A stretch of 64,000 nt of DNA from a virus. The position numbers and the translations under genes are program-made. The stretch is taken from the IMG/VR virus record IMGVR_UViG_3300032164_000001. One strand, 5' to 3'. This document shows positions 1-64,000 of this stretch, in pieces. Below the pieces are notes generated by a model, which saw nothing but the letters and a program-made list of their open reading frames with translations, was not told the origin of the DNA and did not search any database. How positions within the stretch are numbered: the first letter of the stretch is position 1; each line of letters starts with the position of its first letter.

Positions 1-3000
1 CCCACGCAGGCGCTTCTTGTCCGGATTAGATTCGTCCCAGAGGATCTCAGTGACCTCGATGCGAATCGTGTCTCCAGTCTTTACATTCAACTTTGAATTG
101 AAACTGCGGCCCATCTTCACATACGTCTTGCCGTTCAACTCCACGGGTTCGACCCACGTCTTTGCATCCTCCTGACTGACAGGGCCCACGGCGTAGAAAA
201 AGTTGAAGACTCCAGGCGAATCCTTCACCGGATGCGCATCCCAGACTATCCCCCTGATTTCTCGGATCATCTTCAACTTCGCCATGGAATCTGTCTCACG
301 CAGCGTGACAGTACCCTCGGCGTACTTGAGCATTGCCCCCTCGGAACCTGGAATCTCCCGAGCCCACTTCAAAGCTGGTTCCATCTCCTCCTCGGAATGA
401 ACCAACCTCGACTCGGTGAGCAGCAGTCGCTCGAGCTCCCTCTTTGACATGAACTCATGCAGCAGCTCGAGCCGTGTGCGCAGTGGTAGCACCACCACGT
501 TGCCCCTTGTCGGATGGTATAAGATGTCAAAAAGTTGCACGCGGACATTGACGTCATTTGCTGCTGAAGCACCACGAAACGTGGCAAGCTCACGTCGAGG
601 CACAGGGGCACCGGAATCGTCGACGGCCATAAACTCGCCATCCAGGATGTACGGACCAGGAATGGTCTCGAGCTCTTTCTTCAAACCGGGAAGGTGATCG
701 AGAAAGTTGGAGATTGGCGTCTTTCGATCCCAGATGTCCTCGGAGATAGCCAACAGACGTCCTTCGCCATCTCGTTGAATCGACACACGAAATCCATTCC
801 ATTTCGGCTGCACGTAGATGCCAGTCTTCAGCATCTCATCGGTGGCAAAGTCCGCATAGAGCCGGTCCATGTCGTTCGACCTGAACTCGTTGCTAGGCCT
901 CGGTGCGGCCTTCATCGGCTTGTAAATGGCCAACGGCCTGAGGCGTTCTCTATCGTGTGTCTTGTCGTCACCGGGTTTGATGTCAGCCGGATCCCACACC
1001 TGTACATTGGTCAGCTTCTCTCCACCAGCCAGAGTGATCGTTGCAATCTTCTCCTCTTTATTGACAGAGCTCGCTTCCTCACTGAGCGCATGCACATGGC
1101 CTGTCGGCTTGTCATGAGGATGACCCTTGGCCGGCTGTACCTTGCCATTCACGACTGCATGCGTATGTGGCACGGCTTTGGCCGCAGCGCCGTCGCTGAT
1201 GACCGTCTCCGTTGTGTGACCATTTCCCTCACCGTCGACAATGGCCTGGTGGCTGTGCTTGTGACTTCGTCCTGCTTCACCCGTTGTACAACGCGCTGTG
1301 GACCGCTTGATTGGCTCTCCCACACCCTCACTGTGCTCCCAGATCCAGACTGTTCCCTCTCCTTCTTCGGCTCGCAGAATGATCAACCCACTGAATTCGC
1401 CTGGAAGGTTCTTGCCTTGCAGCTTGAACTTCTTGAAGGCGCGGCTGTCTTCCAGAAACTCGATGGTTCCTGTATGAAGAACACTGATCGACGACTCGGT
1501 GTCCTTCGTCGGGTTCAGATTCAATCCACCGTAGCTGGTGCCGGGCTTCACTTCGCCTTCGAGCTTCATCAGCTCTGCAGCTGCGCTCCCACTGGCCGTC
1601 TGATGCAAGGCCGTCACGCGTTGGTTCGAAGAGGGATCTTCTAGGAGCTGGAAGTCCTCGACGGACGCTCCTCGTCGAATGAAGAGATGGTAGATCTGTC
1701 TGGTCGGCGCCGCCCGGATAACCATCGCTCCCTTCCATCGTTGCCAAGAAAGAGTGAAAGGCGCACTGCCCAATGACATGCTGCTCACTGCTGTTTTCTC
1801 TTGACTCACGGGCTCAATTCGATCTAAAATACGGGAGGTTTGGGTGGGGTGAGGTTTATGTATGGGGGGTGTGGGGGGATTCCTCAGCGATATTGCAAAC
1901 TTGTCATACGCCCTTTCCACCGCCAGTAGGCTGTTCTCAGTTTCTTCTGATTTGCAGTAATCCCGGAAACTCCTTTCTTGCTCTAAGTCCAGCTTGTGAT
2001 GAGTTGCAATAGCATCGAGCGCGGTCTCGGGTTGTGGCCTGTACAGGTAGTACTTCGTGACGACGCGCTTGAACTGAGAGTCGACGAGCTTGATGTTCTC
2101 CTCGGTGAAGAAGTGCACATCGACGAGGGCATCGCGGATCTGCAGGCGCTCCTTCTCTTCTGTTGCCCGCCAGTACTGAAACTCCTTCGGCACGACGGAC
2201 TTGAGACCTGGTGGCAGGTAGGCCCAGCCCTTGGGTGGAATACGCTTCACGTTGACGGCTCGACGCTTCAAGACCGATGGCAGAAGTGACTTGGCGAACA
2301 TGGCCGTCCAGAACGGCACGCCTTCGGGCTGCTTGCGACCGGCCTCCACGTCTGGGTCCGTGGGCTTTCCCCCTTCGGAGACGAGCAATCTGAAAGTGAG
2401 CAAGCCGGAGAACTTGGGGTCCTTCTCGCAGAAGTACTCGTGGAAGTACGGCGTGCGCTCACCCCAGGACACTTGAGGCCTGGCCGTGATAACCATGAAC
2501 CCCTTTTCATTCCTCGTCGCACCCACGCTCCCTGGTTCAAAACCCTCTTCCACATCGAGCCACTGCTTGGGCTCCGGCGCCTTCGTTGCGGCATAGACCC
2601 GGTGTGGAGCTCGCAGGGGCTTGTTCCAGTCGGAGCCATCGATGGCGAAGGAGGAGACGATCTTCTTGGCCTCAGCGAGTGTCTCCGGCTTTGCGATCTT
2701 GCCCTTGATGGCATCCGCGGCCGTGTAGCCAATGAGGTAGCCATTCGCAGCGATCCTGATGTCCATGTGAACCGAGGCACCCCTGACGTGATGCTGCACG
2801 ACCGCCGGAAACGGTTTCTCCGTCGGTGGCAACTTCAAGAAGGGGTCCTGCTTGGCAATGAGCTCTTCGAGTTCTTCGACCAGTATCTCGGCATCACGCA
2901 TCTCGACGATCGTGTTGTAGTCCTCCCGCCTGCGCACGACCAAGTCATAGATGGGCAAATGGGCAGTGAAAGGCCCCACTCCGGCGAAGTCATCTTTCTC

Positions 3001-4944
3001 CAGCGCACCGCCATGGAATGACATGCGCTGGCCGATCTCCGCCGGCATCATGCGTCCGAGACGGAACTTCAGGATGTGAGCGGTTGCCTCGTCGAGCGGC
3101 CCACGAAGCAGCACATCGATGTCGTTCTTCGTCACGCCGTTGTTGGCAATGGAGCCCACGACCGAAACGACCGGACTGCGTAGCAAGAACTCTTCATGGA
3201 AGTGCGGCAGAAGCTCCTCCAGCTTCAACTCTGGCAGCTCCCCTGCGCTCCCCGGATGAATCGGGGCGTAGCGCTGACTCGGCCCGGCCTTGTAGAGCCC
3301 GGCCAGCTCCGGCGCATTCTCGATGTCAATCCCTCTCCGCTTGCATTCATCGAGGATGAACTTGAGCGCGTTCTCCACATCTTCCTTGGGCATGCTGTCC
3401 ACACTCGTGCGCCCCTCGGTGTATTCGGTCTCGAGCACCGTCTTGGCCGTGGCGTAGAGCTGCAATAGTTCCTCACTTGACAGCTGACGCAAGATGTCCG
3501 GAGTGAGCCCTCGAAAAGAGAGAAACGGCTTCTCTTCCTGCTTGCTTTGGGCGGGTTCTCGTGGTTGGCCTGCTGTCGACCCGTCTGTCGGTTCTTGTGG
3601 TTGACGTACTGTTGACTTGCTCAGAGCCTGTGGGAGCTCGATGACCGGGCCGTATCGACGGGCGGAGACGATGCGCTTCAGCTTCAGCGGCGGGTTGAAG
3701 GCCGCCACAAGCTTCATGGACATGTAGTAGATCGGAGTCTCGGTGGAGAACTCCTCACGAGAGAACTTGTCGATGCCATCTCGCATGTCATCCGGCATCT
3801 TCGAGAGATCGGCATACTCGACAGGTGCATCCAGAGTGATGACACCCCACACGTACTGGGCATCGGCCTTGGTCGGAGCCACCTCGTTGAGCAAGAACTG
3901 CCGCTGACCAGTTCGTCCTGTGCGTTGAAGTCTAGACAGCACGCCTGTAGACTGTTCCTTACGCAACCTTGCAATGTTGAAGGCTGCATCTGGCGTCTTC
4001 AGAGTGGAAAGCTTTCCCTTTGGCTGCTCGGCCTTCTCTACAAATTGAATCTCGTCCGAATGGATGAGACCACCGTCCGCGTCGTAGAGCGCATCGACGT
4101 GATGAAGGATGGCCTTGTGGAGAGTAGCCCCCTCCTGTACGAACTTGTCCTCGAGGGCCAAGAAGCCCTCGAGGCATGCAATGGCGTCCTCTGATAGCAC
4201 CAAGATGCGCGTCTCGGCTGGCAAAAACTCTCGGGCCATTCTGAGCTGCGTGATGAGCTTCTCTGCCAGGATGAAGATGTTCTCAAGCGAAGCAGCAACC
4301 GGCTTCTCGGTGAATGGCACCTCGGAGTAATCCTCGACGAGAGTCGAACCGACAACAACCACCGTGCGAAGCAGTGCGGTGTTGAGCTGCTCGGGCTCCA
4401 TGAGATGAATGGCTTGCTCGACGAAGGACGGGGCCACCTTGGCGAACGTGAGCGCCAGTGACAGCACATTGCCCAGGACCTGCAACTGCTGTTCCGTCGT
4501 AATCTCACTCCAATCAGCCTGTTTGCGCTCCGTGGCAACTGCTTGCTCCGCAACCGGATGCTTCCAGGGTTTGAGCTCGTCGAAGGCCTCGAGTTTCACC
4601 ACCGTATAGGCATACAGCCTGCGGCTGCGTGGCCACCAGCTCTTGCGCTCCTCCTCGGAGATCTTGTGCTGGTCGCTGAGCCTGCGAAACTGTGCAATGG
4701 AGATCGGCTTCGCCGCACCCAATTCCATCACGCCGTAGATGAACTGCTTGTCGCCAAAGTGCAGACGCTCCCCTGCAACATCGAGTTGCCTCGAGTGCAC
4801 GATGAGCCTCTTCTCACCACGTCGTACCGCTTCCGCATGGGGCTCGACCATGCGACGGAGTGGATCTGACTTCGCCGAACGCAGGAGCGTTGTGAGGTTC
4901 TGCAAGTTGTCGACAAGCTGCTCGAGCTCTTTCTTCGAATTCAT
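1..4944 (-). CDS. Giant multidomain ('polyvalent') head-region protein: ASCH-like x2, Pol-beta-type nucleotidyltransferase, LigD 3'-phosphoesterase domain plus a degenerate second copy, His-rich segment, ATP-dependent DNA ligase domain; 3' end runs off the window
   Basis: Translated by hand from ATG 4944 (GGAGG SD upstream). The frame reads open to position 1 and the ORF track lists no minus ORF in it. Motifs: PHAEAVRRGEK..IYGVMELG..LYAY (ASCH-like); VVGSIA..DIDVLL (NTase); VVQHHVRGASVHMDIRI (PE); ligase motifs QPKWNGFR, LDGEF, FDILY, EGAMLK, AKLK. Confidence 0.85.
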   Translation of the reverse strand, partial: MNSKKELEQLVDNLQNLTTLLRSAKSDPLRRMVEPHAEAVRRGEKRLIVHSRQLDVAGERLHFGDKQFIYGVMELGAAKPISIAQFRRLSDQHKISEEERKSWWPRSRRLYAYTVVKLEAFDELKPWKHPVAEQAVATERKQADWSEITTEQQLQVLGNVLSLALTFAKVAPSFVEQAIHLMEPEQLNTALLRTVVVVGSTLVEDYSEVPFTEKPVAASLENIFILAEKLITQLRMAREFLPAETRILVLSEDAIACLEGFLALEDKFVQEGATLHKAILHHVDALYDADGGLIHSDEIQFVEKAEQPKGKLSTLKTPDAAFNIARLRKEQSTGVLSRLQRTGRTGQRQFLLNEVAPTKADAQYVWGVITLDAPVEYADLSKMPDDMRDGIDKFSREEFSTETPIYYMSMKLVAAFNPPLKLKRIVSARRYGPVIELPQALSKSTVRQPQEPTDGSTAGQPREPAQSKQEEKPFLSFRGLTPDILRQLSSEELLQLYATAKTVLETEYTEGRTSVDSMPKEDVENALKFILDECKRRGIDIENAPELAGLYKAGPSQRYAPIHPGSAGELPELKLEELLPHFHEEFLLRSPVVSVVGSIANNGVTKNDIDVLLRGPLDEATAHILKFRLGRMMPAEIGQRMSFHGGALEKDDFAGVGPFTAHLPIYDLVVRRREDYNTIVEMRDAEILVEELEELIAKQDPFLKLPPTEKPFPAVVQHHVRGASVHMDIRIAANGYLIGYTAADAIKGKIAKPETLAEAKKIVSSFAIDGSDWNKPLRAPHRVYAATKAPEPKQWLDVEEGFEPGSVGATRNEKGFMVITARPQVSWGERTPYFHEYFCEKDPKFSGLLTFRLLVSEGGKPTDPDVEAGRKQPEGVPFWTAMFAKSLLPSVLKRRAVNVKRIPPKGWAYLPPGLKSVVPKEFQYWRATEEKERLQIRDALVDVHFFTEENIKLVDSQFKRVVTKYYLYRPQPETALDAIATHHKLDLEQERSFRDYCKSEETENSLLAVERAYDKFAISLRNPPTPPIHKPHPTQTSRILDRIEPVSQEKTAVSSMSLGSAPFTLSWQRWKGAMVIRAAPTRQIYHLFIRRGASVEDFQLLEDPSSNQRVTALHQTASGSAAAELMKLEGEVKPGTSYGGLNLNPTKDTESSISVLHTGTIEFLEDSRAFKKFKLQGKNLPGEFSGLIILRAEEGEGTVWIWEHSEGVGEPIKRSTARCTTGEAGRSHKHSHQAIVDGEGNGHTTETVISDGAAAKAVPHTHAVVNGKVQPAKGHPHDKPTGHVHALSEEASSVNKEEKIATITLAGGEKLTNVQVWDPADIKPGDDKTHDRERLRPLAIYKPMKAAPRPSNEFRSNDMDRLYADFATDEMLKTGIYVQPKWNGFRVSIQRDGEGRLLAISEDIWDRKTPISNFLDHLPGLKKELETIPGPYILDGEFMAVDDSGAPVPRRELATFRGASAANDVNVRVQLFDILYHPTRGNVVVLPLRTRLELLHEFMSKRELERLLLTESRLVHSEEEMEPALKWAREIPGSEGAMLKYAEGTVTLRETDSMAKLKMIREIRGIVWDAHPVKDSPGVFNFFYAVGPVSQEDAKTWVEPVELNGKTYVKMGRSFNSKLNVKTGDTIRIEVTEILWDESNPDKKRLRG
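1801..1878 (+). promoter_or_regulatory. Repeat A copy 1: sigma70-like promoter + G-tract leader (antisense inside CDS)
   Basis: TTGACT-18-TAAAAT-ACGGGAGGTTTGGGTGGGGTGAGGTTTATGTATGGGGGG. Confidence 0.8.
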
Positions 4945-5087
4945 CGTTCGATCCTCCATGGATGATCGCGGTCTGAGATGCTTTGGAGACGATGGACTCC
5001 CCGTCGATTGACGCCTGAGGATGCTTTCCAGATTGCGGGCTCCCCATTTGTCGGTGTTGGGGATCGGGGCTCGACCCGAACTGTGCA

Positions 5088-5552
5088 TCAGGTTGGAGTC
5101 CAGATCCGAGATCCCGGGGCCAGTGGCTCGTAGACCTGTCCGTCAAGCTCGCAGCGCAGGGCCTTGCCCATCAGGTCGAGCGTCTGTGTGACCGAGTAGT
5201 CCATGTCACCTCGAGCACGACGGAACCACTTCTCGCAGATGGCAAAACGGCGACGTACCTCGTCGTGCGTCGGACGCACCGTGGAGAACGGTTTCCGTCG
5301 CTGGTCCTCCCCGAATGAGCGCCAGATGCTGTTCTCGATGGCCTCGAAGACCAGGCGCAGGTCTGCGTCGCTCCGCATGAGAGAGGCGAAAGGTTTCGAG
5401 TCGCCCTGGATCTGAGGTACACCCTGCTCCATGAGCTTCATCGTGGCTTGATACTTTTCCTCGAAATCTTGCTCCTCCTGAAGGATTCGCTCCCTCTCCT
5501 CATCGGTCTGGGGCTCCGGTTCGTTCATCGTGTCTTCCTTTACCTCAGGCAT
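5088..5552 (-). CDS. Hypothetical protein between portal and multidomain gene
   Basis: 154-aa ORF packed co-directionally after the portal. Confidence 0.7.
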   Translation of the reverse strand: MPEVKEDTMNEPEPQTDEERERILQEEQDFEEKYQATMKLMEQGVPQIQGDSKPFASLMRSDADLRLVFEAIENSIWRSFGEDQRRKPFSTVRPTHDEVRRRFAICEKWFRRARGDMDYSVTQTLDLMGKALRCELDGQVYEPLAPGSRIWTPT

Positions 5553-5557
5553 TGCGT

Positions 5558-7342
5558 CTACTCCTCGTCTGCAAAGCCGCCACCGCCCAGTGGCTGCAGG
5601 GGCATACCAGCCCTGTGCATGGCGGACAGCGGGATGACTCTGTCAGAACTCACTGCAACGTCCTGCGCCGTTTCCTCTTCTGCTGGCCGTGTGACAAGCG
5701 GAATGGGCGAGGAGCCAATGCCCAGGTCGTCAGCGGTCGACCCGGTGTGTAACTGCGCAAGAACGAAGGGCAGAGGCTTATTTGTCCAGTCCTCGGAAAT
5801 CTCTTCGAAGGCTCGGTTGAAGATGTCGGCGGCGAGCTCGCGGGCCTCAACCGGAAGCAGGATTCCTGCCTTGACCATGTTGGTCACCATGTCAGACATG
5901 GCTTCCGGGTCCCGGACGATTGGAGAGTTGGACCTGAAGATCCAGAACGTGATGCCTAGATCCGGAAAGATTCTCCGGTTGACGACAGAGTCAAGCACTT
6001 CTCGCTCTGGTTCGAACACCTGCTCTTCGGCAAGCTTCATCGAGGCGTAGGCCACCGAGCGATTCAACTGCTTGTCATCCCCTCGAAGAATTCTGGGCAG
6101 GCGGAAGGACCGAGCCACCTTTTCCTCATTCCTGACATCATAGTTCTGGAAGAGGGCATCCGACTGCTGTGCATCGCGGAGTGGGACGAACATCACCCTG
6201 GGAACTTGTCGTGGGCCAGAGTCTCCGACGGAGCGCTGGCTCTCGGCCTCGAGCACCAGGATGCGATGCGTGCTTCGCTTGCCCTTGAGATGCTCGTCGA
6301 TGAACTCCTCGATTCGTGTCGTGACGCCCTTGCCCAACCGTCCGCCTGACACGAGAAGAGCGAGTGGAGGAACGACGTTGTTCTTGAAGTAGTTGTAGTT
6401 CACCTCTTCGAGCTCTCTGTTACCAAGGACTCCAGGAAGGTTGGCGATCCAGCGCGAGACACCGTAGTCCGAGGCCGGGGTGAAGATGGTGAAGTGCAGC
6501 ATCTCCGACGCTGGTAGAGCCGTCGGCTCCTCAATCCGCAAGCCCTCCGGAGAGTCATACACTTTCCCCGTGCTGCGAGAGATGATTCGGGGATCGCCCA
6601 GCTCCTTGAAGTAGACACGTCGGCCATGCCGTCCAATCTTGAAATAGCGACGGAAGTAGATCGGCACTTCGTAAGTGCGCCATGTGATGTCCGTGACACG
6701 CACCTTCTCCTTCACCAGGGTTGGCTCTTCGTCTTCCTCACAGAGGCGCACGTGCAACGGGTTCACATAGTAGATGTTGACGATCTCACTGAGGCTGTTA
6801 CGCACAACTTCCCAGAACGCGTTGCCGATGACTTCCAGGTCTTGTCTCGTCCGACGACGCAGTTCGATGAAGGAGAAGAGCGGACAGACAAAGGAAAAGA
6901 AGGCCTTGAGCCTGGAGTACTCGAGTCTCGCTGTCCGACGGAGAAGCTCGATGCGGGCATCGACCTCGACCTCCGTCGGTTCGACAACGGCCTCCAGCAC
7001 CTCGCCCTTTTCGTGCGCATCCAGCGTGCGCTCGTAGAGAATGGCATCTGCGATGCGACCACGGGCGGATTTGGACGCCAGATCAATGGTTGGCAGAAGA
7101 TGGTGGCCAAAAGACTCGATGTTGGTCACATAGGCATCAACGTTGGGCCGCAGAATCGATGACTGCTCGAACAGCTTGTAAAGTCTCTCGAAATCGTAAG
7201 GGGGTGTCAGAACACCGGCCTCTTCGTCCTTCTTCACCAGGAAATCTATAAGTTCTGTGCCCTTCCGCTCTGCCTTGCCGAGCACGGTGGCCTTAATCGC
7301 TGAAACCTTTCTGGTTTTCGCTACGCTTTTATTAGTTGCCAC
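5558..7342 (-). CDS. Phage portal protein, PBSX/XkdE-like
   Basis: DLEVIGNAFWEVVRN, EMLHF, YGVSRW, YFKNNVVP, VARSFRLP pattern; GTG 7342 preceded by AGGAG chosen as start (ORF extends to 7435). Confidence 0.85.
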   Translation of the reverse strand: MATNKSVAKTRKVSAIKATVLGKAERKGTELIDFLVKKDEEAGVLTPPYDFERLYKLFEQSSILRPNVDAYVTNIESFGHHLLPTIDLASKSARGRIADAILYERTLDAHEKGEVLEAVVEPTEVEVDARIELLRRTARLEYSRLKAFFSFVCPLFSFIELRRRTRQDLEVIGNAFWEVVRNSLSEIVNIYYVNPLHVRLCEEDEEPTLVKEKVRVTDITWRTYEVPIYFRRYFKIGRHGRRVYFKELGDPRIISRSTGKVYDSPEGLRIEEPTALPASEMLHFTIFTPASDYGVSRWIANLPGVLGNRELEEVNYNYFKNNVVPPLALLVSGGRLGKGVTTRIEEFIDEHLKGKRSTHRILVLEAESQRSVGDSGPRQVPRVMFVPLRDAQQSDALFQNYDVRNEEKVARSFRLPRILRGDDKQLNRSVAYASMKLAEEQVFEPEREVLDSVVNRRIFPDLGITFWIFRSNSPIVRDPEAMSDMVTNMVKAGILLPVEARELAADIFNRAFEEISEDWTNKPLPFVLAQLHTGSTADDLGIGSSPIPLVTRPAEEETAQDVAVSSDRVIPLSAMHRAGMPLQPLGGGGFADEE

Positions 7343-7400
7343 CTGATGTATCTCCTGCAAGTTGATGCTACTGTGCCACCCACGTGACACGATTTGCGCC

Positions 7401-7429
7401 ATGATAGACAGTCTTTGCTGGACAGTCAA
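7401..7429 (-). promoter_or_regulatory. sigma70-like promoter for portal operon
   Basis: TTGACT-17 nt-TATCAT on minus strand. Confidence 0.6.
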
Positions 7430-7506
7430 ACCCAAAATGTGGCAGCATGTGAAGCGTCAACCATTCCGCGCAAGCCAAATAGAAGTCAGCGGAGGCAATT
7501 CAAACC

Positions 7507-7959
7507 ATGACTGACGTCCTCGCCACCACAGAAAAGCCGGTTTCCATCTACCAAGAGATGAAAGCTACCAGCAACTTCGGAGGTCTCACTCCAAAGGATG
7601 GTGCCGTAGCCCTCACCCCAACCTTTCTAATCGACGTTTACACGTTCGCGGCTGGTACCGAAGGAGGGCTGTTTTCCCCTTCTGTTGCACTGTACAGTTT
7701 CGAAAAGCGCGATCCGTTGAGTCTGATCGGCGTGGAGCTCAAGCTGGCTGATCAAGCCTCCTGGCTGGTCGAGCTTGAAAGCGCCGCTGGGAAGTCTGTC
7801 ATCATCTACTCGGGCACGAATGAGACACAGTTTTCCCGTGGCAGGGATGGAAGCCTTTACACACTACTGTGGGGTGACAAACTCAAGGTCACAACGGTTG
7901 GGGCCACTTTGGCCATGTCCTGCACGATCAAGCTCGCGCCGTATTACTTGGCACACTGA
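7507..7959 (+). CDS. Putative virion structural protein
   Basis: 150 aa, GGAGG SD, beta-rich composition, first gene of plus-strand structural block. Confidence 0.55.
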   Translation: MTDVLATTEKPVSIYQEMKATSNFGGLTPKDGAVALTPTFLIDVYTFAAGTEGGLFSPSVALYSFEKRDPLSLIGVELKLADQASWLVELESAAGKSVIIYSGTNETQFSRGRDGSLYTLLWGDKLKVTTVGATLAMSCTIKLAPYYLAH

Positions 7960-8192
7960 AATTACTGATTGGCTGCAGGAGCTTGCAGTGCATATGCAAG
8001 AAATTCTTGGCAAAGCCGCAGCCGCGTTGTACGCTGCAAGACTAAGACAAGACAAACAGAAAAGTGGCAGGCCGAATGGTTCTTGCTGCATCCACCAGAG
8101 CGAATCACAGAGCAGAAGACAGGTCACTTGCAGCAAACAGTCAATCCTACCTGAACCCAGTTTCAAATACAATTCGGTACATCTGCAACAAC

Positions 8193-8220
8193 ACCCGAGC
8201 AGAGGCAGTGCATCTGCAGC
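8193..8220 (+). repeat. Degenerate copy of 28-bp dispersed repeat B
   Basis: ACCCGAGCAGAGGCAGTGCATCTGCAGC vs consensus GCCCGTGCAGAGGC-RKY-GTATHTGCAAC. Confidence 0.65.
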
Positions 8221-8238
8221 AATGCGTGGAGCCCACGC

Positions 8239-8655
8239 TTGATCTTACAGCCCACCACCACCGCTGGGCGAAGAGCTACCGAAGGTGTACTGACTTGTGC
8301 TTGCGAACCGGAGGATTCGGTCAACGATTGTGTGTACATTGCAGGTGCACCTGTGGGCGGAAAGCCTTACGTTCGCCGCTGCGACATCCAGAACTCCTCG
8401 AAGATTCCTGCTGTTGGAATCATTTACCAAAAGACTGGACCCAGCACCTGCCTGGTGAAGACACAGGGCCTTGTTCCGATTTCCTTCAGCTTGTCCCCAG
8501 GAGCTCGTTATTTCGTGGGTTCCGGAGGACAACCAACCAATGTGGTGCCAAGTCTCTCTGCACCATTCTGGTACATCCAGTATGTCGGCATGGCGACGTC
8601 GACCAGCCAACTTTTGTGCGAGCTCTCGTCACCCACAAAACGCGTAACAGATTGA
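8239..8655 (+). CDS. Putative capsid cement/decoration-like protein
   Basis: VNDCVYI..AVGII..CLVKTQG..LSPGARYFV..QYVGMA, similar to the C-terminal domain of 9391-11160. Confidence 0.5.
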   Translation: MILQPTTTAGRRATEGVLTCACEPEDSVNDCVYIAGAPVGGKPYVRRCDIQNSSKIPAVGIIYQKTGPSTCLVKTQGLVPISFSLSPGARYFVGSGGQPTNVVPSLSAPFWYIQYVGMATSTSQLLCELSSPTKRVTD

Positions 8656-8671
8656 TCAGCACGAGGTACAG

Positions 8672-9127
8672 ATGAAATCCATGAAAGCCGCAAGCAGAAG
8701 AAAGCAATGCACTCATCCTGGTTGCCGGAAGTTGCAGCAACCCGGCAAGGACACGTGTGAGGCTCATGGGCCAAATGGTGTCAAAAAGGCGCGCATGGCG
8801 GAGGACGACCGTCCAGTGCTCGATGCCATCATCCGAATGACAGAAATCGAACGACTCAACCTTGTGAAGGTTGAAACAGAGTGCGTGAATTTCATCCTCC
8901 AGATCAGAAATCACGACCTGGAGACAGAAGAGGTAAAGAGGAAGTTCACCGAGCAGTTGCACTCCAGGTCAACTCTCAGAACACAGCTCATGACTATGGC
9001 CGAAGCCAAAAAGAACGAACAACAGCTAACTGTCAAGGAGATCTCCGAAAAGTACAAGATGGATCCACAGCGGATGACTTACGACGGAGAAAGCGGTGTG
9101 ATCCGCGAGTTAGCAAAAGAGTCGTAG
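8672..9127 (+). CDS. Hypothetical protein with N-terminal Cys/His motif and coiled coil
   Basis: CTHPGC..TCEAH motif; GAGG SD. Confidence 0.65.
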   Translation: MKSMKAASRRKQCTHPGCRKLQQPGKDTCEAHGPNGVKKARMAEDDRPVLDAIIRMTEIERLNLVKVETECVNFILQIRNHDLETEEVKRKFTEQLHSRSTLRTQLMTMAEAKKNEQQLTVKEISEKYKMDPQRMTYDGESGVIRELAKES

Positions 9128-9390
9128 TCCTTTGGAGCACAATATGCTTCACGCATTTGGCAGCAGACCGAAGTCGCTCTACGGCGGAGCTACATGGTTG
9201 GCTGCTGGTACATATTGTAGAGGTATAGAGAAAGTAAAGACAGAAAAGAACAATGGAGGTGCCAGCCGAGTAGCAACAGCGATTGAAGAGAAGGCCAATG
9301 TAGTAGAAGTGAACTGTAGCCCCAACTGGCTGTCATTCAAAAAGGATTTCCAAAATGCCATGGGGTGACCCTATCGGAGGAGGTTTATCC

Positions 9391-11160
9391 TTGTCTCTAC
9401 GCAAACCGCTTTTCATGGATCCAACCGAGGGTTTCCACGAGGAACTCTCTCTTACCAGTGGTGACGTTCTCAACGTCTCCGGTATCACATTGCCCCCAGA
9501 GGGTAGTGGTGGTCTCGGCATCGACATGGGTGACAACAAAGTCACCAACATGGCGACCCCGACCGACGGGGCCGATGCAGCCACAAAGGAGTACGTGGAT
9601 GCGATCGCCAGGGGCCTCGATCCCCATGAGGCAGTCAGGGCCAAGACAGCCTGCAAGCTCGGCTCGCAAGCTCGTAGGGTTGGCAGTGGCGGTACAGGCT
9701 ACACTGGACTTGTCCAGAACGACACCATCACCCTCACCATCGATGGCGGCACTCCAGATGTCATCACCATCGGCGCCACTCCTCCGACCACCCTGGCTGG
9801 ACTGATCACCGAGATCAACACCCAGTACGGTTCGACCGTTGCCTACGCTGGTGCGACCAACCAGATCGATCTCCGCAGCGCGTCTTTCCTTGGTGTGAAT
9901 TCGATAGTCGCTGTTTCGGCTATCACGGGCAACTGGAACACCGAGGCCGGTATCACCGCTGGTAGCACTACCGGCGCGGTCTTCGTTGCCGCTGGAACAG
10001 GTGGCAGTCACACCCTGGAGTCGCCGGTTGTCGGCGCTTTCATGAACGGCTGCATCGACGGTATCACGCTGCTTGCCGATGAGCGTGTCCTTGTCACGTG
10101 GCAGGGTGGTGGTGATAGCACTGTTCATTTGGACAACGGTCTCTACATGGTCGCCACGCTCGGTGACGTCGCCGCGAAGCTCAAGCTCCAGCGTGTCGCA
10201 GACTGCGACACGGTTGCAGCCGGTGAGCTGTGGTCGGGTTGCTATGCCTGGGTCACCGATGGTCTCACGCTGAAGGACACGGGTTGGAGTGAGGTCACCG
10301 ACCTGACAGGGCTGACCATCGACGTTGACGCAACGAACAAGTGGGGGCAGGTCAGCGGTGCTGCGAGCTACACGTACGATCAAGGCTTGATCAAGAACAT
10401 CAGCTCCATCCAGGTGGACCTCGATAGCGGTGCAGATCTTCAGGGTGCTGGCGCTCCCACTCTCGCCAGGAAGTCCGGTTTGGAGTTCAGTGCTGACACT
10501 TCCGGTGGCAAGCTGCGAGTCGCTGTGGCCCCCAATGGCGGTCTCCAGCGTTACCAGACCACGCCTTTTGGTCTGGAGATCAAGCTCTACGCTCCGGGTG
10601 GAGTCAACACGTTGGCTCTCGATGGCAGTGGCGGCGGTCTCAGTGTCCTTGGTGTTCCTGACCTATTCACCATTGGCACCACCGCTACCAGTCAGACTCC
10701 CGGAACCGGCGTGGTGACCGCCGCCAACCTCAACACCCTGACAGCAGGTGCCACCAGCGATGCCGACGCCCTGCACACCCATCCCGCCATCACTCCTGAT
10801 TCAGCGGAGAGGGTGGAGATACCGATGGATGGTACAGGCGGATCCGTCGGTGTGGGTGACCCGGTCTACATCAGTGCCTCCGAGAAGATCAACGAGGCTG
10901 ACACCACGGACGCCAAGGCCAAGGTCATTGGCGTGGCTCGTGATGTGACCACAATCTCCGCGATCAAAGTTGTTGTGGCTGGTGTCGCCGTTGGTGTTCT
11001 CTCTGGCGCGGCCCCTGGCGCACCTTACTACCTGGCGACAGGTGGAGGGCTCACGACCGCTCTTCCAGGGGCTGGCAAGCGCGTGATTCAGTGTGGAATG
11101 GCCTGGAAGAACACGGACCTGTTCGTTCGTATCGTCGATTTCGGCAAGAAAGCTGCCTGA
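9391..11160 (+). CDS. Gly/Thr-rich virion (head/tail fibre-like) protein
   Basis: TTG after GGAGG; NMATPTDGADAATKEYVD fibre-type motif, ERVLV..DNGLY, C-terminal VGDPVYI..VIGVA domain. Confidence 0.7.
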   Translation: MSLRKPLFMDPTEGFHEELSLTSGDVLNVSGITLPPEGSGGLGIDMGDNKVTNMATPTDGADAATKEYVDAIARGLDPHEAVRAKTACKLGSQARRVGSGGTGYTGLVQNDTITLTIDGGTPDVITIGATPPTTLAGLITEINTQYGSTVAYAGATNQIDLRSASFLGVNSIVAVSAITGNWNTEAGITAGSTTGAVFVAAGTGGSHTLESPVVGAFMNGCIDGITLLADERVLVTWQGGGDSTVHLDNGLYMVATLGDVAAKLKLQRVADCDTVAAGELWSGCYAWVTDGLTLKDTGWSEVTDLTGLTIDVDATNKWGQVSGAASYTYDQGLIKNISSIQVDLDSGADLQGAGAPTLARKSGLEFSADTSGGKLRVAVAPNGGLQRYQTTPFGLEIKLYAPGGVNTLALDGSGGGLSVLGVPDLFTIGTTATSQTPGTGVVTAANLNTLTAGATSDADALHTHPAITPDSAERVEIPMDGTGGSVGVGDPVYISASEKINEADTTDAKAKVIGVARDVTTISAIKVVVAGVAVGVLSGAAPGAPYYLATGGGLTTALPGAGKRVIQCGMAWKNTDLFVRIVDFGKKAA

Positions 11161-11209
11161 TTTCGAGCACTTAGGCTTCTAGTTCTTGAAGTGGTGCTTG
11201 AGGTTCTGG

Positions 11210-11250
11210 AAGGGTGGGGCTGGATTTGTTCTGGCCCCACCCTCCCTTTC
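11210..11250 (+). terminator. Probable intrinsic terminator hairpin
   Basis: AGGGTGGGGC..GCCCCACCCT followed by CCCTTTC. Confidence 0.5.
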
Positions 11251-11259
11251 CTGGAGTAG

Positions 11260-11601
11260 ATGTTGGCGCTCGACCGAGTCAAACCTCTGAAGCTCGAGAG
11301 CATCGACACAGGTGGCGATGACGACGATCAGTTCCCTACATCTCTTGACCCCACTGAGGACTTAGTAGAGTGCGCTGGGATTGTTTTTGATGATGCCTCC
11401 CATGTCGATGAGAGCACAGTCATCACTCGCAGCAACAAGGACATGATCTTCAAGGATGGGTTCAACCCAAGCTATGTTACACTTACACAACTTCTCGAGG
11501 GCGTGGGGGCACGGGATAACCGCTATTTGGTTTTCAAAGTTGATGGCGGAACGGTGTACACTACAGCTGGAGATGTAGTTGAAAAGGCGACCGACCCATG
11601 A
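11260..11601 (+). CDS. Hypothetical virion-associated protein
   Basis: GGAG SD; ATGA overlap with next gene. Confidence 0.6.
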   Translation: MLALDRVKPLKLESIDTGGDDDDQFPTSLDPTEDLVECAGIVFDDASHVDESTVITRSNKDMIFKDGFNPSYVTLTQLLEGVGARDNRYLVFKVDGGTVYTTAGDVVEKATDP

Positions 11602-12119
11602 GCACTGGGCTGCACAAAGACCTAGAGATTCTGGAAATCCATCGAGTCCAATGCCTGGAGTATGCGAACTCCACACTGCGCGAGGGGGCGACAGGACTGG
11701 TGGCTGCGGACGTGGGTAGGGTGAGTCGGCAGACAGACGACGATACCTTCTGGCTGCTTACCGACCACAGCCCCGTGACGTGGGTTCAGCTAGGTGCTGC
11801 TTCGGGCATCTCCGAGGCCCAACACAAGGCTCTGCGGCACCTGATACATTTTATATCTTCCGGCCCCGCTGAAGGGTTTGCCAGTGGAGCATACCAAGAA
11901 ACAACGGGTACCGTCTTCCCAACCGCTGTGATTTGGTATGATAAAGCCGGAGTTGGAAAGAAGAAGATCGTTGAGAAGACCATTGCGTGGACCGGAGTGA
12001 ATCCAACTACCATCACCTGGAAGATATACGACGCGGCTGAGACGTTGCTCGCCACGGTCACAGATACGGTGAGCTACTCTGGCGTGTTCGAGACCAGCAG
12101 AACGAGGGCAATCTCATGA
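11598..12119 (+). CDS. Hypothetical virion-associated protein
   Basis: Translationally coupled (ATGA overlaps at both ends). Confidence 0.6.
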   Translation: MSTGLHKDLEILEIHRVQCLEYANSTLREGATGLVAADVGRVSRQTDDDTFWLLTDHSPVTWVQLGAASGISEAQHKALRHLIHFISSGPAEGFASGAYQETTGTVFPTAVIWYDKAGVGKKKIVEKTIAWTGVNPTTITWKIYDAAETLLATVTDTVSYSGVFETSRTRAIS

Positions 12120-14908
12120 GTGACTCCCCAGCTTCGATCCTTCACAACACGAGTGGAACAGAGATTGCCACTGCCAGCAATCCGGTGCGTGTGGACCCGA
12201 CAGGTACCACGGCGCAACCAGTCACCCAAAGCACCGCCAGCAACCTCAAGACCCAAGTGGATGGGCAAGGCACAGCTGGTTCACCAGCTGGTGGGGTGGT
12301 CTCCGTTCAAGGTGTGGCTAGTGGGACTGTGCTTCCGGTTTCAGACGGGGGTGGAACGCTCACCGTAGATGGTACAGTTACCGCCAATATCGGCACCGGC
12401 GGGAATCTGGCTCTCGACGCCACCCTCACGGGCGGAACGCAGAAGGCCATTGTCCGAGGTGGGGCCAAGGGTGCCATCTCAGCAGCTGATGTCACTTCCA
12501 CAGCAGAGGGGACTGACCATCAAGCCCTCGACGTTCAGGTCATGCACGGAGGCGCGGCTGTCAACCCTACAGCCATTAGGGCATTGACCAGCTCCGATGT
12601 GGTGACAGCCACCCAAGGTACAGCAGCTGCCACTGCAGGAGCCTGGCCTGCCAAAGTGACTGACGGAACCAACGTCTCGGCAGTCAAAGCCGCAAGCACT
12701 CCTGCTGCAGCAACAGACCCTGCCCTTGTAGTGGCGATCAGTCCCAACAACACACCGATTCTGCCGAACGGGGCAGCGACCTCAACGCTGCAGACCACTG
12801 GCAACACATCTCTAGGAAACCTGGACACCAAGACTCCTGCGCTTGGTCAAGCCGCCATGGCTGCCAGTCAGCCTGTGGTGATTGCCAGCAACCAGACTGC
12901 TGTTCCTGTAACTGGATCTTTCTCCTCGAGTGTGGTTCCCAATGGCACCCCTGTCACGGGAACAATTACTGCTCTCAACGGAACCGTACAGGCTGCGGCT
13001 GAAGGGTGGGAGAGCATCAATGTTGTTATCACAGGGACATGGAATGCGCAGCTAGTATTTGAGGTATCTAGTGATAGTGGTAGTACGTGGCTCCAAGCTG
13101 CTTTCATTGGCACTGCTGCGCCCAACCCAAATCCTGTTCTGTTGTATGCGCTAACCGCCAATGGTACCTATCAGGGAGTAGGAAACTCTGCTTGCACCCA
13201 TGTGAGAGTACGCGCCGCTGCATTTACTTCTGGCACGGTGTCAGTGCGAATTGTTCTTGCATCCAATAGACAAGCCGTACCTCTTACGCGCTCTTTAATG
13301 CAACAAAACGTGGTGGCGTCATCGAACAACAACTCTACTGCGAATCTGGCGGCTGGTGCATCCTTCACCGGCACTGCTGAGAACACATTGGGAGTGGTAG
13401 GAATCCTGGTCAACCTCAAGGCCGATCAGTCGATTTTGGTGAAACTGCAGCAGAGTCCGGATAGCACCAACTGGGATCACGAAACTGAGTTCACGGTGAT
13501 GGCTGGTGTGGGTGACAACCGCACGTACCAGGCGACGGCTTCATACTTCCGCATAATTCTTACCAACGTCGGCAATGCCACGACTACCTATCTGCGACTT
13601 CAGGTGACACTGTGCCCTGTGGCTGAGGCTCTGCCTCCAAGTCTTACGCCCAACCGCAAGCTCAGTTTGGCTGCCATGACCACTAGTTGGGCGCCAGACC
13701 CCAGCAGCCATCAGGACAATCCACAAAATCGTGCGCTACGGATGGACGTGGATAGGAACCTCAACACTCGTTCCCGTGTGCTAACGGATGAAGCCAGTTT
13801 CCGGGATGATTTCACTGGAACTGCCATATACAGCGATAAGACTGGAACATACTACTTCACCAACGGCAGTAAAGTTGTCACTGGTGTTGGCACGGCATTT
13901 TTGACCGAGCTGAATAAACAACATCACATCAAGCAGTCCACACACGCCGACTCGGCCTATGCTCTTGTGGATGACGTCAAGAATGACACCTACCTGGAGC
14001 TGATTGAGCCCTATACGGGCGCTACAGCTTCAGGTACAGGCAGAGCTTCGTTCTGGAAGTACACCATTGGCTCGGGTGCCTCGATTACTCAGACCGGCTC
14101 TGAAATCCTGCTCGCCTCGGGTACTACCAGTGGCTCTCGGGTCCACGCCCACAGAGGTGGAGATTACCTCCCCTACGTGATCGGGTTCAAGGCTAGAGTC
14201 ACTCAGCGCATTGCTAATCAGATCATTACTATGGGACTGGGAGACAGTGAGTACGACACCGCTGAGAACCAAGCGATGCTGGTCTTTGATGGAACCACGA
14301 ATACTACAGTCAAGCTCAGAACCAGTTCGTCAGCAGCAGATGTGGAGATCACTACTGCCACACTACCTGATGGACTGGTGTCGAGCACCTCTGCGTACTA
14401 CCAGTTGGAGGTGACAGGTTCCAAGGTCACGCTGTTTTGCAACGATGTGAAGCTGATTGAACACAAGCTGCACATCCCTGGTCCCTACGCCCCGATGGAC
14501 TGTCACGCGGACATGCACAACACAGGGGTAGCTGGTAGCACAACAACCCTGGCTCTTGATACCTACTTCTTTAACAACTTTGATAGGGTTGAAATTGCCG
14601 GTTCGAGCAAAGGCGATCCGTTCTCGACCAAGGAGATGCGGGCGTCCGTATCTACCGTGACTTCTGTAGCTGCTGCGGTTGCAGACACTTTATTGCTAGC
14701 AGCCAACCCCAACCGTCTTGGGGCAACTGTGGTAAACGACGGCACCTCGATTTTGTACTTGAAGTTCGGGAGTGGTGCGAGCGCCACATCGTACACTGTA
14801 CGTATGACCTCTTATGCCTACTATGAAGTGCCATTCGGTTACACGGGTCGAATCAACGGATATTGGGCTGCTGCAAACGGAAATGCCAGAGTGACCGAGG
14901 TCCAATAG
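12116..14908 (+). CDS. Large T/A/G/S-rich tail fibre/appendage protein (930 aa)
   Basis: Low-complexity fibre-like N-half (DPALVVAISPNN, GQAAMAASQPVVIASNQ), beta-sandwich-like C-half. Confidence 0.7.
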   Translation: MSDSPASILHNTSGTEIATASNPVRVDPTGTTAQPVTQSTASNLKTQVDGQGTAGSPAGGVVSVQGVASGTVLPVSDGGGTLTVDGTVTANIGTGGNLALDATLTGGTQKAIVRGGAKGAISAADVTSTAEGTDHQALDVQVMHGGAAVNPTAIRALTSSDVVTATQGTAAATAGAWPAKVTDGTNVSAVKAASTPAAATDPALVVAISPNNTPILPNGAATSTLQTTGNTSLGNLDTKTPALGQAAMAASQPVVIASNQTAVPVTGSFSSSVVPNGTPVTGTITALNGTVQAAAEGWESINVVITGTWNAQLVFEVSSDSGSTWLQAAFIGTAAPNPNPVLLYALTANGTYQGVGNSACTHVRVRAAAFTSGTVSVRIVLASNRQAVPLTRSLMQQNVVASSNNNSTANLAAGASFTGTAENTLGVVGILVNLKADQSILVKLQQSPDSTNWDHETEFTVMAGVGDNRTYQATASYFRIILTNVGNATTTYLRLQVTLCPVAEALPPSLTPNRKLSLAAMTTSWAPDPSSHQDNPQNRALRMDVDRNLNTRSRVLTDEASFRDDFTGTAIYSDKTGTYYFTNGSKVVTGVGTAFLTELNKQHHIKQSTHADSAYALVDDVKNDTYLELIEPYTGATASGTGRASFWKYTIGSGASITQTGSEILLASGTTSGSRVHAHRGGDYLPYVIGFKARVTQRIANQIITMGLGDSEYDTAENQAMLVFDGTTNTTVKLRTSSSAADVEITTATLPDGLVSSTSAYYQLEVTGSKVTLFCNDVKLIEHKLHIPGPYAPMDCHADMHNTGVAGSTTTLALDTYFFNNFDRVEIAGSSKGDPFSTKEMRASVSTVTSVAAAVADTLLLAANPNRLGATVVNDGTSILYLKFGSGASATSYTVRMTSYAYYEVPFGYTGRINGYWAAANGNARVTEVQ

Positions 14909-14911
14909 CAC

Positions 14912-15346
14912 ATGGGTCTCTATCCGCCAGTTCCAGAAGTGGGAGGAATAGTGCAGACAGCATCTGCACTACTGGCGGTGAATACCACTACCACTTCGAT
15001 CACCTATGTCGACTTGCTGACGGTTACTCTCACAACCGTGGGGGCATCTCGGTTGGAGATCTACGCTAGCCTGTCGACTTCCAATGCTGTGAGCCGTGCG
15101 GGCACGAATCAGGACTATTTTAGATTGACGGTGGACTCAACCGTGCTGATAGAGGGTGGCAGTGAGCAGTGGACAGTCACAGAAGCCAGTGCATTGTTCT
15201 GTGTAACTGACGTGCTATCGGCAGGATCGCACACTGTGCATTTGCAGTGGTGCACCGACACAGGAGGAACACTTCGTTGTAGTGCTGGTACCATAGTTGC
15301 CCAACCTGAACACGCCTCACTCGTAGTGGTAGAGACGACAGGGTAA
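14912..15346 (+). CDS. Small virion protein, paralogue 1 of 3
   Basis: TTTTS.TY.DLL..FRLTVD..GSHTV.LQW..GTLRC motif shared with next two genes. Confidence 0.7.
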   Translation: MGLYPPVPEVGGIVQTASALLAVNTTTTSITYVDLLTVTLTTVGASRLEIYASLSTSNAVSRAGTNQDYFRLTVDSTVLIEGGSEQWTVTEASALFCVTDVLSAGSHTVHLQWCTDTGGTLRCSAGTIVAQPEHASLVVVETTG

Positions 15347-15350
15347 TCCT

Positions 15351-15773
15351 GTGCCCCTATTTCCACCCTTACCCACCATAGCAACTCAGACCATTTATAC
15401 ACCCTTGACCGTGGACACTACTACCACGTCTACGAGCTATGTCAACCTGTTAACACAAAACATTGTCATTCAGGAAGGTAGCTACCTTCTCATTCGGTCC
15501 TCTTTCTCGAGTTCGGATAGCAGCTCGGCTGCTGGCCAGAACTACTTTCGTGTGACCGTTGATGACACCGATTATGGCTATGCCGGAGCTGAAATCTTCA
15601 CCTGCATTCAATCAGGATCGATTGTTTTAAAAGTTGGCCCGCTGACCGCAGGTAACCACATAGTCAACCTAGATTGGCAAACAGCAGCAGGAAATACACT
15701 TCGGTGTCGCCCAGTCACACAGGCTGAGCAGGCAAGTATTGTCACCACCGAGGTTACGGACAGGGAAACCTGA
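15351..15773 (+). CDS. Small virion protein, paralogue 2 of 3
   Basis: TTTTSTSYVNLL..YFRVTVD..GNHIVNLDW..NTLRCRP. Confidence 0.7.
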   Translation: MPLFPPLPTIATQTIYTPLTVDTTTTSTSYVNLLTQNIVIQEGSYLLIRSSFSSSDSSSAAGQNYFRVTVDDTDYGYAGAEIFTCIQSGSIVLKVGPLTAGNHIVNLDWQTAAGNTLRCRPVTQAEQASIVTTEVTDRET

Positions 15774-16198
15774 TGCCATTATTGCTCCCCAAGGTTGGCG
15801 ACCCAAACGTGGTGCAGTCGGTCACTACTAGACTGACTTCTGATTCGACTACCACTTCCACAACATATGCCGTTCTGCTCTCACTACCGATTACCACCGT
15901 GGGCAGCACAAACCTGTTGATCTGGTTAAGCTACTGCATGAGCTTCACGCCCAGTGTCTCAAACGACTTTCGGATGCAATTGAGAATAGACACAGCGGCG
16001 ATTCTCTATGCAGGTGAAGAAGAATTTACCACCGCGCAATCAGGAGCAATAGTGCACCGAGCGACCGGCTTGTCTGCCGCAGCGCACACTGTAGATCTGC
16101 GGTGGAGAATTGGCGCGGCTGGTGAAGGAACCCTACGTTGCAGGCCTTCAGTGTCTCCTGAAGGTCTGTCTATCTTTGCAATGGAAGTGTTGGTCTAG
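15773..16198 (+). CDS. Small virion protein, paralogue 3 of 3
   Basis: TTTSTTYAVLL..AAHTVDLRW..GTLRCRP. Confidence 0.7.
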   Translation: MPLLLPKVGDPNVVQSVTTRLTSDSTTTSTTYAVLLSLPITTVGSTNLLIWLSYCMSFTPSVSNDFRMQLRIDTAAILYAGEEEFTTAQSGAIVHRATGLSAAAHTVDLRWRIGAAGEGTLRCRPSVSPEGLSIFAMEVLV

Positions 16199-16210
16199 GA
16201 GAACAGTCAC

Positions 16211-17128
16211 ATGTCCACATACACCTATTCGATTCAGAGCGACTTCCCGAATCATGCTGTTTCCTCCGACCGTCTGACTTCGGAGATCTCGGACAGTGCC
16301 ATTGTGACCGCTCTGGATCACATCGATACCTCGGGCGACAGTTGTCACGTCGTATTCAAGGCGGAGCTGTCCAGTGGAGATGAGCAAACCCTGGACGGAT
16401 TGGTGGCGGCTCACTCGGGTGAGGCTCTGCCATCCAGTGGCATGCTTGTCTCGCTCGCTGGCCCCAAACAAGTAGACGGTTCGCCCTACTTCAGCCCATG
16501 TATGTTCCCATCTGGCGTCTATCTCTACATCACAGGAGCCGGTGACGGAACGGAGCGAGGCAATGGACAAGCGTTCCAACTCTCCTCAGAGACAGAAGAG
16601 AACAAGGTAGTGGAGTTCGGCTTTCTGGACTGGGTGCTGGTTGCCGGTGGTGGAGTGCTGGTCAAGGGTGCACAACTTGGAGATCACGCCACCATGGAGG
16701 TCTACTGCCCTGCAACACCAGTAGTGCCCAATGGCGGCAACACCGGCAACTGCAACGTGGTGGATGGGATCATTGTCCCTGCGGCCGGAAACGGCAGCTA
16801 CGATGTCAACCTAGCGCAGGCCAATCCTGTTCTGACTCCTCTCAAGAATGGTTATTGGGAGTGGGATTTCCCACTCACGGGCAAGGGCACGGTCACCCTG
16901 GGTGCACCAGGTCAAGCCGGGGCACATCTCATTGCTGCCGACTACCCCCTGACCAAGTTCATCAACAAGACTCCACTCCGCGACGGTCACATGGACTTCA
17001 CCATCTCGGCCATCGAGCCCAAGATCTTGTTGCCGCATTGGAAGGGCAAGGTAACTGTGCACAACGCGGGGCACACGGGTCTGGAGGTAGCTTGGTACCT
17101 CACCACTGCCAGGGTGCAAACAATATGA
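16211..17128 (+). CDS. Putative virion structural protein
   Basis: 305 aa, AGGAG SD, in structural block. Confidence 0.6.
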   Translation: MSTYTYSIQSDFPNHAVSSDRLTSEISDSAIVTALDHIDTSGDSCHVVFKAELSSGDEQTLDGLVAAHSGEALPSSGMLVSLAGPKQVDGSPYFSPCMFPSGVYLYITGAGDGTERGNGQAFQLSSETEENKVVEFGFLDWVLVAGGGVLVKGAQLGDHATMEVYCPATPVVPNGGNTGNCNVVDGIIVPAAGNGSYDVNLAQANPVLTPLKNGYWEWDFPLTGKGTVTLGAPGQAGAHLIAADYPLTKFINKTPLRDGHMDFTISAIEPKILLPHWKGKVTVHNAGHTGLEVAWYLTTARVQTI

Positions 17129-17469
17129 GTGCCATAACATTCATCACCTTAACCCCAACTTTCGACTTGTGGTCAATCATCCACTTCGGTTTCTGGGCTT
17201 TCGTAGGTAGCTCGATTGGGGCCATGTGGGAACCTCCTCTGTGGGTGCATTTGGTCTACACCTTGGTAGGCAGTTACGTCTGGGAAGGAATAGAGTTTCC
17301 ACTCCAGCGCAAGTTCCCTCACAAATGGGGATATAGATTGGAATCACCCCTCAATTCCTTCGTTGGAGATCCGATTAGCAACTTACTAGGAGCTGCTTTC
17401 GGTTGGTTCGTGGTAGCTTACTACCGCAAGCATTGGTGGATCTGGAGAAAACAACTTGGACCCAAGTGA
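17125..17469 (+). CDS. Small membrane protein
   Basis: Hydrophobic helices; D.WS..H..WE..E..ES..NS..D pattern. Confidence 0.6.
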   Translation: MSAITFITLTPTFDLWSIIHFGFWAFVGSSIGAMWEPPLWVHLVYTLVGSYVWEGIEFPLQRKFPHKWGYRLESPLNSFVGDPISNLLGAAFGWFVVAYYRKHWWIWRKQLGPK

Positions 17470-18103
17470 AACGGAAACGCCTAGTCAGAGAATTACGCTG
17501 GATATGCCCATGGTGCGGGCACATCTGGATGTCAAAGCCAGCAGTACGAAGCTGCTGCGTTTGCGGAGCTTTGATAGACGAGAGGGGCTGGGCGTTACGA
17601 TTGGATTCTCCACCACCAACAAGTTCATCAGTCGATTCATCAGGTGGATCACCAGAGCAAAAGTCAGTCATGCGTGGATTGGTTTCAACGACTCCACGTT
17701 AGGGCAACGCATGGTCATGCAAGCAGAACGTTGGGGCTACGAGGTCAGACCTTGGACCAAGTGGCTGACTCAAAACAAGTGGATAGCCGAATTCGAGATA
17801 CCACAAGAACATGCTGTTATCTCTTTGCAGTTCATGGTCAGTTTCTTGGGAAGTGACTACGATTTCACGTCTGCCCTACTGTTGGGTCTGAAGCGCTGGT
17901 TTGGCCGATGGTTTAAACGCCCAACTCAGAGTCCAACCAAACTCATGTGCTCAGAAGGTGTAGTGAGGTTTTTGCAATTTGGTCAATACGAGTTCGCGAC
18001 CGGGTTGGACCCTGAAGCGACCTCACCCGGAGAACTTCTGGACCTAGTAGCCAACAAAGGTTTGCCAAGGCTGGCAGAACCGAACAGAACTTCGAAACCC
18101 TAA
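17456..18103 (+). CDS. Permuted papain-like NlpC/P60 (YaeF/YiiX-type) amidase
   Basis: His before Cys: SRFIRWITRAKVSHAWIG..YDF..KLMCSE. Confidence 0.75.
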   Translation: MDPSETETPSQRITLDMPMVRAHLDVKASSTKLLRLRSFDRREGLGVTIGFSTTNKFISRFIRWITRAKVSHAWIGFNDSTLGQRMVMQAERWGYEVRPWTKWLTQNKWIAEFEIPQEHAVISLQFMVSFLGSDYDFTSALLLGLKRWFGRWFKRPTQSPTKLMCSEGVVRFLQFGQYEFATGLDPEATSPGELLDLVANKGLPRLAEPNRTSKP

Positions 18104-18115
18104 GGAGACCTCATC

Positions 18116-19648
18116 ATGGCAATCGACCAAGAGTGGACAAGTGTTTACCCAACCGGGTTGGATTCCAACAGCTCCATGCCGGACCTGGGAGACCACACCC
18201 ACAACACCAGGTGGAGCCAGTGGCAAGCTCTGAGAAATGCTGTTAAAGAGCTGGAAGCCCAGGTGGGCTCAGACTCGCTAGAATCTTCTTCCTTGCGTGC
18301 CAACCGAGCTACTACCACGACCGGGGTGTTCCACGTCTACGCCAACGGCTCAACTGGTAACGACTCGAACTCGGGGTTGGACGTGGACCACCCCAAGTTA
18401 ACATTACAAGCGGTCTTCAACCTGATTCCAGACATAGTCAAGCACAACACTTGTGTACACTTGGCCGGTACTTTCAACGAGTTTGGCATCGTTAACTTTG
18501 CAAAAACTCGGGAAGGCTATGCAGGTGCCTCGACTCCCATAATTCTAATAGACGGTGGAGACACCACCACTGTTGTGGATGACAATGGAGGAAACCACTA
18601 TACAACTATCGCTGGCACTTCTACATCGCAACTGGTTGTATCTGGTACTCCCTGGACAACAGACCAACGTTACGGTTACTGGATCAAAATCCTGACCGGT
18701 CCTGCTGCGGGTGAAATTCGCTCGATCTTCAAGAACGTCACTGACACAATATACCCAGCTAGATACTTCACTAGCGCTCCGGGAACTGGGGCGACTTTTG
18801 ACATCGTTAGACCCACAACTACTCTCAGTGCTTCATCTACCACTTCATACATTTTGTTGTGTAACACAACAAGACCAGCTGTTAGAATACAGAGATTATA
18901 CTGCAGTGGAAGCAAAGTTTCTTTCTATTCGCTAGGTAACCTAGACCTTTGTTTGTCCAGCTTGGTATTGAATACAACAGCTTCTTCTGCGTGGAGTGCC
19001 ACGAGCGATGTGAGTATTGCTGTCCAGGTAAATGTATACAACAACTCTTCATTTGTCTTAGACACATCGAACAAGACTGGAGTTAGTGTTCCAGGTTCAT
19101 CAACTCTGGACTTTAGTGGATGTGGGCGTGTCAATTTACCTATGCTCCTAAGTCGAAACGTTGAACTGGCTGGGTGTGGCTTCTCCAATCTATGGCAAGG
19201 TAGTCGGATACGAGGGAAACTGACATTGACTGATTGTGCCAATGGTTGCGGAGAAGGTACTCCACAGTTTCAAAACACTACTAGTCCTGGCTGCCAAGTC
19301 ACAACGGTGGGAGACTCCAGTGGTGTCGGTGTACTTTTGAAGAACACAAGAGTAACAATTCATAACATCAACATTAGCAACAACACCTCGCATGGCATTG
19401 AAGCAGTTAAGAGTCATGTAGAATTCACAGGTGCTTGTACTGGGTCTGGCAACGGGGGCGCTGGTGTCTACGCCCACAGTGGCTCCGTAGTCCACATCAA
19501 ACACGGTGCAGCCCCAACCTTGACCGGTACCGTGGGTGATCTTGCAGTGTCCAGTCCAACAGCACAAGAAAGTACTTGGGCGGCCATCGACGCTGGTACC
19601 CCAGTTGCAATTGCGGCTGAGATGACCATGGCTAAGGAAGTGGTGTAA
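18116..19648 (+). CDS. Tail spike/receptor-binding-like protein, paralogue 1 of 3
   Basis: VYANGSTGNDSNSGL..PKLTL..PDIVKHN motif; beta-helix-like C-terminus (ISNNTSHGIEA, GNGGAGVYA). Confidence 0.7.
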   Translation: MAIDQEWTSVYPTGLDSNSSMPDLGDHTHNTRWSQWQALRNAVKELEAQVGSDSLESSSLRANRATTTTGVFHVYANGSTGNDSNSGLDVDHPKLTLQAVFNLIPDIVKHNTCVHLAGTFNEFGIVNFAKTREGYAGASTPIILIDGGDTTTVVDDNGGNHYTTIAGTSTSQLVVSGTPWTTDQRYGYWIKILTGPAAGEIRSIFKNVTDTIYPARYFTSAPGTGATFDIVRPTTTLSASSTTSYILLCNTTRPAVRIQRLYCSGSKVSFYSLGNLDLCLSSLVLNTTASSAWSATSDVSIAVQVNVYNNSSFVLDTSNKTGVSVPGSSTLDFSGCGRVNLPMLLSRNVELAGCGFSNLWQGSRIRGKLTLTDCANGCGEGTPQFQNTTSPGCQVTTVGDSSGVGVLLKNTRVTIHNINISNNTSHGIEAVKSHVEFTGACTGSGNGGAGVYAHSGSVVHIKHGAAPTLTGTVGDLAVSSPTAQESTWAAIDAGTPVAIAAEMTMAKEVV

Positions 19649-19653
19649 CTATC

Positions 19654-20988
19654 ATGGCAAAAATAACCGATTTCGCAACCGTAACCACCAAGACACTCCA
19701 GGTCTACGCAAATGGGTCGACTGGCAACGACTCCAACGACGGATTGACTGTTGGTACACCCAAGTTGACCTTGGGTGCTGTGTTCGCACTTGTGCCGGAC
19801 ATAGTTAAGCACAACGTCTGCGTCAACCTGGCAGGTACGCTCACAGATTGGGGTGCAATCACTTTGTCGAGAACTGCCCTCGCGTGGCTTTTTGTTGATG
19901 GCGGGACCAACACGACTACCCTTGCAGGTCCCTACACAGCCGACATTCACGAGACTTACTCTATAGGATTGACCACAGCAGGTTGGACAGCCAACGCCTA
20001 CAGGGGTTATTCGGTCAAGGTCACGTCTGGTGCATGCAATGGCGAAATAAGGACCATTCAGTCGCACACTACTACCACCATCACTCCCACCCAGAACTTC
20101 TCCACAGATCCGGGCGCAGCTACGTTTGTCATCGTTCGACCAACCACCACCCTCAGTGCCAGCTCTACTGAATCTGGGCTGACGATATCAAACTTGGGTG
20201 ACGGCGTTGGTCGGATCACTGTACAGAACATCTACCTGACAGGTTCCAAAGCACAGCTAAGTGCATACAATAGTTGTGGTGAAGTGGCATTTGCCAATGT
20301 TGTTTCCGACTCAACCAAACAACCTCCAATTGTAGCCAACTGGCTAAACCTCTTGCTGTTCTCGTCCAATGTTTACAACACGACCACCTTTCCCTTTACC
20401 CTTAACACACTGTATCACACAGGTGTAACAGTGCGAGGGAACTGGAGCACCAGTCTGACTGCTTCCGTGTACCACGTGCAAGACTTCTATGTGTACGGGG
20501 GCCTTTTGAATTGTCTGGACTGCAATAGTTGTGGTAGTGTGTTCATGACACAAGGTTGGAAGATATCCGGTATGTACTTGTGGCACAACCTGCGAGTCGC
20601 TCTAATGAGTGCTAGCGGCTTTGCAAAAGGGGAGGCTAGTGGCTGCTCCAATGCTGCAGGTTTACAAATCAGACGCAGCTTCGTCACCATTTACGACTAT
20701 GTGAACATATCCAGCAACGGTGCCCAAGGAATGGTTGTAGACTTGGGCTCGATAGTACAAATCTACACGGCTACTGCTGCCCTGAGCGGTTCTGGCAACG
20801 TGGGCTGGGGTGTGCTTTGTGACTATGACGCCACGGTGCTCTACTACAACACAATCACCCCAACTTTGACTGGAGCTAGTGGAGAGGTGTACACCGCTAC
20901 TGGGGCTGGAACAGCAACTTGGGCGCAGATTGCTGCTGGAACAATTCTGTCGGGTGCTACCTACAAGTGCTTGGTTCGCAAGTACTGA
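19654..20988 (+). CDS. Tail spike/receptor-binding-like protein, paralogue 2 of 3
   Basis: N-terminal ~62 aa identical to 21009-22334; ends LVRKY. Confidence 0.7.
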   Translation: MAKITDFATVTTKTLQVYANGSTGNDSNDGLTVGTPKLTLGAVFALVPDIVKHNVCVNLAGTLTDWGAITLSRTALAWLFVDGGTNTTTLAGPYTADIHETYSIGLTTAGWTANAYRGYSVKVTSGACNGEIRTIQSHTTTTITPTQNFSTDPGAATFVIVRPTTTLSASSTESGLTISNLGDGVGRITVQNIYLTGSKAQLSAYNSCGEVAFANVVSDSTKQPPIVANWLNLLLFSSNVYNTTTFPFTLNTLYHTGVTVRGNWSTSLTASVYHVQDFYVYGGLLNCLDCNSCGSVFMTQGWKISGMYLWHNLRVALMSASGFAKGEASGCSNAAGLQIRRSFVTIYDYVNISSNGAQGMVVDLGSIVQIYTATAALSGSGNVGWGVLCDYDATVLYYNTITPTLTGASGEVYTATGAGTATWAQIAAGTILSGATYKCLVRKY

Positions 20989-21008
20989 CACCCACTTAGG
21001 AGAGACCA

Positions 21009-22334
21009 TTGGCAAAAATAACCGATTTCGCAACCGTAACCACCAAGACACTCCAGGTCTACGCAAATGGGTCGACTGGCAACGACTCCAACGACGGCTT
21101 GACTGTTGGTACGCCTAAGTTGACCTTGGGGGCCGTGTTCGCCTTGGTACCAGACATAGTCAAACACAACGTGTGTGTGAACCTGGCTGGTACTTTCAAT
21201 GAACCAGGTGACATCAATTTTTCCCGCATGATTCAAGACACTGGTTTCCTGTTGGTTGATGGTGGGTCCACAACCACTACCCTTGCTGGACCCTACACAG
21301 CTAACATCCATGAGACCTACTCCATTGGGCTCACCACGGCTGGTTGGACGGTAGACGCCCACAAGGGTTACACAGTTTCCGTTACGTCTGGCCCGTGCAA
21401 TGGTGAGAAGCGCACCATTCAGAGCAACACCGCCACCACCATAACACCGGTCAAGGATTTTAGTGCAGATCCCGGAGCTGCTACCTTCGTGATCGAAAGG
21501 CCGACTACCACCATCAGTGCTTCCAGTGCTGACGCGATATTGAAATTGGCGATGTACAGCAACGCGGTAACTCGGATGGCATTCAGACTACAACGCCTGT
21601 ACATGTCCGGAACCAAAGCTGCTTTGCAATATCAGGGAATGTGCAGAGCTTTCATCACCAACTTCATATCCGATTCTACTGCAGCCAGCGGCTTCTACCC
21701 GTCTTCGTTTACGGGTCTCGGCAACGTTCGACAGAACCCCGCTACTTTTGCTGATATCGCGGATACCATAGAGTATGTCGGATTCTGCAACAGGGTAGCA
21801 GCAACAAATCTCTATAGCGCCGCGTGCTATTTTTATGGTTGCTACTTTGCCGTTCTAACTGCAACCGGTTGCACTAACCTGGTGTATCTAGCTGCGGGAA
21901 CTAGAATCAATGGGGGCGCCTTTGCTTTTCAATTGACTTCTAGTCGGGCGTGGATAGCCAGTGCTGCTGGTTACGCTAAAGTCAAGATCGGTGGGGCCTC
22001 CACCTATGGTGTCTATGCAGGGGAGCAATCCTACATCTGGTTTGGAGATTATGTGGAACTGAGTAATAACTCTTACGTTGGTCTAATGCTCATCAACTCA
22101 ACAGGCTGGATAGGTGGGACTACTTCGAAGCTTGCTGGCAGTAGCAATGGTAGTTGGGGTGCTTACATCGATGTTGGTGGAAGACTGTTTTTGACCAGCG
22201 GTGCTACACCAACCTTGACTGGCACAAGTGGGGAATGCGCTATCCCAACTGGTACTGGTGCCACTTGGGTGAATATCAATGGTGGCACCGTTCTTAGCGA
22301 TGCAGCCTATGCTGCACTGGTTCGCAAGTACTAA
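21009..22334 (+). CDS. Tail spike/receptor-binding-like protein, paralogue 3 of 3
   Basis: TTG start after AGGAG; N-terminus identical to previous gene; ends LVRKY. Confidence 0.7.
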   Translation: MAKITDFATVTTKTLQVYANGSTGNDSNDGLTVGTPKLTLGAVFALVPDIVKHNVCVNLAGTFNEPGDINFSRMIQDTGFLLVDGGSTTTTLAGPYTANIHETYSIGLTTAGWTVDAHKGYTVSVTSGPCNGEKRTIQSNTATTITPVKDFSADPGAATFVIERPTTTISASSADAILKLAMYSNAVTRMAFRLQRLYMSGTKAALQYQGMCRAFITNFISDSTAASGFYPSSFTGLGNVRQNPATFADIADTIEYVGFCNRVAATNLYSAACYFYGCYFAVLTATGCTNLVYLAAGTRINGGAFAFQLTSSRAWIASAAGYAKVKIGGASTYGVYAGEQSYIWFGDYVELSNNSYVGLMLINSTGWIGGTTSKLAGSSNGSWGAYIDVGGRLFLTSGATPTLTGTSGECAIPTGTGATWVNINGGTVLSDAAYAALVRKY

Positions 22335-22351
22335 CACACAGGAGAAACCTC

Positions 22352-22585
22352 ATGAACAAGCCGTATGTTTGTCACAATTGCTCAACCGAGTTCGATCTGT
22401 GGCCACTCCCAGAACTCCCAGAGCCACCGCCAGGTGGTCCGGGTGCGCCTTTTCCGGAGCAGACCATGCCAACGCTCATCAAAGTCAAGTGTCCTGGTTG
22501 CTATAACAACGGTTACACCAGCACTGACAAGATGATCTACACGGTGAACTTGGAGACCATGGAATTGGTGTCTGAAGGACTGTGA
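22352..22585 (+). CDS. Small Zn-ribbon protein with Pro-rich insert
   Basis: CHNC..CPGC; AGGAG SD. Confidence 0.6.
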   Translation: MNKPYVCHNCSTEFDLWPLPELPEPPPGGPGAPFPEQTMPTLIKVKCPGCYNNGYTSTDKMIYTVNLETMELVSEGL

Positions 22586-22615
22586 GACTCACCACGTGCC
22601 AGTGCAGATTAGGAT

Positions 22616-23119
22616 ATGAAGATGCCTGCTGATAAAGACCTGCTGTATCAAATTGCCACGGATGTCGGTGAGACGCGAGCGGGAGTCGACAATCTCAAGG
22701 AGCAATTCGAAGGGACTGTCGGCAAGGGCGAATGCACACAACGGCACGTAGTCGTCGCACAATCCATTGAGTCGCTGAAGAAAGAACTGGTGGCCGAATT
22801 CAAGAAGGGCACCGGCCAGGCGCATCCTGCTATCACGGACAAGATGCTCGAGAAGAAGCGCAACGCCGTTATGTTCTGGATTGCAATGATTACTGGCATA
22901 GGGACCATTGGTAGTGGCGTTGTGCTCGGAGCATGGAAGGTATTCGACTTCATGAGTCAGGTGCAACAGGGGCTGAAGCAGTCGCAACAGGAGATCCGAA
23001 CGGAGATCAAGGCAAACAAGGCGGGCGGCAAACCTCGAGTGATATACGTGACCGTTCCGGCTCTTCCGGACATGGGAATCAAGCCCAGACCAGCGGTGCG
23101 TCCCAGAACCAAACGGTGA
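22616..23119 (+). CDS. Single-pass membrane protein
   Basis: One TM segment (AVMFWIAMITGIGTIGSGVVLGAW) flanked by coiled coils. Confidence 0.6.
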   Translation: MKMPADKDLLYQIATDVGETRAGVDNLKEQFEGTVGKGECTQRHVVVAQSIESLKKELVAEFKKGTGQAHPAITDKMLEKKRNAVMFWIAMITGIGTIGSGVVLGAWKVFDFMSQVQQGLKQSQQEIRTEIKANKAGGKPRVIYVTVPALPDMGIKPRPAVRPRTKR

Positions 23120-23138
23120 AATGGCTTAGGATGAAACC

Positions 23139-23465
23139 ATGTCCAGGTTCGAAACAGTTGAGGTGTTCGCCGGTTTTGTGCTAGACGTGCATGGAGATGT
23201 CTTCTCCGCACGATTCAGAAGCATCACACGCCCAGGGGTTGAAGAGGAGGGGGAAATCCCATTGGTGGAGATTGCCGAGAAGGACCGAAAGAATGTGGTG
23301 CCCGGGGCCTGGTTCAAGTGGCACATTGCCTTCTATGAGGACGAACTTAAACTGCGTGCATCTTTCTTTCGCTTCAGTGAAGATACTTGGAGTGCGACAG
23401 AGCTCGCCACCGCACACGAGCTCGCGGTGAAGATGTTGCACTCGATTGACGGAATGGGCAAATGA
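23139..23465 (+). CDS. Hypothetical protein
   Basis: 108-aa ORF coupled to next gene. Confidence 0.55.
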   Translation: MSRFETVEVFAGFVLDVHGDVFSARFRSITRPGVEEEGEIPLVEIAEKDRKNVVPGAWFKWHIAFYEDELKLRASFFRFSEDTWSATELATAHELAVKMLHSIDGMGK

Positions 23466-23896
23466 GTCTTGTCGAATACACATTGATCAGAACCAATCGA
23501 GGGCTACTGACTCTCGGACAACTCAGAAGAATGCCAGACTTGACAGGTCATCTGGCTGTGACAAAGTTGCATGAGTGCTCAATCATCAGTTGCAAGAGCA
23601 ATGGTGTCGAACCCACACTCCGTGTGCTGATCGAGAACGGCATGACGTTGCGTGGGACGGCAGACCAGATGGTGCGCCTGATAGCGAGGGATGAATCGAC
23701 ATGTAGTTGGAAACGACTGGACACCCTGTTCGAGAATGACATGGTTGCATTCATGACTTCGACCTGTAAAGGTGTGCCAAGCTTTCGAGGAATGGCGGTG
23801 ATCAATGTACGAGAGGCCGACGAGATGGAAGTATTCGATTTAGAAGTTTCTGCGAAACAGATGATTGCAAATGGCATCTTAGTGAAAGCAAAGTAG
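23462..23896 (+). CDS. Stand-alone degenerate Hint (intein-like) domain protein
   Basis: SLVEYTLIRTNRG (block A), ENGMTLRGTADQ (block B without His), VFDLEV..IANGILVKAK (blocks F/G without His-Asn). Confidence 0.75.
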   Translation: MSLVEYTLIRTNRGLLTLGQLRRMPDLTGHLAVTKLHECSIISCKSNGVEPTLRVLIENGMTLRGTADQMVRLIARDESTCSWKRLDTLFENDMVAFMTSTCKGVPSFRGMAVINVREADEMEVFDLEVSAKQMIANGILVKAK

Positions 23897-23907
23897 CACT
23901 TGAAGAC

Positions 23908-26900
23908 ATGCCAGCCACCGATTACGGCATTGTAGAATCTGATGCTCAGCAGGTACAAGTTACCTCGGCTTGGCTGATACGTTGTATTCCTGGCAGTGAA
24001 GAATCTATTCTTTTTCGCTCAGACGAGAACGTCGCAATCTTAACCGAGCTTGAATTCGATCAACAACAAGTAGAGACATATTCTGCCACATGGCTCGAGC
24101 AGTACCATCCCGGTTCGGTTGAATCTATTCTTTTTCGCTCAGACGAGAACGTCGCAATCTTAACCGAGCTTGAATTCGATCAACAACAACGGAGTGTCGA
24201 GGCCGTCCCCTGGCTGGATTCCGGGATGGCAACGCTCGAACCGTCCATTGACATGGCTCAGGCCCAGGGCAGCGAGCCGTTCATCGATCTTGTGCGCACC
24301 ACACCAGTGACCGGCGCAGTAGAAGTCGGTGTCGGTTCGCCAATCATTCTATACGTAGCCGATCGTATTGCCAAGCGCGAAGTACCAGTAGAACTCATAG
24401 CAGCCAACGAATACACATCCACTCCCACACCTGCACACGGTGTTGCAGATCTCAAGACCACTATCAGGGTGAAGATCGGTGAGGGAACGTGGGCAACCAT
24501 CTACTCTTCCGGCTCCGCGCAGGGCGGATGGACTGTGGCCGCACAGACAGACCTGCTATATCAAGGTTACAAATACACACTGACGCCACCAACCCCTTTT
24601 CCACCAAACACGCCTATCGTCTTCGGCGTGGACATGGAGGACCAGGATCGCAATTTCGCCCATGACGAGACATATGGATTCACTACGGCCAAAGCCGTAT
24701 CAGCCACGGATTATGGTGTTGTAGAAGTAGATTTTCAACAACAAACAGAATACACTGCGCCATGGCTATTGGCACAAGGGCCAAATGCCGAGGAATCCAT
24801 CTTTTACCGTATAGACGAAATCATAGACAATCTGGTTGAATCTGAATTCGACCAGCAGCAGTTGGAGGTCTATACGGCGCCATGGCTTGAGAACTGCTTA
24901 CCTGGAAGTATCGAGTCTACACTATTCCGTATAGACGAAATCATAGACAATCTGGTTGAATCTGAATTCGACCAGCAGCAGCAAGGTCAAGAGGTGCCGC
25001 CGTGGGTTCCGTTATTCGACACATTCGAACTCATCACTGCCACTGCTCCGGTTCAACTCAGTGAGCCATTTGTTGATTACACTCGCACACTACCAGTATC
25101 CGGCGCGGCAAATGTCCAAACAGACTCTACAATCGTATTGTATGTAGCAGACAAGATCGCCAAGCGCGAATCACACATAGAACTGGTTGCAGCAGACATC
25201 TATAGTTACACGCCGGAGCCAGCTCGTGGTATAGCAGACCTGAAGACAGTTATTAGAGTGAAGTATGGCTCTGGTGCGTGGGTCACCATTTACTCCAACG
25301 GTGCAGCACAAAGTGGTTGGACAGTAGACAAGCAAGTAGATCAGTTCTATCAAGGATACAAGTACACTCTCACGCCCGGCGCAGCCTTCCCAAACCTCAC
25401 ATCCGTCCTCTTTGCAATTACCATGGAGGACCAAGATCACAACTTTGCATGCGATGAGAGCTATGGATTCACCACAGTAAGATACATACCGGCTACGGAC
25501 TATGGAGTTGTGGAACTAGATGCCTGCCAGGGAACCGAATCTCAACCATGGCTGATGGTATGCACACCAGGCAGCGAGCAGCCAATATTCCACGAGATAA
25601 CTTCCGATTTACTACCGGCACAATTTGACCATCAGCAGCAACAGCAAGAAGTGCCACTGTGGGCCCCACAATTCGAATCGTTTGAAGTAGCTTCCATTGT
25701 GGCCCCTGCACAGGGCAGCGAGCCATTCATTGACTACACCCGCACGTGGCCACAGACAGGTACACTTGATGTGCAGCCAAGCTCATCGATCGTACTCTAT
25801 GTCGCAGATCGCATAGCCAAGCGTGAAACCCATGTACTGCTTGTTGAAGCAGATGAATTCGCCAGCACGCCTGAGCCAGCACGTGGCATAGCAGACCTGA
25901 AGACGGTTATCAGAGTGAAGTATGGCTCTGGGACATGGACAACTGTTTACTTTTCTGGCTCCGCACAAAACGGTTGGACAGTAGACAAACAGACGGACCT
26001 GCTGTATAAAGGTTACAAGTACATACTCACACCACCGGTAGCCTTTCCAGACTTCACTCAGATTCGCTTCGGTGTGAGCGCAGAAGACCAGGATAGAAAT
26101 TTCTCGTATGATGAGACATATAACTTCAGCACAACCGAAAGTTTCACATATGGCTCATGCAGCCTGGGGATGGAAATGACAACAGTTTACATCAAGACCG
26201 GCGACAAAGAGCCACTACAGGCCATGGTTGTGGATACTGACGGAATACCGACGATCGGGCTGATTGACGTGAAGGCCAAGATTCGTCGGCTGTCCGATGG
26301 CCTGTACTACGACTGGACAGACAACCGGTTCAAGGCCGGAGTCAGTGTTGCAAAACTGATGGAGGCGCTGTCCGAGGTGTCATCCATCTACTTCAAGGGC
26401 GAGTACATCCTGAACACAGTCGATCATCCCATGGGGTGGGACACAGCGAAGATCGCCAACGTCAACGCTGATGATGTTTATCACGTCACGGTGGACCAAG
26501 ACGGTGCACGGACGGCCGGCAATCTCCCACAGATCGGGGAAATCAAGGCCGGCCGTTGGGTCGACATGTTGAATGCGCAAGTCTCTACACGTGCAACACC
26601 CGACGATGTGGAGACACGGGCGACGACAGTGATCCGTGACTTCGGCCTCGACCACCTCGTGTCGGTCAACCCCGGCATTGTGCCCCCAGCGGCCAACACG
26701 TACATCAGGCAGATCCTGGACAAAGAGAACCAGATACTGGCTGGTAGTAACTCTTGCAACGTGAAACAGAGCTTTGCCTACGATCCAGCACTTGACCTCA
26801 TCACTGGCCAGCTCTGGGTCGAGAAGAACAACCGTGTCAACGACGACACGATCTCCATGACCATGAGTTGGTATGACGAGGATGGAAACTTCGTCTTCAG

Positions 26901-27054
26901 CGCGGCTGGCGTGCCCGACCTGCAGGGTGTCTACAAGGTGAGCAAGACCACTCCTGGTCTGGTGCGCAACCGGTCCTATTACACGGTTGTCACTGCCAAC
27001 TTGCCGGAGATCGGCACCGTCACCAGTGCCAAGGGCACATTCACGGTGGGTTGA
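23908..27054 (+). CDS. 1048-aa acidic repeat protein with three Ig-like (SbsA/Big-type) units; probable virion appendage
   Basis: Three units beginning xATDYG, each with SEPF.D..RT.P..IVLYVAD.IAKRE..GYKY.LTP..EDQD.NF..DE.Y.F.T. Confidence 0.75.
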   Translation: MPATDYGIVESDAQQVQVTSAWLIRCIPGSEESILFRSDENVAILTELEFDQQQVETYSATWLEQYHPGSVESILFRSDENVAILTELEFDQQQRSVEAVPWLDSGMATLEPSIDMAQAQGSEPFIDLVRTTPVTGAVEVGVGSPIILYVADRIAKREVPVELIAANEYTSTPTPAHGVADLKTTIRVKIGEGTWATIYSSGSAQGGWTVAAQTDLLYQGYKYTLTPPTPFPPNTPIVFGVDMEDQDRNFAHDETYGFTTAKAVSATDYGVVEVDFQQQTEYTAPWLLAQGPNAEESIFYRIDEIIDNLVESEFDQQQLEVYTAPWLENCLPGSIESTLFRIDEIIDNLVESEFDQQQQGQEVPPWVPLFDTFELITATAPVQLSEPFVDYTRTLPVSGAANVQTDSTIVLYVADKIAKRESHIELVAADIYSYTPEPARGIADLKTVIRVKYGSGAWVTIYSNGAAQSGWTVDKQVDQFYQGYKYTLTPGAAFPNLTSVLFAITMEDQDHNFACDESYGFTTVRYIPATDYGVVELDACQGTESQPWLMVCTPGSEQPIFHEITSDLLPAQFDHQQQQQEVPLWAPQFESFEVASIVAPAQGSEPFIDYTRTWPQTGTLDVQPSSSIVLYVADRIAKRETHVLLVEADEFASTPEPARGIADLKTVIRVKYGSGTWTTVYFSGSAQNGWTVDKQTDLLYKGYKYILTPPVAFPDFTQIRFGVSAEDQDRNFSYDETYNFSTTESFTYGSCSLGMEMTTVYIKTGDKEPLQAMVVDTDGIPTIGLIDVKAKIRRLSDGLYYDWTDNRFKAGVSVAKLMEALSEVSSIYFKGEYILNTVDHPMGWDTAKIANVNADDVYHVTVDQDGARTAGNLPQIGEIKAGRWVDMLNAQVSTRATPDDVETRATTVIRDFGLDHLVSVNPGIVPPAANTYIRQILDKENQILAGSNSCNVKQSFAYDPALDLITGQLWVEKNNRVNDDTISMTMSWYDEDGNFVFSAAGVPDLQGVYKVSKTTPGLVRNRSYYTVVTANLPEIGTVTSAKGTFTVG

Positions 27055-27067
27055 CGAGAACGAACTG

Positions 27068-27574
27068 ATGTACTTGATGACCTACAGCAGTGACGTCTCC
27101 CAGGGCCTACACATGGCCGGAAGTGCCTACGTACCAGATTCGATGATCACCACTTCCGATGTGGAAGTGCAGCAACTGTATGTGCAGGTCTACGTAGCCG
27201 TCTACTACGACGCCTGCAGAAAGCTCATCGTCGGCCCTGATGCACGGCTGCTCATCGAGATCTTACCCGACATGCTGATGGCGTTGCGGATCGATCCTGA
27301 CGTCGTTCAGCACCTGTTCGACAGTGGCTACGCTTCGACCGAGCTGGCCATCGGACCAGACGCCTTCGCCAGAGTGGAGCTCAGCCTGACGGAACGTGGC
27401 CTGAGAGTGGGTCCACAAGCAGAGGCTCAAATCCAGATCATGCCGGATGGATCGGCGCAAATAAGTATTTCACCCGACTGTCTTGTCAAGCTACAATCTG
27501 GCGGAGGCGGCAAAGTGTTGCAGGTCGGACCGGATGCAATAGCCAAACTCATCATCGACGTCTGTGGAGACTGA
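27068..27574 (+). CDS. Hypothetical protein with internal (I/V)GPD repeats
   Basis: Repeated L.(I/V)(G/D/S)PD motif. Confidence 0.55.
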   Translation: MYLMTYSSDVSQGLHMAGSAYVPDSMITTSDVEVQQLYVQVYVAVYYDACRKLIVGPDARLLIEILPDMLMALRIDPDVVQHLFDSGYASTELAIGPDAFARVELSLTERGLRVGPQAEAQIQIMPDGSAQISISPDCLVKLQSGGGGKVLQVGPDAIAKLIIDVCGD

Positions 27575-27575
27575 C

Positions 27576-27974
27576 ATGAGCGCACAGTACGACATCACGG
27601 CGGATTATCTGATAAAGTCCGGGTTCCGACCGATTCATGCTGGGGATGACTACGATCACTTCTTCACCGTGGAGAGACCACCGGGTACGGCGCTGTCACT
27701 CGCATTGGCCAAGATCTGGTTCACCATCAAGGAGGACGCCGTCGACTCTGATGCCGAGGCCAAGCTCCAGTACACAACAGACAGCGCGGACGAGATCGAG
27801 ATCACGGCTCCTGCCACCGGTGCATTCACTATTCATCTGGCAGCAGCCGATACAGAGAATCTGGCCGGAACCTGGCAGTACGACGTACAGGTCAAGTTGA
27901 GCACAGCGAAGATCATCACCATCGCTCGAGGGTTCATCGAGTTCCTGCCGCACATCACGTACGCCAGGAGCTGA
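27576..27974 (+). CDS. Baseplate upper protein (BppU N-terminal)-like
   Basis: GDD..F..IWFTIK..G.FTIHL.AADTENL.G.WQYDVQV..TIARG pattern. Confidence 0.55.
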   Translation: MSAQYDITADYLIKSGFRPIHAGDDYDHFFTVERPPGTALSLALAKIWFTIKEDAVDSDAEAKLQYTTDSADEIEITAPATGAFTIHLAAADTENLAGTWQYDVQVKLSTAKIITIARGFIEFLPHITYARS

Positions 27975-28001
27975 ATTCGTTTCTTCGAAAAGGAGAAAAC
28001 C

Positions 28002-28529
28002 ATGAGAGCAAGAAACGCAGTGGCAGTGCTGACAACAGTGTGGTTCATCACGGCAGTTGCCCTCGCTCAGGAGAAGAAAGAAGCGGTGAAGGCTGTACCG
28101 GTGAAGACGACAGTGAAGGCTCCGGCAAAAACTGACCCGGCGATTCCAACTGCCCCGGTTGCCGTAAAGGAAGCGGTGACGGTGAAGACTCCAACCACAC
28201 AGCCTGTGTCCTCCGACGACGCAGGTGGCATCCTGGGAGCGATCCTCGCTGCAGCGAAAGGAGGCAAGTGGGCCTTGATGGTTGGATTCATCGTGATGCT
28301 CCTCACGTGGCTCGTTAACAAGATTCTCCGAGGGAAGATCCCTTCAGCGGTGATGCCATGGTTAGCTATCGGCCTGTCAATGATCGCAGCGGTCGCGTTC
28401 TCACTGAGTACGGGAGCTGGATGGCTGAACGCGTTCATCGTCGGAGTGCAATCCGGTTTGATCGCGGCCGGCAGCTGGAGTGCCTTCGGCAAGTACCTAC
28501 CGGTGATTGGCAAACCGGAGGTGAAATAA
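28002..28529 (+). CDS. Holin-like membrane protein with signal peptide
   Basis: N-terminal signal (AVALA/QE), 3-4 TM segments, at end of structural block. Confidence 0.55.
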   Translation: MRARNAVAVLTTVWFITAVALAQEKKEAVKAVPVKTTVKAPAKTDPAIPTAPVAVKEAVTVKTPTTQPVSSDDAGGILGAILAAAKGGKWALMVGFIVMLLTWLVNKILRGKIPSAVMPWLAIGLSMIAAVAFSLSTGAGWLNAFIVGVQSGLIAAGSWSAFGKYLPVIGKPEVK

Positions 28530-28531
28530 AC

Positions 28532-28867
28532 ATGTCATGGTGGCGACAGAACTGGCGAATCGGCGTCGGACTCATCGCCGCCGGTCTCGGCTGCATTGTA
28601 GTGCTCGTGCTCTGGATCATGAAACGAGGAAAGGAGGCCGAGGAGCTCCGTGCAAAGCTCGCCATGATGAACACCACCTTGAAGGTAGCAGGCCTGGAGG
28701 CCGACAAGAAGGCTCGAGGCAAGGAGCTTGAACAGAACAGCGTGGAGTCTGTCAAGCTCGACGCCAGGATCGTACAGGCCAAGAAGGACACCGTGGCCAA
28801 GGTACAATCGGTCAAGGAGATGTCAGATGCTGAAGTCATCGAGGCGTTCAAGAAACTCGGCTACTGA
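28532..28867 (+). CDS. N-terminally anchored coiled-coil protein (i-spanin-like)
   Basis: One N-terminal TM plus coiled coil, follows holin-like gene. Confidence 0.45.
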   Translation: MSWWRQNWRIGVGLIAAGLGCIVVLVLWIMKRGKEAEELRAKLAMMNTTLKVAGLEADKKARGKELEQNSVESVKLDARIVQAKKDTVAKVQSVKEMSDAEVIEAFKKLGY

Positions 28868-28868
28868 A

Positions 28869-29294
28869 GTGCTGATCGTTACTGCATTACTCTGCCTGAG
28901 CGCACCGGTTTGGGCGCAGACCGAAGCGCCTGCAGCTCCTCTTGGCTCACAGCCCTACACGTTGCATGGTGTGGACGGCTTGTGGTTTCCCATGACGTCG
29001 GCTCGCAAGCTGCTCACGGATGTGTTGAAGGGCTCAGAGATGGAGCAGACGCTGAAGCTGATCGAGCAGCGCCTACAGTTCGAGAAGGACCGCAGCGAGC
29101 TCCTGAACCGCAACGTGAAGACCATCGAGCAGATCGCTGTCCAGTGGAAGGGCACCGCCGAGGCGCAAGCCAAGCAACTAGCCACAGCAATCCCATGGTG
29201 GAGGCACCCCTACCTCTGGACAGCCGTCGGATTCGTCGTCGGAACCGGCGTGACCGTCGGCCTCACCTTCGCGGCCCAACGGGCCACGAATTAA
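28869..29294 (+). CDS. Secreted coiled-coil protein with C-terminal TM (spanin-like)
   Basis: Signal peptide, coiled coil, PWWRHPYLW plus C-terminal hydrophobic segment. Confidence 0.45.
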   Translation: MLIVTALLCLSAPVWAQTEAPAAPLGSQPYTLHGVDGLWFPMTSARKLLTDVLKGSEMEQTLKLIEQRLQFEKDRSELLNRNVKTIEQIAVQWKGTAEAQAKQLATAIPWWRHPYLWTAVGFVVGTGVTVGLTFAAQRATN

Positions 29295-29315
29295 GAGCAC
29301 TCTTCCTTCAATCCA

Positions 29316-29396
29316 CTTCTCTCTTCTCCCTTCTCTTCCTCCTTCTCCCTTCTCTTCCTCCTTCTCCCTTCTCTTCCTACTTCTCCTTCCTCTTCT
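29316..29396 (+). repeat. Polypyrimidine tract with three tandem 19-bp units CTTCTCCCTTCTCTTCCTC
   Basis: Units at 29323, 29342, 29361 (last ends in A). Confidence 0.9.
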
Positions 29397-29425
29397 AGGA
29401 ATAGCCGTTTCCCCGCATAATTGTC

Positions 29426-29497
29426 TTGACAGTTCCACATTGCATAATATAGAATGACGGGTGGTTGGGGTGGGTTAAGGTTTGTATATAGGGGGTT
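29426..29497 (+). promoter_or_regulatory. Repeat A copy 2
   Basis: TTGACA-18-TAGAAT-GACGGGTGGTTGGGGTGGGTTAAGGTTTGTATATAGGGGG. Confidence 0.8.
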
Positions 29498-29536
29498 GTT
29501 AAATGAATCCAAGAGCTTGCGTCAGCACTGAATCAT

Positions 29537-29752
29537 CTAGTAATAGTTTTTGACTTCGGAGACGGCTTGAACGGTCTGGAGATCTACGTAGACTGGCGTC
29601 GAGCGATGAGCGAACTTGTCGCTGTCGAGAATGAGAAGCCCGTCGTCGTCCAATCGGTTGAAGAAACCGACGATCACGTGCTGGGCCATCAGAGTCAACT
29701 TGATCTCAGTGCCAGGTCGCAGACCGATTTTCCGAAAGAGCTCAGCAGTCAT
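29537..29752 (-). CDS. Small protein, possible Sm/Hfq-like fold
   Basis: GTEIKLTL....IVG....DDDGLLIL...VYVDLQTVQAV resembles the Sm1/Sm2 pattern. Confidence 0.4.
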   Translation of the reverse strand: MTAELFRKIGLRPGTEIKLTLMAQHVIVGFFNRLDDDGLLILDSDKFAHRSTPVYVDLQTVQAVSEVKNYY

Positions 29753-30180
29753 TTGCCCCACTCCGGGCAGTTCTTCATCACCCACTCGGCCGGGTCGCTC
29801 ACGATGACCTTCGCAGCCAGATAGCAGGTCCAGACCTCGTAGTCGCGAATCACGACCTCGCAGAGCGCTTTGGCCGCTTGCCGCATGGCCTCCGTTGGCT
29901 CCGTTCGCTCACCCTCCGGGTCGCCGTACTCCTCGTCGAGATACTCCAGGGCCTGCTCGAGAATGAGCTCCGGTTCGAGATCGGAGATAGAGAGCGCTCT
30001 GCTTCGCATGGCCACGAGCTCAAGCGTGGCCGGAAGGGAATCACATGCATCAAGAGCGGCCTCGATGGCTTCCTCCAGCTCGGTGTGAGAGTAGCGTTCC
30101 TCGTCCGGAGGACCCCAGTAGCAGTCGGAGAACTCCTCCAGGTCAGCCTTGGTCATGTCGTTGTATGAAAAAGTCTTCAT
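29749..30180 (-). CDS. Acidic hypothetical phage protein
   Basis: 143 aa, coupled overlaps. Confidence 0.6.
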   Translation of the reverse strand: MKTFSYNDMTKADLEEFSDCYWGPPDEERYSHTELEEAIEAALDACDSLPATLELVAMRSRALSISDLEPELILEQALEYLDEEYGDPEGERTEPTEAMRQAAKALCEVVIRDYEVWTCYLAAKVIVSDPAEWVMKNCPEWGK

Positions 30181-30398
30181 CGGTCGACTCCTCTATGGCG
30201 TATGTCTATACGAAGAACTTCCTTGGCTTCATAACATGTGGCAAACGGTCCGTGTAGCATTTGGCCGTCAAAGAAATACCATCCAGGCAGATCGTATCCT
30301 AGAGCTTGCCACGAAGCCAAATCCGTCATCGTCAGGCTATCGCTAAGAATGAACACTGTATTGTCATGCAGTCCTAGCTCCTGTCTCGTCATGTGCAT
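30177..30398 (-). CDS. Hypothetical protein
   Basis: GWYF..HGPF..EA motif. Confidence 0.5.
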   Translation of the reverse strand: MHMTRQELGLHDNTVFILSDSLTMTDLASWQALGYDLPGWYFFDGQMLHGPFATCYEAKEVLRIDIRHRGVDR

Positions 30399-30553
30399 AC
30401 TTCACCCATTTCTCCTGCGTTCACCCTCGGACCTGCCGGTGTCTTCTTTGCGCCGATCGTAGCACTTGCTGCAATACGGCACGAGGACCAGCTTGGTGGG
30501 ATGCACATCGAGGTAGTGCTTCGTGTTCTCCTTGCAGGTAAGGCAGTATTTGA

Positions 30554-31339
30554 TCACGACAGCAGGTGACCGGAATGCGAGTGTAGGTCCTCAAGAATGA
30601 CCGGGATGGTTTTTTGGAAGTACTCAAACACTTGTTTTGCAAGTAGCTTGATCTCCCATTGCGCGTGCTCGTCCATGCGCATCTTGAAGAAGTGTCTCCA
30701 CTCTCGAAGATTGAAAGTGGTGTACACTTCCGTCTTGGTTGCATTTGGCAGAATGCTTCGTGCATCCTCTGCCGGAGTTCCCATTTCTCTCAATTGTTGG
30801 TATGTGCGATACGCACTAATGGCATCCAGTAGCATCACGCCAAGCGGAGATCGAATGTTTACACCCTCAGCCAACTTGCCCGGAGGTGCGATAACCAGCC
30901 TTTCACATACGACACCTTCGTCGGCTACATCTATTTCGCTTGGTGCGAGGAAGACAGAACTGCCCGCAGGAACATGACCAATCGTTGGTGGAACAATCAC
31001 CTTTAGACTACAGTCTGCGCTATCACCGGAGTAGTCACAAAATCTTTGTGATTCTTGCGTATAGGCTGCAATCCTATGCCTGACTAGTTGATGGGACATG
31101 GAGCGCGAGCCAACGAAACACACGGTGAAAGAAGCATGCTCCAGAATGCTATCGTGGCCCCATTGAATGGCCACCTTTCGTATGAAAGGTTCTGCACTGC
31201 CAGACTTGATGCGTCCTTCGCTCTTGTGTGAAACACGCCCGCATTCCTCAATCAACAGTAATGCACGGCTCGCCCACTCCGGATCAATTCGTGGCGTGAT
31301 CAATTCCACATGCGGTTCCACTATCTGTAGCTTCTCCAT
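30554..31339 (-). CDS. thyX: FAD-dependent thymidylate synthase
   Basis: GHDSILEH, SHQLVRHR..TQESQRF, EDARSILP, AQWEI. Confidence 0.95.
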   Translation of the reverse strand: MEKLQIVEPHVELITPRIDPEWASRALLLIEECGRVSHKSEGRIKSGSAEPFIRKVAIQWGHDSILEHASFTVCFVGSRSMSHQLVRHRIAAYTQESQRFCDYSGDSADCSLKVIVPPTIGHVPAGSSVFLAPSEIDVADEGVVCERLVIAPPGKLAEGVNIRSPLGVMLLDAISAYRTYQQLREMGTPAEDARSILPNATKTEVYTTFNLREWRHFFKMRMDEHAQWEIKLLAKQVFEYFQKTIPVILEDLHSHSGHLLS

Positions 31340-31880
31340 TATGTCCTCCATTCACGTTGTTATCTACTGCTGGCCTGGCACCAGATGCGCAAGCAAAATG
31401 CATGATGTTTTCGGCATTCTTGAAGAAGGCCGGACCGCTGCCGCCCCAGTCGCATGAGACAACACAGCCACTGGACTCATGCCATGAGAACCGCTTGCCG
31501 CAGACAGTGCATCTGGAGAACAGCCAGCGCTTCGCCTGCTGCAGTGGATGAACCTGTATCTTCCAGTGATGGACGTGCCACTTGGGGTGCCTCCACCACG
31601 GGCGGCCGAGCTTATCGCGCCACTGCCACCAAACGAACTTGACAGCCTCCTGCGCTTCGGGGGAAAGCATTTTCAGCTCGTCGACAATCCCTGGCCACCA
31701 GCCGTTCTGCTTGGTCAGCCTTGCGCCAAACCAGTCGCAGGAGTCATCGGAACCATCTGTCTCCGGATCGACATGCCAGATGGTAATCCAGCTCGGCCAA
31801 TACCATTTCTTGTTCGCCCAATTTCTCCGCTCAGGCCATGGGCGGCGAATCTCGAAGGCGACGGTCATCGGATCATGCAT
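31284..31880 (-). CDS. Trp-rich hypothetical phage protein
   Basis: MHDPMTVAFEIRRPW..TIWHVDPE.DGSDDSC..HPKWHVHHW..CTVC. Confidence 0.6.
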   Translation of the reverse strand: MHDPMTVAFEIRRPWPERRNWANKKWYWPSWITIWHVDPETDGSDDSCDWFGARLTKQNGWWPGIVDELKMLSPEAQEAVKFVWWQWRDKLGRPWWRHPKWHVHHWKIQVHPLQQAKRWLFSRCTVCGKRFSWHESSGCVVSCDWGGSGPAFFKNAENIMHFACASGARPAVDNNVNGGHNGEATDSGTACGIDHATN

Positions 31881-31897
31881 TGGAGGTTCATTCCTCT

Positions 31898-32413
31898 TCA
31901 GGTCGTGAGTATCGCGACACCGGTGAGGCGCCAGACGAAGTGTCGTAGGAAATGCAACACGTGGGATGCCCCTGAGGAGAGAAAGAGCAGACGGACCCTG
32001 GACAGCCCACGTGGCCGTCCCAGCCGCTTCCAGAGCTCCCAGGACAAGTCGGTGATGGCTCGATAGCGCCAGCCGGTAGGCAGCCTGGGGCCCGTGTAAA
32101 CACTCCACCGCGCGTCATTGTACGCCCCCTTGAGCTTTCCCCGGTAGATGCCAAATGGTCCAGCGTCTCGCACTGAGGTCAGTACACAACGCGCCGTGTC
32201 GTAAGTGCAGACGACAACCCGTCGGCCACAACCGACTCGCTTCCAGCCACGATAGGCGATGTGAGATTGCTCCTTGGTGAACAGGCCACCGCAAGCCAAT
32301 TCCTCACCGCTACGGCCATCATTCACTCGATAGGCCGATAGGGCGCCGGAATCCTGTGAGGAGGAGAATAGAGATATAGCACCCATTGCTATCTTGAACA
32401 ATTCCAACGGCAT
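31898..32413 (-). CDS. RlpA-like double-psi beta-barrel (lytic transglycosylase-like) protein
   Basis: LACG..IAYR..CGRRVVVC..VRDAGPF..TDLS..LG pattern. Confidence 0.7.
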   Translation of the reverse strand: MPLELFKIAMGAISLFSSSQDSGALSAYRVNDGRSGEELACGGLFTKEQSHIAYRGWKRVGCGRRVVVCTYDTARCVLTSVRDAGPFGIYRGKLKGAYNDARWSVYTGPRLPTGWRYRAITDLSWELWKRLGRPRGLSRVRLLFLSSGASHVLHFLRHFVWRLTGVAILTT

Positions 32414-32422
32414 GCAAGCTCT

Positions 32423-33016
32423 TCAGCGTGTCAGTTCCTCCACGATCGCCGCAACGCGCTCTGCAAGCTCATGGAGCTCACAGTCATTCTGGATTCTGAA
32501 ATCCCATCCGGTGAAATGGTCAAGTGCCGTCTCCGAGGGATGCTCCAGCGCTCGTGGATCGGCCTTGAACTCTTCCGGTAGCAACTCGACTGGCCGTTCG
32601 ACCAGGATGAGGCACCCGCCAAGACGCCGTATGCAGTCCACCTCGTTCGGAAAGCGTACATCGGTGATGATAATATCGGTATTTGGCGCCATTGTAGCCC
32701 GTCGTTCCAAGGTGCGAGCCCAGATGTCAGGGCCGAACGTATGCCGCATGGCCTCGGTGCCAGCCAGTTGCAGGATGCGCCGTGGGGTGAGCTTCCAGAA
32801 TGGATCTTCGATGAGCTTTTGATCACCATACAGCTGCGCGTCGCTGAGTAGGAACACGCCCCCGCCGATCCCATCTTTCAATGAATGAGCAAAGCTGTCG
32901 AGTCGGCTGTAGCGCCACTTCCGTTGAAGAACGGCCATCACGAGGCCAGCGCAGGTGTCTTTTCCATGCCCAGCCTTGCCGCCGAAACCAATCACAAGGC
33001 GCTGTTGTAATTCCAT
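32423..33016 (-). CDS. Deoxynucleoside monophosphate kinase (T4 gp1-like)
   Basis: GKAGHGKDT, SFA..LK, PRRILQLAGTE, ITDVRFPNE, HPSE. Confidence 0.9.
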   Translation of the reverse strand: MELQQRLVIGFGGKAGHGKDTCAGLVMAVLQRKWRYSRLDSFAHSLKDGIGGGVFLLSDAQLYGDQKLIEDPFWKLTPRRILQLAGTEAMRHTFGPDIWARTLERRATMAPNTDIIITDVRFPNEVDCIRRLGGCLILVERPVELLPEEFKADPRALEHPSETALDHFTGWDFRIQNDCELHELAERVAAIVEELTR

Positions 33017-33328
33017 TTATCCTATTGGCTTTCCTTGTGTTGGCATGTGCGTCGGTTTCACAGGTTCCGCGGGTTCCACAGGCTCCAGAACCCACTGTTC
33101 ATTCGGATCGGAGACAAAGCAGGCCCCACCGCCGCCCGCAAAGACAACCCAGCCATTGGGGACACGCAGACGGTACACACCGATCCACGCTCCGCCACCC
33201 ACGGACTCAACTTCTCGCGGAAAGACGGTCAGACTGCGATAGGGCCCCTGAGCCCCGGTGCCGCCCGATGGCGGCTTGACCTTCGTCGGATCGATTGCTG
33301 ATCCCTCTGGTTGATATCTCTCATTCAT
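33017..33328 (-). CDS. Hypothetical protein
   Basis: RLRVPNGWVV..FVSDP motif. Confidence 0.55.
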   Translation of the reverse strand: MNERYQPEGSAIDPTKVKPPSGGTGAQGPYRSLTVFPREVESVGGGAWIGVYRLRVPNGWVVFAGGGGACFVSDPNEQWVLEPVEPAEPVKPTHMPTQGKPIG

Positions 33329-33588
33329 TCTTTCACTCCGATGAAAACTATTCTGAACTGTGTCGAGAGCCGTCCTTACCTAAGATTCCTTGTTGACTAG
33401 GGCAACGACCGACCCTTCCTGCAAACCCTGTTTTGCCCGCGTGGCATCGAAGTCCTGCTCCAGCCACATCCACTTCCGCAGCTCTGCCAGTCTTGCTTCA
33501 AGCTTGTTCCACTCATTCACGAGCCTGCACTCCTCGGCTCGCATCTGTTCCAACAGCGTAGCCATTGCTTCCTCCTGGTGGTCCTCGC

Positions 33589-33858
33589 CTAAGGAGCTGA
33601 TGGGATGTCGAGAATGACCGTGCCTTTGTCCTTGGTGTCGACGTAGACCCTTCCACCAGCCTTCACATGGGCCATAAGCTCGGCCACCTTTCGCACGGCG
33701 TATCGGACTGCCTCAGAGACGGTTGTTGCGCGGATGCCCTTGCGCACGGTGGAGGTCTCCTTCTCTGTGGCCTTGTCAAACATGAACGTTCTTCGTCGAT
33801 AACGAGGCTCCGGCTTGGCCACGCCGGGCTTGCGCCTGAGTACTGGTCCCTTGTTCAT
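33589..33858 (-). CDS. Possible ribbon-helix-helix regulator
   Basis: RRTFMF..TTVSEAVRYAV; first gene after leftward promoter. Confidence 0.45.
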   Translation of the reverse strand: MNKGPVLRRKPGVAKPEPRYRRRTFMFDKATEKETSTVRKGIRATTVSEAVRYAVRKVAELMAHVKAGGRVYVDTKDKGTVILDIPSAP

Positions 33859-33867
33859 GGTTGAGCA

Positions 33868-33966
33868 GTCTAGTGTATGATTTTACTCGAGTCAAGTGAG
33901 AATTACATTTTTGTCGAGAAAAAGGCACAGAATCTTCTTGACAGGCCAGAGCGCATGTTCTATAAC
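33868..33966. promoter_or_regulatory. Divergent sigma70-like promoter pair
   Basis: Minus: TTGACT-17-TAGACT; plus: TTGACA-17-TATAAC (33938-33966). Confidence 0.7.
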
Positions 33967-33976
33967 TAAGAACAAC

Positions 33977-34004
33977 GCCCGTGCAGAGGCAGTGTATCTG
34001 CAAC
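33977..34004 (+). repeat. Dispersed repeat B
   Basis: GCCCGTGCAGAGGCAGTGTATCTGCAAC just downstream of the -10 box. Confidence 0.85.
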
Positions 34005-34031
34005 TATAACTAAGGAGGTGAGAAGAAACCC

Positions 34032-34439
34032 ATGAGCAGTCTGCCGGCACCGCAAAACGTACCAATGGAATTTCCAAAACCTCCGTCTCCCGCTGATCCT
34101 GCATGCAACAACAGGGAACTGCGCAGGCGTCGAGGACTGCCAAATCGGATCCCGAAACGCATGGAGGAGCATTGCCCCAGACCCGACTACGTGCAGTACA
34201 TGGAGCAGCTGGGACCAAGGCCTGGCGAGAGCCTACTGGCTTTCCGCAAGCGCATGCTCATGATCATAGGCCTTCGTGCACTGTGGGCAGAGTATTGGCA
34301 TCGCTGCGACGGGAACCAGAGGGCCGTTGCCAGAGCGTTGGGCATCGGGTACAACCACGTGAAGAAGGAACTGGAGGCCATCGGACTCACCAGAGAGATA
34401 CTGAACGACCACCTCGCAGGGAAAGTGAAGCTCGCATGA
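34032..34439 (+). CDS. Fis-like HTH protein
   Basis: CDGNQRAVARALGIGY. Confidence 0.6.
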   Translation: MSSLPAPQNVPMEFPKPPSPADPACNNRELRRRRGLPNRIPKRMEEHCPRPDYVQYMEQLGPRPGESLLAFRKRMLMIIGLRALWAEYWHRCDGNQRAVARALGIGYNHVKKELEAIGLTREILNDHLAGKVKLA

Positions 34440-34705
34440 GCAAAGGAAAGTACATCTCGATTCGTGGAACGTCGTATGACAAGCTACGCGACTATGCCAA
34501 GTCCGTAGGTGGGACAATGGCCGAGATCGTGGACGCGCTGTGTCTCAAGTTTCTGAAACGTTCGAATACTCCCACGCCGAGGGTTGGTGGAACAGTGGCG
34601 AAGCCGGAGCAGCCCAATGCGATGCCCGGTGCAAGGGCGGAAGACACTGGTGAGATACGCATCAGGCTGAGCAAAGAACAAGAGGCGAAGAAGATACGGT
34701 TCTAA
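34436..34705 (+). CDS. Ribbon-helix-helix-like protein
   Basis: KYISIRGTSYDKLRDYAK..TMAEIVDAL. Confidence 0.5.
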   Translation: MSKGKYISIRGTSYDKLRDYAKSVGGTMAEIVDALCLKFLKRSNTPTPRVGGTVAKPEQPNAMPGARAEDTGEIRIRLSKEQEAKKIRF

Positions 34706-34847
34706 ACAATGCAAAACAAAAACACCATAGGCAGTATCGCAACTCATATCGCCAAACTCGAATCAGACAGGCGCTACCTGCTCCTGCTGGTCGTGCTACT
34801 TGGCCTTACCGAGTGCGCCACCCTCATCGCCTACTTCATTCGCTAAC

Positions 34848-34875
34848 GCCCGTGCAGAGGCATCGTATATGCAAC
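34848..34875 (+). repeat. Dispersed repeat B
   Basis: GCCCGTGCAGAGGCATCGTATATGCAAC, overlapping the methylase ATG. Confidence 0.85.
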
Positions 34876-35693
34876 CAAAGGCAGACCTGCTGATCGTCAA
34901 GTCCGACTGCATTCGAGCACTGAAGGCACTGGAAGACGACAGGGTGTCATTGACCATTAGTGATCCACCCTATCAGTCATTGGAGCGTCATCGCGCTGTC
35001 GGCACCACGACAAGACTAAAAGAAAGCAAGGCGTCATCGAATCCGTGGTTCGAGGTCTTCAAGAACACGCGCTACTTCTCTCTGTTCGACGAGCTCTATC
35101 GTGTGCATTGCAAGAACACACACTGCTACATCTTCTGCGACTCCGAGACAGAGCACGTGATTCTTAGTGGTAGAAATCCTTACGACAAGAAACTGGACGA
35201 CGAGCTGCTGGCCGTCAGGTTCGAAGGTACCGATACGGATCGAGAAGGAGAGCCAAAGGGGCTATGGCGAGCCTGGCCTCCACTGCTCTGGATCAAGACG
35301 AAGCAAGAGGACATAGAGCTCGAGAAAGTGTCCGAGCAACACTTGCAATTGGGTATGGGATATCATTGGCGAAGATGCGAAGAACGACTACTCTTCCTGG
35401 AGAAGGGGAAGCGCAAGTTGAACAACCTCGGATGGCCCAATGTACTATTCGGAAGCCGGGCAGGGAAGAACGACCCGCCGACGAAGAAGCCGGATGGCGT
35501 CATTACCAGGTTGATTCTGAACTCCTCTTCGGTGGGTGATGTAGTACTCGATCCCTTTGCCGGCTCGGGTATCGTGGGTCGGGTGGCCCTACGTCATGGT
35601 CGACGGGCGATTCTGATTGACATCAACTTAGATAATATGCGATGGAAGGAGTGGCCCGAAGTGCTCAACAAGTATGTGGAGCAGGTTGGATAG
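34869..35693 (+). CDS. N6A/N4C DNA methyltransferase (beta class)
   Basis: DPPY precedes DPFAGSG; PTKKP. Confidence 0.9.
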   Translation: MQPKADLLIVKSDCIRALKALEDDRVSLTISDPPYQSLERHRAVGTTTRLKESKASSNPWFEVFKNTRYFSLFDELYRVHCKNTHCYIFCDSETEHVILSGRNPYDKKLDDELLAVRFEGTDTDREGEPKGLWRAWPPLLWIKTKQEDIELEKVSEQHLQLGMGYHWRRCEERLLFLEKGKRKLNNLGWPNVLFGSRAGKNDPPTKKPDGVITRLILNSSSVGDVVLDPFAGSGIVGRVALRHGRRAILIDINLDNMRWKEWPEVLNKYVEQVG

Positions 35694-36208
35694 TGACAAC
35701 TTCGGCTGAGCGAGCGCTGCAGGAAGAAGTCGCCTCTCTGCTGCACACCTACCGGGTCGTGGCCATGCGAACCGTTATGCAGCGCATGCAGCCGTTGCTC
35801 ACCCCAAGAGTAACCGGAAAGAAGACAACGGAGTGGGAAGCATTCGACGAGCTGCTACTGCTCTCAAGCAAGAAGTGGGAGTGCTTGACTTCAAACGAGG
35901 CCTTCCTTGTCAAAGAACAAGCAGGCGAAGTGCTGACTCTACTACATGACTTATGGGGGTAAATGATGGACCTACCAACCTGTCAATCCGTCGCTGGCAT
36001 AGAAGAGCGCAAGCGCCTAATGGACGGAATGCTGATTCTGTGTCAACAGATGCAGGCCTGTCCCACCTGCGCCATGATCGCCAGTCTCTACGTGGCGGCC
36101 CAGGCGGGCCGAGTCGGCAGCAATGTATCCGAGGAGGCATTCCTGCGCTTCTGCAAAGAGGTCTGGGACGACCTGAACAAACAACTTGGTGGGAAGCTGG
36201 TGCTTTGA

Positions 36209-36823
36209 ATGCAACTGCCAACCATCATCTCCGACCTCGACGGCACGTACGTCAACATCCTGGATGTACTGCTAGACAGGCTATGGTGCTCGATGCACGT
36301 CGCGGTCAGCCCCGAATGCATCAAAGAATACAACGTCGCAGATTGTCTGTGGCGTCACAGCGAGGAGATACGACTACTATTTTTTGACATCGCTGCTCTG
36401 GATCGTTTCCTACGTGTGTCAATCTGGAACAGTCCAAGTGCATATGCTCTAGCCAGACCCTATTGGGATTGGCATGCAGCATTGCACGAGTTCTCCGGGC
36501 GCGATGGCCGGATCATCTTTCTGACCTCCAGGCCACCATTGACCGGCATTGTGAAAGCCACAACGGATTGGCTGAATGAGATGGGACATGAGGACTGCGA
36601 CCTGAGGTTCTCCAAGGCCTACGAGGGCGGCAAGCTCGAAGCCGTGCAAGAAGTCATCGACGAGGCGAAGTCAGAAGTCTGGCTCGTCGATGATGATACC
36701 TCTCTGCACCACGCGTGTGAAGAGAGAAGCATCCATCTGCTGATTCCCAAGCGCCATTGGACCATAGGATTCGAGACAGCAAATCCAACGGCAACACTGT
36801 TGGAGGCGTTGCAAAGGAAATAA
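36209..36823 (+). CDS. HAD-family 5'(3')-deoxyribonucleotidase-like protein
   Basis: DLDGT, LTSR, K, LVDD motifs. Confidence 0.75.
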   Translation: MQLPTIISDLDGTYVNILDVLLDRLWCSMHVAVSPECIKEYNVADCLWRHSEEIRLLFFDIAALDRFLRVSIWNSPSAYALARPYWDWHAALHEFSGRDGRIIFLTSRPPLTGIVKATTDWLNEMGHEDCDLRFSKAYEGGKLEAVQEVIDEAKSEVWLVDDDTSLHHACEERSIHLLIPKRHWTIGFETANPTATLLEALQRK

Positions 36824-36826
36824 AAG

Positions 36827-37093
36827 ATGCCAATATTCATGCTGACGTTCTCCAAAGAAGTAGATGTCTCGGTGGAAGCGGAATCGGAGGAGGCCCTGAG
36901 GAAAGCAGCGGAAGAAGCCAAGGATGACCTGGACTACTCCTGGGATACAGGCGACTGGGAGATCGCAATATTTCCTGTCAAACCAATAAAGGGGCAGATG
37001 CCTCAAGCGGAATGCGGACTGGTGGGCAACAAGATTCTGGAATATGACGAGTACGAGGAAGAGCTGGCAAAGAAGAAGGAGGCCGCACCGTGA
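36827..37093 (+). CDS. Hypothetical protein
   Basis: VEAESEEA motif, in operon. Confidence 0.55.
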   Translation: MPIFMLTFSKEVDVSVEAESEEALRKAAEEAKDDLDYSWDTGDWEIAIFPVKPIKGQMPQAECGLVGNKILEYDEYEEELAKKKEAAP

Positions 37094-37434
37094 TCTACCT
37101 CGAGTGGAAGGACGAACCAGCTCCTACGGGTGCTGACAGTTCCATCTGGCACACGTTGCACGTCGGCTGTCGAGCTTGCAAGTATGCCGACGTCTATGGC
37201 GGTGGCGATGAGGCAGCACGGGAGAAAGTGGAGGAGGTGCTGCTTTCGCTTGCAATGCGCTCGGCTGCTGGGGCCAAGTGCGAGCACATGGAGGGCTATC
37301 TGCAAGGGTTGAAGGAACTGGTTGGCGGGCACAACTCAGAATACTGGCTGCTTCTGTTGAAGAAGTGCAAAGAGGAGACCCGGATAGTGCGGGTGCCAAT
37401 ACGGAAGAGAAGGCAGCGGAGTGCGCGTGCGTAG
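37090..37434 (+). CDS. Hypothetical protein
   Basis: GGAGG SD, coupled overlap. Confidence 0.55.
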   Translation: MIYLEWKDEPAPTGADSSIWHTLHVGCRACKYADVYGGGDEAAREKVEEVLLSLAMRSAAGAKCEHMEGYLQGLKELVGGHNSEYWLLLLKKCKEETRIVRVPIRKRRQRSARA

Positions 37435-37555
37435 TCGGCAGATCTGGGGGCTGTTTCACCGGCTGTGGACAAAAGCCACGCACACCAATCGCTATGACAA
37501 GAAGGAATGGCTACAACTGGAAAAGATATTGTTGCAACTCGGAGTAGAGAACACC

Positions 37556-37960
37556 ATGCGCAAACATGAAGAAATTGTTACCATGACACACAAAGAATAC
37601 TTGGCCGGTGTTCTGCAGACAGAATCAAACGACGCTGCTGCCATCGAGGCACGGCTGCTAAAGAGCATCAGGCTGCTTCATGCCATCATGGGCATCGTGA
37701 CAGAGGCCGGAGAACTGACTGATGCACTGAAGAAGCACTTGTTCTACGGCAAGGAGCTCGATCGGATCAACATTCTGGAAGAGCTCGGTGATCTCATGTA
37801 CTACTTCAGCCTTGCCGTCAATACGATCGGATCTTCACTGGAAGAAGTCATGCGGACAAATCACGACAAGTTGGCTGCCAGGTACAAGTCTGGATTCACC
37901 GTCGAGGAAACCATTCAACGCAACCTGGAAGCCGAGCGCAAAGCCTTGGAGAAGAAATGA
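37556..37960 (+). CDS. MazG-like nucleotide pyrophosphohydrolase
   Basis: GIVTEAGELTDALKK..EELGDLMYY..N..KL..RY. Confidence 0.9.
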   Translation: MRKHEEIVTMTHKEYLAGVLQTESNDAAAIEARLLKSIRLLHAIMGIVTEAGELTDALKKHLFYGKELDRINILEELGDLMYYFSLAVNTIGSSLEEVMRTNHDKLAARYKSGFTVEETIQRNLEAERKALEKK

Positions 37961-38202
37961 GAGCGCTGCTTGCCCTAGTAGCATTCCTGTCAGGGTGCAC
38001 AGACATGCCTGACGCACGGGAAGAACTGGCCAAGCGTGGCTGGACAGTTCTACAAGAGCAACGAGAGTTTCTCCCGGGACTGACACGATGCAACGGACCC
38101 ACGGTTGCCAGACTGGCCGTGCGCGACCGCAATGGTAGTCGCACGACTGCCTACGTGTGTGGGGGCAAGCCCAGAGTCATTGCTCTGGCAAAGGTGGAGT
38201 AG
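37957..38202 (+). CDS. Putative lipoprotein
   Basis: Lipobox LSGC. Confidence 0.6.
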   Translation: MRALLALVAFLSGCTDMPDAREELAKRGWTVLQEQREFLPGLTRCNGPTVARLAVRDRNGSRTTAYVCGGKPRVIALAKVE

Positions 38203-38204
38203 AG

Positions 38205-38603
38205 ATGATCGAGGACTCACGACTACCGTCCATAATGCCGCATATTGAGAAAGACTGCGGGCCGACTGAACCAGTCTCTACGCCTGCAATATTGCCCGCA
38301 GGATGGAAACGACTAGACACCTTTTCGTACCGGCACCGAGGCGGGCTATGCGTCATCGTCTCTCAAGCCATGGAGCGCGATGGCCGACACTGGTTGCACG
38401 TCAGTGTCAGTCACCACGACCGGCTGCCAACATGGGAAGAACTGACAGCAGTGAAGGAGATTTTCATGGGGACTACCTCTCTGGCCCTACAGGTATTTCC
38501 ACCACGAAACGAATGGGTCAACGATTGTTCCAATGTCCTCCACCTCTGGTGCTGCATCGAATCGCGGCCAGTGCCGGACTTCCGACGACGCGGAACGCTG
38601 TGA
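38205..38603 (+). CDS. Conserved phage hypothetical protein
   Basis: WLHVSVS..RLPTWEE..VK..F..Q.FPP..VN..LHLW. Confidence 0.7.
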   Translation: MIEDSRLPSIMPHIEKDCGPTEPVSTPAILPAGWKRLDTFSYRHRGGLCVIVSQAMERDGRHWLHVSVSHHDRLPTWEELTAVKEIFMGTTSLALQVFPPRNEWVNDCSNVLHLWCCIESRPVPDFRRRGTL

Positions 38604-38615
38604 TGCAGGCCGGAC

Positions 38616-38981
38616 ATGCTCATTGATCAAATACGTAAGCAGGTAGAGCTAACATTCGAAGTCTCAAAATGCAAGAAGGAAATGGAAAGCAGGTTGGTAG
38701 TAGCCTGCAATAACGGAGCTGGGTGTGTCCTATACGCTATTGGTTCGTGTTGGGAAGCTTGGTACGAGGGCTCATGCAGTTACGTGCTTGACGACAACGG
38801 ACTTGATGATGCTCCGGATGGAATCAGCATTTGGGAAGGGCGTATGCTTAGCTGGGGGCCTGACTACAATGGAGAGTATGACGCTGAGCTGCGCGGAGAA
38901 TTTCGTAATCTAACCGAAAAAGAGTGGAAATTGCTGGCTGAGGGTTGCGCACCTTGGGATGAAAAGGAATGGTTGAAATGA
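38616..38981 (+). CDS. Hypothetical protein
   Basis: PDGISIWEG..GEFRNLT..EW motif. Confidence 0.55.
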   Translation: MLIDQIRKQVELTFEVSKCKKEMESRLVVACNNGAGCVLYAIGSCWEAWYEGSCSYVLDDNGLDDAPDGISIWEGRMLSWGPDYNGEYDAELRGEFRNLTEKEWKLLAEGCAPWDEKEWLK

Positions 38982-39419
38982 CTCGAAAGAAGAAACCACA
39001 GAGAGCTGAGTGCCTTGTCTGTGACCCCGTCAGATGATTGGGGTATGTGATGAGAGGAGAAATATGAATACTACGTTAATCATTGAAATCAAGATTGTCG
39101 AACCAGGACATACGTCTTGTAGTGTTTGGGTTCCAGAACGATCTCATGTACTGGTACATGAAGAGGTTTATATTACAGAGGAGACAAAACCTTCTGAGAG
39201 TTGTTCGTGTGGCCAGGGCAAGATTCCCGAAAAGAAGATCTACTTTTGTCAAGGTCCTCGGGGCCAAATTAGCGGTTTCTCTGTAGCTAATGCAGTAGCT
39301 AACTATTGCCAGAGTATTGTTAAATGGTTTACGTGATACATGAAGTGTGTTTGCTGCAACGCAGAGATAACAGAACTCACTGGAGCTTTTTGCCTCAAGT
39401 GCGGAGAGGATGATTCACA

Positions 39420-39806
39420 ATGATTACAGGAGACCAAGTTCTGGCTCATTTGGTAGGAGATTACTTTCTACAATCCGACTGGATGGCTACAACTAAGAAG
39501 GAACGAATTTTACCTTGTTTCTTTCATGCTGTACTGTATGTACTACCATTCCTGTTTCTGACCAGAAGTTGGAAGGCGTTGATTGTAATAGGAGTGTCTC
39601 ATTTTCTAATAGACCACTGGAAGCTTCCTCAGGTTCTGGGTTGGTTAAAGAACTTCCTGGCGCCCAGATCAACTTGGGTTTCATGGTCGAAGTCCAACTT
39701 GGGCTTTCAACCAGATCGTCCTATTTGGTTGGTGGTGTGGTTAGTTATTATATTGGACAATACGCTACATGTAGCTGTTAATGGCTTTTGTCTACGATGG
39801 ATGTGA
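39420..39806 (+). CDS. DUF3307-like membrane protein
   Basis: AHLVGDYFLQSDWMA..H..SHFLIDH..DNTLH. Confidence 0.8.
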   Translation: MITGDQVLAHLVGDYFLQSDWMATTKKERILPCFFHAVLYVLPFLFLTRSWKALIVIGVSHFLIDHWKLPQVLGWLKNFLAPRSTWVSWSKSNLGFQPDRPIWLVVWLVIILDNTLHVAVNGFCLRWM

Positions 39807-40111
39807 GGATTAACGATGCTAAAGGGACCGGTAAATGACGTAGAACTATCTGAAGCACTGATAGTCGAGTTAATAGAAGTTGCAAGGACTCCAGTCTAAC
39901 AGAAGGAAATGACCAGGATGTGGGTAGGTATCATAGTCGGATTCATGTTGGGTATCTGTATCACGTTACTAACAGGACTTTGGATTGAATACCTCGCAAA
40001 CAGAGAATACTGGCTCTTGAAGTTCTTATTCCCACTTTGGATGTCTAGACGTACATTCAAGAGAGCTGTTATTGAACGTGAGATTTTCGCTATCTTCGGA
40101 GATCCAAAGAG

Positions 40112-40795
40112 ATGACTGACCCTATATGGCAAGAAGCCCACGAAGAATCGATACGTCGACGCACCAGACTACTACGAAGGATGGTTGGTGATGAGATGAA
40201 AAAGTGGTGGTTACTTGTTCAAGGGTCTTTGATGTTTGCGCTTTGTGTTGTACACCTGCATTCGAATCCAATAGCTAATCGCGCATGGTATATCTCTGGG
40301 CTGATTTGCGGTTTCGCATGCCTGGTAATGAGTACAGTGGAATGGCTTAGACCAATAGAAAGAATGTACAAGAAGGCCATATCCAAAGTTCCCTTCACGG
40401 ATGGCGACGCAGTTCACACCGGCCCTTATCGAACTAATGAAGTGCCACTGGCACAGGATGAGCTGGGTGGTGCGTCATCTTGTGATACCATTCTCCGACT
40501 ATTAGAAAGAGAGCCAGCGGAGTCTTTTGCAATAGTAGCCGACGGAGTGAAATTGATTGTATCTCCTAAGTTGGAAATACGAGTCTCTCCTTACTATAGC
40601 AGATTGTCTGTTTGCGATCCCACAAAACACTCAAGCAAACCAGTATGGCGTAGCCTGACTACTACTTATCGCCAAGACAGAAGAGCAAAGAAGATATGGT
40701 CGTGTGTTTCATCACAGTTAGAGACTAAACAACAAGAGGACCTTGCTAAGGCTGTAGCGCAGGAACTGCAATATAAGAGGAAAGGTGAACTATGA
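40112..40795 (+). CDS. Membrane protein, hypothetical
   Basis: Two TM segments; GPYR motif. Confidence 0.55.
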   Translation: MTDPIWQEAHEESIRRRTRLLRRMVGDEMKKWWLLVQGSLMFALCVVHLHSNPIANRAWYISGLICGFACLVMSTVEWLRPIERMYKKAISKVPFTDGDAVHTGPYRTNEVPLAQDELGGASSCDTILRLLEREPAESFAIVADGVKLIVSPKLEIRVSPYYSRLSVCDPTKHSSKPVWRSLTTTYRQDRRAKKIWSCVSSQLETKQQEDLAKAVAQELQYKRKGEL

Positions 40796-41213
40796 TTACA
40801 GGAAACCAAGTTCTGGCTCAATAGGAGTAGTGATGATCAGCTTTGAAGACTTCCGCCTCGCCGACGGCAACATCGACTGGAGAGCCCTTCAGCAGGCAGA
40901 GGTGAAAGCAGGAGAGCGCTGTTATCGATGCTACGCGATGATACGTCCGCTCACGAAGTCAACTGGCGAGCGGCTGTGCTATGACTGCAAACAACTCGAT
41001 GAGGCCAAGACGGAAGAGGTCGAACACCAGAGGCTCATACGTTGTCCGAAGTGCAGTCACCTGTCGGACGTCACGGAATGGGATTGCGACTACGCTGAAG
41101 TGTTCACCGATGGTGAGCACGACGTGCAATGCGATGAATGCCAACACGAGTTCGATATCTCCACGCGCGTGGAGTTCTATTTCACCAGCCCAAAACTAGA
41201 CGGAGGAGGTTGA
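40785..41213 (+). CDS. Multi-CxxC Zn-finger protein
   Basis: CYRC, CYDC, CPKC, CDEC. Confidence 0.65.
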   Translation: MNYDYRKPSSGSIGVVMISFEDFRLADGNIDWRALQQAEVKAGERCYRCYAMIRPLTKSTGERLCYDCKQLDEAKTEEVEHQRLIRCPKCSHLSDVTEWDCDYAEVFTDGEHDVQCDECQHEFDISTRVEFYFTSPKLDGGG

Positions 41214-41596
41214 CAGTGAGCAATTACACTCTGGAAGAATGCCGGAACATGATATCTGGTGCTCTGTTTGACTTCTGCACGTATCTCACTGGCCGCCCTT
41301 GTCACGAAACGCTGCAGGGCAGTGGATTCAAAATCGGGGCTGAGCATGATGTCTATCCAGTGCTGGAGGCGCTCAAGGCGTGGGCGCAGCTGCGCGGGAA
41401 CACCGATGCCTGGCTCGACCATCCAGACGTTCGCGACTGGAATCACATCCTGCTCACCTGTGAGCATCCATCGGCACAAATCGATAGGCTGGCCAAAGTG
41501 ATCCTCAACCTGTGCTCCGAGCGCATCATCGAAGGCAAATCGGCCTGTGATATCGCAACAGACGTCATCAAAGAGCGCTACCATTGAAAGGACAGA

Positions 41597-41818
41597 ATGC
41601 GTTGTACATGTGATGACTTCAGTGACTCCCCATGTCCCGAACACGGATATGGAGAATTCGAATGCGATTGCGGCGTTCGCTTTGGGGCACCACTCGTCGC
41701 CAAGAACCTCATGATCATCGAGTGCCCTAAATGCAAACAGCGGTATGTTGGCGAAGAAGATATGGGTAACGGCTACTGGAGAAACGTCGGTACCGTGCCT
41801 GCCGGGCCCAAGGTATGA
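41597..41818 (+). CDS. Small Cys-rich Zn-ribbon protein
   Basis: CTC..CPEH..CDC..CPKC. Confidence 0.55.
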   Translation: MRCTCDDFSDSPCPEHGYGEFECDCGVRFGAPLVAKNLMIIECPKCKQRYVGEEDMGNGYWRNVGTVPAGPKV

Positions 41819-41828
41819 AGGATATGAG

Positions 41829-42359
41829 ATGAAAACGGTGGTCGGCAACATCTGGAACATCTCCACACGGAATGACGCGATCGTGATCCCCGTGAACGTG
41901 GGATGGCGGGCACGGAACAACAAGGCGGTGATGGGCCGAGGCCTTGCTCGAGAGGCAGTGCGTCGTTGGCCGTGGCTGCAGGACGAATGGGGTATCTACT
42001 GCAAGACGGTGGGTGCGGACGCCGTCCCTCTGGCCTGGCGGACTGACAGCAAGTGGTGTCGATACGTCGTGGCCTTCCCGACGAAGCCGCTGAATGTCGA
42101 AGAGCCCTGGCTCTCATGGAGAAGTGAGTCCTCCCTGAAACTGATTCGTGACATGCTCCCCCATCTCAACACGGTCGCCCTCGCCATTACGAAGTTCGCC
42201 ACGGAGCACGCGGAACCCCTGCCGATGATACTGGTGCCAAGCCTCGGCTGTGGCAACGGTGGCCTGGAGGAGAAGGACGTGCTTCCTCTCATGGAGACAT
42301 TGGCACATCCGAACTTCATCCATGTGCAGTACAACTCGCTTCCCTTCCCTAAAGTGTAA
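41829..42359 (+). CDS. Macro domain (ADP-ribose binding/hydrolase) protein
   Basis: GNIW..IPVN..VMGRGLA..FPTK..W..PSLGCGNGGL. Confidence 0.85.
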   Translation: MKTVVGNIWNISTRNDAIVIPVNVGWRARNNKAVMGRGLAREAVRRWPWLQDEWGIYCKTVGADAVPLAWRTDSKWCRYVVAFPTKPLNVEEPWLSWRSESSLKLIRDMLPHLNTVALAITKFATEHAEPLPMILVPSLGCGNGGLEEKDVLPLMETLAHPNFIHVQYNSLPFPKV

Positions 42360-42360
42360 T

Positions 42361-42900
42361 ATGCGCCAACCTAGCGGCGCGGTGGCCTGTGTCGGTCGCA
42401 GGAAAGAGATGCCACACTCCATGCGTTGCTACCTGGAGTTCATCGGGGCGCACTACGCCGAGATGGGCTTCACGGTGAGCACAGGGAACGCTCCCGGGTC
42501 GGATCAGCTGTTCGCCCTTGGTGCAGGCTGGCAGGATGCAAGCAAGGTAGAGCTCTACCTGCCCTGGCAGACATTCGAGAGGAAGGCGATCCTGGAGGGG
42601 AATCAGATATGGGTTGCCAAAGAGGCCTTGGACATTCATCTCGAGCTGGCGGAGAGTGCAACCAACAACTGGAAGCACAAGTCGGACGCCGTGAAGCTGC
42701 TCCTGATTCGTGACGCCATGATCGTCGTGCGCTGGAACCAACCCGTCGACCTCGTGCTGGCGTATCCAGACTACTCGGTTGCAGGTTGGGGCGGCACTGG
42801 TCACACGATGCGCGTGGCAGGCATGCTGGGAATTCCCGTGTGGCTCATCGACCGAGGAACGTTCTGGTCGATCAACGAGGGCATGCCCACTTCTTCCTGA
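42361..42900 (+). CDS. SLOG-fold (DprA/Smf-like) protein
   Basis: VG.R..STGNAPGSDQ.F..G..YLPW..GGTGHT.RVA..GIPV. Confidence 0.75.
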   Translation: MRQPSGAVACVGRRKEMPHSMRCYLEFIGAHYAEMGFTVSTGNAPGSDQLFALGAGWQDASKVELYLPWQTFERKAILEGNQIWVAKEALDIHLELAESATNNWKHKSDAVKLLLIRDAMIVVRWNQPVDLVLAYPDYSVAGWGGTGHTMRVAGMLGIPVWLIDRGTFWSINEGMPTSS

Positions 42901-42935
42901 ATCCTCAGTTTCTTCTCGACATCGCCCTAGTTTTC

Positions 42936-43010
42936 TTGACACGCAGGCGCAGTTCGGTCTAAAATACGGGCGGCTTGGGTGGGGTAAGGTTATGTATATG
43001 GGGGTTTTCT
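42936..43010 (+). promoter_or_regulatory. Repeat A copy 3
   Basis: TTGACA-18-TAAAAT-ACGGGCGGCTTGGGTGGGGTAAGGTTATGTATATGGGGG. Confidence 0.85.
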
Positions 43011-43089
43011 ACTTGCACATCGAATACATAAGGTCAAGTCTTGAATAAAACAGTGTCGCCCTTTACAGCTTGGTGAAGGGAGCGGTGCA

Positions 43090-43698
43090 ATGACCAAACT
43101 TGCTGGACGACAGATTCCAAGTCTTGACGCATTGCGTGAATTGTTCAAGCTACTCGGAGAGAACGGAACCGCTCTTGAGGAGCGAGACCGCAAGCTGCTC
43201 ATCATCTGGGAGACACGTGCGCGCGAGCGTGTTCTGAACAAGAGCCCGAGCCCGCTGGCTGCACCGCATCGATGGAAACTTCCGGACGAACGGCAGAGTC
43301 TGACGCATCGATTCCAGATGACAGAGGAGAACGGCGGGCCGTTGAAGGCCTATCTGACTTTCGGGATGTACGCCGATGGCAAACTGGGGGAGCTGTTCTG
43401 CAGCATCGCAAAGGAGGGTTCCTTCGTTTCAGGGATCATGGATGCTCTGACGTGCGTCATCTCCATCGGCTTGCAGTACGGTGTGCCCCTTGACATGTTC
43501 ACACAGCGTTTTCGCTACTCGAAGTTTCAACCGGCGGGCATTGTGCAAGGAGCGCCGGAGGCACTGAAGGGTCATGGCTTCTTCAGCTCAATCCTGGACT
43601 ACATCGCGGCGGTCTTGGAACTGCGCTTCCCATCCGGTTTGCTGCATGCCCCCGACGCGCCACATTTGTTGCCCAAACCGTTGGCTTCTACGACCTGA
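43090..43698 (+). CDS. Stand-alone class II ribonucleotide reductase C-terminal (TSCPD-like) domain protein
   Basis: KLPDERQSLTHRF..YLT.G.Y.DG.LGELF..KEGS..SIGLQYGVPL..F.P.G..SSILDYI. Confidence 0.85.
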   Translation: MTKLAGRQIPSLDALRELFKLLGENGTALEERDRKLLIIWETRARERVLNKSPSPLAAPHRWKLPDERQSLTHRFQMTEENGGPLKAYLTFGMYADGKLGELFCSIAKEGSFVSGIMDALTCVISIGLQYGVPLDMFTQRFRYSKFQPAGIVQGAPEALKGHGFFSSILDYIAAVLELRFPSGLLHAPDAPHLLPKPLASTT

Positions 43699-43886
43699 CT
43701 GGAGGACACAGAATGCTCATCTTGATCATGTGCTTGCTACTTGCTCTTTCCGTCATCCTGATCGGCTCACCGGCCTGGAAGAACCCGCCCGTGGGCGTGG
43801 GAATGCTGATCGCCGCAGCCGCAGCGGCCGTCTGCATCTACCAGATGCTTGGCCATCGTTAACAGGCTGCAGGCCTCGTCTGAGGG

Positions 43887-43961
43887 TGCCCGCGGAGGGA
43901 GTCGAACCCCCACCCATCTAGCCTCCTTACGGCGTAGTGCTCACCAATGAGCTACGCGGGC
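43887..43961 (-). ncRNA. Aberrant tRNA-like gene (bulged anticodon stem, loop GTAAGGA)
   Basis: Acceptor GCCCGCG/CGCGGGC, TAGCTCA..GAGC D arm, GGTTCGACTCC T arm. Confidence 0.7.
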
Positions 43962-43965
43962 ACAG

Positions 43966-44041
43966 TGGGGCGGGGAGGAGTTGCACACTCCGACCTCTCT
44001 GCCAACGACGACAGAGCGCTCTACTGCTGAGCTACCGTCCC
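43966..44041 (-). ncRNA. Aberrant tRNA-like gene (extended anticodon stem, non-canonical T loop)
   Basis: GGGACGG/CCGCCCC, TAGCTCAGCAGTAGAGC, CTCTGTC/GGCAGAG, GGAG-TGTGCAA-CTCC. Confidence 0.6.
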
Positions 44042-44062
44042 CGAGCGCTCCCCGCCAGTATG

Positions 44063-44128
44063 TAAACGGGGAGTACGTTAGTGGGCCCATTCCCATAAAC
44101 GGGGAGCACGTTCGTGGGCCCATTTCCA
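44063..44128. repeat. Two tandem 33-bp repeats
   Basis: TAAACGGGGAG(T/C)ACGTT(A/C)GTGGGCCCATT(C/T)CCA x2. Confidence 0.9.
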
Positions 44129-44134
44129 TATTCT

Positions 44135-44602
44135 CTATCTGAGCAGCCTGAGACTGCTCAGGTACTTCTTCAACACGCTCCTTGGAGCTGGCTCGAGGCC
44201 AAGAGCCATGAGCTCACCCCTGTAGGGCTCATCTGATTCGCGGATTTGCTTGTGCCTGATGCCGGCAGCCTGAAGCCTGCTGGAGAGCTGCTCGAGCTCG
44301 GCACTGCCGTTGACAGCGAGAACCACGGCGTAGGTGCCCTCGGGCAAGAGCCCGGGAGAAGACTCGCCGGCGGCGTGCACGGCTTGCACCGCAGCCATAC
44401 CACGGGGCAAGTCATCACGGACTACGACGTAATGGGTTGTCGGATTGACTGGTTCGGTTCTAAGGGCGAGGTCGGCGTTAAGGGTGCATGCCTGACTTCC
44501 TGGTTGATGAGATACTCTAGGGTAAGCACGCTGAGTTGCTCTGTCAAGCGGTCGGCGAGCTCTTCTCTGAACGCAACAATAGCATTGGCGCAACCCCAAC
44601 AC
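44135..44602 (-). CDS. Peptidyl-tRNA hydrolase, PTH2 family (true start uncertain)
   Basis: YVVVRDDL..G..AVQAVHA..VVLAV..EL..IRE.D..ALGLEP..L..LRLL. Confidence 0.8.
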   Translation of the reverse strand: MLGLRQCYCCVQRRARRPLDRATQRAYPRVSHQPGSQACTLNADLALRTEPVNPTTHYVVVRDDLPRGMAAVQAVHAAGESSPGLLPEGTYAVVLAVNGSAELEQLSSRLQAAGIRHKQIRESDEPYRGELMALGLEPAPRSVLKKYLSSLRLLR

Positions 44603-44770
44603 AGGGGCTCGGTCAGGCCGGTTAGATGGCCGGTAGCGGGATGCGATGCTCCCCTACATCTGATGCACGGTACGGACATATCTGCTGCACTGATGGCATG
44701 CTTACCTTATCTATAGCAAGAGATGAAGAAGTGTCAAGTGTGAAGTGAATGATTTCAACGGGTGGATAGC

Positions 44771-44808
44771 GAAATGGCGGCTAACTCGAGGAAATTAGCC
44801 GCCATTTC
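44771..44808. terminator. 14-bp perfect hairpin, probable terminator
   Basis: GAAATGGCGGCTAA-10 nt-TTAGCCGCCATTTC. Confidence 0.7.
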
Positions 44809-44937
44809 TTCAATCGCAATTTACCCGTAAGGAGGACGGGTGTGCATCTACGCTAGTTCACGGCGAGATGCAAGACAGCCAAGAAGTCAGATTAGACCGT
44901 CTGGAGGACAAAATCAAGAACAATTCAGGGATGTGTC

Positions 44938-45759
44938 TTACCTGCGCCAGCCGGATGGTGGCTTGCAGAAACTGGCGCCCGGAAATGCTTGTGGAATCTG
45001 CGCCTTCGGTGCGATGTCAAGATTGACTCCGCGCTTGCGTAGGCCCTCCCTCGAGTCATAGAAGATCTCCAGCACGTCCGCGGGAGCGGTGGTTGCCTTG
45101 ACGAAGCTCACCTCCGAAACACGATGCTCACTGGCCTGGCCAAACCCGGTACCGACGCTCTGCTGAACGAAGTTCACGTTCTCTACATGCTCGCTCTTGA
45201 GTTGATCACCACCGAAGCTGTAGGAGTGACAGCTCGCGTTGTACGCAAAGGTGTCAGGCGCGACGTTCGTCTGGCTCGTACCATATACTGGACTGTGTGA
45301 GGGCGTGTAGTAGTACTGACAAGGCTGGCAGGGAGGATGCGATGTGGTGAGCCGCCAGGTGTGGATGATTGAATCCACGTGCACGTGCTCGTGAAAGACG
45401 GCAAGGCCGATGACGCCCACGTTGCGCGACGTGACTGTCTTCGTGGCATAGGCCTCGGCCAGCTTGGAGAAGATGAACTTGGCCACTTCTTCATTGGAGA
45501 CACGCCAGCCAGGAATGTCGAGGTGAGAGTTGGCCTGGAGCACATAGCCGTTCGAGTTGACACCGGCCAGCTCTCCATCCATCACGGACAGTCCGTCGAC
45601 GGATGGAACGGCTAGGACGCGGGCGTGGCTCCGGTTCAGAATGCGGAGTATGAACTCGCTTCCCTTCCGTCCCTCGATGTAGCACTTGCCTTCGTGTCGC
45701 CACTCACGCACGGACTTGCCATGCACGCGCACCTCGAGCGTGCAGATCCTGCTTTCCAT
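44938..45759 (-). CDS. Conserved hypothetical protein
   Basis: YIEG..RVLAV.SVDGLSV.DG..GYVL..IPGWR..F.F..AYA..NVGVIGLAVF.E; GAGGAG SD. Confidence 0.75.
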   Translation of the reverse strand: MESRICTLEVRVHGKSVREWRHEGKCYIEGRKGSEFILRILNRSHARVLAVPSVDGLSVMDGELAGVNSNGYVLQANSHLDIPGWRVSNEEVAKFIFSKLAEAYATKTVTSRNVGVIGLAVFHEHVHVDSIIHTWRLTTSHPPCQPCQYYYTPSHSPVYGTSQTNVAPDTFAYNASCHSYSFGGDQLKSEHVENVNFVQQSVGTGFGQASEHRVSEVSFVKATTAPADVLEIFYDSREGLRKRGVNLDIAPKAQIPQAFPGASFCKPPSGWRR

Positions 45760-45870
45760 GAATTTTCTCCTCGGTCGTCTTCTGCCAGGCACCACGCCTG
45801 GACTTCATGCGACCACTTTTGCCGTCAACCTTAATCGCCCAGCGAGTCAGCTGTCAAGGCGATTTTTTCA

Positions 45871-45944
45871 TTGACAGGGTAACGGGAATGTACTAAAATA
45901 CGGGCGGCTTGGGTGGGGTAAGGTTATTGTATGTAGGGTTTTCT
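45871..45944 (+). promoter_or_regulatory. Repeat A copy 4
   Basis: TTGACA-17-TAAAAT-ACGGGCGGCTTGGGTGGGGTAAGGTTATTGTATGTAGGG. Confidence 0.85.
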
Positions 45945-46173
45945 GCTTGCCCATCGTCGGAGAAGGGACGTCCATGAAGACGGTGACGATCAGCCTCACA
46001 GCGGGCGCTCTTGATGAGCTCCAGAGCTGGCTCCTCATCAAGCAGGTTGCCGGGCACAACGTTGGCCGTGACTACGACCTGGCGGTTCAAGTGCTGGGGG
46101 CCAAGGACGGCGGGAGGGTGGAACTGGCCGGGCGGGATGAGAATCACATGCACAAAAAAGTAGCATCTAGTTC

Positions 46174-46202
46174 TTGACAGCAGACTCACTCTTTGCTAAA
46201 GT
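46174..46202 (+). promoter_or_regulatory. sigma70-like promoter for the RNA cluster / TROVE-like gene
   Basis: TTGACA-17-TAAAGT. Confidence 0.7.
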
Positions 46203-46240
46203 GGTCACTGTTTGCTGGCTGTACCCGAAAAACTGAATAC

Positions 46241-46441
46241 GCCCCGATAGCCTAACGGTAAAGGCAATTGTAACTTTCCGCTTGTGCACTCGGGTCAGCA
46301 CATGAGCCGCATGAGCCCGTGCAGAGGCGTCGTATTTGCAACATGGCTGGGCACATGCTGTCGCCAGTTGCAGGCTGATCCAATGGCTACAAGCCTACAA
46401 GTCGAGACAATCGATTGGGGGTTCGAATCCCTCTCGGGGCG
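46241..46441 (+). ncRNA. tRNA-scaffold RNA 1: 135-nt structured insert replaces the anticodon loop (Y-RNA-like)
   Basis: Acceptor GCCCCGA/TCGGGGC, D GCCT/AGGC, AC stem ATTGT/ACAAT, T GGGGG-TTCGAAT-CCCTC; insert GCTTGTGC-ACTC-GGGTCAGC..GCTGATCC-AATG-GCTACAAGC. Confidence 0.8.
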
Positions 46442-46480
46442 CCTAAAGGTATGATATAATCGCAGTATTTCGTAAAATCT

Positions 46481-46616
46481 GGAGCGGTAGCCAAAATGGA
46501 AAAGGCACTGGTCAAAGGAACCAGCAAACAGAGCAGCTTCACTACTCGCATCGGATCTCCACCGACGCAATGGGTGCAAGCCTACAAGTATGAAGGTTCG
46601 AATCCTTCCCGCTCCA
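46481..46616 (+). ncRNA. tRNA-scaffold RNA 2: 67-nt variable region carrying the same stem motif
   Basis: Acceptor GGAGCGG/CCGCTCC, AC CTGGT-CAAAGGA-ACCAG, T GAAGG-TTCGAAT-CCTTC; GCTTCACT-ACTC-GC..GC-AATG-GGTGCAAGC. Confidence 0.8.
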
Positions 46617-46666
46617 CTTGGGTCTTCTCGGTTTCCTCGGTCAGGCCTTACTGGGAGGACCCATCA

Positions 46667-46814
46667 AAGTCTTGAGCAACGTGTAATAGGGAGAAGCAGA
46701 CAAGTCAATAGCTCAACGGTAGAGCGCAAGACTAATAATCTTGATGTTATCGGTTCAAATCCGATGTGACGTAGCAAAAAACAGCTTTTCTCACTCGCGC
46801 GTTGCTCAAGACTT
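46667..46814 (+). ncRNA. RNA 3: long stem with AATA/ACTC internal loop enclosing a complete tRNA(AAT)-like cloverleaf (46702-46773)
   Basis: AAGTCTTGAGCAACGTGT-AATA-GGGAGAAGC .. GCTTTTCTC-ACTC-GCGCGTTGCTCAAGACTT; inner GCTC/GAGC, CAAGA-CTAATAA-TCTTG, ATCGG-TTCAAAT-CCGAT. Confidence 0.8.
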
Positions 46815-46830
46815 CTTTCATAGGCTCTTG

Positions 46831-46873
46831 AAATGTCACTCGGTCCTTTGTTGGGCCAATAGCCATTTGGAGG
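46831..46873 (+). promoter_or_regulatory. Leader hairpin with ACTC/AATA loop abutting the Shine-Dalgarno
   Basis: AAATG-TC-ACTC-GGTCC-TTTGTT-GGGCC-AATA-GC-CATTT-GGAGG, 7 nt before ATG 46881. Confidence 0.7.
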
Positions 46874-46880
46874 CCGTTAG

Positions 46881-48761
46881 ATGCAATCCATCGAGGCGCT
46901 CGGTCCAGCCGAGCGCATCATCGAAGCAATCACCAAGTACACTGATCACTGTCAGCATAATCGTCCAGGAACCATCGTTCCTGACGCAAGACAGCTTGTT
47001 GGCGTGCGCTGGGAGCAGGCCATCTGGTGCAAGGAGGGAGAGGAGAAGGTCGTCTACCGTGTGACGAAGACCGGGAAGAAGCAGACAAAGGCACGCATCG
47101 GTGTACTGGAAGCTGACGGGATGGTGAAGGATGCTGGAGTGGAGGTTGCCCGATGGCGAGAGCCAGGGCTGTTCCCTGAGGTTGTGGTGCACCTGTACCG
47201 GCAAGTGGCAGAGGTCTGGAAGCTCGACAACGAGTTCGCTGCCAGGTGGGCCTCGTGGGCCTTCGAGCACGAAGAGAACAGGGACCTGAAGATCCTGCTG
47301 GCCGCGTTCCTGCTGGTGCAGAATCGCTTCGGGGAGAAAGTTCCAGACTCGACACTGGCTGACGAGGACTACCGAACTGTTGGTGAGGCCATGTGCCTGC
47401 TCCGTCGGAAGACGGGCACCTTCAATCCGAAGATGCTCCTGCGTATCGGCGAGGTGCTGGAGCTGCCAGGTGTGATTGCAGTCAACCGTGAGCTCGGATT
47501 TGGACAGACAGGACGAAGGGCGGTGACCGGCCGGTACCGTGGCACGGTGGAGAAGTGGCTCCGATACTACGAGAGCAACCCGGCCGTGCTCGAGATGTTG
47601 GTCAAGGCGGGCTTCCGTCGGTCCATCATGCAACTGTGTCGTGTCGTTGGCTACAAGCCAGAGACCGATGCATTCTTTGCCAAGCTGCGCTGGAAGCAGA
47701 TTCAGGCGAAGGATGGCCGGCGAGGCATGGCGATCGGAAGTACGCTGACGGCGGCGGAGTCGTGGAAGGAACTTGATGAAGCGGAGATCTGCAAGCGCAT
47801 CGTTTCTTCCGGTCTTGGCTGGAAGCGCATCGTGGGCATGCTGCCCTTCGGCGTTACTCCAGCCATCATGGCCGCCGCAATCGAGGGGGAGACCCTGAGC
47901 GACGCGGACCTCGTCATTCTCACACCAACACTGGAGGAGCTCGGCCTGCTCTCCGTACCGGAGATAACGGCACGCTGGAAGAGCGCAACGGAGCGAGCGG
48001 AGAACCAACGGGCGGCCCACATTGCACGTAACGTAAAGTCGGAGGCGGTGAAGGAACAGCTGCAGGTTGCAGTCGAGAAGGCTGTACAGAAGGCCGTCGA
48101 AGAGGTGACTCGTGACCTGCGAGTGTATGTTATTGTTGATAAATCCGGTTCGATGCGAGGAGCGATCGAGCTGGCGAAGGAGTACCTGGCGAAGATGGTG
48201 GTGGCTTTCCCCCTGGACCGGCTGCACGTCTGTGTCTTCAACACCGTCGGGGTGGAAGTACAGATTCGTGTTCCAACAGCGGCTGGAGTATCTCAGGCAT
48301 TCCGTGGGCACACGGCCGGCGGAGGTACGAGTTACGCTGCAGGGGCGTGGTGCCTCTTGCGGGACCACAAGCCAAGGGAAGGCGAGGATGCACTGTTGAT
48401 CTTCGTCGGAGACCAGGAGGACAACGGGGTCGAGCAGCTCGTGCAAGTGGTGAAGGGGTCAGGTGTAGCACCAGTGGCCTTCGGCATGCTACACGTGGCA
48501 AGTGCACCGGGAATGCAGCATGGAGGCTGGTACGGCTCGCCGGATGTTGTGGAACGTGCGGCGCAGGCCCTTGCCATCCCCTGTTTCAAGATAGCGGAGG
48601 AGATCTTCTCCGACGCGTACGCAGTGCCACGGACACTACGCAACCTGATTGCATCCACTCCGGTCACGCATCCGACAATGCGCAAGACGGCGCCAAAGCG
48701 CAAGTCGCTCATCGAACAAATCTTGTCGACGCCACTTCTACAGCGTCCAGTATGGGCGTAG
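46881..48761 (+). CDS. vWA-domain protein with helical N-terminal region, Ro60/TROVE-like
   Basis: MIDAS motifs IVDKSGSM, GGGTS, FVGDQED (clear). DNEFAARWASWAF..RD..LLAAFLL resembles the TROVE N-terminus, and size and architecture match Ro60 (inference). Confidence 0.7.
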   Translation: MQSIEALGPAERIIEAITKYTDHCQHNRPGTIVPDARQLVGVRWEQAIWCKEGEEKVVYRVTKTGKKQTKARIGVLEADGMVKDAGVEVARWREPGLFPEVVVHLYRQVAEVWKLDNEFAARWASWAFEHEENRDLKILLAAFLLVQNRFGEKVPDSTLADEDYRTVGEAMCLLRRKTGTFNPKMLLRIGEVLELPGVIAVNRELGFGQTGRRAVTGRYRGTVEKWLRYYESNPAVLEMLVKAGFRRSIMQLCRVVGYKPETDAFFAKLRWKQIQAKDGRRGMAIGSTLTAAESWKELDEAEICKRIVSSGLGWKRIVGMLPFGVTPAIMAAAIEGETLSDADLVILTPTLEELGLLSVPEITARWKSATERAENQRAAHIARNVKSEAVKEQLQVAVEKAVQKAVEEVTRDLRVYVIVDKSGSMRGAIELAKEYLAKMVVAFPLDRLHVCVFNTVGVEVQIRVPTAAGVSQAFRGHTAGGGTSYAAGAWCLLRDHKPREGEDALLIFVGDQEDNGVEQLVQVVKGSGVAPVAFGMLHVASAPGMQHGGWYGSPDVVERAAQALAIPCFKIAEEIFSDAYAVPRTLRNLIASTPVTHPTMRKTAPKRKSLIEQILSTPLLQRPVWA

Positions 48762-48764
48762 CAA

Positions 48765-49334
48765 ATGATTTACAGTCTTATCTTCACACATTGGAGCTAT
48801 CTCAAATATGTGCTATGGCACAAATACTACGTAGGAGTTGAGTGCTTCAAAGAAGGACTGTGGTGGCGGGGGTTGAAGCATGACTGGCACAAGTTTCTCC
48901 CTTCAGAGTTTCTGCCCTACTCGAACTTCTTCTACGGTCCCAATGGAAAGAACAACACAATCCGGGACAAGACTGGTTATTACAAACCTACCGATACAGG
49001 CAACAAAGCGTTTGATCGTGCTTGGTTCTGCCATCAGAAAAGAGCGGACCACCATTGGCAGTGGTGGGTCATGCCCGAAGATACCCAAGGTGTTAAGATT
49101 CTTCCCATGAGCGCACCAGCCATTGTGGAAATGATGAGTGATTGGTGCGGGGCTAGCAGAGCCCAGGGTCACGGTGGTTGGACTAGCCCCTCAGGAGTTT
49201 TTGCTTGGTATGCTACCAATGGACACAAGATGCAACTGCATCCGCAGACACGAGCTGTGATAGAAATGGCGCTGCGCACAAAAGGAGCTGATAGTTCCAA
49301 CACCAGATGGGGGTCGGAGAAGAAGCAGGATTGA
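48765..49334 (+). CDS. DUF5662-like HD-type protein
   Basis: HK.YV..HDWHKF.PSEF..AW..H..HHWQWW..PM..EM..DW. Confidence 0.75.
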   Translation: MIYSLIFTHWSYLKYVLWHKYYVGVECFKEGLWWRGLKHDWHKFLPSEFLPYSNFFYGPNGKNNTIRDKTGYYKPTDTGNKAFDRAWFCHQKRADHHWQWWVMPEDTQGVKILPMSAPAIVEMMSDWCGASRAQGHGGWTSPSGVFAWYATNGHKMQLHPQTRAVIEMALRTKGADSSNTRWGSEKKQD

Positions 49335-49567
49335 ATTGACCAATATGCCTACTACAGAAGCCTATCGACAGGGTTGGGAGAGGATTTTTGGTCCTGATCC
49401 CTGCCCATGGTGTGGCAACTGTGATGACGCTGATGATGAACCCTTGAGCCAGCACAAGTTGATGACACCAGCAGAGGAACTAACTTGTTCTCACTGTGGT
49501 CGTTGCATGAAAGAGAGTTGCGAACAACTTGTACAACGTCCTGTTTGGACTTAAGAAAGGCTAAATC

Positions 49568-49978
49568 ATGACACGCCCATTCGTACAGAGCATGGACATG
49601 AAGATCGAGGCCAGCAAGAAAGAATTGTTGGTCATCTTGAAGAACAATCGGGAGACTCACAAGAAGATTCTCTCTGAGGCCAGAGAAGGCTACATCAAGG
49701 CCGCAAGGGCTGCAATCGAGCACAAGCTGGACGAGCTCAGAACTGGCGAGTGTGTGCGTCTCACCTTTCACTTGAGCCCGCCACAGGACTACACTGCAAC
49801 CTACGACACGGTCATCAAGATGGCTGAGCTGCACCAGGCCGACACCATCACGCTGAGCGCCAATGAGGTTAGATGCCTCATGATGGACGAGTGGGATTGG
49901 ATGGATCAATTCCTGGTGATGAACAAAGCGTACTCGGGTCTCGCCAATGCGTATGCAGACGCCAAGGGCATCGTATGA
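49568..49978 (+). CDS. Conserved phage hypothetical protein
   Basis: L..NR..H..EA..GY..P..Y..YD..I.M..DEWDW. Confidence 0.65.
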   Translation: MTRPFVQSMDMKIEASKKELLVILKNNRETHKKILSEAREGYIKAARAAIEHKLDELRTGECVRLTFHLSPPQDYTATYDTVIKMAELHQADTITLSANEVRCLMMDEWDWMDQFLVMNKAYSGLANAYADAKGIV

Positions 49979-50355
49979 GCACTATGCATCAGAGCGTGCA
50001 ACATGCCTATCGGGTGATAAGACTGTTGACAAATACAGCGGTGCGCGAAGGGCGCATCCATCCGAAAGATGCCGATAGTTTCTTCGCCAGCGAATTGAAG
50101 GATTGGCTTGTTGGCTCACATCTCCCTATTCCAGGATGGCTGGGCGGCATTGGCGGACCAGTGGCAGAGAAGATCAAGACAGAAGGTATACGGGTTGCGG
50201 CGGGAGTGATCGGAAAGAGAGGACTGTCTGGTGGACAGATTGCCTTCATCGTGATCGGCGCGGTGGTACTCGTGTCAGCCATAGCCATAGCCTGGCATTG
50301 GTGGAAAAATGACCATGCAGGCATCGTATCCGCAACAGAGAGAGCAAGAGTGTGA
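49975..50355 (+). CDS. Membrane protein, hypothetical
   Basis: C-terminal TM; ATGA overlap. Confidence 0.5.
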   Translation: MSTMHQSVQHAYRVIRLLTNTAVREGRIHPKDADSFFASELKDWLVGSHLPIPGWLGGIGGPVAEKIKTEGIRVAAGVIGKRGLSGGQIAFIVIGAVVLVSAIAIAWHWWKNDHAGIVSATERARV

Positions 50356-50669
50356 ACAGGAAGAAGAAAGTAATCAAGCGGCTCAAGGTGATACGACCGA
50401 AAGCAGCAAGACGGACAAAGGTCGATGAGACATCTGTCGACGAGACGCCCATGGAAAAGGGGCATTTCTTGCGCTGGTTGGAACAAGAGCAAGACGCCGG
50501 GCGCATTGGCAGGTGCGGCTGTCCCGAGAAGTTCAAGGGCATCGATTGCCCCGCATGTCATGGAACTGGCATTGCCAGAATCCATGAGGCCTGGCCGTTG
50601 ATCGTCGAGTACGTGACGACAATGACCCGGCCCGTGACAATCTCGGACGTCATGTTGCAAATCATGTGA
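50352..50669 (+). CDS. Hypothetical Cys-containing protein
   Basis: CGC..CPACHGTG. Confidence 0.5.
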   Translation: MNRKKKVIKRLKVIRPKAARRTKVDETSVDETPMEKGHFLRWLEQEQDAGRIGRCGCPEKFKGIDCPACHGTGIARIHEAWPLIVEYVTTMTRPVTISDVMLQIM

Positions 50670-50690
50670 GTAAAGGCAACGGGAGCTGCA

Positions 50691-52361
50691 ATGACGATTC
50701 ACGAAAAGGTGCTACGCTTCGAACTATTGGCCTCGAGTTCTACTGAACTGAATTGGCTCGACGCCGCCTTCGTTCGCGCCGCCCTGGAAGTCAGAGCAGG
50801 TGCCTGCGACGATGATGAAGATCTGACTCTGCGACTGATTGAGACTCCGGTGGCTCAGCCCGTCTTCAAAGCCGTCGCTCATCCAGGTGTGACGCTGCGG
50901 GGCCTGATGCGAGATACAACACCCCACGACTTTGCGGCAATGATCTCCAACACGGGTTACCGCCTGTCCAAGGGATACATCGAGAGCATTCTTGCTGGAA
51001 GTAGTGACATCACCCCCTTGGCCGCCGAATGCATCGCGGAGGTCTTTGGCCCCTCCAAGGAATACTGGCTGCAACAGCAGGCGGACTACAATGCCTGGCG
51101 GCTGCACCACGACGCAGAATCCGTAGAAGCCCGAAGGTTCGATGCAGACATGGATCAGAACAAAGAAATCTGTGCGAATGCCGAACCAGCCAGTCCGAAC
51201 CAGCAGTGTGACGCCAACCAGCCGATCTGGAGAGTAGTAGCAGAGGCCTTGTGGGGCATCCTTGACGACATCAGCACGGCCGGCGACATCGCAAAGGGGG
51301 ACGATGCGATGTACCGCGCGATGGTCGAGGACCTGCAGGCCAAGAAGAGTAACTACCTGGTCTCCTACGACGGGCAGACGCTCGTTCGCACTGGCGGTGA
51401 ACCGCCCCCGAATCCGCCCGTGGAAATGAGTACGCCAAGCAAGCCGAATGTCCTTCATCCGGGTGAGACACTGAAGATGATACTGAGGGAACGCAACCTC
51501 TCCATCGACGACTTGATCTCTTTCATCCGCAAGCTCTATCCGACCTGCGTCGACTTCGGTCCTGATCGCATCGCTCTCCTTCTCCAGGGCGAGGCAGACA
51601 TCTCCATCGACATTGCCTCGATGTTGCAAGGGGCTCTCGGTCCTACGCCATCGGCCTCATTGTGGCTGCAATGGCAAGCAGACTATAGCGCCCGTGCAGA
51701 GGCAGTGTATCTACAACAAGGAACGCCCGTGCAGAGGCGTCCAGTCGCGTCTTTGACGGAACAGCTGCAGGGTCGAGTCGCATGGCTCGAGCGTCAGATG
51801 GACACATGGGCAGAGCGCATCCGCAACCTCGAGAAGACGCTGGACGCCTGGCAAGAGACATCCTACACAGATCCCTGCAAGGAGTGCCAGGATTGCGGTT
51901 GCCTCTTTCTCCCCAGTGGAAACGAGAGAGATGCCACATTCAAGTGCCGACGCTGTACATCTCGGGTTGATCCTGCCGCACCGCCCAAGTGGGCGATCAT
52001 GTCGGAGCGAGACGAGGCGCCTGACAAGGCACCTGAGCCGAATGCCCCTTCGCCGTGGGCACAAATCCCCGATGCTCTGCTGGAGACACTGGCCGAGTAC
52101 GCGCACACGGCCTGGTCGGGCTGGATGCAATACATACTCCAGCAGTGCCTCGGCGGTGAGGTGGCCGTGATAGATATGCGCCAGCCCAGTCCTGGCATCC
52201 CATTGTCGGGTGTGGCGGTCATTCCCTCCGAATTGGTTGAACGATGGAGCAGGCAGATGCACACGACCTACGCCGATCTGCCGGAGGAGGAGAAGAAGAG
52301 CGACAGACTGGAGGCGCGGCGGATACTCGTCGGTCTTCGCACAGCGAAGGCGGTACCGTGA
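50691..52361 (+). CDS. Mosaic protein with two HigA-like HTH domains, a Zn ribbon and a C-terminal RyR-like domain
   Basis: HPG..L..IT...A...FG.S..YWL..Q..Y twice; CQDC..CRRC; AEYAH..W..W..Q..T.YADLPEEEK.SDR. Confidence 0.7.
   Translation: MTIHEKVLRFELLASSSTELNWLDAAFVRAALEVRAGACDDDEDLTLRLIETPVAQPVFKAVAHPGVTLRGLMRDTTPHDFAAMISNTGYRLSKGYIESILAGSSDITPLAAECIAEVFGPSKEYWLQQQADYNAWRLHHDAESVEARRFDADMDQNKEICANAEPASPNQQCDANQPIWRVVAEALWGILDDISTAGDIAKGDDAMYRAMVEDLQAKKSNYLVSYDGQTLVRTGGEPPPNPPVEMSTPSKPNVLHPGETLKMILRERNLSIDDLISFIRKLYPTCVDFGPDRIALLLQGEADISIDIASMLQGALGPTPSASLWLQWQADYSARAEAVYLQQGTPVQRRPVASLTEQLQGRVAWLERQMDTWAERIRNLEKTLDAWQETSYTDPCKECQDCGCLFLPSGNERDATFKCRRCTSRVDPAAPPKWAIMSERDEAPDKAPEPNAPSPWAQIPDALLETLAEYAHTAWSGWMQYILQQCLGGEVAVIDMRQPSPGIPLSGVAVIPSELVERWSRQMHTTYADLPEEEKKSDRLEARRILVGLRTAKAVP
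51690..51740 (+). repeat. Dispersed repeat B, one full and one partial copy inside CDS
   Basis: GCCCGTGCAGAGGCAGTGTATCTACAAC and GCCCGTGCAGAGGCGT. Confidence 0.85.
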
Positions 52362-53047
52362 GCAACAAGTGCGACGAAGACATCTACGAGAACGGCCGAA
52401 CGGTGCTGGTTATCGGCGATGAGTTCTCCGTGAACACGATCGAGGCCTTCGTGCAGAAAATCGCACGTCGGTCGGGTCAGAAGGTCGACTGGCACTTCAT
52501 CGCCGGCCGGGCCGCCCTCAGAGCCAAGGCCAACACGCAGGGCCTGCACAAGGTGGATGAGGCCATCTACGGCTGTCCCGACGAGGTGGCCGCCTGGTGG
52601 AAAGCAGAGCTCGAGAAGAGTGGACGCGTCGCATACAAGGACTGCATCATGCGTTGCACGGGTGGGCTCTTGCTAGAACTCATGACCACCAAGAAGCCCA
52701 GTGAGGCGACCGGCACGGTCGACTACTGCAGTCCGCTCTATGGTTACCATCCGGGTGGTGACAACCACTGGGCACGCGACGAACTGGGACTGGAAGCGTT
52801 CAACATGGCGAATAAGGTTGTCGTGGGCGCTTTGCGCCAGCACGTCCCAGTCGCCATCAGCTGGGTCTGCCCTGGATGCCAGACGCGAAACAAGTGCGAC
52901 TACTCCGATGAGCACTACTTCGCAGACCCAAAGATCAATGCAGTCTTCGCGATCAACTTATGCTGTCCAGAGTGCAGCAAGGAAGTGGAGATCTTCGTGA
53001 AGCTACACTTGACACTCAGCCTCCATGCGAGATTGGAGAATGGCTAG
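52358..53047 (+). CDS. Hypothetical protein with C-terminal Zn ribbon
   Basis: SGQKVDWHFIAGRA; CPGC..CPEC. Confidence 0.6.
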   Translation: MSNKCDEDIYENGRTVLVIGDEFSVNTIEAFVQKIARRSGQKVDWHFIAGRAALRAKANTQGLHKVDEAIYGCPDEVAAWWKAELEKSGRVAYKDCIMRCTGGLLLELMTTKKPSEATGTVDYCSPLYGYHPGGDNHWARDELGLEAFNMANKVVVGALRQHVPVAISWVCPGCQTRNKCDYSDEHYFADPKINAVFAINLCCPECSKEVEIFVKLHLTLSLHARLENG

Positions 53048-53995
53048 ATGGTCTGGGAGAACCTGCTTCAGCACGCGGCGTCAGGCTACTTCGCATTCCC
53101 CTGGCTCGGCGGGCGAAAGATACACGGCAATGGGCGCACCTGGCGTGTCGTCAACAAGTTGCCTCCGGAGTTCGGATGGTGTCTGTTCGAGCTCAAGGGG
53201 GGTCGAACGGCGAAGTACTGCGAACAGGCAGAGCCATTGGCGAACTGGGAAAACGAGCATCACACAACCCGTGGGTACATTGTCGGGGATAGGTTCATCC
53301 CGGAGAGGGCTCGAGTAGATCCCGATCCAGAGAGACTGGCAGAACAGACAATCGCAGTGTATCTGGTGGAGCGAGGACTGGATCGCTTCGCACCGTGCTT
53401 GGTGGCTTTCGAAGAGGAGAATAGAGCAATCTTCGTTCGTCAGCTATTCGACTCCGTAGTCGAGGAAAAGGCGCGTGAGGCCTTCATCGATCGAAGGGTT
53501 GACATTGCCTCCATCCGCGATGTTCCACCTGCTCTGGACTTGGCTTTTCGCTTCGCGAGTCGACAGAGGGAACTCGTGGAGCGACGTAGATTAGAGCTCG
53601 AGAAGCAACGACTGGAAGAAGAACGTCGAGAGGCTGCACTGAAGAGCATCGGCACGGGGCTCGGACGACGGCAGCTGGCGACGACAGATTTTGCTGCAGC
53701 GGCTCGAGCTGCTCTGGCCGTGTCCGGGGCAGAGTTTCTGGATGCGCGCGAGGCTCACGGGCGAAATGAGATGATCGTGCAGTACCGTTTCATGAATCGT
53801 CGCTTCGAGTGCGTTGTAGATCGACTGACACTGAGATTGACGGACAGCGGTGTATGCCTACAGGACCATCGTGGAGTGAAAGGGGACACCAGGTTCACAC
53901 TGGAGTCAATCCCAGGAGTGATCTCCGAGGCGATTCGAGAGAACAAACTGCACATCTACCGCCATGTCGACGACGAGGAAGAAGATTACTGGTAG
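53048..53995 (+). CDS. Putative E2-like (Ubl-conjugating) protein
   Basis: C-terminal DSGVCL resembles the E2 catalytic G.[IV]CL segment followed by a helix (TLESIPGVISEAI); adjacent to JAB/Ubl/E1. Confidence 0.45.
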   Translation: MVWENLLQHAASGYFAFPWLGGRKIHGNGRTWRVVNKLPPEFGWCLFELKGGRTAKYCEQAEPLANWENEHHTTRGYIVGDRFIPERARVDPDPERLAEQTIAVYLVERGLDRFAPCLVAFEEENRAIFVRQLFDSVVEEKAREAFIDRRVDIASIRDVPPALDLAFRFASRQRELVERRRLELEKQRLEEERREAALKSIGTGLGRRQLATTDFAAAARAALAVSGAEFLDAREAHGRNEMIVQYRFMNRRFECVVDRLTLRLTDSGVCLQDHRGVKGDTRFTLESIPGVISEAIRENKLHIYRHVDDEEEDYW

Positions 53996-54082
53996 AAATC
54001 AAGAGTGCGCACAACAACGAGATTGATTGCTGATGTCACGAGAACACAAAGTGTCGGGCTGTGACGATTGTCCAGCTCTTTG

Positions 54083-54110
54083 GCCCGTGCAGAGGCATCG
54101 TATTTGCAAC
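54083..54110 (+). repeat. Dispersed repeat B
   Basis: GCCCGTGCAGAGGCATCGTATTTGCAAC upstream of the JAB gene. Confidence 0.85.
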
Positions 54111-54124
54111 TGGAAGGCAAGAAG

Positions 54125-54526
54125 ATGGTAGAAGTGGCTCTGGTGTTCAACAGGCATGGGGTCGGTCTACAATGGCACAGGCCGAATGGGAAATGCTCGC
54201 ATGGTGGCATTGGAGATGATCGCGGTCTGTGGGAATTCTTGTGGGCAAACCGGAAAGAAGTTGGTGGTGTGGCGCACACACATCCATGGGATGGACCGGC
54301 TGGACCATCAGGAACGGATGTAACGACATTCTCGGCGATAGAGAGAGGCTTAGGGGTCAAACTGGTGTGGCCAATCGTGACATTGACGGAGATCGGCTAC
54401 TTCGAATGGGTTGGTCCGGACAAGCACGATTATGGCGATATGCGACTGCGCAGGTTCCGTTTGGATCCAGCGGACATCGCAGAACTGCGAGAGCTTTCAT
54501 TGAAAGGAGATAACGGAAATGGCTGA
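54125..54526 (+). CDS. JAB/MPN+ (JAMM) metallopeptidase
   Basis: N-terminal Glu (MVEVA) plus HTHP..PSGTD. Confidence 0.85.
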   Translation: MVEVALVFNRHGVGLQWHRPNGKCSHGGIGDDRGLWEFLWANRKEVGGVAHTHPWDGPAGPSGTDVTTFSAIERGLGVKLVWPIVTLTEIGYFEWVGPDKHDYGDMRLRRFRLDPADIAELRELSLKGDNGNG

Positions 54527-54827
54527 TATGGTTGTTTACGATGTGCCAATGGCCAGACTCAATATCACATGGTCCGGGCAGAACGGAGACAATCCGGACT
54601 TGGTCCCGTGGGATTCATCGGATGCAGACATCCGGCGCATCGCAACGGAGGCCGTGTGCACTGGGTACGTCGCTGGCATCCCGGCTGATCCGAATGTGGA
54701 CTTCACAGACTTCGTCGTCGACCGCTTCCCGGCGACGGACGAACTGCCGTATAGATGCTTCGTCAGATCGAAAACCCCCTTTGGAGGTTTTACGCGCTTG
54801 ACTAGAATCGTTGCGCTAGTGCGCTAG
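54519..54827 (+). CDS. Ubiquitin-like (beta-grasp) protein precursor with internal GG and 12-aa tail
   Basis: ARLNITW..SDADIRRIATEAV..CFVRSKTPFGG-FTRLTRIVALVR; overlaps the JAB gene. Confidence 0.6.
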   Translation: MADMVVYDVPMARLNITWSGQNGDNPDLVPWDSSDADIRRIATEAVCTGYVAGIPADPNVDFTDFVVDRFPATDELPYRCFVRSKTPFGGFTRLTRIVALVR

Positions 54828-54843
54828 AAAAGGAGTTTTTGCC

Positions 54844-55632
54844 ATGCAAGACGTACAAGACGTACTCACACAACTATTGAGAAACAACACACAGCTTTCG
54901 AATGCCAAGAAGGCACACCTGATTGAGACGATGGCCGTGTATCGGATCGTGCGAGAAGTAATCGGGGAATCCACAGCCAGTGCCGTGCTGACACTGACGG
55001 CAGCGATAGCAAATCTTCATGCCACATTACAGCTCGGACTGACTTCCCCGTCTCACCTGTCCCAGAACGGCGCCCCACCTTGGGCGCCTACACCAATGCC
55101 CACAGCGCAGTCGCCTGTACAGGCTCCTGCACCAATGCCCGTGGCACTTGCCGCCACGGTGCCAGAGAGCAAGAAGCCGAAGAAAAAAGTAGCCCCCCTC
55201 GGCAAAGGCTATACGCTGATGGTAACCAAGACTGAACTTCGCACATCCGGTCAAGAGAATAAGTACATGAATACAACCTTTGTGATAACGCGCGCTCCTG
55301 ATCAGATAGACGAACCGGGACAGACGCCGGAGAAGTTCGAAGAATTCAGACAATCCGTCGGGATGGCAATCGCTGAACAGCGACTCATGCTGGAGGGGAA
55401 CGGGACGCCCTTGACAGTGGAATTCTTGATCGCATGCGGCATTGACATACCCCCTGACCTCATCACATTGGACATAAGCAAGCCCATCTACAGGTTGGTG
55501 ACGGCAGAAGTCAAGTTCTATGACAAATTCAACAATGAAGAACACGAAAAACTTCGGAACTACCGACCTGTTGACTGCTCACAGGAGCGCTTGATCGAAC
55601 AAGTTCTCAGTTCTGGCCCGGGGTCAATCTGA
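54844..55632 (+). CDS. Hypothetical protein with Pro/Ala linker
   Basis: 262 aa, AGGAG SD, overlaps E1 start. Confidence 0.65.
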   Translation: MQDVQDVLTQLLRNNTQLSNAKKAHLIETMAVYRIVREVIGESTASAVLTLTAAIANLHATLQLGLTSPSHLSQNGAPPWAPTPMPTAQSPVQAPAPMPVALAATVPESKKPKKKVAPLGKGYTLMVTKTELRTSGQENKYMNTTFVITRAPDQIDEPGQTPEKFEEFRQSVGMAIAEQRLMLEGNGTPLTVEFLIACGIDIPPDLITLDISKPIYRLVTAEVKFYDKFNNEEHEKLRNYRPVDCSQERLIEQVLSSGPGSI

Positions 55633-56228
55633 TGCAAAAGGAGCGGCCCTGGCCAAAGGTTGCCGTTGTCGGAATAGGCGCCCTGGGTTCGCATGTCGTC
55701 TTGCTTGCTCGGAATTGGAAGGCGAAGCTGCGTGTCATCGACGGCGACAAGGTCGAGCAGAAGAATGTGCTGGCACAGATGCATTCAGAGCTAGGGAAGG
55801 GGAGGAACAAGGCTGCGGCACTTAAGGTGTTGATGCAGGGCATGTTCCGCCTGGAGATAGAAGCCTTCCCCGTGAAGGTCAACGAATGGAACTTGAAGGG
55901 GCTGCTCGGTGAGATGGCGCTGATCATCGACTGCACCGACAACGTGGCGGCTCGAAACTGCATCAAGTCGTTTGCACTGAAGGATGAGATTCCTTGCCTG
56001 CATGTGTGCTTATCGGCTGATGGAATGCTGGCCCGAGTGGTGTGGGCTCAACAGAACTTCAAGGCTGACAAAGAGAGTGGAGACGGAGCGACGTGTGAGG
56101 ACGGGGCGAATGTGTGGTTCCACGCGATGGCGGCTGCACTCGTCGTGCGACTGGCCCAGCAGTTCCTGCTCGATGGTCGAATGGAAAGCTGGATGCTTGC
56201 GCCAGCAGCTCTCCTCAGGATAGCATAG
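55632..56228 (+). CDS. ThiF/MoeB/E1-family adenylyltransferase
   Basis: VVGIGALGS, IDGDKVEQKN..Q, NKA, IIDCTDN..AR; candidate Cys in ATCE. Confidence 0.9.
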   Translation: MQKERPWPKVAVVGIGALGSHVVLLARNWKAKLRVIDGDKVEQKNVLAQMHSELGKGRNKAAALKVLMQGMFRLEIEAFPVKVNEWNLKGLLGEMALIIDCTDNVAARNCIKSFALKDEIPCLHVCLSADGMLARVVWAQQNFKADKESGDGATCEDGANVWFHAMAAALVVRLAQQFLLDGRMESWMLAPAALLRIA

Positions 56229-56503
56229 AGGAAGACCGATGTTCTTCTACCTGCACTCCGATCATGCCTGTTTAACTCCAATCAAGGAGAGACAGGCATG
56301 CAATACGGGAGCACGACGAAGTTCAAAGTCTGGACGGACATCGATTTCTCGCTCAGTGAACTGAAGGGTCTTCGACGAAGGGGCGTGCTGCAACGACGCT
56401 TCGCCCGCGCGAGAAGATTCTACAAGAACCAGCTCGCCCGCCAGCGCCGTAGCTGGAACAGGAACATCCTTCTGCAAGAGGTAGCAGAAAATAATAATTT
56501 ATC

Positions 56504-56578
56504 TTGACAGATCAGCCTAATTCGATCTAAAATACGGGCGGCTTGGGTGGGGTAAGGTTATTGTATGTAGGGTTTTCT
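56504..56578 (+). promoter_or_regulatory. Repeat A copy 5
   Basis: TTGACA-18-TAAAAT; leader identical to copy 4. Confidence 0.85.
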
Positions 56579-56711
56579 ACGTACTTCCGAGGAGTTATGC
56601 CAACAGTATGCCACGGGTCGGTGTCTGGCCGATCAGAGCGAAGAATCGGTAATCGGGCCAGAGGTCTCCAACGAATGGCTCAGTGAGCCAAGTGAATGGT
56701 TCGGCGAACCA

Positions 56712-57026
56712 TCACCCGTTTGAGCATGCTGGCTGGGGTAGGCCGGCTATCTTGCAAGCGAGGGACAATCCCGCGGGGAACAGCTTGTAGAGCGTCGTCA
56801 GCGTGAGCTTGCACCCGGTGCAGACCTCGCGAACGTGTGGCGAGCGGTGCTTGCTGACATAGAAGCACCTGAGAAACTCGATGACCTCGATGTGTGGCAC
56901 GTCGAGCTCGAGGCCGAGCTTCCGGGCATAGGAGACGGCAATGGGCGGCTCCCAGTCACTTGCATGGACGAAGTAGCCGTTGCCATCCAGTTGGATGATA
57001 CGGCCAAGGGTGTTCAACGTCTTCAC
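56712..57026 (-). CDS. TusE/DsrC/DsvC-family sulfur relay protein
   Basis: LDGNGY..DW..IA..A..L..H..VI.FLR.FY..P..LY.LFP.G..ACKIAGLP.P.C. Confidence 0.9.
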   Translation of the reverse strand: MKTLNTLGRIIQLDGNGYFVHASDWEPPIAVSYARKLGLELDVPHIEVIEFLRCFYVSKHRSPHVREVCTGCKLTLTTLYKLFPAGLSLACKIAGLPQPACSNG

Positions 57027-57268
57027 TTCGGCGTCAGGCTGGCAAGAAGTCCGTCCATGACGCCATCGATGATCTTGTCGAGAGCCTCGTCGACGGCTGT
57101 GTCAACAGCGTCATCGGGGAGAGGGATCTCAACGGAAAAGGTGTCGGAGTCGTCTGAACCGGAATGCTCTGCATCTTCTGAGCCGGAATGCTCTGCATCT
57201 TCTGAGCCGGAATGCTCTGCATCTTCACCTGGGTCATATTTACACACATATGCTGAAAATTCTTTCAT
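57023..57268 (-). CDS. Small acidic protein with 3x EDAEHSGS (24-bp tandem repeat)
   Basis: Tandem at ~57155-57226. Confidence 0.55.
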   Translation of the reverse strand: MKEFSAYVCKYDPGEDAEHSGSEDAEHSGSEDAEHSGSDDSDTFSVEIPLPDDAVDTAVDEALDKIIDGVMDGLLASLTPK

Positions 57269-57298
57269 ATTGCTGCTGCCGCCTGTAACGTTTCGAAC

Positions 57299-57712
57299 AT
57301 GGACGCACTGAATGGTCAGCTCGACCGTATCCTAGAGTTGATGTTGACGCACAGTGAGTTTTTGAGCAAGCAACAGCTGGAACTGCAGAGTATCACTAAG
57401 CATATGAAGGAGCTAGAACAACGCGTTGCAGGATTGGACAGACAGCAACGGGCTCTGGGTCTCGACTTTCACGCCGTGCATCAGGCCTGCTTGCAGATCT
57501 CCCGGGAGGTCATTTTCTTCACCAATCGGTGCGAAGACCGGGGGAACCGGATTCGAGACATTCTGGGGCAGGTACGGGATGGCGAGCACAGTGAAGCCAC
57601 GGAAGCAGCCGCGGAGTTCATGCGTGCTCTCGAGTGCTCGGGCACACTGGTGGAGGGGATGAAGAAGACCGTATCCAGTGAGTTCCTAGCGATCAAGACG
57701 CCGAAGAAGTAG
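57299..57712 (+). CDS. Coiled-coil hypothetical protein
   Basis: 137-aa ORF. Confidence 0.55.
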   Translation: MDALNGQLDRILELMLTHSEFLSKQQLELQSITKHMKELEQRVAGLDRQQRALGLDFHAVHQACLQISREVIFFTNRCEDRGNRIRDILGQVRDGEHSEATEAAAEFMRALECSGTLVEGMKKTVSSEFLAIKTPKK

Positions 57713-57821
57713 GTCAACAGTATACGTGCCGATCAGGCGACTGCCCACGGGTCGGTGTATGCCGATCGTGTAGCTCCTAGAGAGTCGAGAAGACGTTCTC
57801 TCGAACTACTCCCCGAACAGT

Positions 57822-58451
57822 TTATCCCTTGATCGTGAGCAGTGCCGTGCTGAGTCCGCCGAGGCCGGCTGACTTGGAGCGCTTTGTCAGGTCACGTGAC
57901 TCTGTCACGGTGACGTCGCCAGTCCGGTTCAGAAGGCACTCCATGACCTTGCACCACTTGTTACCCGAGCCAACCGCTGTCTGGATCTCGGCAGTGGTTG
58001 GGGCAACCTGGGTGCCAGTGGTGGCTGGCGCGCCCTTGACGGCAACCATGGTCACGGTGCCCGTCACGTTCTTGCAGACGATGGCAGCCACGCAGGACTT
58101 GCCACTGGTGAGCCCGGTGAGGAACGATCCGGTGTGAATGTTGAAGTCATCCTGCAGCGCGAAGTTCTTCAGCACGCCGCCAACCTCGACCCAGCCTGCC
58201 GCGATGTTACCGGCATTCCACAGGGTGTTGCCGACTCCAGTGGCCTGCGTGGAGGGGGTGGTGGGGGCAACGGCCATGAGGCCCTCGACCACTCCCGAGC
58301 TGTCCGTCTTGGTGAGGCCGAGTTGGGTCTGGAGGGTGACGAAGTCGTCGGCGATGTCACGGAGAAGGGAGGCCAGAGGCGGTGTGGCATCGGTGCCGAA
58401 CGGGACGAGCCCGGCGCCGCCAGAGAGATAGTTCTCAAGAATGGTTCCCAT
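57822..58451 (-). CDS. Putative virion (head decoration-like) protein
   Basis: Thr/Gly/Ala-rich; AGGAG SD; upstream TTGACC-18-TAGAAT promoter. Confidence 0.55.
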   Translation of the reverse strand: MGTILENYLSGGAGLVPFGTDATPPLASLLRDIADDFVTLQTQLGLTKTDSSGVVEGLMAVAPTTPSTQATGVGNTLWNAGNIAAGWVEVGGVLKNFALQDDFNIHTGSFLTGLTSGKSCVAAIVCKNVTGTVTMVAVKGAPATTGTQVAPTTAEIQTAVGSGNKWCKVMECLLNRTGDVTVTESRDLTKRSKSAGLGGLSTALLTIKG

Positions 58452-58644
58452 GATTGCTCTCCTGTCAACAGGAATTGAAGGTGGATATCCGGTCAGCATT
58501 CTAGGCGCTAATGAATCGAATGGTCAAGACAATTTTTGCGTGTATGCCGACAGTGTGTCGGGGGTCGGTGTATGCCGATCAGTGTAAAGTGTCCGTTGGC
58601 GGGCAGAAGAGAAGGAGCGCAACGAAGGATGACAGAGAATCCTT

Positions 58645-58911
58645 CTACTGCTGGGCGGACTTCACCTTGGCGGCCTTGGCGGCCTGGCGTTGAGCCTCGG
58701 CGGCGAGAAGGGTTTGGGCTCCACCGAGATTCGTCTCCACCTTCTCGACGGCGTCGAGGATGGAATCCCTGATGAACTCCGAACGGGAGGAGTAGCCAGC
58801 GGGCCGCCAGGCGGAGTTGAGACGGTCGAGCTCAGCGCTCTCGAGAGTACCGTTGACCATCGTGAGCTTGCGCTCGCTACCATGGGCCAGTGCCTGATCG
58901 ATTCTGGACAT
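58645..58911 (-). CDS. CopG/RHH-family regulator
   Basis: AGYSSRSEFIRDSI. Confidence 0.7.
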   Translation of the reverse strand: MSRIDQALAHGSERKLTMVNGTLESAELDRLNSAWRPAGYSSRSEFIRDSILDAVEKVETNLGGAQTLLAAEAQRQAAKAAKVKSAQQ

Positions 58912-58920
58912 GATTTCTTT

Positions 58921-59136
58921 TTACCTCTTTCTGCTTGTGAGTTTCCTTACCATTTCAACCATGGTAAGGACAGCTGTGGCTGAGGCAGCCACTACGGATT
59001 TGACGAGCCGCCTCGCCTGTGAAGATAGAATGGCCTGCTCCTGTGCTACGGCTTCTTCCCTGGTGTCGTGCGTACCCAGGACCCGCTTACCATCCCGAGT
59101 GTACAAGACCCACTTTCTGCCAACATGCCTTATCAT
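58921..59136 (-). CDS. Small conserved phage protein
   Basis: W.L..RDGKRVLGTHDTREEA..Q..AI. Confidence 0.6.
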   Translation of the reverse strand: MIRHVGRKWVLYTRDGKRVLGTHDTREEAVAQEQAILSSQARRLVKSVVAASATAVLTMVEMVRKLTSRKR

Positions 59137-59437
59137 TTTGAGAGCCCGGGGCTAATCGAGAGACCGCCATAACATGGATTGGATGAAGAAAGCAAGCCTT
59201 AATTATGGGGAGTTGGCGATTCGTGCGTTGAATTTGCTGCATTCACGCTTGAGCCTGCTTTCCTGCCGCAGGAGATGCTGCACGTAGTAGATTAAGCATT
59301 CCTTGGTTGCATGCTCCCAGCAACACGTGAGACCTGGAGCCGCATCTTTCTCGCACTGTCCAAGACTCGCACCGCCAATGCGGACGGAAGGATGCACCGA
59401 GACACGATGAACATGATCACACTTAGTTTTCAAATTG

Positions 59438-59990
59438 ATCCCCATGCGTATGTCAGGCGTCGGTCCTCCCACATACATGGCATGTCAACGGGTTAACCTC
59501 ATGTTGGTCAACAAGCTTTTGCTTAGGCTTGTTCTCAGGTGGAGGGTGTAAGTAGAAAGCGCAGGAGGATGCCAACAGGTCAGTAAAAACCTGCACTTCT
59601 TCTTCATTGAGTGGCTTGCTTGTGACGGTCAATCTTCTCTTGTCTTTGGTAAGAGCGGGAATCAAACGAAACGATTTGGAGATGAGATGTACTGGTGGCC
59701 AGAATGCAGCATCTGCAAACGTTCGTAGGTTCTTACACGATTTACAAGTTACATCAGCAGTCTTCTCTGTCAGCAAGTGTTGTGGGACTGGCAGTAACCG
59801 GTGGCCTGCATGCCCGATTGGGTGGGAGTACGGTCGACATAGAGCTACGGCAGTACCGCGCCAGTCGTATACCTTGAAGTGGACAACCCTTTTCACTTGG
59901 ATCTCCCCTACAGAACTAACTCATCGAGTTGCGGCAGAATAGACTTACACTTCCACTTGAGGAATCCCCATGCGTATGTCAGGCGTCGGT
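59438..59990. repeat. 27-bp exact direct repeat (59438-59464 and 59964-59990)
   Basis: ATCCCCATGCGTATGTCAGGCGTCGGT x2. Confidence 0.9.
59453..59896 (-). CDS. Hypothetical protein bracketed by the 27-bp repeat
   Basis: VH..ALC..VTCKSC motif. Confidence 0.55.
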   Translation of the reverse strand: MKRVVHFKVYDWRGTAVALCRPYSHPIGHAGHRLLPVPQHLLTEKTADVTCKSCKNLRTFADAAFWPPVHLISKSFRLIPALTKDKRRLTVTSKPLNEEEVQVFTDLLASSCAFYLHPPPENKPKQKLVDQHEVNPLTCHVCGRTDA

Positions 59991-60009
59991 GTCGATTCAG
60001 TTGATTGCG

Positions 60010-60052
60010 GCAGTGTAAACAGTGCAAACAGTGTAAACAGTGCAAACAGTGT
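60010..60052. repeat. 9-bp tandem repeat CAGTG(T/C)AAA, ~4.7 copies
   Basis: cagtgtaaa cagtgcaaa cagtgtaaa cagtgcaaa cagtgta. Confidence 0.9.
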
Positions 60053-60245
60053 ACGATAGAAACAGTCTCACGGTCTGCCTTTCCGATCTGGAAACTGACT
60101 CGCGATGACAGCGATCTCAAGAAGTCTGCGTTCATGTCTCAGAGCTTGGTCGAGTTTCACATAGGTAGCGACATGCTTCGTACCAGTGGCGACGTCAAAA
60201 ATCTTGAAGTACACGACGCCGGTGTTGGTGGAGAGCTTGATCATC

Positions 60246-60731
60246 CTACAACTCGATCGGCTTAAACTTGATGCGAGGAGTGTCGGCTATGTTCTCCTTC
60301 GGGGAGCAATCGGTATCAGACAGTGACATGTTCAACTCCTCATTGTGCTGGTGCCCCCAAGAAAGATAGACTTCAACTGCATCGGCATCGTGAAGGGGAA
60401 CATAGTCAAGCTCGAAGAGCCATGCTCCGAAGGATCGCTCCACCGAGCGCTTGCGATCGAGCCATTCTGCATGCTCAACGCGTCGGCGCTCGTAGAGCTC
60501 CTTGGCCTCCTTGACGGTCAGGTCGTTGGGGTAGTCGGCCAGACGCTCCCCTGGCCAGTTGGGCCTTTGCTGCTGCTTGTTGAACTCCTGCTTGGCTTGC
60601 ATGTAGTGATCGAATGCCTTGCGCACGTCGGTTTCGATCCTGCTGTCTGATGCGTCATCCGGGGAGAGCGCGTACGTGTCACCGTGCCATTCTCCGCATC
60701 TGTAGTGCTGCACTCTGACTAGTCTGCGCAT
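60246..60731 (-). CDS. Hypothetical protein
   Basis: 161-aa ORF with GGAG SD. Confidence 0.6.
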   Translation of the reverse strand: MRRLVRVQHYRCGEWHGDTYALSPDDASDSRIETDVRKAFDHYMQAKQEFNKQQQRPNWPGERLADYPNDLTVKEAKELYERRRVEHAEWLDRKRSVERSFGAWLFELDYVPLHDADAVEVYLSWGHQHNEELNMSLSDTDCSPKENIADTPRIKFKPIEL

Positions 60732-60976
60732 GGCTGCTCTTCGGTGATGAAGTAGCTGTTGACGTTCACATGGTGCTTCTTGCTGTTGAACCCAACGACT
60801 CTGCGCTGGACATGCTCCTTGCGGAGAAACCCCTTGAGCACAAGTCGGTCGAGCATGTTCCTTGTGTAGGGCTTGCAGTCCTTGAGCACAGAAGCTAGAT
60901 TTTCGATGGTTGCACCAGGATGCTGCCTGATGAAGTCGAGCAGTTGCATTTGCTGTGGACTCGGAGTGTAGGTCAT
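60719..60976 (-). CDS. Winged-helix DNA-binding protein
   Basis: LLDFIRQHPGATIENLA..LDRLVLKGFL. Confidence 0.65.
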   Translation of the reverse strand: MTYTPSPQQMQLLDFIRQHPGATIENLASVLKDCKPYTRNMLDRLVLKGFLRKEHVQRRVVGFNSKKHHVNVNSYFITEEQPCAD

Positions 60977-61192
60977 TCGGAAACAGTGCTCCCCATGTGT
61001 CAGCTCGGGCGTTGGTGTAAGATCAGCTCGGGAGAACGTGTCAGTTGCACGAGTTGTTCGACAGTGTAATCTTTTGGCCCTGTGAGCACTCCTTCAGGTT
61101 GGACCTGTCTGGCATCACCCGCTGAGCATTTGCCCACAGGGCCACTCAAGGTTCTAGCCGATGGCGCTGTAATTGACAATACTCTATTTTAC

Positions 61193-61465
61193 TCAATCAG
61201 GTCCAAGGCCCAAATGCTGCGAGCAGATGAAGTCCTTCTCCAGAGAAACATCTTGCCATGAACCTCGCAGGTTGAAACGCTTTATCAGGTAGTGCACACG
61301 CTGGTTGGCCAGGTCGAGCTCCCGTGCGATCTCCCTCACGGTCATGTCGGGGAGTGCCCTGCGGATGGCTTCGTTTGTCAGCTCGCGGCAACGCATCGCC
61401 GAGCTCCACATCTCGATGCGGGCCGTTCTCGCCAAACCAAGGAGATGTTTAACTTCCTGTTGCAT
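61193..61465 (-). CDS. HTH protein
   Basis: MTVREIARELDLANQRVHYLIKR. Confidence 0.6.
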   Translation of the reverse strand: MQQEVKHLLGLARTARIEMWSSAMRCRELTNEAIRRALPDMTVREIARELDLANQRVHYLIKRFNLRGSWQDVSLEKDFICSQHLGLGPD

Positions 61466-61751
61466 GTTCTGAATCTGGACTGCCGGTGCCGGTTAAGGAG
61501 TCGCCGTTGGCTGTGTGTGGTTTGCAGCACCGGCAGTCCATCATTCCGGTATGTTGTAGCTGAGATGCGCGCCTGTTGTCAAGCAGATTCGTTACGCCTT
61601 CTTGTTGCGTGTTTTTAGCTTGCATTTTGGTGCAAGGTATTGCAGAGTGGGCCGGTCAGCGTTCAGCAAACAGTTCAAGTATTGAATCGGAAAAACAACT
61701 GGTAAATCGCCGGCTTTGCTGTAGAATTTAGCACGTTTGCCGACTTTTATG

Positions 61752-61826
61752 TTGACATTACACAGCGGTCTAATATAGAATGAGGGCGGTTTGGGTGGGT
61801 TGAGGTTTGTATATGGGGGCTTTCCT
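61752..61826 (+). promoter_or_regulatory. Repeat A copy 6
   Basis: TTGACA-18-TAGAAT-GAGGGCGGTTTGGGTGGGTTGAGGTTTGTATATGGGGG. Confidence 0.8.
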
Positions 61827-61861
61827 GAGCAATACTGTAGACTTGAAGAGGAAATCCCGAA

Positions 61862-62107
61862 ATGGACGAGCAGAAGAAAGCAGTGATCATCCTGCTGAGC
61901 GGTGGTCCGAAGAGCACCCGAGAGGTTGGAGCATTGCTCTACGACGTGTGTGCGAGGAAGTTCCTCGTCAAGGCTCCTGTCAGCTCGGCTGCGGACAGAA
62001 AGAAGGCCTGGGCCAGGAAGCTGCTGTCACGGATGGCAGGGGAGGGTCTGCTGCAACGACGGGAGGATGGACGCTTCGAGGTGACCGAGAAGGGTAAAGA
62101 GGGTTGA
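61862..62107 (+). CDS. Winged-helix protein
   Basis: LSGGPKSTREV..LSRM..EGLL..FEVTEKG. Confidence 0.6.
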   Translation: MDEQKKAVIILLSGGPKSTREVGALLYDVCARKFLVKAPVSSAADRKKAWARKLLSRMAGEGLLQRREDGRFEVTEKGKEG

Positions 62108-62208
62108 GAGTGATGGACATCGTAGCACTCATTGGACTGATCGCGGTGATGCTTTTGTTTGACAAGATACTCGACTGGTTCCGCCTGCAGAGAAGGGAGT
62201 AGTTTGCT

Positions 62209-62625
62209 ATGAAAAGAGATGACGATGAAGACACTGCGATCCCCATGGAAGGGGCCGAAGATGAAGAAATCGAGGAGGACAAGGACGAGGGAATCGACGG
62301 AGGTATCGATGATGATAGCACCGTGGCACATGCGCATCTGCGCCGGTGCATCGCAGAGCTCACAGCGAATGAGGGTGGAGTGGAGGGAACACGCATCCAC
62401 ACCACGGATGATGAAGGACACGCTGAAGTGTTCTTCGACACGGTGGAGGAACTGATCTCTTTTCTCGCCGAGGAAGTGGAGTGCAGCTGGTGCGCCAGCG
62501 CACCCAGGGAGGATGGAGACTGGGTCTTCGACCAACCAGACTTCGAGACGATGGCCCGTGAGCAACTAATCCAGAGCGAACACGCGAAGACGGTGCTACC
62601 GCCGGACTGGCTACTAGAGCTCTAG
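62209..62625 (+). CDS. Acidic hypothetical protein
   Basis: 138-aa ORF, GGAG SD. Confidence 0.55.
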   Translation: MKRDDDEDTAIPMEGAEDEEIEEDKDEGIDGGIDDDSTVAHAHLRRCIAELTANEGGVEGTRIHTTDDEGHAEVFFDTVEELISFLAEEVECSWCASAPREDGDWVFDQPDFETMAREQLIQSEHAKTVLPPDWLLEL

Positions 62626-62736
62626 GTCATGAGTATGTAAAATTCTGTGTAAGTTTATTTGATTGCGCGAAGTGTCAGCAATGCGGGCCAGAGTGTTCCA
62701 TCAGTAAACACTTCCCTTTTGGAGATTCATTCGAAA

Positions 62737-63174
62737 ATGGCTCCTAGAGACAATTCCCATGAGGACATACGCTACAAGCTGATTGGTAAACAAGACAAGA
62801 ATGGAAACGACTACTTCGTTGGCTACTCGACGCACCCCGTGATGCTCGATATGTCGAACGCGGTGTTCTTCTTCTTTCCGTATGGTGACGAAGGAGATGC
62901 CAGATTCGGCGGCGAGCTCGTTATCAAATATAGGGAGAGGAGAGCTGTATCGGCTCGAGGGGAGGGAGAAGAGACAGCTACACCATGCCGAGGGCAAAGC
63001 AGGGAGGGACTACTGGTGGCGGTGAAGGAGCTTCTTCGGTTGCGCTTCGATGTGCTGGAGACGGAGCTCGATATGGTAGACGACATCGATACAGTGGAAC
63101 GGTTGACCGAGCTGCTGGTGAAGGCCGCTACCGTGGGAACGATGGTTGCCTTCATGAAGGAGCTGCGGACGTGA
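62737..63174 (+). CDS. Hypothetical protein
   Basis: GGAG SD; coupled to next gene. Confidence 0.55.
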   Translation: MAPRDNSHEDIRYKLIGKQDKNGNDYFVGYSTHPVMLDMSNAVFFFFPYGDEGDARFGGELVIKYRERRAVSARGEGEETATPCRGQSREGLLVAVKELLRLRFDVLETELDMVDDIDTVERLTELLVKAATVGTMVAFMKELRT

Positions 63175-63530
63175 AGTCGCTAGCACTGTGCTGTCGGTCC
63201 TTTCCGTTGCGCTTTGCGCCAGAGGAGCTCTGGGAAAACTATGAGCATTATGTTGTGGGGAGCAGCGATAGCGATGATGCGTTTGGACGGGGGCCGATAC
63301 GGGATATAGCAATACTGGCTCCAATGCTACGCTATATCGGTTTTCGCGCCGGAAACCCAAACGGTGTCTTATGGACTTGCAACATAGAAGAACCACGGCA
63401 TCTGTACACGTGCATTCATCTGACGAGGGAATCCGGACTCTGTCGAATACAGCACTGGAAGCCAGACATGTGTCGCATCTACATGAACTGCGAGTATCCC
63501 GATTGCGAGAGCGGTTGCAAACCTCTCTAA
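63171..63530 (+). CDS. YkgJ-like Cys-cluster (Zn/Fe-chelating) protein
   Basis: CC..C.HL..GLCRI..KPDMCR.Y. Confidence 0.6.
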   Translation: MKSLALCCRSFPLRFAPEELWENYEHYVVGSSDSDDAFGRGPIRDIAILAPMLRYIGFRAGNPNGVLWTCNIEEPRHLYTCIHLTRESGLCRIQHWKPDMCRIYMNCEYPDCESGCKPL

Positions 63531-64000
63531 AGAGATCCGAAGCGGATTCGAGTCGTGGCAGCGTAGTCCGGACTTGCAAGCTTCAGAACACCATTGACTT
63601 CGGAGATGGAGGAGGATTCATCTGGCCACTCGCAGGCTTTGGAGACATCGGTGACTTGCAGGTCGTGTGTGTGGAGCGTGTCGTGGACAAGATGCAGGAT
63701 GGGAGTGGGGTCGAAAGATCTGCAGGAGTAGATGTCGAGATGGAACTCATTGCGGAGCGGCCAGGTGTGCAGGGCAACGTGCGACGTGGAGAGACAGGCC
63801 AAGCAGGAGATGCCCCCTTCATCCTCGAAGGGCTCGCGGCCAAGCTTGGCGACTTCGAGCTCGACACGATGAAGTTGCGGTTGGCCAAGAATAGCCATGC
63901 CGGCGGATTGGATGATGGAGTAGATGAGCTGCTTGATACTGGTTTCGTCATCGAGGATGCGGCGTTGGGCCGCCCCGCCCAGGATATACAAATTCGTGGC
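63527..64000 (-). CDS. speD: S-adenosylmethionine decarboxylase proenzyme (5' end beyond window)
   Basis: GGIS..LSTSHVALHTWP..HLDIYSCR.FD. Confidence 0.85.
   Translation of the reverse strand, partial: ATNLYILGGAAQRRILDDETSIKQLIYSIIQSAGMAILGQPQLHRVELEVAKLGREPFEDEGGISCLACLSTSHVALHTWPLRNEFHLDIYSCRSFDPTPILHLVHDTLHTHDLQVTDVSKACEWPDESSSISEVNGVLKLASPDYAATTRIRFGSL

What the first reader, a model, noticed from the sequence alone, without database searches (positions are those of the whole stretch)
1801..61826. Six co-oriented sigma70 promoter + G-tract leader elements, half of them pointing antisense
Seen: copies at 1801, 29426, 42936, 45871, 56504 and 61752, all on the plus strand. Each is TTGAC(A/T)-17/18-TA(A/G)AAT followed by a ~45-nt C-poor, G/T-rich leader with four runs of three or more G. 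The promoter spacer varies but the G runs are kept. Copy 1 lies inside a minus-strand CDS without breaking its frame, and copies 2 and 5 face the 3' ends of minus-strand genes, so driving a downstream gene cannot be the only role. Inference: nascent-RNA G-quadruplex/R-loop formers, for example transcription-primed replication origins (analogous to T4 origin R-loops or ColE1 RNA II), RNAP-driven DNA-entry promoters, antitermination signals, or a multicopy sRNA.
Basis: partly seen in the sequence, partly recalled or inferred. Interest (0 to 1): 0.78.

Follow-up and report, generated by a model that had tools for sequence, protein, structure and literature searches.

The report
Phage promoter family with G-tract leader
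A clade of large uncultured phages reuses one strong bacterial-type promoter with a fixed G-rich start of transcript, and about half the copies point against genes, including one kept by selection inside the giant head gene.

Summary
The window holds exactly six copies, all on the + strand, with a chance expectation of 0.02. Each has a T-tract, TTGAC(A/T), 17-18 bp, TA(A/G)AAT, then a conserved ~45-nt G/T-rich leader.

The window is part of a ~180-kb uncultured phage. I found ten homologous copies in five related phages.

Every lineage with portal identity of at least 57 % keeps one copy antisense inside the giant prohead-protease/ligase gene. There the -35 is held by nucleotide-level selection (minor Gln codon CAA in 6 of 6, P about 1e-4). 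In the window, and more weakly in the relatives, that copy resembles its own genome's copies more than its orthologues.

Of 16 copies:
- 6 are antisense in the head gene
- 4 sit at convergent gene junctions
- 6 directly precede unrelated small genes

The leaders share no RNA hairpin, no Rfam family and no peptide. Only four G runs and a following (A/T)TG are conserved. A canonical three-tier G-quadruplex is neither conserved nor predicted, and nothing origin-like follows.

Best reading: a promoter class for unmodified host RNA polymerase, probably early, whose G-tract marks the class. Many copies drive antisense or head-on transcription.

Co-orientation is a tendency, not a rule. Other phages in this scan showed promoter cassettes pointing antisense, but not this element.

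The parts
1789..1880 (+). Copy 1: T-tract, -35 TTGACT (1801-1806), 18-bp spacer, -10 TAAAAT (1825-1830), G-tract leader with two extra G6 runs. It is antisense inside the giant head gene and overprints the linker ...RNPPTPPIHKPHPTQTSRILDRIEPVSQEK...
29414..29505 (+). Copy 2: TTGACA-18-TAGAAT plus leader. It lies in the convergent gap after the tail-gene block and points into the 3' end of the minus-strand block 29537-33858.
42924..43017 (+). Copy 3: TTGACA-18-TAAAAT plus leader, ~125 nt upstream of the TSCPD-domain gene (43090-43698).
45858..45952 (+). Copy 4: TTGACA-17-TAAAAT plus leader, in a divergent gap upstream of a 67-aa gene (45974-46177), tRNA-like RNAs and the vWA operon.
56496..56587 (+). 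Copy 5: TTGACA-18-TAAAAT plus leader. It overlaps the stop of the 56298-56507 gene and points into the DsrC-like cassette (minus strand). It is the only plausible promoter for the + gene at 57299.
61740..61833 (+). Copy 6: TTGACA-18-TAGAAT plus leader, in a divergent gap upstream of an 81-aa gene (61862-62107).
1..5088 (-). Giant prohead-protease / end-healing / ATP-ligase fusion gene (runs off the window). It hosts copy 1 in a variable inter-domain linker.
7401..7429 (-). Plain promoter (TTGACT-17-TATCAT, no G-tract leader) upstream of the portal gene, conserved in relatives. It is convergent with copy 1.
33867..33895 (-). Plain promoter (TTGACT-17-TAGACT) heading the minus-strand block that copy 2 opposes.
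56712..57268 (-). DsrC-like gene (56712-57026) and an 81-aa gene (57023-57268), both transcribed against copy 5.
57299..57712 (+). 137-aa gene with only a 30-nt upstream gap, so it is probably transcribed from copy 5 through ~760 nt antisense to the DsrC cassette.

Best explanation
These are copies of one portable promoter-plus-leader module used by a clade of large uncultured phages. Each copy is a strong promoter for the unmodified host sigma70/sigmaA RNA polymerase, with a T-rich upstream element, TTGAC, 17-18 bp and TAnnnT. I therefore take them to be early-class promoters.

The promoter is fused to a conserved G-tract that spans about -4 to +22, followed by an (A/T)TG and a second short block. 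The G-tract is the mark of the class. It has no partner strand to pair with, so it is read as single-stranded non-template DNA or as the first ~25 nt of the RNA. It sets how polymerases leaving these promoters behave: processivity, resistance to termination, or shut-off by a class-specific factor.

The module has two uses:
- It expresses small accessory or early genes.
- Equally often, it launches antisense or head-on transcription. This goes into the head-maturation and portal genes from a copy overprinted on a linker of the giant head gene, and into the 3' ends of opposing gene blocks at convergent junctions. This holds those genes down, or stops read-through, while the class is active.

Shown: the elements exist; they are homologous in six lineages; the position and orientation of the embedded copy are conserved; the embedded -35 is under nucleotide-level selection; copies within a genome evolve in concert (clearly in the window, weakly in relatives A and B); there is no RNA hairpin.

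Inferred: promoter activity and timing; antisense interference; single-strand readout of the G-tract.
For: - Six copies, chance expectation 0.02. Five of six match the sigma70 consensus at 11 of 12 with a T-rich upstream region.
- Ten further copies in five related phages, found by profile and by pattern.
- G-tract promoters form a separate mode: 14-18 G in the first 30 nt against a main mode of 7-10. None of 21 promoters in 763 kb of distant relatives reaches 14.
- A copy lies antisense in the giant gene in all six lineages with portal identity of at least 57 %.
- The codon over the -35 is CAA in 6 of 6, though CAA is 22 % of Gln codons (P about 1e-4). The preceding codon is nGT in 6 of 6 while its amino acid varies S/C/G. 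The encoded linker is otherwise poorly conserved.
- The embedded copy resembles its own genome's copies (0.83) more than its orthologues (0.60) in the window; the gap is smaller in relative A (0.78 vs 0.69) and slight in relative B (0.68 vs 0.62).
- Four more copies sit at convergent junctions facing opposing genes.
- The gene at 57299 has only a 30-nt upstream gap and needs copy 5.
- Downstream genes are unrelated to one another, so the module is generic.
- RNAalifold finds 0 consensus pairs. Invariant columns are TTGAC and four GG doublets.
- Opposing plain promoters without the G-tract exist at 7429, 33895 and 58527. One plain promoter carries a different repeated leader, which fits leader-coded classes.
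- Terminator-like sites are no more frequent than in shuffles.
- The cores of copies 4 and 5 are invariant between strains, while variants fall just upstream.
Against: - There are no transcript data, so start sites, timing and antisense RNAs are all inferred.
- The host is unknown.
- In relatives the -10 is weak (TATCCT, TACCCT, TAGGCT). These promoters may therefore need a factor or another sigma, which would undercut the 'early, unmodified polymerase' reading.
- No NusG-family or sigma gene was found in the held parts of four relatives, although these are at most 55 % complete. No candidate reader of the G-tract is known.
- Within-genome similarity could come from gene conversion alone.
- The + block at 34032 has its own promoter, so copy 2 has no obvious sense target.
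- Co-orientation in the window is not clearly beyond what the gene-strand bias would give.
Confidence: 0.55

Rival explanations
1. The G-tract is a loading or recognition site on the exposed non-template strand (or the nascent RNA) at an early pause. A processivity or antitermination factor binds there, as RfaH does at ops. That would make the untranslated antisense transcripts resistant to Rho. This is a specific form of the best explanation.
For: - It lies in the first ~25 transcribed nt, is strand-specific and has no RNA fold.
- A conserved (A/T)TG follows the G block, with G at -10 in 9 of 13 copies, which fits the consensus pause G-10 Y-1 G+1 described in PMC5995543.
- Many copies must make long untranslated antisense RNA, which normally falls to Rho.
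- Many relatives start the block with GGCGGT.
Against: - Similarity to ops is at chance level: 7-9 of 12, reached by 44 % of composition-matched random leaders. The essential A7 and G8 are mostly absent.
- No NusG-family gene was found in four partial relatives.
- In a G-rich sequence, G at -10 is expected anyway.
Confidence: 0.2
2. The G-tract forms a G-quadruplex and/or a stable RNA:DNA hybrid on transcription. This modulates promoter output or blocks oncoming polymerases. It is the core of the first reader's idea, without the origin role.
For: - Four G runs separated by 1-3 nt are the only invariant leader feature across six lineages.
- The leaders are six of about eleven places in the window with G4Hunter of at least 1.5 on the + strand.
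- Bases between the runs vary while the runs persist.
- R-loop-linked G4 formation that raises transcription has been described (PMC12137161, abstract).
Against: - Across lineages only two GGG and two GG runs are conserved, so at most a two-tier G4 is general.
- A three-tier G4 in the window copies needs a 15-nt loop.
- ViennaRNA with G4 energies does not choose a G4 in 5 of 6 window copies or in any relative. Relatives score a borderline 1.24-1.60.
- The first G run probably lies upstream of the start site, so it would be absent from the RNA.
Confidence: 0.15
3. They are PeSL-like mobile regulatory cassettes. In this view they are strong promoters whose long shared sequence mainly serves as a substrate for homologous recombination that shuffles accessory genes. 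The leader would be conserved by gene conversion and would have no function of its own.
For: - Within-genome similarity exceeds between-genome similarity.
- Copies 4 and 5 are identical over 45 nt.
- Copies flank accessory islands.
- The vWA block is inverted relative to the structural block between the window phage and relative A, and the DsrC gene is inverted next to copy 5.
- The PeSL precedent is in PMC2839356.
Against: - There is no stem-loop or terminator, which is a defining PeSL part.
- The G-run pattern is conserved across six lineages even where bases between runs have diverged. Gene conversion within a genome cannot explain that.
- The embedded copy keeps its position and its promoter hexamers under selection.
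Confidence: 0.1
4. They are transcription-primed replication origins, with an R-loop primer as in T4 oriF/oriG, ColE1 RNA II or mitochondrial CSB II.
For: A G-rich non-template strand right after a strong promoter favours RNA:DNA hybrids. There are several copies per genome, as with T4 origins. Function is independent of the downstream gene.
Against: - No A+T-rich unwinding element follows.
- There are at least six copies in 64 kb.
- The cumulative GC-skew minimum (32-34 kb) is not at a copy and tracks gene orientation.
- In relative A two copies fire outward from a junction of convergent gene blocks, so forks would meet transcription head-on.
Confidence: 0.05
5. The element is bifunctional: a promoter in one direction and a Rho-loading (rut-like) site in the other. 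The complement of the leader is about 45 nt of C-rich, almost G-free RNA placed just past the stop codons of opposing genes.
For: - Leaders have 1-5 C in 50 nt, so opposing transcripts would carry 1-5 G and 20-29 C there.
- Four copies sit right after the 3' ends of opposing genes.
- Intrinsic terminators are not enriched.
Against: Copies 4 and 6 lie in divergent gaps that no opposing transcript should reach. In the giant gene the C-rich strand is translated. In relatives the leaders hold more C (4-9), so the complement is less G-poor.
Confidence: 0.07

Closest known systems
PeSL (promoter-early stem-loop) cassettes of T4-type phages RB49/phi1 (PMC2839356, PMC4122927)
   Same: A repeated ~70-100-bp module with a strong sigma70-like promoter and an A/T-rich upstream region. 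It is dispersed through the genome, often sits before small genes of unknown function, and its copies are similar enough to recombine.
   Different: PeSLs carry a polyG...polyC stem-loop that terminates transcription. This element has G runs with no complementary C runs and no consensus pairing. PeSLs are described mostly directly upstream of ORFans; I saw no mention of copies embedded antisense within genes in the passages read. Here 10 of 16 copies are antisense and one is embedded in a conserved head gene.
ops / RfaH recruitment sites in operon leaders (PMC5995543)
   Same: A short G-rich signal in the early transcribed leader, read on the non-template strand at a TG pause. It programmes polymerase for long-range, Rho-resistant transcription.
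   Different: The sequence match is at chance level and the essential A7/G8 are missing. No NusG paralogue was found. Here the signal abuts the promoter itself.
T4 replication origins oriF/oriG, ColE1 RNA II and mitochondrial CSB II (own knowledge; CSB II in PMC3488243)
   Same: A promoter whose transcript stays hybridised downstream. CSB II uses G runs in the nascent RNA and the non-template strand.
   Different: There is no unwinding element, there are too many copies, and the contexts fit transcription control better than initiation of replication.
Excludon-type long antisense transcripts of Listeria, and the early 'anti-late' RNAs of phage T4 (own knowledge)
   Same: A strong promoter whose transcript runs antisense through neighbouring genes, and in one case (copy 5) goes on to serve as mRNA for the next co-oriented gene.
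   Different: Those are single loci without a shared, conserved leader. Here one module is reused at many places and kept inside a coding sequence.

Membership tests
sigma70/sigmaA-type promoter | -35 TTGACA-like and -10 TAnnnT hexamers 17 +/- 1 bp apart | tested here: met
   16 of 16 copies have TTGAC, a 17-18 bp spacer and TAnnnT. Five of the six window copies match 11 of 12.
sigma70/sigmaA-type promoter | Transcription start about 7 nt downstream of the -10, shown by RNA 5' ends | not testable with these tools
   No transcript data are available and the host is unknown.
Canonical G-quadruplex motif (G3+ N1-7, four runs) | Four runs of at least 3 G with loops of 1-7 nt, conserved among homologues | tested here: not met
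   Window copies have loops of 6, 1 and 15 nt. In relatives only two GGG and two GG runs are conserved. No G4 appears in the MFE for 5 of 6 window copies or for any relative.
Two-tier G-quadruplex motif (G2+ N1-4, four runs) | Four GG runs with short loops | tested here: met
   The GG-N2-GG-N4-GG-N2-GG columns are invariant in 10 aligned copies, and the pattern is present in all 16. Actual folding was not tested.
PeSL cassette | Strong sigma70-like promoter with an A/T-rich upstream region | tested here: met
   definition from PMC2839356
PeSL cassette | Stable stem-loop (polyG...polyC) acting as a terminator | tested here: not met
   RNAalifold finds 0 pairs in 16 leaders, and no terminator-like site adjoins the copies beyond chance.
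PeSL cassette | Recombination between copies that shuffles flanking genes | tested here: inconclusive
   There is concerted evolution and module inversions between phages. No junction was mapped to a copy.
ops / RfaH site | GGCGGTAGCGTG with G4, G5, A7 and G8 essential, and TG at positions 11-12 | tested here: not met
   The best match is 7-9 of 12, reached by 44 % of composition-matched random leaders, and A7/G8 are mostly absent (PMC5995543).
ops / RfaH site | A cognate NusG paralogue encoded by the element or its host | tested here: inconclusive
   PF02357 is absent from four relatives' records, but these are at most 55 % complete and the host is unknown.
T4-type R-loop origin (oriF/oriG) | Promoter followed by an A+T-rich DNA unwinding element | tested here: not met
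   Leaders are G-rich and followed by ordinary sequence. There is no skew inflection at the copies.
Structured cis-antiterminator RNA (HK022 put) or any Rfam family | Conserved stem-loops with covariation, or a match to a curated model | tested here: not met
   0 consensus pairs. Rfam gives only tRNAs at gathering score and at E up to 1.

The most novel reading that the evidence does not exclude
The G-tract is a new kind of signal read in single-stranded form, on the non-template strand or as a two-tier G4 or hybrid in the nascent RNA. It programmes polymerases leaving these promoters for long, termination-resistant antisense transcription. That would give this phage clade a genome-wide early antisense programme, whose oldest member is overprinted on the head-maturation gene. 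Its lineage-specific drift could reflect co-evolution with a phage factor, or escape from rivals' DNA-binding Cas12m guides.
Probability: 0.2. Interest if true: 0.8.

Novelty: new variant of a known kind. Interest (0 to 1): 0.6.

Why it matters
Repeated promoter cassettes are known in phages. A class defined by a hairpin-free G-tract at the start of the transcript, used as often against genes as for them, is not.

The copy kept inside a giant head gene shows nucleotide-level selection for an antisense promoter within a coding sequence. That selection holds across six phage lineages, which is rare and clear evidence that antisense transcription is functional here.

If the G-tract proves to set polymerase processivity or class-specific shut-off, it would be a new, compact cis-signal. 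It would also be a tool for reading temporal programmes directly from uncultured phage genomes.

Tried and rejected
- **Leader peptide or translation start.** The conserved (A/T)TG opens ORFs of 6 to 96 codons with no shared peptide. The real genes have their own Shine-Dalgarno sites 60-110 nt further on. Rejected.
- **Conserved RNA hairpin, riboswitch or put-like RNA.** 0 consensus pairs and no Rfam hit. Rejected.
- **Multicopy sRNA.** No terminator or shared 3' end. Unlikely.
- **ops site.** Chance-level match. Rejected as membership.
- **Phage NusG or sigma.** Not found in partial relatives. Inconclusive.
- **One cognate downstream gene.** None shared.
- **Cas12m link.** No CRISPR-like array lies in any reachable DNA. 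Untested.
- **Public searches for the leader core.**
  - The viral collection gave 1 chance hit.
  - Species genomes gave 36 singletons, none with the promoter or the distal runs.
  - Metagenomes gave one identical fragment of the same phage and one chance hit.
- **GenBank phages.** No DNA match.
- **The window's whole genome.** Not held, and the 180-kb ENA contig gave no DNA. I could not check the copies reported outside the window.
- **Strain-level SNPs.** Cores are invariant, but the power is too low to count.
Full report
**Observation**

The six sites read as described. A search with the leader core, allowing three mismatches, finds exactly these six. All are on the + strand, against 0.02 expected by chance.

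Alignment shows a conserved block from a T-rich stretch upstream of the -35 to about +45 past the -10, with unrelated flanks. The block is TTGAC(A/T), 17-18 bp, TA(A/G)AAT, then ACGGGCGGCTTGGGTGGGGTAAGGTT, an (A/T)TGTAT motif and a last G run. An unbiased repeat search recovers the family.

**Setting**

The window encodes a portal, tail proteins and a giant protein with an ATP-ligase domain. It has no DNA match among 50,697 phage records, and no whole genome is held for it.

Exact-protein look-ups place it on a 180,372-bp ENA contig whose DNA could not be fetched. Near-identical JGI fragments (99.2-99.6 %) do exist. The called genes on those contigs plus my own codon-usage map give the context of each copy:
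- Copy 1 lies inside the giant minus-strand gene.
- Copy 2 lies in the convergent gap after the tail block and faces the minus-strand block 29537-33858.
- Copies 3, 4 and 6 lie 75-125 nt upstream of + strand genes. Copies 4 and 6 are in divergent gaps.
- Copy 5 overlaps the stop codon of the last gene of a long + operon and faces a DsrC-like gene and an 81-aa gene on the minus strand.

Only 30 nt separate that 81-aa gene from the next + gene at 57299. That gene must therefore be transcribed from copy 5, through about 760 nt of antisense.

The window also has consensus promoters without the G-tract. On the minus strand these are at 7429 (portal), 33895 and 58527. On the + strand there is TTGACA-17-TATAAC at 33937. 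Each antisense copy thus opposes a plain promoter.

**Relatives**

Pattern scans of public collections for the leader core gave only chance singletons and one fragment of the same phage. The exact sequence is therefore private to this phage.

Portal and vWA-protein homologues led to diverged relatives. At the position homologous to copy 1, relative A (giant protein 59 % identical over its full length) has a T-tract, TTGACA, 17 bp and TATCGT on the antisense strand. This is followed by GGATGGCGGTGGGCGGGCGAGG.

A sequence profile and a looser pattern scan found ten copies in five related phages. Every lineage with portal identity of at least 57 % has one copy antisense inside its giant head gene. 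No copy appears in 763 kb from more distant relatives, apart from one borderline pattern hit (L082, 13 G) that I judged spurious.

Among all TTGAC-N-TAnnnT sites in the close clade, G content of the first 30 downstream nt is bimodal. The main mode is 7-10 and the second is 14-18. None of 21 sites in the distant relatives reaches 14.

**The embedded copy is selected as DNA**

The protein across the element is a low-complexity linker that differs in length and sequence between lineages. Three results point to selection on the DNA:
- The Gln codon lying over the -35 is CAA in 6 of 6 lineages. CAA is only 22 % of Gln codons in these genes (3 of 50 in relative A), so P is about 1e-4.
- The preceding codon is nGT in 6 of 6, while its amino acid is S, C, G, G, G, S.
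- The embedded copy resembles the other copies of its own genome more than its positional orthologues: 0.83 against 0.60 in the window, 0.78 against 0.69 in relative A, and only 0.68 against 0.62 in relative B.

**Contexts across 16 copies**

- Six are antisense in the head gene.
- Four are at convergent junctions pointing into the 3' ends of opposing genes. These are window copies 2 and 5, and relative A at 49552 and 51354.
- Six directly precede co-oriented genes, which are unrelated to each other.

On orientation, the window has 6 of 6 copies on one strand, relative A 3 of 4 and relative B 3 of 3. Most genes share the majority strand, so co-orientation is a tendency that I do not consider established beyond gene-strand bias.

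**What the leader is not**

- RNAalifold finds no consensus pair in 16 leaders.
- Rfam gives only tRNAs.
- The (A/T)TG opens ORFs of unrelated length and sequence, and the real genes have their own ribosome-binding sites further downstream.
- Terminator-like sites near the copies are no more frequent than in shuffles.

**What is conserved in the leader**

The conserved features are four G runs with 1-3-nt gaps, then (G/T)ATG(Y)T. In the 10-copy alignment the four GG doublets are invariant.

The leaders are among the most G4-prone places in the window: six of about eleven loci have G4Hunter of at least 1.5. However, a three-tier G4 needs a 15-nt loop and a distal run that relatives lack. ViennaRNA with G4 energies does not choose a G4 in 5 of 6 window copies or in any relative.

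The GGCGGT at the start of many relatives' leaders recalled the RfaH site ops. Against the published sequence and its essential bases (PMC5995543), the match is at chance level. No NusG-family or sigma gene was found in four partial relatives.

Nothing origin-like follows the leaders, and the GC-skew minimum tracks gene orientation, not the copies.

**Reading**

The best-supported explanation is a clade-specific class of promoters for the unmodified host polymerase, marked by a G-tract at the start of the transcript. The class is used both to express accessory genes and to launch antisense or head-on transcription.

How the G-tract acts is open. My order of preference is:
- a factor reading it on the exposed strand or on the RNA
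- a two-tier G4 or RNA:DNA hybrid
- a role of its C-rich complement as a Rho-loading site for opposing transcripts
- mere recombination homology, as in PeSL cassettes (PMC2839356)

A second repeated leader type following a plain promoter suggests that this phage codes promoter classes in its leaders.

I found no array in reachable DNA, so that idea stays untested.

Noticed in passing
window 8193-8220, 33977-34004, 34848-34875, 46315-46342, 51690-51717 (with a partial second unit just after), 54083-54110, all + strand: A second dispersed repeat family, GCCCGTGCAGAGGC(n3)GTATnTGCAAC, containing a small hairpin (TGCAGA...TCTGCA). One copy directly follows the plain promoter at 33937 and precedes a Shine-Dalgarno site. 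Another lies inside the predicted 556-aa gene, next to a TATAG. It may be a second leader class or a processing or recognition site.
   Followed up: partly
window 7401-7429 (-); L044 9950 (+); L045 3185 (+): The portal promoter gggtTTGACTgtccag...TATCAT is conserved in sequence and position across three phages with 65-70 % portal identity.
   Followed up: partly
window 57150-57226 (-) gene 57023-57268: Three tandem 24-nt units lie inside the 81-aa gene. The 180-kb contig's version of this gene is 73 aa, one unit shorter, so copy number varies between strains.
   Followed up: partly
window 38981-40219: A strain-variable island. About 1.2 kb with three small genes is present in the window and the 180-kb contig but absent from the 30-kb JGI contig. 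It is not flanked by G-tract copies.
   Followed up: partly
window 43884-43962 (-), 43966-44041 (-), 46702-46773 (+); L113 9571-9646 (-): The phage tRNAs have unusual A34 anticodons: Leu-AAG and Ile-AAT. A second tRNA-like gene next to tRNA-Leu is seen only by Rfam. In relative A the tRNA-Leu(AAG) sits immediately upstream of a G-tract promoter.
   Followed up: no
window 24001-24189 and 24807-24981; 24420-26057: Perfect 69- and 55-nt repeats 120 nt apart, and ~190-nt diverged repeats, lie inside the 1048-aa tail gene. The gene has an internally repetitive, fibre-like architecture.
   Followed up: no
close clade (301 kb) versus distant relatives (763 kb): TTGAC-N16-19-TAnnnT sites are about seven times denser in the close clade (58 in 301 kb) than in distant relatives (21 in 763 kb). 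This hints at different hosts or promoter usage.
   Followed up: no
window 56712-57026 (-) versus L047 16272-16580 (+): The DsrC-like gene lies on the opposite strand, relative to the ThiF/E1 operon, in the window phage and in relative A. The vWA block as a whole is inverted relative to the structural block between the two phages.
   Followed up: partly

What the first reader, a model, noticed from the sequence alone, without database searches (positions are those of the whole stretch)
43887..57026. Possible single translation-rescue module: Ro60-like RNP + tRNA mimics + PTH2 + Ubl machinery
Seen: five tRNA-like RNAs, PTH2, the vWA/TROVE-like gene and the Ubl set lie within 13 kb; the last two are on the same plus-strand run and are linked by repeat B. 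Inference: a counter-defence system against host tRNA/ribosome-damaging effectors, with PTH2 recycling peptidyl-tRNA, RNAs acting as decoys or tethers, and the vWA protein recruiting targets for Ubl tagging. Intervening genes may be later insertions into an ancestral operon.
Basis: inference. Interest (0 to 1): 0.78.

Follow-up and report, generated by a model that had tools for sequence, protein, structure and literature searches.

The report
Ro60-like RNA-protein plus ubiquitin-like cassette
A phage gene for a distant look-alike of the Ro60 RNA-binding protein, the tRNA-shaped small RNAs beside it and a four-gene ubiquitin-like tagging set form one cassette that recurs in dozens of huge phages and in some bacterial chromosomes, a pairing I found in no paper I could search; the nearby PTH2 gene is not part of it.

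Summary
The core of the "single module" idea holds; the outer parts do not.

**Conserved cassette.**
- The 626-aa vWA protein (46881-48761) is followed, in the same order and on the same strand, by orf315, a JAMM peptidase, a small protein ending in Gly (Ubl) and a ThiF-type E1.
- This holds in 59 of 66 informative IMG/VR huge-phage loci. The reverse search with orf315 found the vWA gene in 67 of 68 loci.
- The compact cassette also sits in bacterial chromosomal contigs (Myxococcota, Verrucomicrobiota, a Leptonemataceae chromosome, a Spirillospora isolate).
- The 4.3 kb between vWA and orf315 in this window has no counterpart elsewhere, so it is an insertion.

**Linked RNA.** A structured RNA module attached to tRNA-like bodies flanks the cassette. 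It gave 113 covariance-model hits, none between vWA and E1, with strong covariation. It occurs in hairpin and permuted, Y-RNA-like forms.

**Ro60 likeness.** Fold searches rank Ro60/TROVE-vWA proteins first, but with low TM-scores and no Pfam TROVE hit.

**Not part of the cassette.** PTH2 and the two minus-strand tRNAs are not syntenic with it.

**Open points.** The function is inferred: a Ro60/Y-RNA-like particle coupled to Ubl conjugation, probably in tRNA surveillance. An E2 was not shown. Other first-stage notes on this same genome cover these RNAs and the Ubl set; nothing was noted on other DNA.

The parts
45871..45944 (+). Sigma-70-like promoter (TTGACA, 17 nt, TAAAAT) plus a conserved leader. 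This is one copy of a dispersed 52-nt exact repeat and marks the start of the plus-strand transcription unit (inferred).
   Evidence: Sequence read. Repeat copies at 42960, 45894 and 56528, with a diverged copy at 1825.
46174..46202 (+). Second promoter-like site (TTGACA, 17 nt, TAAAGT) directly upstream of the three RNAs.
   Evidence: Sequence read. Not tested further.
46241..46443 (+). RNA1: a tRNA-like RNA with acceptor, D and T arms and no anticodon loop. The shared module (P1, ACUC/AAUG loop, P2, then CUACAAG) carries a ~75-nt insertion in P2 that includes a copy of the dispersed 28-nt element.
   Evidence: Sequence and fold (z -2.2). 28-nt repeat at 46315. Not detected by ARAGORN, Rfam or model R1.
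46481..46616 (+). RNA2: a tRNA-like RNA with an odd anticodon loop (CAAAGGA). Its variable arm is the shared module, lying directly 5' of the T arm.
   Evidence: Rfam tRNA 43.5 bits. Model R1, built without window sequences, hits 46530-46590 at 23 bits, E 0.011. Fold.
46667..46814 (+). RNA3: a Y-RNA-like form. An 18-bp terminal stem made by the 5' and 3' flanks is followed by a 4x4 internal loop (AAUA opposite ACUC) and a 9-bp stem. These enclose a tRNA-like core (46702-46773, called Ile-AAU). The shared module is circularly permuted here.
   Evidence: Inverted repeat I1. Fold -58.2 kcal/mol against -33.1 +/- 3.6 for shuffles, z -7.06. tRNA 56.3 bits. The same architecture with different stem sequences occurs in L002 and in bacterial loci L175, L196 and L182.
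46881..48761 (+). Ro60-like protein, 626 aa: an N-terminal beta domain (about 30-93), a helical TROVE-like region (about 99-410) and a C-terminal vWA domain with a MIDAS motif.
   Evidence: Family of more than 2000 proteins at 55-65% identity. AlphaFold model pLDDT 80. Top Foldseek hits are Ro60/TROVE in PDB and in BFVD. vWA Z about 15. TROVE clusters lead the Atlas feature search at 0.86. No Pfam TROVE hit.
48765..53047 (+). Lineage-specific insertion: DUF5662 (48765-49334), orf136, orf160, a 556-aa HigA-like HTH protein (50691-52361) and orf267.
   Evidence: Pfam, PHROG and NCBIfam hits. No homologue in any of 75 related loci. In other loci orf315 follows the vWA gene directly.
53048..53995 (+). 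orf315: a conserved partner of unknown family. It has tandem OB-like barrels, a long helix and a small alpha/beta domain with invariant C255, D266, G268 and C270. It is a candidate E2-like or adaptor protein (inferred).
   Evidence: Present in 66 of 66 informative loci. Alignment A2. Model pLDDT 88. No fold match at E<=0.001 or Z>=5. No Pfam or PADLOC hit. 562 cluster representatives, all about 300 aa.
54068..54526 (+). JAMM/JAB metallopeptidase. The likely true start is the Met at 54125.
   Evidence: Invariant E22, H70-x-H72, S81 and D84 across 22 homologues. Most homologues start at the position of window residue 20.
54519..54827 (+). Ubiquitin-like candidate, 102 aa. Its conserved C-terminus ...RPKTPFG is followed here by a 13-residue tail.
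   Evidence: Alignment A3. Present in 63 of 66 loci. Fold not tested; no PDB or Pfam match.
54844..55632 (+). orf262: a lineage-specific gene between the Ubl and the E1.
   Evidence: No family hit. 0 of 75 loci.
55632..56228 (+). Minimal E1 (ThiF/MoeB-type adenylation domain, 198 aa) with an invariant GxGxxG motif and Thr154-Cys155.
   Evidence: PF00899 71 bits. NCBIfam and PADLOC E1 hits. PDB profile search: MoeB 3e-17, then Uba4 and ThiF. Alignment A10.
56504..56578 (+). Next copy of the promoter-plus-leader repeat. It marks the end of the unit that holds the RNAs and the cassette (inferred).
43884..44602 (-). PTH2 gene (44135-44602), a 33-bp tandem repeat (44063-44128) and two aberrant tRNA-like genes (43966-44041, 43884-43962). 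They are in the finding's range, but tested here as NOT conserved members of the cassette.
   Evidence: PF01981 37.9 bits. tRNA 43.1 and 33.7 bits; folds. PTH2 near the cassette in 2 of 75 loci and elsewhere in the genome in related phages. No R1 hit here.

Best explanation
**What is shown.** The region holds one conserved, self-contained genetic system with six kinds of part:
- one to several small RNAs, in which a tRNA-like body is joined to a shared two-stem module with a conserved CUCG internal loop and a YUACAAG tail;
- a Ro60-like protein (TROVE-like helical region plus a vWA/MIDAS domain);
- orf315 (OB-like barrels plus a small domain with invariant cysteines);
- a JAMM peptidase;
- a small Ubl-like protein that ends in Gly plus a removable tail;
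- a minimal E1.

**What is inferred from the Ro60/Rsr-Y RNA and E1-Ubl-JAMM precedents.**
- The Ro60-like protein binds the module of the RNAs. The tRNA-like body then acts as a handle or mimic for tRNA-binding factors, or as a sensor of tRNA damage.
- JAMM trims the Ubl tail and E1 adenylates the exposed Gly.
- The Ubl is then attached, possibly through a cysteine of orf315, to a protein held in the particle. The target could be the Ro60-like protein itself or a tethered client.
- In huge phages the cassette sits inside the phage's tRNA gene island, so its likely business is surveillance or protection of the tRNA and translation pool during infection.

**What is not part of it.** PTH2, the two minus-strand tRNAs and the genes between vWA and orf315.
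For: **Synteny.**
- Of 66 viral loci with at least 9 kb downstream, orf315 is present in 66, JAB in 64, Ubl in 63 and E1 in 62.
- All four are present in 59 loci, always in the same order and on the same strand, spanning 4.0-11.8 kb.
- An independent search with the orf315 profile found 68 loci, of which 67 have the vWA gene, 68 JAB, 67 Ubl and 63 E1. The median vWA-to-orf315 gap is 84 nt.
- The whole compact cassette also occurs at 35-39% identity in large bacterial contigs. These have 0-1 tRNA genes and no other conserved neighbour.

**RNA linkage.**
- Model R1, seeded without window sequences, gives 113 hits in 1.39 Mb, 111 of them on the cassette strand.
- The hits fall in 46 of 67 loci and none lies between vWA and E1. 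Arrays start 96-210 nt after the E1 stop or 79-900 nt before the vWA start.
- Hits also occur beside cassettes in contigs with no tRNA genes.
- Covariation is strong: 89% of cells are paired against 59% in shuffles, and the score is 0.84 against 0.27 (0 of 500 shuffles reach it). Slid controls give 0.08-0.13.
- The permuted, stem-flanked form is found in the window (z -7.06) and in bacterial loci with different stem sequences.
- One array member shows YrlA topology, with a weak Rfam YrlA hit.

**Ro60 likeness.**
- The top Foldseek hits are TROVE/Ro60: 9kop at 5e-7, then 1yvp, the phage phiLo Ro60 9l5y and Rsr 2nvo.
- In BFVD the top hits include 'Ro-like RNA binding protein' and TROVE/DUF2828 proteins. 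The Atlas feature search is also led by TROVE clusters.
- Established precedent: YrlA RNAs lie within 4 kb of Rsr on the same strand, mimic tRNA, and have a YUAY motif before the T arm (PMC4201824).

**Enzymes look active.** The JAMM motif and the E1 motifs are invariant.

**Context consistent with RNA damage.** One bacterial cassette sits directly downstream of rtcR, with rtcB and rtcA divergent. This is the position that rsr-yrlBA occupies in Salmonella (PMC7790460).
Against: - There is no sequence-level link to TROVE. No Pfam or NCBIfam hit was found, and no PDB hit even with a profile.
- The structural matches have low TM-scores (0.28-0.38) and high rmsd. The Atlas score of 0.86 is only a lead.
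- The N-terminal region was not folded and searched alone.
- The RNA motif differs from the known Ro-binding motif GNCGAAN0-1G. Rfam's YrlA model scores far below its threshold (23.9 against 69 bits).
- No binding, expression or processing data exist.
- orf315 was not recognised as an E2 or as any known fold.
- The Ubl fold was not tested.
- The Rtc neighbourhood occurs in 1 of about 30 bacterial loci.
- 21 of 67 viral loci had no R1 hit, though several of those are truncated.
- The E1 is closest to the sulfur-carrier E1s MoeB, ThiF and Uba4, so conjugation to protein is not established.
Confidence: 0.6

Rival explanations
1. Sulfur relay for RNA thiolation. The Ubl is a ThiS/MoaD/TtuB/Urm1-type sulfur carrier: JAMM matures it and the E1 thiocarboxylates it. 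orf315 (RNA-binding OB folds plus a cysteine pair) and the Ro60-like protein then deliver sulfur to the tRNA-like RNAs or to the phage tRNAs.
For: - The E1 profile is closest to MoeB (3e-17), Uba4 and ThiF; NCBIfam's best hits are ThiF and MoeB.
- JAMM plus a tailed Ubl plus an E1, without a recognised E2, is the layout of known sulfur-carrier sets. That comparison rests on established knowledge of CysO/Mec+, QbsCDE, TtuB/TtuC and SAMP/UbaA.
- The cassette is tied to tRNA-like RNAs and tRNA islands.
- orf315 has OB-like barrels and invariant cysteines.
Against: - The cassette holds no PP-loop ATPase (TtuA/Ncs6/MnmA type), no rhodanese and no cysteine desulfurase.
- No such gene recurs in the neighbourhoods.
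- A Ro60-like vWA protein has no known role in thiolation.
- Closeness to MoeB/ThiF is usual for any minimal E1.
Confidence: 0.15
2. PTH2, the two minus-strand tRNA-like RNAs, the Ro60-like particle and the Ubl set all work together as one phage counter-defence and translation-rescue module against host effectors that damage tRNA or ribosomes.
For: - All the parts lie within 13 kb.
- PTH2 is common in related huge phages: 4 of 5 records.
- The cassette lies in tRNA islands, sometimes with tmRNA or RtcB.
- The theme fits the Rtc context of one bacterial homologue.
Against: - PTH2 is within 10 kb of the cassette in only 2 of 75 loci, and 30-45 kb away in two related genomes.
- It is on the opposite strand, outside the unit bracketed by the promoter repeats.
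- The minus-strand tRNAs lack the shared module.
- Bacterial chromosomes carry the cassette without PTH2, so the core system is neither phage-specific nor PTH2-dependent.
Confidence: 0.1
3. Separate modules that merely sit together because huge phages pile tRNA-related and accessory genes into tRNA islands. On this view there is no functional link between the vWA protein, the RNAs and the Ubl set.
For: In most phage loci the cassette is surrounded by 30-45 tRNA genes, so tRNA-like sequences nearby are expected. Gaps inside the cassette vary, giving spans of 4-12 kb.
Against: - Order and strand are the same in 59 of 59 complete phage loci.
- The association holds in the reverse search, 67 of 68.
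- The cassette keeps its form in bacterial chromosomes and in phage-like contigs with no tRNA array, and the module RNA or a single tRNA-like gene is still beside it.
- Module hits never fall inside the cassette and almost all are on its strand.
Confidence: 0.04

Closest known systems
Bacterial Ro60 (Rsr) with YrlA/YrlB Y RNAs, e.g. the Salmonella rsr-yrlBA-rtcBA operon and the Deinococcus Rsr-Yrn1-PNPase particle (PMC4201824, PMC7790460)
   Same: - A protein with a helical region plus a C-terminal vWA/MIDAS domain, whose best fold matches are Ro60/Rsr.
- Small RNAs encoded next to it on the same strand that combine a stem with a tRNA-like domain, including a permuted, closed-acceptor form.
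- A YUAY motif before the T arm.
- One bacterial cassette lies next to rtcR, rtcB and rtcA.
   Different: - No Pfam TROVE match, and an extra N-terminal beta domain.
- The conserved RNA motif is CUCG in an internal loop, not GNCGAAN0-1G.
- Many of the RNAs are unpermuted tRNAs with the module placed as a giant variable arm or in place of the anticodon loop, and they occur in arrays of up to six.
- The fixed partners are E1, Ubl, JAMM and orf315, rather than RtcB/RtcA or PNPase.
Phage-encoded Ro60 homologues (mycobacteriophage Ro with YrlA; Thermus phage phiLo Ro60, PDB 9l5y, PMC12135203; the ROT/TROVE proteins noted in a few jumbo phages, PMC7824862)
   Same: Encoded by phages, Ro60-like in architecture, and paired with a tRNA-like partner RNA.
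   Different: Those proteins are recognisable TROVE proteins and are not reported with a Ubl-conjugation set. This family is annotated only as a hypothetical or VWA protein, for example in Virus Rctr197k.
Bacterial ubiquitin-like conjugation systems: Bil and Bub operons, and CBASS Cap2/Cap3 (10.1101/2023.09.26.559546, PMC11601596, PMC10097602)
   Same: An E1 adenylation domain with a conserved cysteine, a JAMM peptidase, and a small protein ending in Gly with a cleavable tail, all in one operon. PADLOC's Cap2-type E1-E2 models hit the E1 part.
   Different: No recognisable E2 (UBC) domain. The Ubl has no detectable sequence relative. The set is tied to an RNA-binding-type protein and structured RNAs. 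It occurs mostly in phages rather than in known defence islands.
E2-less Ubl systems with a tRNA connection: archaeal SAMP/UbaA/HvJAMM1 and Thermus TtuB/TtuC (PMC2948915; established knowledge)
   Same: A minimal E1 plus a Ubl plus a JAMM without a dedicated E2, and a link to tRNA biology.
   Different: No thiolation enzyme in the cassette. Ro60-like and orf315 partners are unknown in those systems.

Membership tests
Ro60/Rsr (TROVE-vWA RNA-binding proteins) | TROVE domain detectable by sequence (Pfam PF05731) | tested here: not met
   No TROVE hit in Pfam or NCBIfam. No PDB hit by phmmer or by a 32-sequence profile.
Ro60/Rsr (TROVE-vWA RNA-binding proteins) | Ring of helical repeats followed by a vWA domain (fold) | tested here: inconclusive
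   The top Foldseek hits in PDB and BFVD are Ro60/TROVE proteins aligned over 500-570 columns, at E 5e-7 to 1e-4, but with TM-scores of 0.28-0.38 and rmsd of 11-14 Å. TROVE clusters lead the Atlas feature search at 0.86. The N-terminal region was not folded alone.
Ro60/Rsr (TROVE-vWA RNA-binding proteins) | C-terminal vWA domain with a MIDAS motif | tested here: met
   D420-x-S422-x-S424 is invariant. Z 14-15, rmsd about 3.3 Å over about 160 residues to solved vWA domains.
Ro60/Rsr (TROVE-vWA RNA-binding proteins) | Binds an adjacent Y RNA | not testable with these tools
YrlA-type Y RNA (Rfam RF02553) | Reaches the family's covariance-model threshold | tested here: not met
   No YrlA hit in the window at E<=5. 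The best related hit is 23.9 bits against a gathering score of 69, in L049.
YrlA-type Y RNA (Rfam RF02553) | tRNA-like domain joined to a stem, encoded within 4 kb of the protein on the same strand | tested here: met
   RNA3 has an 18-bp terminal stem enclosing a 56-bit tRNA-like core, 67 nt upstream of the gene. 111 of 113 module hits are on the cassette strand, mostly within 2 kb.
YrlA-type Y RNA (Rfam RF02553) | GNCGAAN0-1G motif in the 5' strand (proposed Ro-binding site) | tested here: not met
   The conserved motif is (A/U/C)CUCG in the internal loop, plus YUACA(A/C)G. The comparison motif is taken from PMC4201824.
Ubl conjugation systems (Bil/Bub/Cap2-Cap3 type) | E1 adenylation domain with nucleotide-binding motif and conserved cysteine | tested here: met
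   PF00899 71 bits. Invariant GxGxxG, R27, D37, K60, D100 and T154-C155.
Ubl conjugation systems (Bil/Bub/Cap2-Cap3 type) | Ubl with beta-grasp fold and C-terminal Gly | tested here: inconclusive
   The C-terminal Gly, and tails that would need trimming, are conserved. The fold was not predicted, and there is no sequence match.
Ubl conjugation systems (Bil/Bub/Cap2-Cap3 type) | E2 (UBC-fold) protein with catalytic cysteine | tested here: inconclusive
   orf315 has invariant C255 and C270. Its model gives no UBC match: the best hits are a double OB fold at Z 4.8 and an RWD-type chain at Z 3.8. No Pfam or PADLOC hit, even for the C-terminal part alone.
Ubl conjugation systems (Bil/Bub/Cap2-Cap3 type) | JAMM/JAB peptidase with E...HxH...S..D motif | tested here: met
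   E22, H70, H72, S81 and D84 are invariant in 22 homologues. The Pfam Prok-JAB hit is weak at 18 bits.
Sulfur-carrier Ubl systems for tRNA thiolation (TtuB/TtuC/TtuA, Urm1/Uba4/Ncs6) | PP-loop thiolase, rhodanese or desulfurase partner | tested here: not met
   None among the cassette genes. None among recurrent neighbours.
PTH2 peptidyl-tRNA hydrolase (PF01981) | Matches the family model over its cut-off | tested here: met
   37.9 bits against a cut-off of 23, covering profile positions 4-115 of 115. This shows membership of PTH2 only, not of the cassette.

The most novel reading that the evidence does not exclude
The cassette could be an RNA-directed ubiquitin-like tagging machine. In one version, the tRNA-mimic RNAs held by the Ro60-like ring act as bait for tRNA-binding proteins, such as anticodon nucleases, modification enzymes or ribosomal sites. 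Those proteins are then covalently marked with the Ubl. In a more radical version, the minimal E1 transfers the adenylated Ubl onto the 3' end of the tRNA-like RNA, in an aminoacylation-like reaction that would make a protein-RNA conjugate. Either version would be a kind of system not described in bacteria or phages.
Probability: 0.12. Interest if true: 0.95.

Novelty: new variant of a known kind. Interest (0 to 1): 0.8.

Why it matters
- **A new pairing.** Ro60-Y RNA particles and bacterial ubiquitin-like conjugation are each recent, active topics, but I found no paper that reports them together.
- **Scale.** The vWA protein family has more than 2000 members, and orf315 has 562 cluster representatives at 50% identity. 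The system is found across huge phages and in several bacterial phyla, with a fixed gene order and its own class of structured RNA.
- **A function for huge-phage tRNA islands.** If the inferred coupling holds, those islands would gain a function beyond codon supply.
- **RNA diversity.** Y-RNA-like molecules would extend to three topologies of one module.
- **A tractable entry point.** The cassette is in a cultured Spirillospora isolate and sits next to rtcR-rtcBA in one genome. Both offer a way to ask what Ro60-type proteins do in RNA-damage responses.
- **Annotation.** Three protein families now annotated only as hypothetical would gain a context.

Tried and rejected
- The look-up of encoding contigs.
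- Complex prediction for vWA626 with orf315.
- The look-up of sequencing runs. As a result no expression data or RNA ends were obtained and read laying was not used.
- No whole genome is held for the window.

**Searches that led nowhere.**
- Megablast of the region against GenBank phages: no match.
- tblastn found a single record, Virus Rctr197k, annotated as hypothetical.
- phmmer and profile searches of vWA626 against PDB found only weak vWA hits.
- VIA-align on the whole 626-aa model listed only vWA domains in its top 50, so it says nothing about the N-terminal part.
- orf315 gave no usable result in Pfam on 27 members, Pfam on the C-terminal domain alone, PADLOC, the Atlas, Foldseek PDB or VIA wide. 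The representative search found only same-length relatives with no informative fusions.
- The Ubl and JAB profiles against PDB gave nothing useful.

**Ideas considered and dropped.**
- The inserts in RNA1 and RNA2 as group I or other introns, or as known ribozymes: they are too short, and there is no Rfam hit.
- "Repeat B" as a specific link: both candidate repeats are dispersed.
- An Rtc association as a general feature: only 1 bacterial locus has the full rtcR/rtcB/rtcA set, and 4 viral loci have RtcB.
- A crude script for stem-flanked tRNA-like RNAs gave 28 candidates in 25 viral loci and 9 in 7 genome loci. Its false-positive rate is unknown, so I do not rely on it.
- A T-loop density test in bacterial loci was only modestly positive: 0.81 per kb near the cassette against 0.30 per kb elsewhere.

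**Literature.** Five full-text searches found no paper that joins TROVE/Ro60-like proteins with E1, Ubl and JAB. The library lacks most subscription-journal papers, so prior description cannot be excluded.

Full report
**What is in the window.**

The window is phage DNA. It encodes a portal protein (phrog_12, 1.3e-34), a head-decoration protein and a tail-fibre-like protein. Its 626-aa protein is recorded on contigs of up to 180 kb. No whole genome is held.

In the finding's range the plus strand carries these genes:
- the 626-aa vWA protein (46881-48761);
- DUF5662, two small ORFs, a 556-aa HigA-like HTH protein and orf267;
- orf315 (53048-53995);
- a JAB gene, a 102-aa ORF and orf262;
- a 198-aa ThiF-type E1 (55632-56228).

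The minus strand carries PTH2 (44135-44602; PF01981, 37.9 bits) and, downstream of it, two tRNA-like genes.

**The five tRNA-like RNAs.**

- ARAGORN and Rfam at gathering threshold see two tRNAs.
- Rfam in sensitive mode adds 46481-46616 (43.5 bits, a 136-nt "tRNA") and 43966-44041 (33.7 bits).
- The fifth, 46241-46443, has acceptor, D and T arms around a ~130-nt insert.

Three of the five are not ordinary tRNAs, and the two on the minus strand are aberrant: one has a bulged anticodon stem, and the other has a 10-nt loop and an odd T loop.

**Is the co-location more than chance?**

I fetched 75 IMG/VR loci that encode a relative of the 626-aa protein, from contigs of up to 619 kb. I then searched them with every window protein.
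- orf315, JAB, the 102-aa ORF and the E1 are found downstream in 69, 66, 65 and 63 loci.
- Of the 66 loci with at least 9 kb downstream, 59 have all four, always in the window's order and on the same strand. The cassette spans 4.0-11.8 kb.
- None of DUF5662, orf136, orf160, the HigA-like gene, orf267 or orf262 occurs in any locus.
- PTH2 occurs in 2 loci.

The reverse search with an orf315 profile returned 68 loci. Of these, 67 have the vWA gene upstream, 68 have JAB, 67 the Ubl and 63 the E1. The gap from the vWA stop to the orf315 start has a median of 84 nt and is often 7-25 nt.

**The cassette is not confined to phages.**

A scan of one genome per prokaryotic species gave 59 loci.
- Those at 50-59% identity look like the same phages binned into MAGs, mostly Myxococcota.
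- A second group at 35-39% identity lies in large contigs: 6.9, 5.9, 3.3, 1.9 and 1.3 Mb. It includes a Leptonemataceae chromosome and a cultured Spirillospora isolate.
- This second group carries the whole compact five-gene cassette with 0-1 tRNA genes nearby.

Clustering all flanking ORFs found no further conserved neighbour. One locus (L181) has rtcA and rtcB divergent from rtcR, with the cassette directly downstream of rtcR. That is the place rsr-yrlBA holds in Salmonella (PMC7790460). It is a single case, however.

**The RNAs.**

Reading the regions upstream of the vWA gene in the closest loci showed the same element as in the window. Its order is:
- a 5-8 bp stem (P1);
- an internal loop whose 5' side reads (A/U/C)CUCG;
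- a hairpin (P2);
- the 3' strand of P1;
- the motif YUACA(A/C)G, followed by a T arm or by a whole tRNA.

A covariance model was built from 21 copies, none from the window. All 11 of its pairs show compensatory changes. Searched over the window and 67 loci (1.39 Mb), it gave these results:
- 113 hits, 111 of them on the cassette strand, in 46 of the 67 loci;
- no hit between vWA and E1;
- 73 hits in arrays that begin 96-210 nt after the E1 stop;
- 36 hits upstream of vWA, mostly 79-900 nt away.

On the alignment of the hits, 89% of cells pair against 59% after shuffling. The covariation score is 0.84 against 0.27 (0 of 500 shuffles reach it), and slid controls give 0.08-0.13. That alignment was fitted to the model, so these figures lean towards the structure.

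The model also hits beside cassettes in MAG contigs that have no tRNA genes at all. The RNA is therefore a partner of the cassette, not a by-product of tRNA islands.

The module appears in three topologies in the window.
- **RNA1.** The module stands where the anticodon loop should be, and its P2 has been expanded by an insertion.
- **RNA2.** The module is a giant variable arm (R1 hit at 23 bits).
- **RNA3.** The module is circularly permuted. The flanks of the "tRNA-Ile" form an 18-bp terminal stem, a 4x4 loop (AAUA opposite ACUC) and a 9-bp stem (-58.2 kcal/mol, z -7.06).

An earlier first-stage note (e1-5863091) suggested the permuted reading, and I checked it.

The same stem-flanked architecture occurs elsewhere with different but still complementary stem sequences. 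It is seen in L002 and, in bacteria, immediately upstream of the vWA gene (L175, L196, L178, L204) or between vWA and orf315 (L182).

One array member in L049 has a T arm, an acceptor stem closed by a UUCG loop and a D arm. That is the YrlA topology. It gets a weak Rfam YrlA score of 23.9 bits against a threshold of 69.

The known YrlA family lies within 4 kb of Rsr on the same strand, mimics tRNA and has a YUAY motif before the T arm (PMC4201824). The present RNAs share those traits but not the GNCGAA motif.

**The 626-aa protein.**

- It belongs to a large, well-conserved family: 2063 hits, and 55-65% identity among the best 120. One member carries an intein.
- The MIDAS motif is invariant.
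- The AlphaFold model (pLDDT 80) has a small beta domain, a long helical region and a vWA domain.
- In PDB, Foldseek ranks a TROVE-domain crystal structure first, followed by Xenopus and human Ro60, the Thermus phage phiLo Ro60 and Deinococcus Rsr (E 5e-7 to 1e-4).
- In BFVD the top matches include "Ro-like RNA binding protein" of a Gordonia phage and TROVE/DUF2828 proteins.
- A language-model feature search of residues 1-410 is also led by TROVE clusters, at 0.86, which counts only as a lead.

Against this, TM-scores are only 0.28-0.38, and no sequence method reaches TROVE. I therefore call the protein Ro60-like in architecture and context, not a demonstrated family member.

**The Ubl set.**

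- **JAB.** The full JAMM motif is invariant. The gene probably starts at 54125.
- **E1.** It keeps the nucleotide-binding motif and an invariant Thr-Cys. Its nearest solved relatives are MoeB, Uba4 and ThiF.
- **The 102-aa ORF.** It ends in an invariant ...RPKTPFG followed by 0-13 variable residues. That is the signature of a Ubl needing C-terminal trimming. Its fold was not tested.
- **orf315.** The model is confident (pLDDT 88): two OB-like barrels, a long helix and a small alpha/beta domain with invariant C255, D266, G268 and C270. It matched nothing convincingly. The best hits were the Mpa double-OB inter-domain at Z 4.8 and an RWD-type chain at Z 3.8. There was no Pfam or PADLOC hit. An E2 role is therefore only a guess.

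**What does not belong.**

- PTH2 is a genuine PTH2 and is common in related phages (4 of 5 records). In two of those records it lies 30-45 kb from the cassette.
- In the window it lies on the other strand, outside the unit bracketed by two copies of a promoter-plus-leader repeat at 45894 and 56528.
- That repeat, and the 28-nt element shared by RNA1 and the region before the JAB gene, both occur elsewhere in the window. Neither is a specific link.

**Most likely mechanism.**

Shown:
- a fixed set of five protein genes plus a structured, tRNA-attached RNA;
- intact catalytic motifs in the JAMM peptidase and the E1.

Inferred from the precedents:
- the Ro60-like protein binds the RNA module;
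- the tRNA-like body serves as a mimic or tether;
- JAMM matures the Ubl and the E1 activates it;
- the Ubl is attached to a protein in the particle, perhaps through orf315.

The setting suggests surveillance of the tRNA and translation pool. The cassette lies in tRNA islands with tmRNA in some phages, and one bacterial cassette lies beside rtcR-rtcBA. A sulfur-relay role is the main rival. No experiment or expression data could be obtained here.

**Novelty.**

Ro60-Y RNA particles, including phage ones, and bacterial Ubl conjugation are both known. I found no paper that joins them, and the one GenBank phage that carries the gene labels it hypothetical. I rate the finding a new variant of known kinds, with a small chance of something categorically new.

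Noticed in passing
window 33977-34868, 46315-46342, 50319-50336, 51690-51745, 54083-54110: A dispersed ~28-nt element (GCCCGTGCAGAGGCRTCGTATTTGCAAC), always on the plus strand. One copy lies inside RNA1's insert, and one lies in the gap just before the JAMM gene's likely start. It may be a phage-specific promoter or an RNA-processing signal.
   Followed up: partly
window 1825-1854, 42960-43011, 45893-45944, 56527-56578: Repeated sigma-70-like promoter plus a ~50-nt identical leader. Three copies are exact and appear to mark the starts of plus-strand transcription units.
   Followed up: partly
window 57150-57226: Three tandem copies of a 24-nt period (29-nt unit) inside the ORF at 56835-57311.
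   Followed up: no
window 44063-44128: Two tandem 33-bp units between PTH2 and the minus-strand tRNA-like genes.
   Followed up: no
L001-L075 (e.g. L001 1885-18730; L002, L003, L007, L068): In most related huge phages the cassette is embedded in arrays of 30-45 tRNA genes on the same strand. Several of these arrays also include a tmRNA gene. This window's phage has lost almost all of that array.
   Followed up: partly
protein P0077: One homologue of the 626-aa protein is 1043 aa long and carries an intein with a homing endonuclease (PF14528, PF14890).
   Followed up: no
L149-L172: Phage-like contigs with the cassette at 50-59% identity are binned mostly into Myxococcota MAGs (Polyangia, Kofleriaceae, Sandaracinaceae). 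The chromosomal copies are also mostly in Myxococcota. This hints at the host range of this phage group.
   Followed up: no
L181 3597-7594: In one 6.9-Mb deltaproteobacterial contig the cassette lies directly downstream of rtcR, with rtcB and rtcA divergent. That is the position of rsr-yrlBA in Salmonella. An Hsp70-like gene and a topoisomerase-RecQ fusion follow the cassette.
   Followed up: partly
window 43090-43698: A 202-aa ORF with a TSCPD domain (PF12637, 4.3e-9), which is usually part of ribonucleotide reductase. Here it stands alone downstream of a promoter-leader copy.
   Followed up: no
window 46481-46616 and 43884-43962: RNA2 and the minus-strand 'tRNA-Leu' share an AAG-G-A anticodon-loop core, and neither has the long variable arm of bacterial tRNA-Leu. 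RNA1's 3' half also closely resembles the minus-strand tRNA's 3' half (inverted repeat I2, 82% over 28 nt).
   Followed up: no

What the first reader, a model, noticed from the sequence alone, without database searches (positions are those of the whole stretch)
46174..48761. Ro60/TROVE-like gene preceded by three tRNA-scaffolded RNAs carrying one shared stem motif grafted in three different topologies
Seen: one promoter (46174) precedes three tRNA-like cloverleaves. Each contains a helix interrupted by the same 4x4 internal loop, ACUC opposite AAUR, while the flanking stems differ in sequence but still pair. In RNA1 the module replaces the anticodon loop. In RNA2 it is the variable arm. In RNA3 it encloses the whole tRNA with reversed strand order. 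RNA1 and RNA2 also share CAAGCCTACAAG 3' of the module. Established: bacterial and phage Ro60 orthologues are encoded next to Y RNAs, and YrlA is a circularly permuted tRNA mimic whose Ro-binding stem sits at the anticodon-arm position. Inference: these are non-permuted, modular Y-like RNAs, in which a protein-binding tag presents different intact tRNA faces as decoys, tethers or substrates. I do not know of this three-topology arrangement being described.
Basis: partly seen in the sequence, partly recalled or inferred. Interest (0 to 1): 0.92.

Follow-up and report, generated by a model that had tools for sequence, protein, structure and literature searches.

The report
Phage tRNA-shaped RNAs beside Ro60-like gene
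A large phage encodes three tRNA-shaped small RNAs that all carry one conserved two-helix "handle", directly upstream of a very divergent Ro60-type ring protein gene; handle and gene recur together in many huge phages, so this looks like a new relative of the Ro60/Y-RNA particles used in RNA surveillance.

Summary
At 46241-46814 three tRNA-shaped RNAs carry the same module: helix X, a 4x4 loop ACUC/AAUR, helix Y, then CUACAAG or AGACAAG. The module lies in the anticodon loop (RNA1), in the variable arm (RNA2) and around a whole tRNA-Ile(AAU) (RNA3). A fourth, module-like hairpin abuts the Shine-Dalgarno sequence of the downstream gene.

A covariance model built from relatives finds the module about 70 times near homologous genes. 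This holds in huge-phage contigs and in an independent set of genome bins, always on the gene strand. All 13 pairs covary (94% paired). Only CUC+G and ACA(A/C)G are invariant. A fourth topology, circularly permuted like YrlA, exists in relatives.

ORF 46881-48761 has no Pfam TROVE match. Its N-terminal 410 residues nevertheless match only Ro60 structures strongly (Z 11.9, 9.2, 9.1; next 6.1). Its C-terminus is a vWA domain with an intact MIDAS motif.

The gene belongs to a conserved cassette with a 315-aa protein, a JAB peptidase, a ubiquitin-like protein and an E1.

Best reading (0.55): the module is the docking site of the Ro60-like protein, giving Y-RNA-like particles that display tRNA shapes. 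Binding and function are untested.

The module is not in Rfam, and I found no paper describing it. This scan has reported the same system before on other DNA.

The parts
46174..46202 (+). Sigma-70-like promoter ahead of the RNA array
   Evidence: TTGACA, 17 nt, TAAAGT with a TG extension; 10 of 12 matches. Similar TTGACA-N17 sites precede the RNA arrays of L002 and L003 (read directly).
46241..46443 (+). RNA1: tRNA scaffold with intact acceptor, D, T and a 5-bp anticodon-type stem; the anticodon loop is replaced by a 130-nt insert (46272-46401) that holds the module
   Evidence: ARAGORN with introns allowed. MFE fold z = -3.6. The 3' end reads G-CCU.
46275..46401 (+). Module of RNA1. X5' 46280-46287, ACUC 46288-46291, Y 46292-46381 (8-bp stem closing a 74-nt extension), AAUG 46382-46385, X3' 46386-46394, CUACAAG 46395-46401
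   Evidence: Model R2 hit, 28 bits, E 9.5e-5. Sequence read.
46481..46617 (+). RNA2: tRNA-like RNA with the module in the variable-arm position. The anticodon-type loop CAAAGGA has A, not U, at position 33
   Evidence: Rfam tRNA 43.5 bits with a 65-nt insertion. Fold. Loop read.
46531..46588 (+). Module of RNA2. X5' 46536-46543, ACUC 46544-46547, Y hairpin 46548-46568, AAUG 46569-46572, X3' 46573-46581, CUACAAG 46582-46588
   Evidence: Model R2 hit, 23.1 bits, E 2.3e-3. Model R1 hit, 18.6 bits.
46619..46663 (+). Stable hairpin between RNA2 and RNA3, with no U tract after it; role unknown
   Evidence: Fold.
46667..46814 (+). RNA3: module split around a tRNA. Y5' 46667-46684, AAUA 46685-46688, X3' 46689-46697, AGACAAG 46698-46704, tRNA, X5' 46784-46792, ACUC 46793-46796, Y3' 46797-46814
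   Evidence: 18-bp and 9-bp helices. Fold z = -6.7. Found by the enclosing-form scan.
46702..46773 (+). tRNA-Ile with the unusual anticodon AAU and two A-G mismatches in the acceptor stem, enclosed by RNA3
   Evidence: ARAGORN. Rfam tRNA 56.3 bits.
46831..46873 (+). Module-like hairpin in the mRNA leader: AAAUGUC / ACUC / GGUCC-loop-GGGCC / AAUA / GCCAUUU, directly followed by the Shine-Dalgarno GGAGG (46869-46873). A candidate operator
   Evidence: Read. CUCG-hairpin-A-rich elements just before the Shine-Dalgarno sequence occur 7 times in 46 loci against 1.4 expected. It lacks the ACAAG junction and is not hit by R2.
46881..48761 (+). Ro60-like gene (626 aa). Residues 1-410 form a TROVE-like helical ring domain with a beta insert at about 24-93. 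Residues 411-593 form a vWA domain with a MIDAS motif (D420, S422, S424)
   Evidence: There is no Pfam TROVE hit.
53048..53995 (+). 315-aa cassette protein of no known family. It directly follows the Ro60-like gene in most relatives; here it is separated from it by a 4.3-kb insertion (48765-53047)
   Evidence: tblastn finds it in 59 of 63 loci. No Pfam, NCBIfam or atlas hit.
54068..54526 (+). JAB/MPN peptidase of the cassette
   Evidence: Weak Pfam Prok-JAB hit. Found in 42 of 63 loci, a count limited by flank length.
54519..54827 (+). Small ubiquitin-like protein candidate that ends in ...FGG followed by a 12-residue tail
   Evidence: Translation. Homologues lie between JAB and E1 in relatives.
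55632..56228 (+). ThiF/E1-type adenylating enzyme of the cassette
   Evidence: Pfam ThiF E 1e-19. NCBIfam ThiF/MoeB-type hits.

Best explanation
The three RNAs belong to a previously undescribed family of tRNA-scaffolded non-coding RNAs of huge phages.

Their common element is a module with these parts:
- helix X, about 8 bp, closed by G-C and C-G pairs;
- an internal loop with an invariant CUC on one strand and an A-rich strand opposite;
- helix Y;
- conserved single-stranded junctions, ACaCC on the 5' side and (C/A)UACA(A/C)G on the 3' side, that lead into the tRNA body.

I propose that the module is a protein-docking handle, most probably for the Ro60-like ring protein encoded next to it. 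The resulting particles would work like Ro60/Y-RNA particles: the protein holds the handle, and the tRNA-shaped part is displayed.

The displayed part is either a mimic with an intact elbow and acceptor end but an anticodon loop that mostly lacks U33, or a real tRNA still held by its leader and trailer. It could recruit, titrate or be acted on by tRNA-binding factors. A module-like copy at the ribosome-binding site of the gene would let free protein repress its own synthesis.

Shown: the RNA family, its structure and covariation, its several topologies, its linkage to the gene, and the Ro60-like fold.

Inferred: which protein binds the module, autoregulation, the decoy or tether role, and any link to the neighbouring Ubl, JAB and E1 enzymes.
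For: 1. Real structured RNA.
- 33 non-seed-dominated hits are 94% paired, and all 13 pairs change on both sides. The covariation score is 0.84, against 0.26 in shuffles and at most 0.18 when partners are slid.
- An independent set from genome bins replicates this: 89.9% paired, 0.66 against 0.19.
- CUC, the following G, and ACA..G are invariant in 33 of 33.

2. Strand and place.
- All 48 hits and all 23 hits lie on the gene strand.
- In five whole phage records (1.37 Mb), 12 of 14 hits lie inside the 7.9-kb locus of the gene.
- In other records the hits lie just after the E1 gene.

3. Search starting from the RNA. Two DNA-pattern scans of all IMG/VR contigs were validated with the model and gave 12 contigs. 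Eight hold the Ro60-like gene. The four without it are fragments, 5-27% complete or 10 kb long.

4. Not a general tRNA signal. Only one or a few tRNAs of an array are enclosed; in L003 it is 1 of 12.

5. Protein.
- An unbiased structural search with the N-domain model against 48,161 chains puts three Ro60 structures on top: 1yvp Z 11.9 with 297 aligned residues, 2nvo Z 9.2, phage 9l5y Z 9.1. The next hit is Z 6.1.
- Foldseek with the full-length model lists Ro60/TROVE entries first (E 1.9e-7).
- The nearest language-model clusters are TROVE/DUF2828 (0.86, a lead only).
- The vWA domain scores Z 15, and its MIDAS residues are invariant.

6. Analogy. Known Ro60 proteins bind a stem-bulge-stem, and their Y RNAs are encoded next to the gene, in phages too (PMC4201824, PMC12135203). 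Permuted units in relatives give full-length but sub-threshold YrlA alignments (30.1 and 23.9 bits).

7. Leader copy at the Shine-Dalgarno sequence.
Against: - No binding data exist, and no tool here can model RNA-protein contact.
- The Pfam TROVE model does not see the protein. For helical repeat proteins, Z values near 12 can arise without homology.
- The module lacks the GNCGAA/CGAA motif of known Rsr and Ro60 sites.
- The 315-aa cassette protein is linked just as tightly (59 of 63 loci) and could be the binder instead.
- In one complete phage, five module RNAs sit in the tRNA array 230 kb from the gene. Two records with the gene show no module at E <= 0.01.
- About half of the IMG/VR loci, and the 35-40% identity bacterial clade, have no model hit within 3-4 kb. 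Divergent enclosing units are visible by eye in at least one of these, L135.
- The enrichment in the leader is modest and rests on a loose pattern with a high background.
Confidence: 0.55

Rival explanations
1. The module is a docking or regulatory site for a different partner: the 315-aa cassette protein, the Ubl/E1/JAB machinery, or a host factor. The Ro60-like protein would then act on other RNAs. For example, the cassette could modify the displayed tRNA, by thiolation through a Ubl-thiocarboxylate as in TtuB/TtuC or Urm1/Uba4, or it could tag proteins captured on the RNA.
For: - The 315-aa protein, JAB, Ubl and E1 travel with the Ro60-like gene (59, 42 and 23 of 63 loci, counts limited by flank length). 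They also do so in bacterial bins.
- Module RNAs often lie after the E1 gene rather than before the Ro60-like gene.
- Ubl, E1 and JAB trios serve as sulfur carriers for tRNA thiolation in known systems (established knowledge).
- The E1 scores best against ThiF/MoeB-type models.
Against: - No RNA-binding or thiolation domain (PP-loop) was detected in the 315-aa protein.
- The Ro60 fold is the only recognisable RNA-binding scaffold in the cassette.
- The stem / internal loop / stem is the kind of site that Ro60 proteins bind.
Confidence: 0.2
2. The module is a cis-acting processing or stability signal of the phage tRNA-array transcript, for example an RNase III, RNase E or RNase P guide or a protective stem. 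It would have no dedicated protein. Linkage to the cassette would arise only because tRNA arrays lie next to the cassette.
For: - The modules sit inside tRNA arrays. One cluster lies 230 kb from the gene.
- In the enclosing form the conserved heptamer ends 0-4 nt from the tRNA 5' end. This resembles the leader/trailer stems of rRNA and T7 RNase III sites.
- RNA3's helices total about 27 bp.
Against: - Most copies (about 45 of 52) are grafted inside tRNA-like bodies in the variable-arm position. There, cleavage would destroy the RNA, and the anticodon loops are non-decoding.
- Only one or a few tRNAs per array carry the module.
- The loop and junction nucleotides are invariant, beyond what a double-stranded RNA cleavage site needs.
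- The RNA-first search found the gene in every near-complete contig.
Confidence: 0.15
3. RNA1 and RNA2 are ordinary decoding tRNAs that carry an intron or a long extra arm, and the shared motif is a splice or insertion signal of a small mobile element.
For: ARAGORN, when allowed introns, restores a 7-nt loop UUCGAGA (anticodon CGA) in RNA1 by removing exactly 130 nt. In archaea, introns at several tRNA positions and leader-trailer helices share one recognition motif (established knowledge).
Against: - The intron boundaries were free parameters of the program.
- A Ser anticodon sits on a body that lacks the long variable arm.
- No group I or other intron or ribozyme family matches. The loop is a symmetric 4x4 loop, not a bulge-helix-bulge.
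- Only 14 of 41 scaffold loops have U33.
- The RNAs are conserved as whole units across phages.
Confidence: 0.04

Closest known systems
Bacterial and phage Ro60 (Rsr) with YrlA-type Y RNAs (Salmonella and Mycobacterium YrlA, mycobacteriophage YrlA; PMC4201824)
   Same: - A ring protein with a C-terminal vWA/MIDAS domain.
- One to several small RNAs encoded next to it on the same strand.
- The RNAs contain a tRNA-like domain with T and D arms.
- A stem with an internal loop or bulge serves as the presumed protein site.
- Relatives of this locus even contain circularly permuted units that align end to end with the YrlA model, below threshold.
   Different: - The protein is not detected by Pfam TROVE and carries an extra beta subdomain.
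- The RNAs fail Rfam YrlA (none in the window; 22-30 bits in relatives against a cut-off of 69).
- The conserved nucleotides are CUC and ACAAG, not GNCGAA.
- The handle leaves the tRNA body at the variable-arm position, and an anticodon arm is kept.
- The same handle is used in four topologies, including around complete tRNAs.
- The gene is fixed in a cassette with Ubl, JAB and E1 genes rather than with RtcB/RtcA.
Thermus phage phiLo Ro60 with Yrl1/Yrl2 (PDB 9kop, 9l5y; PMC12135203)
   Same: A phage-encoded Ro60 with Y-like RNAs upstream of the gene. It is among the three best structural matches of the N-domain (Z 9.1) and is the top Foldseek hit of the full model.
   Different: About 15% sequence identity. 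The phiLo RNAs have the CGAA bulge and are not tRNA-scaffolded in the way seen here. That phage has no Ubl cassette reported.
Class II tRNAs (Leu, Ser, bacterial Tyr) with long variable arms, and intron-bearing tRNA genes
   Same: A cloverleaf with an extra helix between the anticodon and T arms (RNA2). An insertion in the anticodon loop (RNA1).
   Different: - The arm is 45 to more than 120 nt long, with a conserved internal loop and junctions.
- The anticodon loops mostly lack U33.
- They are not called as tRNAs by ARAGORN without the intron option.
- The insert has no group I core.
Prokaryotic Ubl systems with E1 and JAB (Thermus TtuB/TtuC, archaeal SAMP/UbaA, bacterial Bil-type systems)
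   Same: A neighbouring small protein ending in Gly-Gly plus a tail, a JAB peptidase and a ThiF-type E1.
   Different: None of these is known to be coupled to a Ro60-like protein or to tRNA-scaffolded RNAs. I found no paper linking them. One Asgard-virus preprint lists Ro60 and E1 genes separately in one virus.

Membership tests
Ro60 / TROVE protein family | Match to the Pfam TROVE model (PF05731) | tested here: not met
   No hit at E <= 1 for the protein. No hit in six-frame searches of five related phage records, while the control rang in Deinococcus radiodurans. No PDB sequence or profile hit to Ro60.
Ro60 / TROVE protein family | Alpha-helical repeat ring fold of Ro60 | tested here: met
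   N-domain model (pLDDT 82.6, pTM 0.70) against 48,161 chains. The only matches with Z >= 8 are 1yvp_A (11.9, 297 aligned), 2nvo_A (9.2) and 9l5y_B (9.1); the next is 6.1. Ring closure itself was not inspected. Helical repeats can reach such Z values by chance.
Ro60 / TROVE protein family | C-terminal vWA domain with a MIDAS motif | tested here: met
   Residues 411-593 give Z 15.0 to vWA domains. D420, S422, S424, T483 and D511 are invariant in 44 homologues. Pfam VWA hits are weak.
Ro60 / TROVE protein family | Binds a Y RNA or misfolded RNA | not testable with these tools
   Only genomic adjacency of candidate RNAs could be shown.
YrlA / Y RNA (Rfam RF02553) | Score at or above the Rfam gathering threshold (69 bits) | tested here: not met
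   No YrlA match in window 45000-49500 at E <= 10. Permuted units in relatives reach 21.8-30.1 bits.
YrlA / Y RNA (Rfam RF02553) | Encoded next to the Ro60 gene and containing a tRNA-like T/D-arm domain | tested here: met
   RNA1-3 lie 64-640 nt upstream on the same strand. tRNA features are shown.
YrlA / Y RNA (Rfam RF02553) | Rsr-binding motif GNCGAAN0-1G (CGAA) in the terminal stem (PMC4201824, PMC12135203) | tested here: not met
   The module consensus of 33 copies has CUC+G and ACA(A/C)G as its invariant positions and no CGAA. The only CGAA in these RNAs is the T-loop UUCGAAU.
Decoding tRNA | Cloverleaf with a 7-nt anticodon loop, U33 and a purine at position 37 | tested here: inconclusive
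   Met by the tRNA inside RNA3 (56.3 bits), though its acceptor stem has two A-G mismatches. RNA2 has A33. RNA1 has no anticodon loop unless 130 nt are removed. Family-wide, U33 occurs in 14 of 41 scaffolds.
Self-splicing or self-cleaving RNA (group I intron, small ribozymes) | Match to any Rfam intron or ribozyme model | tested here: not met
   Nothing at E <= 10 in the window region, and nothing at E <= 1 in eight related loci.

The most novel reading that the evidence does not exclude
The handle couples tRNA shapes to a protein-tagging machine. The Ro60-like ring would hold tRNA mimics that keep an anticodon-like loop but lack U33, as uncleavable baits for host tRNA-targeting defence nucleases or other tRNA-binding factors. 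The adjacent Ubl, E1, JAB and 315-aa enzymes would then tag or inactivate whatever is caught, or modify the displayed RNA itself. That would be an RNA-guided ubiquitin-like system in phages and Myxococcota.
Probability: 0.12. Interest if true: 0.93.

Novelty: new variant of a known kind. Interest (0 to 1): 0.8.

Why it matters
Ro60/Y-RNA particles are conserved from bacteria to humans, yet how Y RNAs direct Ro60 is still poorly understood.

This locus offers a natural experiment. One covarying RNA handle is grafted onto tRNA bodies in four different ways, next to a Ro60-like protein so divergent that sequence models miss it.

If the handle is the protein's site, three things follow:
- It defines a new RNA-recognition mode for the Ro60 fold.
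- It gives a portable tag for displaying tRNA-shaped RNAs.
- It extends Ro60-type surveillance to hundreds of huge phages and to Myxococcota.

The fixed linkage to a ubiquitin-like conjugation or sulfur-carrier set suggests an unexplored link between RNA particles and protein, or RNA, modification during phage infection. The RNA family is also missing from Rfam, and tRNA finders mis-call or skip it, which matters for annotation.

Tried and rejected
- Sequence-level homology to Ro60: Pfam, PHROGs, NCBIfam, and phmmer or profile searches against PDB gave only weak vWA hits.
- Foldseek with the N-domain alone gave no match at E <= 0.001; Ro60 entries were scattered at E 0.03-0.24. The Foldseek-independent aligner was needed.
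- The second-look alignment of the full model was swamped by vWA domains.
- No whole genome is held for the window.
- Expression: no RNA holder is listed.
- Fused or longer forms: none of at least 1097 aa was found. Two 708- and 716-aa open frames in relatives are only upstream non-coding read-through, not Ubl fusions.
- A module-like hit at 39888-39991 lies in coding sequence and looks like chance.
- Five pattern-scan contigs without a model hit were treated as chance matches.
- A simple 'CUC + hairpin + A-rich' scan has a high background (225 hits on the plus strand, 143 on the minus strand). It supports the leader-operator idea only weakly.
- The protein atlas gave nothing for the 315-aa cassette protein.
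- A third covariance model for the enclosing form was not built. A scripted scan with strand and shuffle controls was used instead.
- No complex prediction was run, because the tool cannot take RNA.


Full report
**What is in the window**

The 64-kb window looks like part of a large phage from sediment metagenomes. It has long runs of plus-strand ORFs, including large structural-size genes, and its closest deposited relative for the gene of interest is an uncultured 197-kb Caudoviricetes record.

A promoter-like site lies at 46174-46202. Three tRNA-shaped RNAs follow it.

- RNA1 (46241-46443) has normal acceptor, D and T arms and a 5-bp anticodon-type stem. The loop of that stem is replaced by 130 nt (46272-46401). 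ARAGORN calls it a tRNA only when introns are allowed.
- RNA2 (46481-46617) matches the Rfam tRNA model at 43.5 bits, with a 65-nt insertion in the variable region.
- RNA3 (46667-46814) is a long, interrupted stem that encloses tRNA-Ile(AAU) at 46702-46773.

In all three, a helix I call X is separated from a second helix, Y, by ACUC opposite AAUG or AAUA. The 3' strand of X is followed by CUACAAG (AGACAAG in RNA3).

The topology is consistent across the three. X always faces the tRNA body and Y always points away. Y is capped by a hairpin in RNA1 and RNA2, and it carries the 5' and 3' ends in RNA3.

**Is it more than chance?**

The bare loop-plus-helices pattern gives a few chance hits per window, so I tested it through relatives.

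The protein has more than 2000 homologues in metagenomes. I fetched 62 loci from IMG/VR, mostly from contigs of 100-600 kb. In the nearest relatives, L002 and L003, the same arrangement is visible by eye: several tRNA-like RNAs with the module, then an enclosed tRNA-Ile, then the gene.

A covariance model built from ten copies in other phages (A4, model R1), and a second-round model (R2), gave these results:
- 48 matches in 470 kb, all on the strand of the gene.
- Window RNA1 scored 28 bits (E 9.5e-5) and RNA2 scored 23.1 bits (E 2.3e-3), although neither was used to build the models.

On 33 matches, 94% of cells are paired and all 13 pairs show changes on both sides. The covariation score is 0.84, against 0.26 for shuffles and at most 0.18 for slid partners. 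These counts lean toward the model because the alignment was fitted to it.

An independent set of 59 loci from genome bins gave 23 further matches, again all on the gene strand. Those are 89.9% paired, with scores of 0.66 against 0.19.

The family consensus is: ACaCC, then G-C-(5-6 nt), then N-N-CUC, then a G-started hairpin, then an A-rich 4-6 nt stretch, then (5-6 nt)-G-C, then (C/A)UACA(A/C)G. CUC, the following G, and ACA..G are invariant in 33 of 33 copies.

**Topologies**

About 45 of 52 contiguous copies are followed within 5-23 nt by a T arm. These lie in the variable-arm position of a tRNA-like body.

The anticodon-type loops of these bodies are usually 7 nt and often follow C32...A37A38, but only 14 of 41 have U33. 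They are mimics, not decoders.

A scripted scan for the split form (Y5' / A-rich / X3' / heptamer / 70-105 nt / X5' / CUC / Y3') found 33 cases on the gene strand. It found 1 on the opposite strand and 1.3 in shuffles.
- About 20 of the 33 hold a tRNA in normal order. ARAGORN of these, and each begins 0-4 nt from the end of the heptamer.
- About 11 begin with the T arm, followed by a closed acceptor-like hairpin, a D arm and an anticodon arm. That is a circularly permuted tRNA mimic like YrlA.
- Some of these 11, inside tandem arrays, may be cross-pairings between neighbouring units.

Rfam's YrlA model aligns end to end with two such units, but far below threshold (30.1 and 23.9 bits against 69). 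The anticodon-loop graft of RNA1 is the only one of its kind that I saw.

**The protein**

Sequence methods see only a weak vWA domain. The Pfam TROVE model finds nothing in five related phage genomes, although it works on the control genome.

The AlphaFold model of the whole protein has pLDDT 84. Its best Foldseek matches are Ro60/TROVE structures over about 540-590 columns (E 1.9e-7 to 1e-5), but with low TM-scores.

The N-terminal 410 residues were folded alone (pLDDT 82.6, pTM 0.70) and compared with 48,161 representative chains without any prefilter. Three matches reach Z >= 8, and all three are Ro60: Xenopus 1yvp (11.9, 297 aligned), Deinococcus Rsr 2nvo (9.2) and phage phiLo 9l5y (9.1). 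The next chain scores 6.1.

The nearest language-model clusters are TROVE and DUF2828 families (0.86, a lead only).

Residues 411-593 are a vWA domain (Z 15) with invariant MIDAS residues. A beta-rich insert at about 24-93 has no counterpart in Ro60.

I therefore call the protein Ro60-like in fold and architecture. It is not a member by the sequence definition.

**Linkage between the RNA and the gene**

- In five whole phage records (1.37 Mb), 12 of 14 module hits fall inside the 7.9-kb locus of the gene.
- In five further records, two have a copy just beyond the E1 gene, one has five copies inside its tRNA array 230 kb away, and two have none at E <= 0.01.
- Starting from the RNA instead: two pattern scans of all IMG/VR contigs, validated with the model, gave 12 contigs. 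Eight hold the gene, including three that the protein-based scan had not found. The four without it are fragments.
- Only one or a few tRNAs of each array are enclosed, which argues against a general tRNA-processing signal.

The linkage is not absolute. About half of the IMG/VR loci, and the whole 35-40% identity clade in Myxococcota chromosomes, have no contiguous-model hit within 3-4 kb. At least one such locus (L135) nevertheless shows, by eye, an enclosed tRNA-Ile(AAU) and a permuted unit with ACUC and CCUACACG directly upstream of the gene.

**Gene context**

In 59 of 63 loci the gene is followed at once by a homologue of window ORF 53048-53995, a 315-aa protein of no known family. A JAB peptidase, a small protein ending in Gly-Gly plus a tail, and a ThiF-type E1 come next.

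In this window, a 4.3-kb block (48765-53047; a DUF5662 gene and others) is inserted between the Ro60-like gene and the rest of the cassette.

Earlier notes of this scan describe the same cassette on many other genomes. My tblastn results agree with them.

**A fourth copy in the leader**

At 46831-46868 the mRNA leader folds as AAAUGUC / ACUC / GGUCC-loop-GGGCC / AAUA / GCCAUUU, and the Shine-Dalgarno GGAGG follows directly.

Comparable CUCG-hairpin-A-rich elements abut, or sequester, the Shine-Dalgarno sequence in L002, L018, L033, L054 and L059. That is 7 hits against 1.4 expected, but the pattern used has a high background. This is suggestive of feedback by a module-binding protein, not proof.

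**How it most likely works**

Known Ro60 proteins grip a stem / bulge / stem of a Y RNA encoded next to the gene. The rest of the Y RNA, tRNA-like in YrlA, tethers partners or gates the ring. Phage phiLo Ro60 does this with host PNPase (PMC4201824, PMC12135203).

The anatomy here is the same in kind: a conserved, interrupted helix joined to a tRNA shape, next to a Ro60-fold gene. I therefore favour the reading (0.55) that the module is the handle by which the Ro60-like protein holds tRNA mimics and selected tRNA precursors.

What the particle does is open. It might act as a decoy for tRNA-targeting host factors, as a tether, or as a substrate presenter for the Ubl/E1/JAB set. The loss of U33 with retention of anticodon-like loops fits a non-decoding bait, but that is inference.

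Rivals:
- Another cassette protein or the Ubl machinery is the binder or actor (0.20).
- The module is a protein-independent processing or stability signal (0.15).
- RNA1 and RNA2 are intron-bearing decoding tRNAs (0.04).

**Comparison and novelty**

The system works like Ro60/YrlA, but it fails the membership tests of both Pfam TROVE and Rfam YrlA and lacks the CGAA-type site. The handle, its variable-arm placement, its use in four topologies and the Ubl-cassette context are new as far as I can tell.

Rfam 15 has no matching family, and four full-text searches found no description. A jumbo-phage survey mentions only canonical ROT/TROVE proteins. An Asgard-virus preprint lists Ro60 and E1 genes separately.

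I rate it a new variant of a known kind, of high interest. The scan has met the same system before on other DNA. All functional claims still await experiments.

Noticed in passing
window 46702-46773; L003 2807-2882; L005 1248-1320; L015 1528-1601; L055 1998-2070; L135 3675-3748: The tRNAs enclosed by the module, or lying just before the gene, often have A at the wobble position: Ile-AAU four times, Asn-AUU and Leu-AAG. His-AUG and Asp-AUC occur nearby in L020 and L040. Such anticodons are rare in bacteria; A34 in the Asn, His and Asp boxes would replace the G/queuosine position.
   Followed up: partly
related loci, e.g. L003 2286-2292, L046 and L074: The anticodon-type loops of the scaffolds fall into recurring classes over covarying stems. 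CGGUAAA occurs three times and equals the tRNA-Tyr loop with U33 changed to G. Others are UGUGGAA, UUUUGG-type and CAUCCAA. This suggests that each scaffold class mimics a particular tRNA.
   Followed up: partly
window 48765-53047: A 4.3-kb block separates the Ro60-like gene from the rest of its cassette. It holds a DUF5662 gene, two small ORFs, a 556-aa protein with a weak HTH/antitoxin-like PHROG hit, and a 267-aa Cys-rich ORF. In 59 of 63 relatives the two parts are adjacent, and none of these inserted genes has a homologue in the related loci.
   Followed up: partly
window 43884-43962 (- strand) and 44135-44602 (- strand): A tRNA-Leu(AAG) on the opposite strand lies 2.3 kb upstream, next to an ORF that has one homologue in L051. 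Earlier notes of the scan call the ORF Pth2-like and mention a second aberrant tRNA-like gene there. I did not examine either.
   Followed up: no
window 46619-46663: A very stable hairpin, about 14 bp with a small internal branch, lies between RNA2 and RNA3. It has no U tract and no counterpart that I looked for in relatives.
   Followed up: no
protein P0077: One homologue of the Ro60-like protein is 1043 aa long and carries intein and homing-endonuclease domains (PF14528, PF14890). The gene can evidently host an intein.
   Followed up: no
L130-L164: A 35-40% identity clade of the gene sits in multi-megabase contigs of Myxococcota and a few other bacteria (Verrucomicrobiales, Leptonemataceae, and the actinomycetes Spirillospora and Micromonosporaceae). 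It lies in the same cassette, often with a single tRNA just upstream or between the first two genes. The system is therefore not confined to phages.
   Followed up: partly
L007 1864-2182; L064 1000-1850; L104 380-1372: In tandem arrays the X and Y strands of neighbouring units are similar enough to pair in alternative registers, within a unit or across units. Array transcripts could therefore switch between hairpin and enclosing conformations.
   Followed up: no
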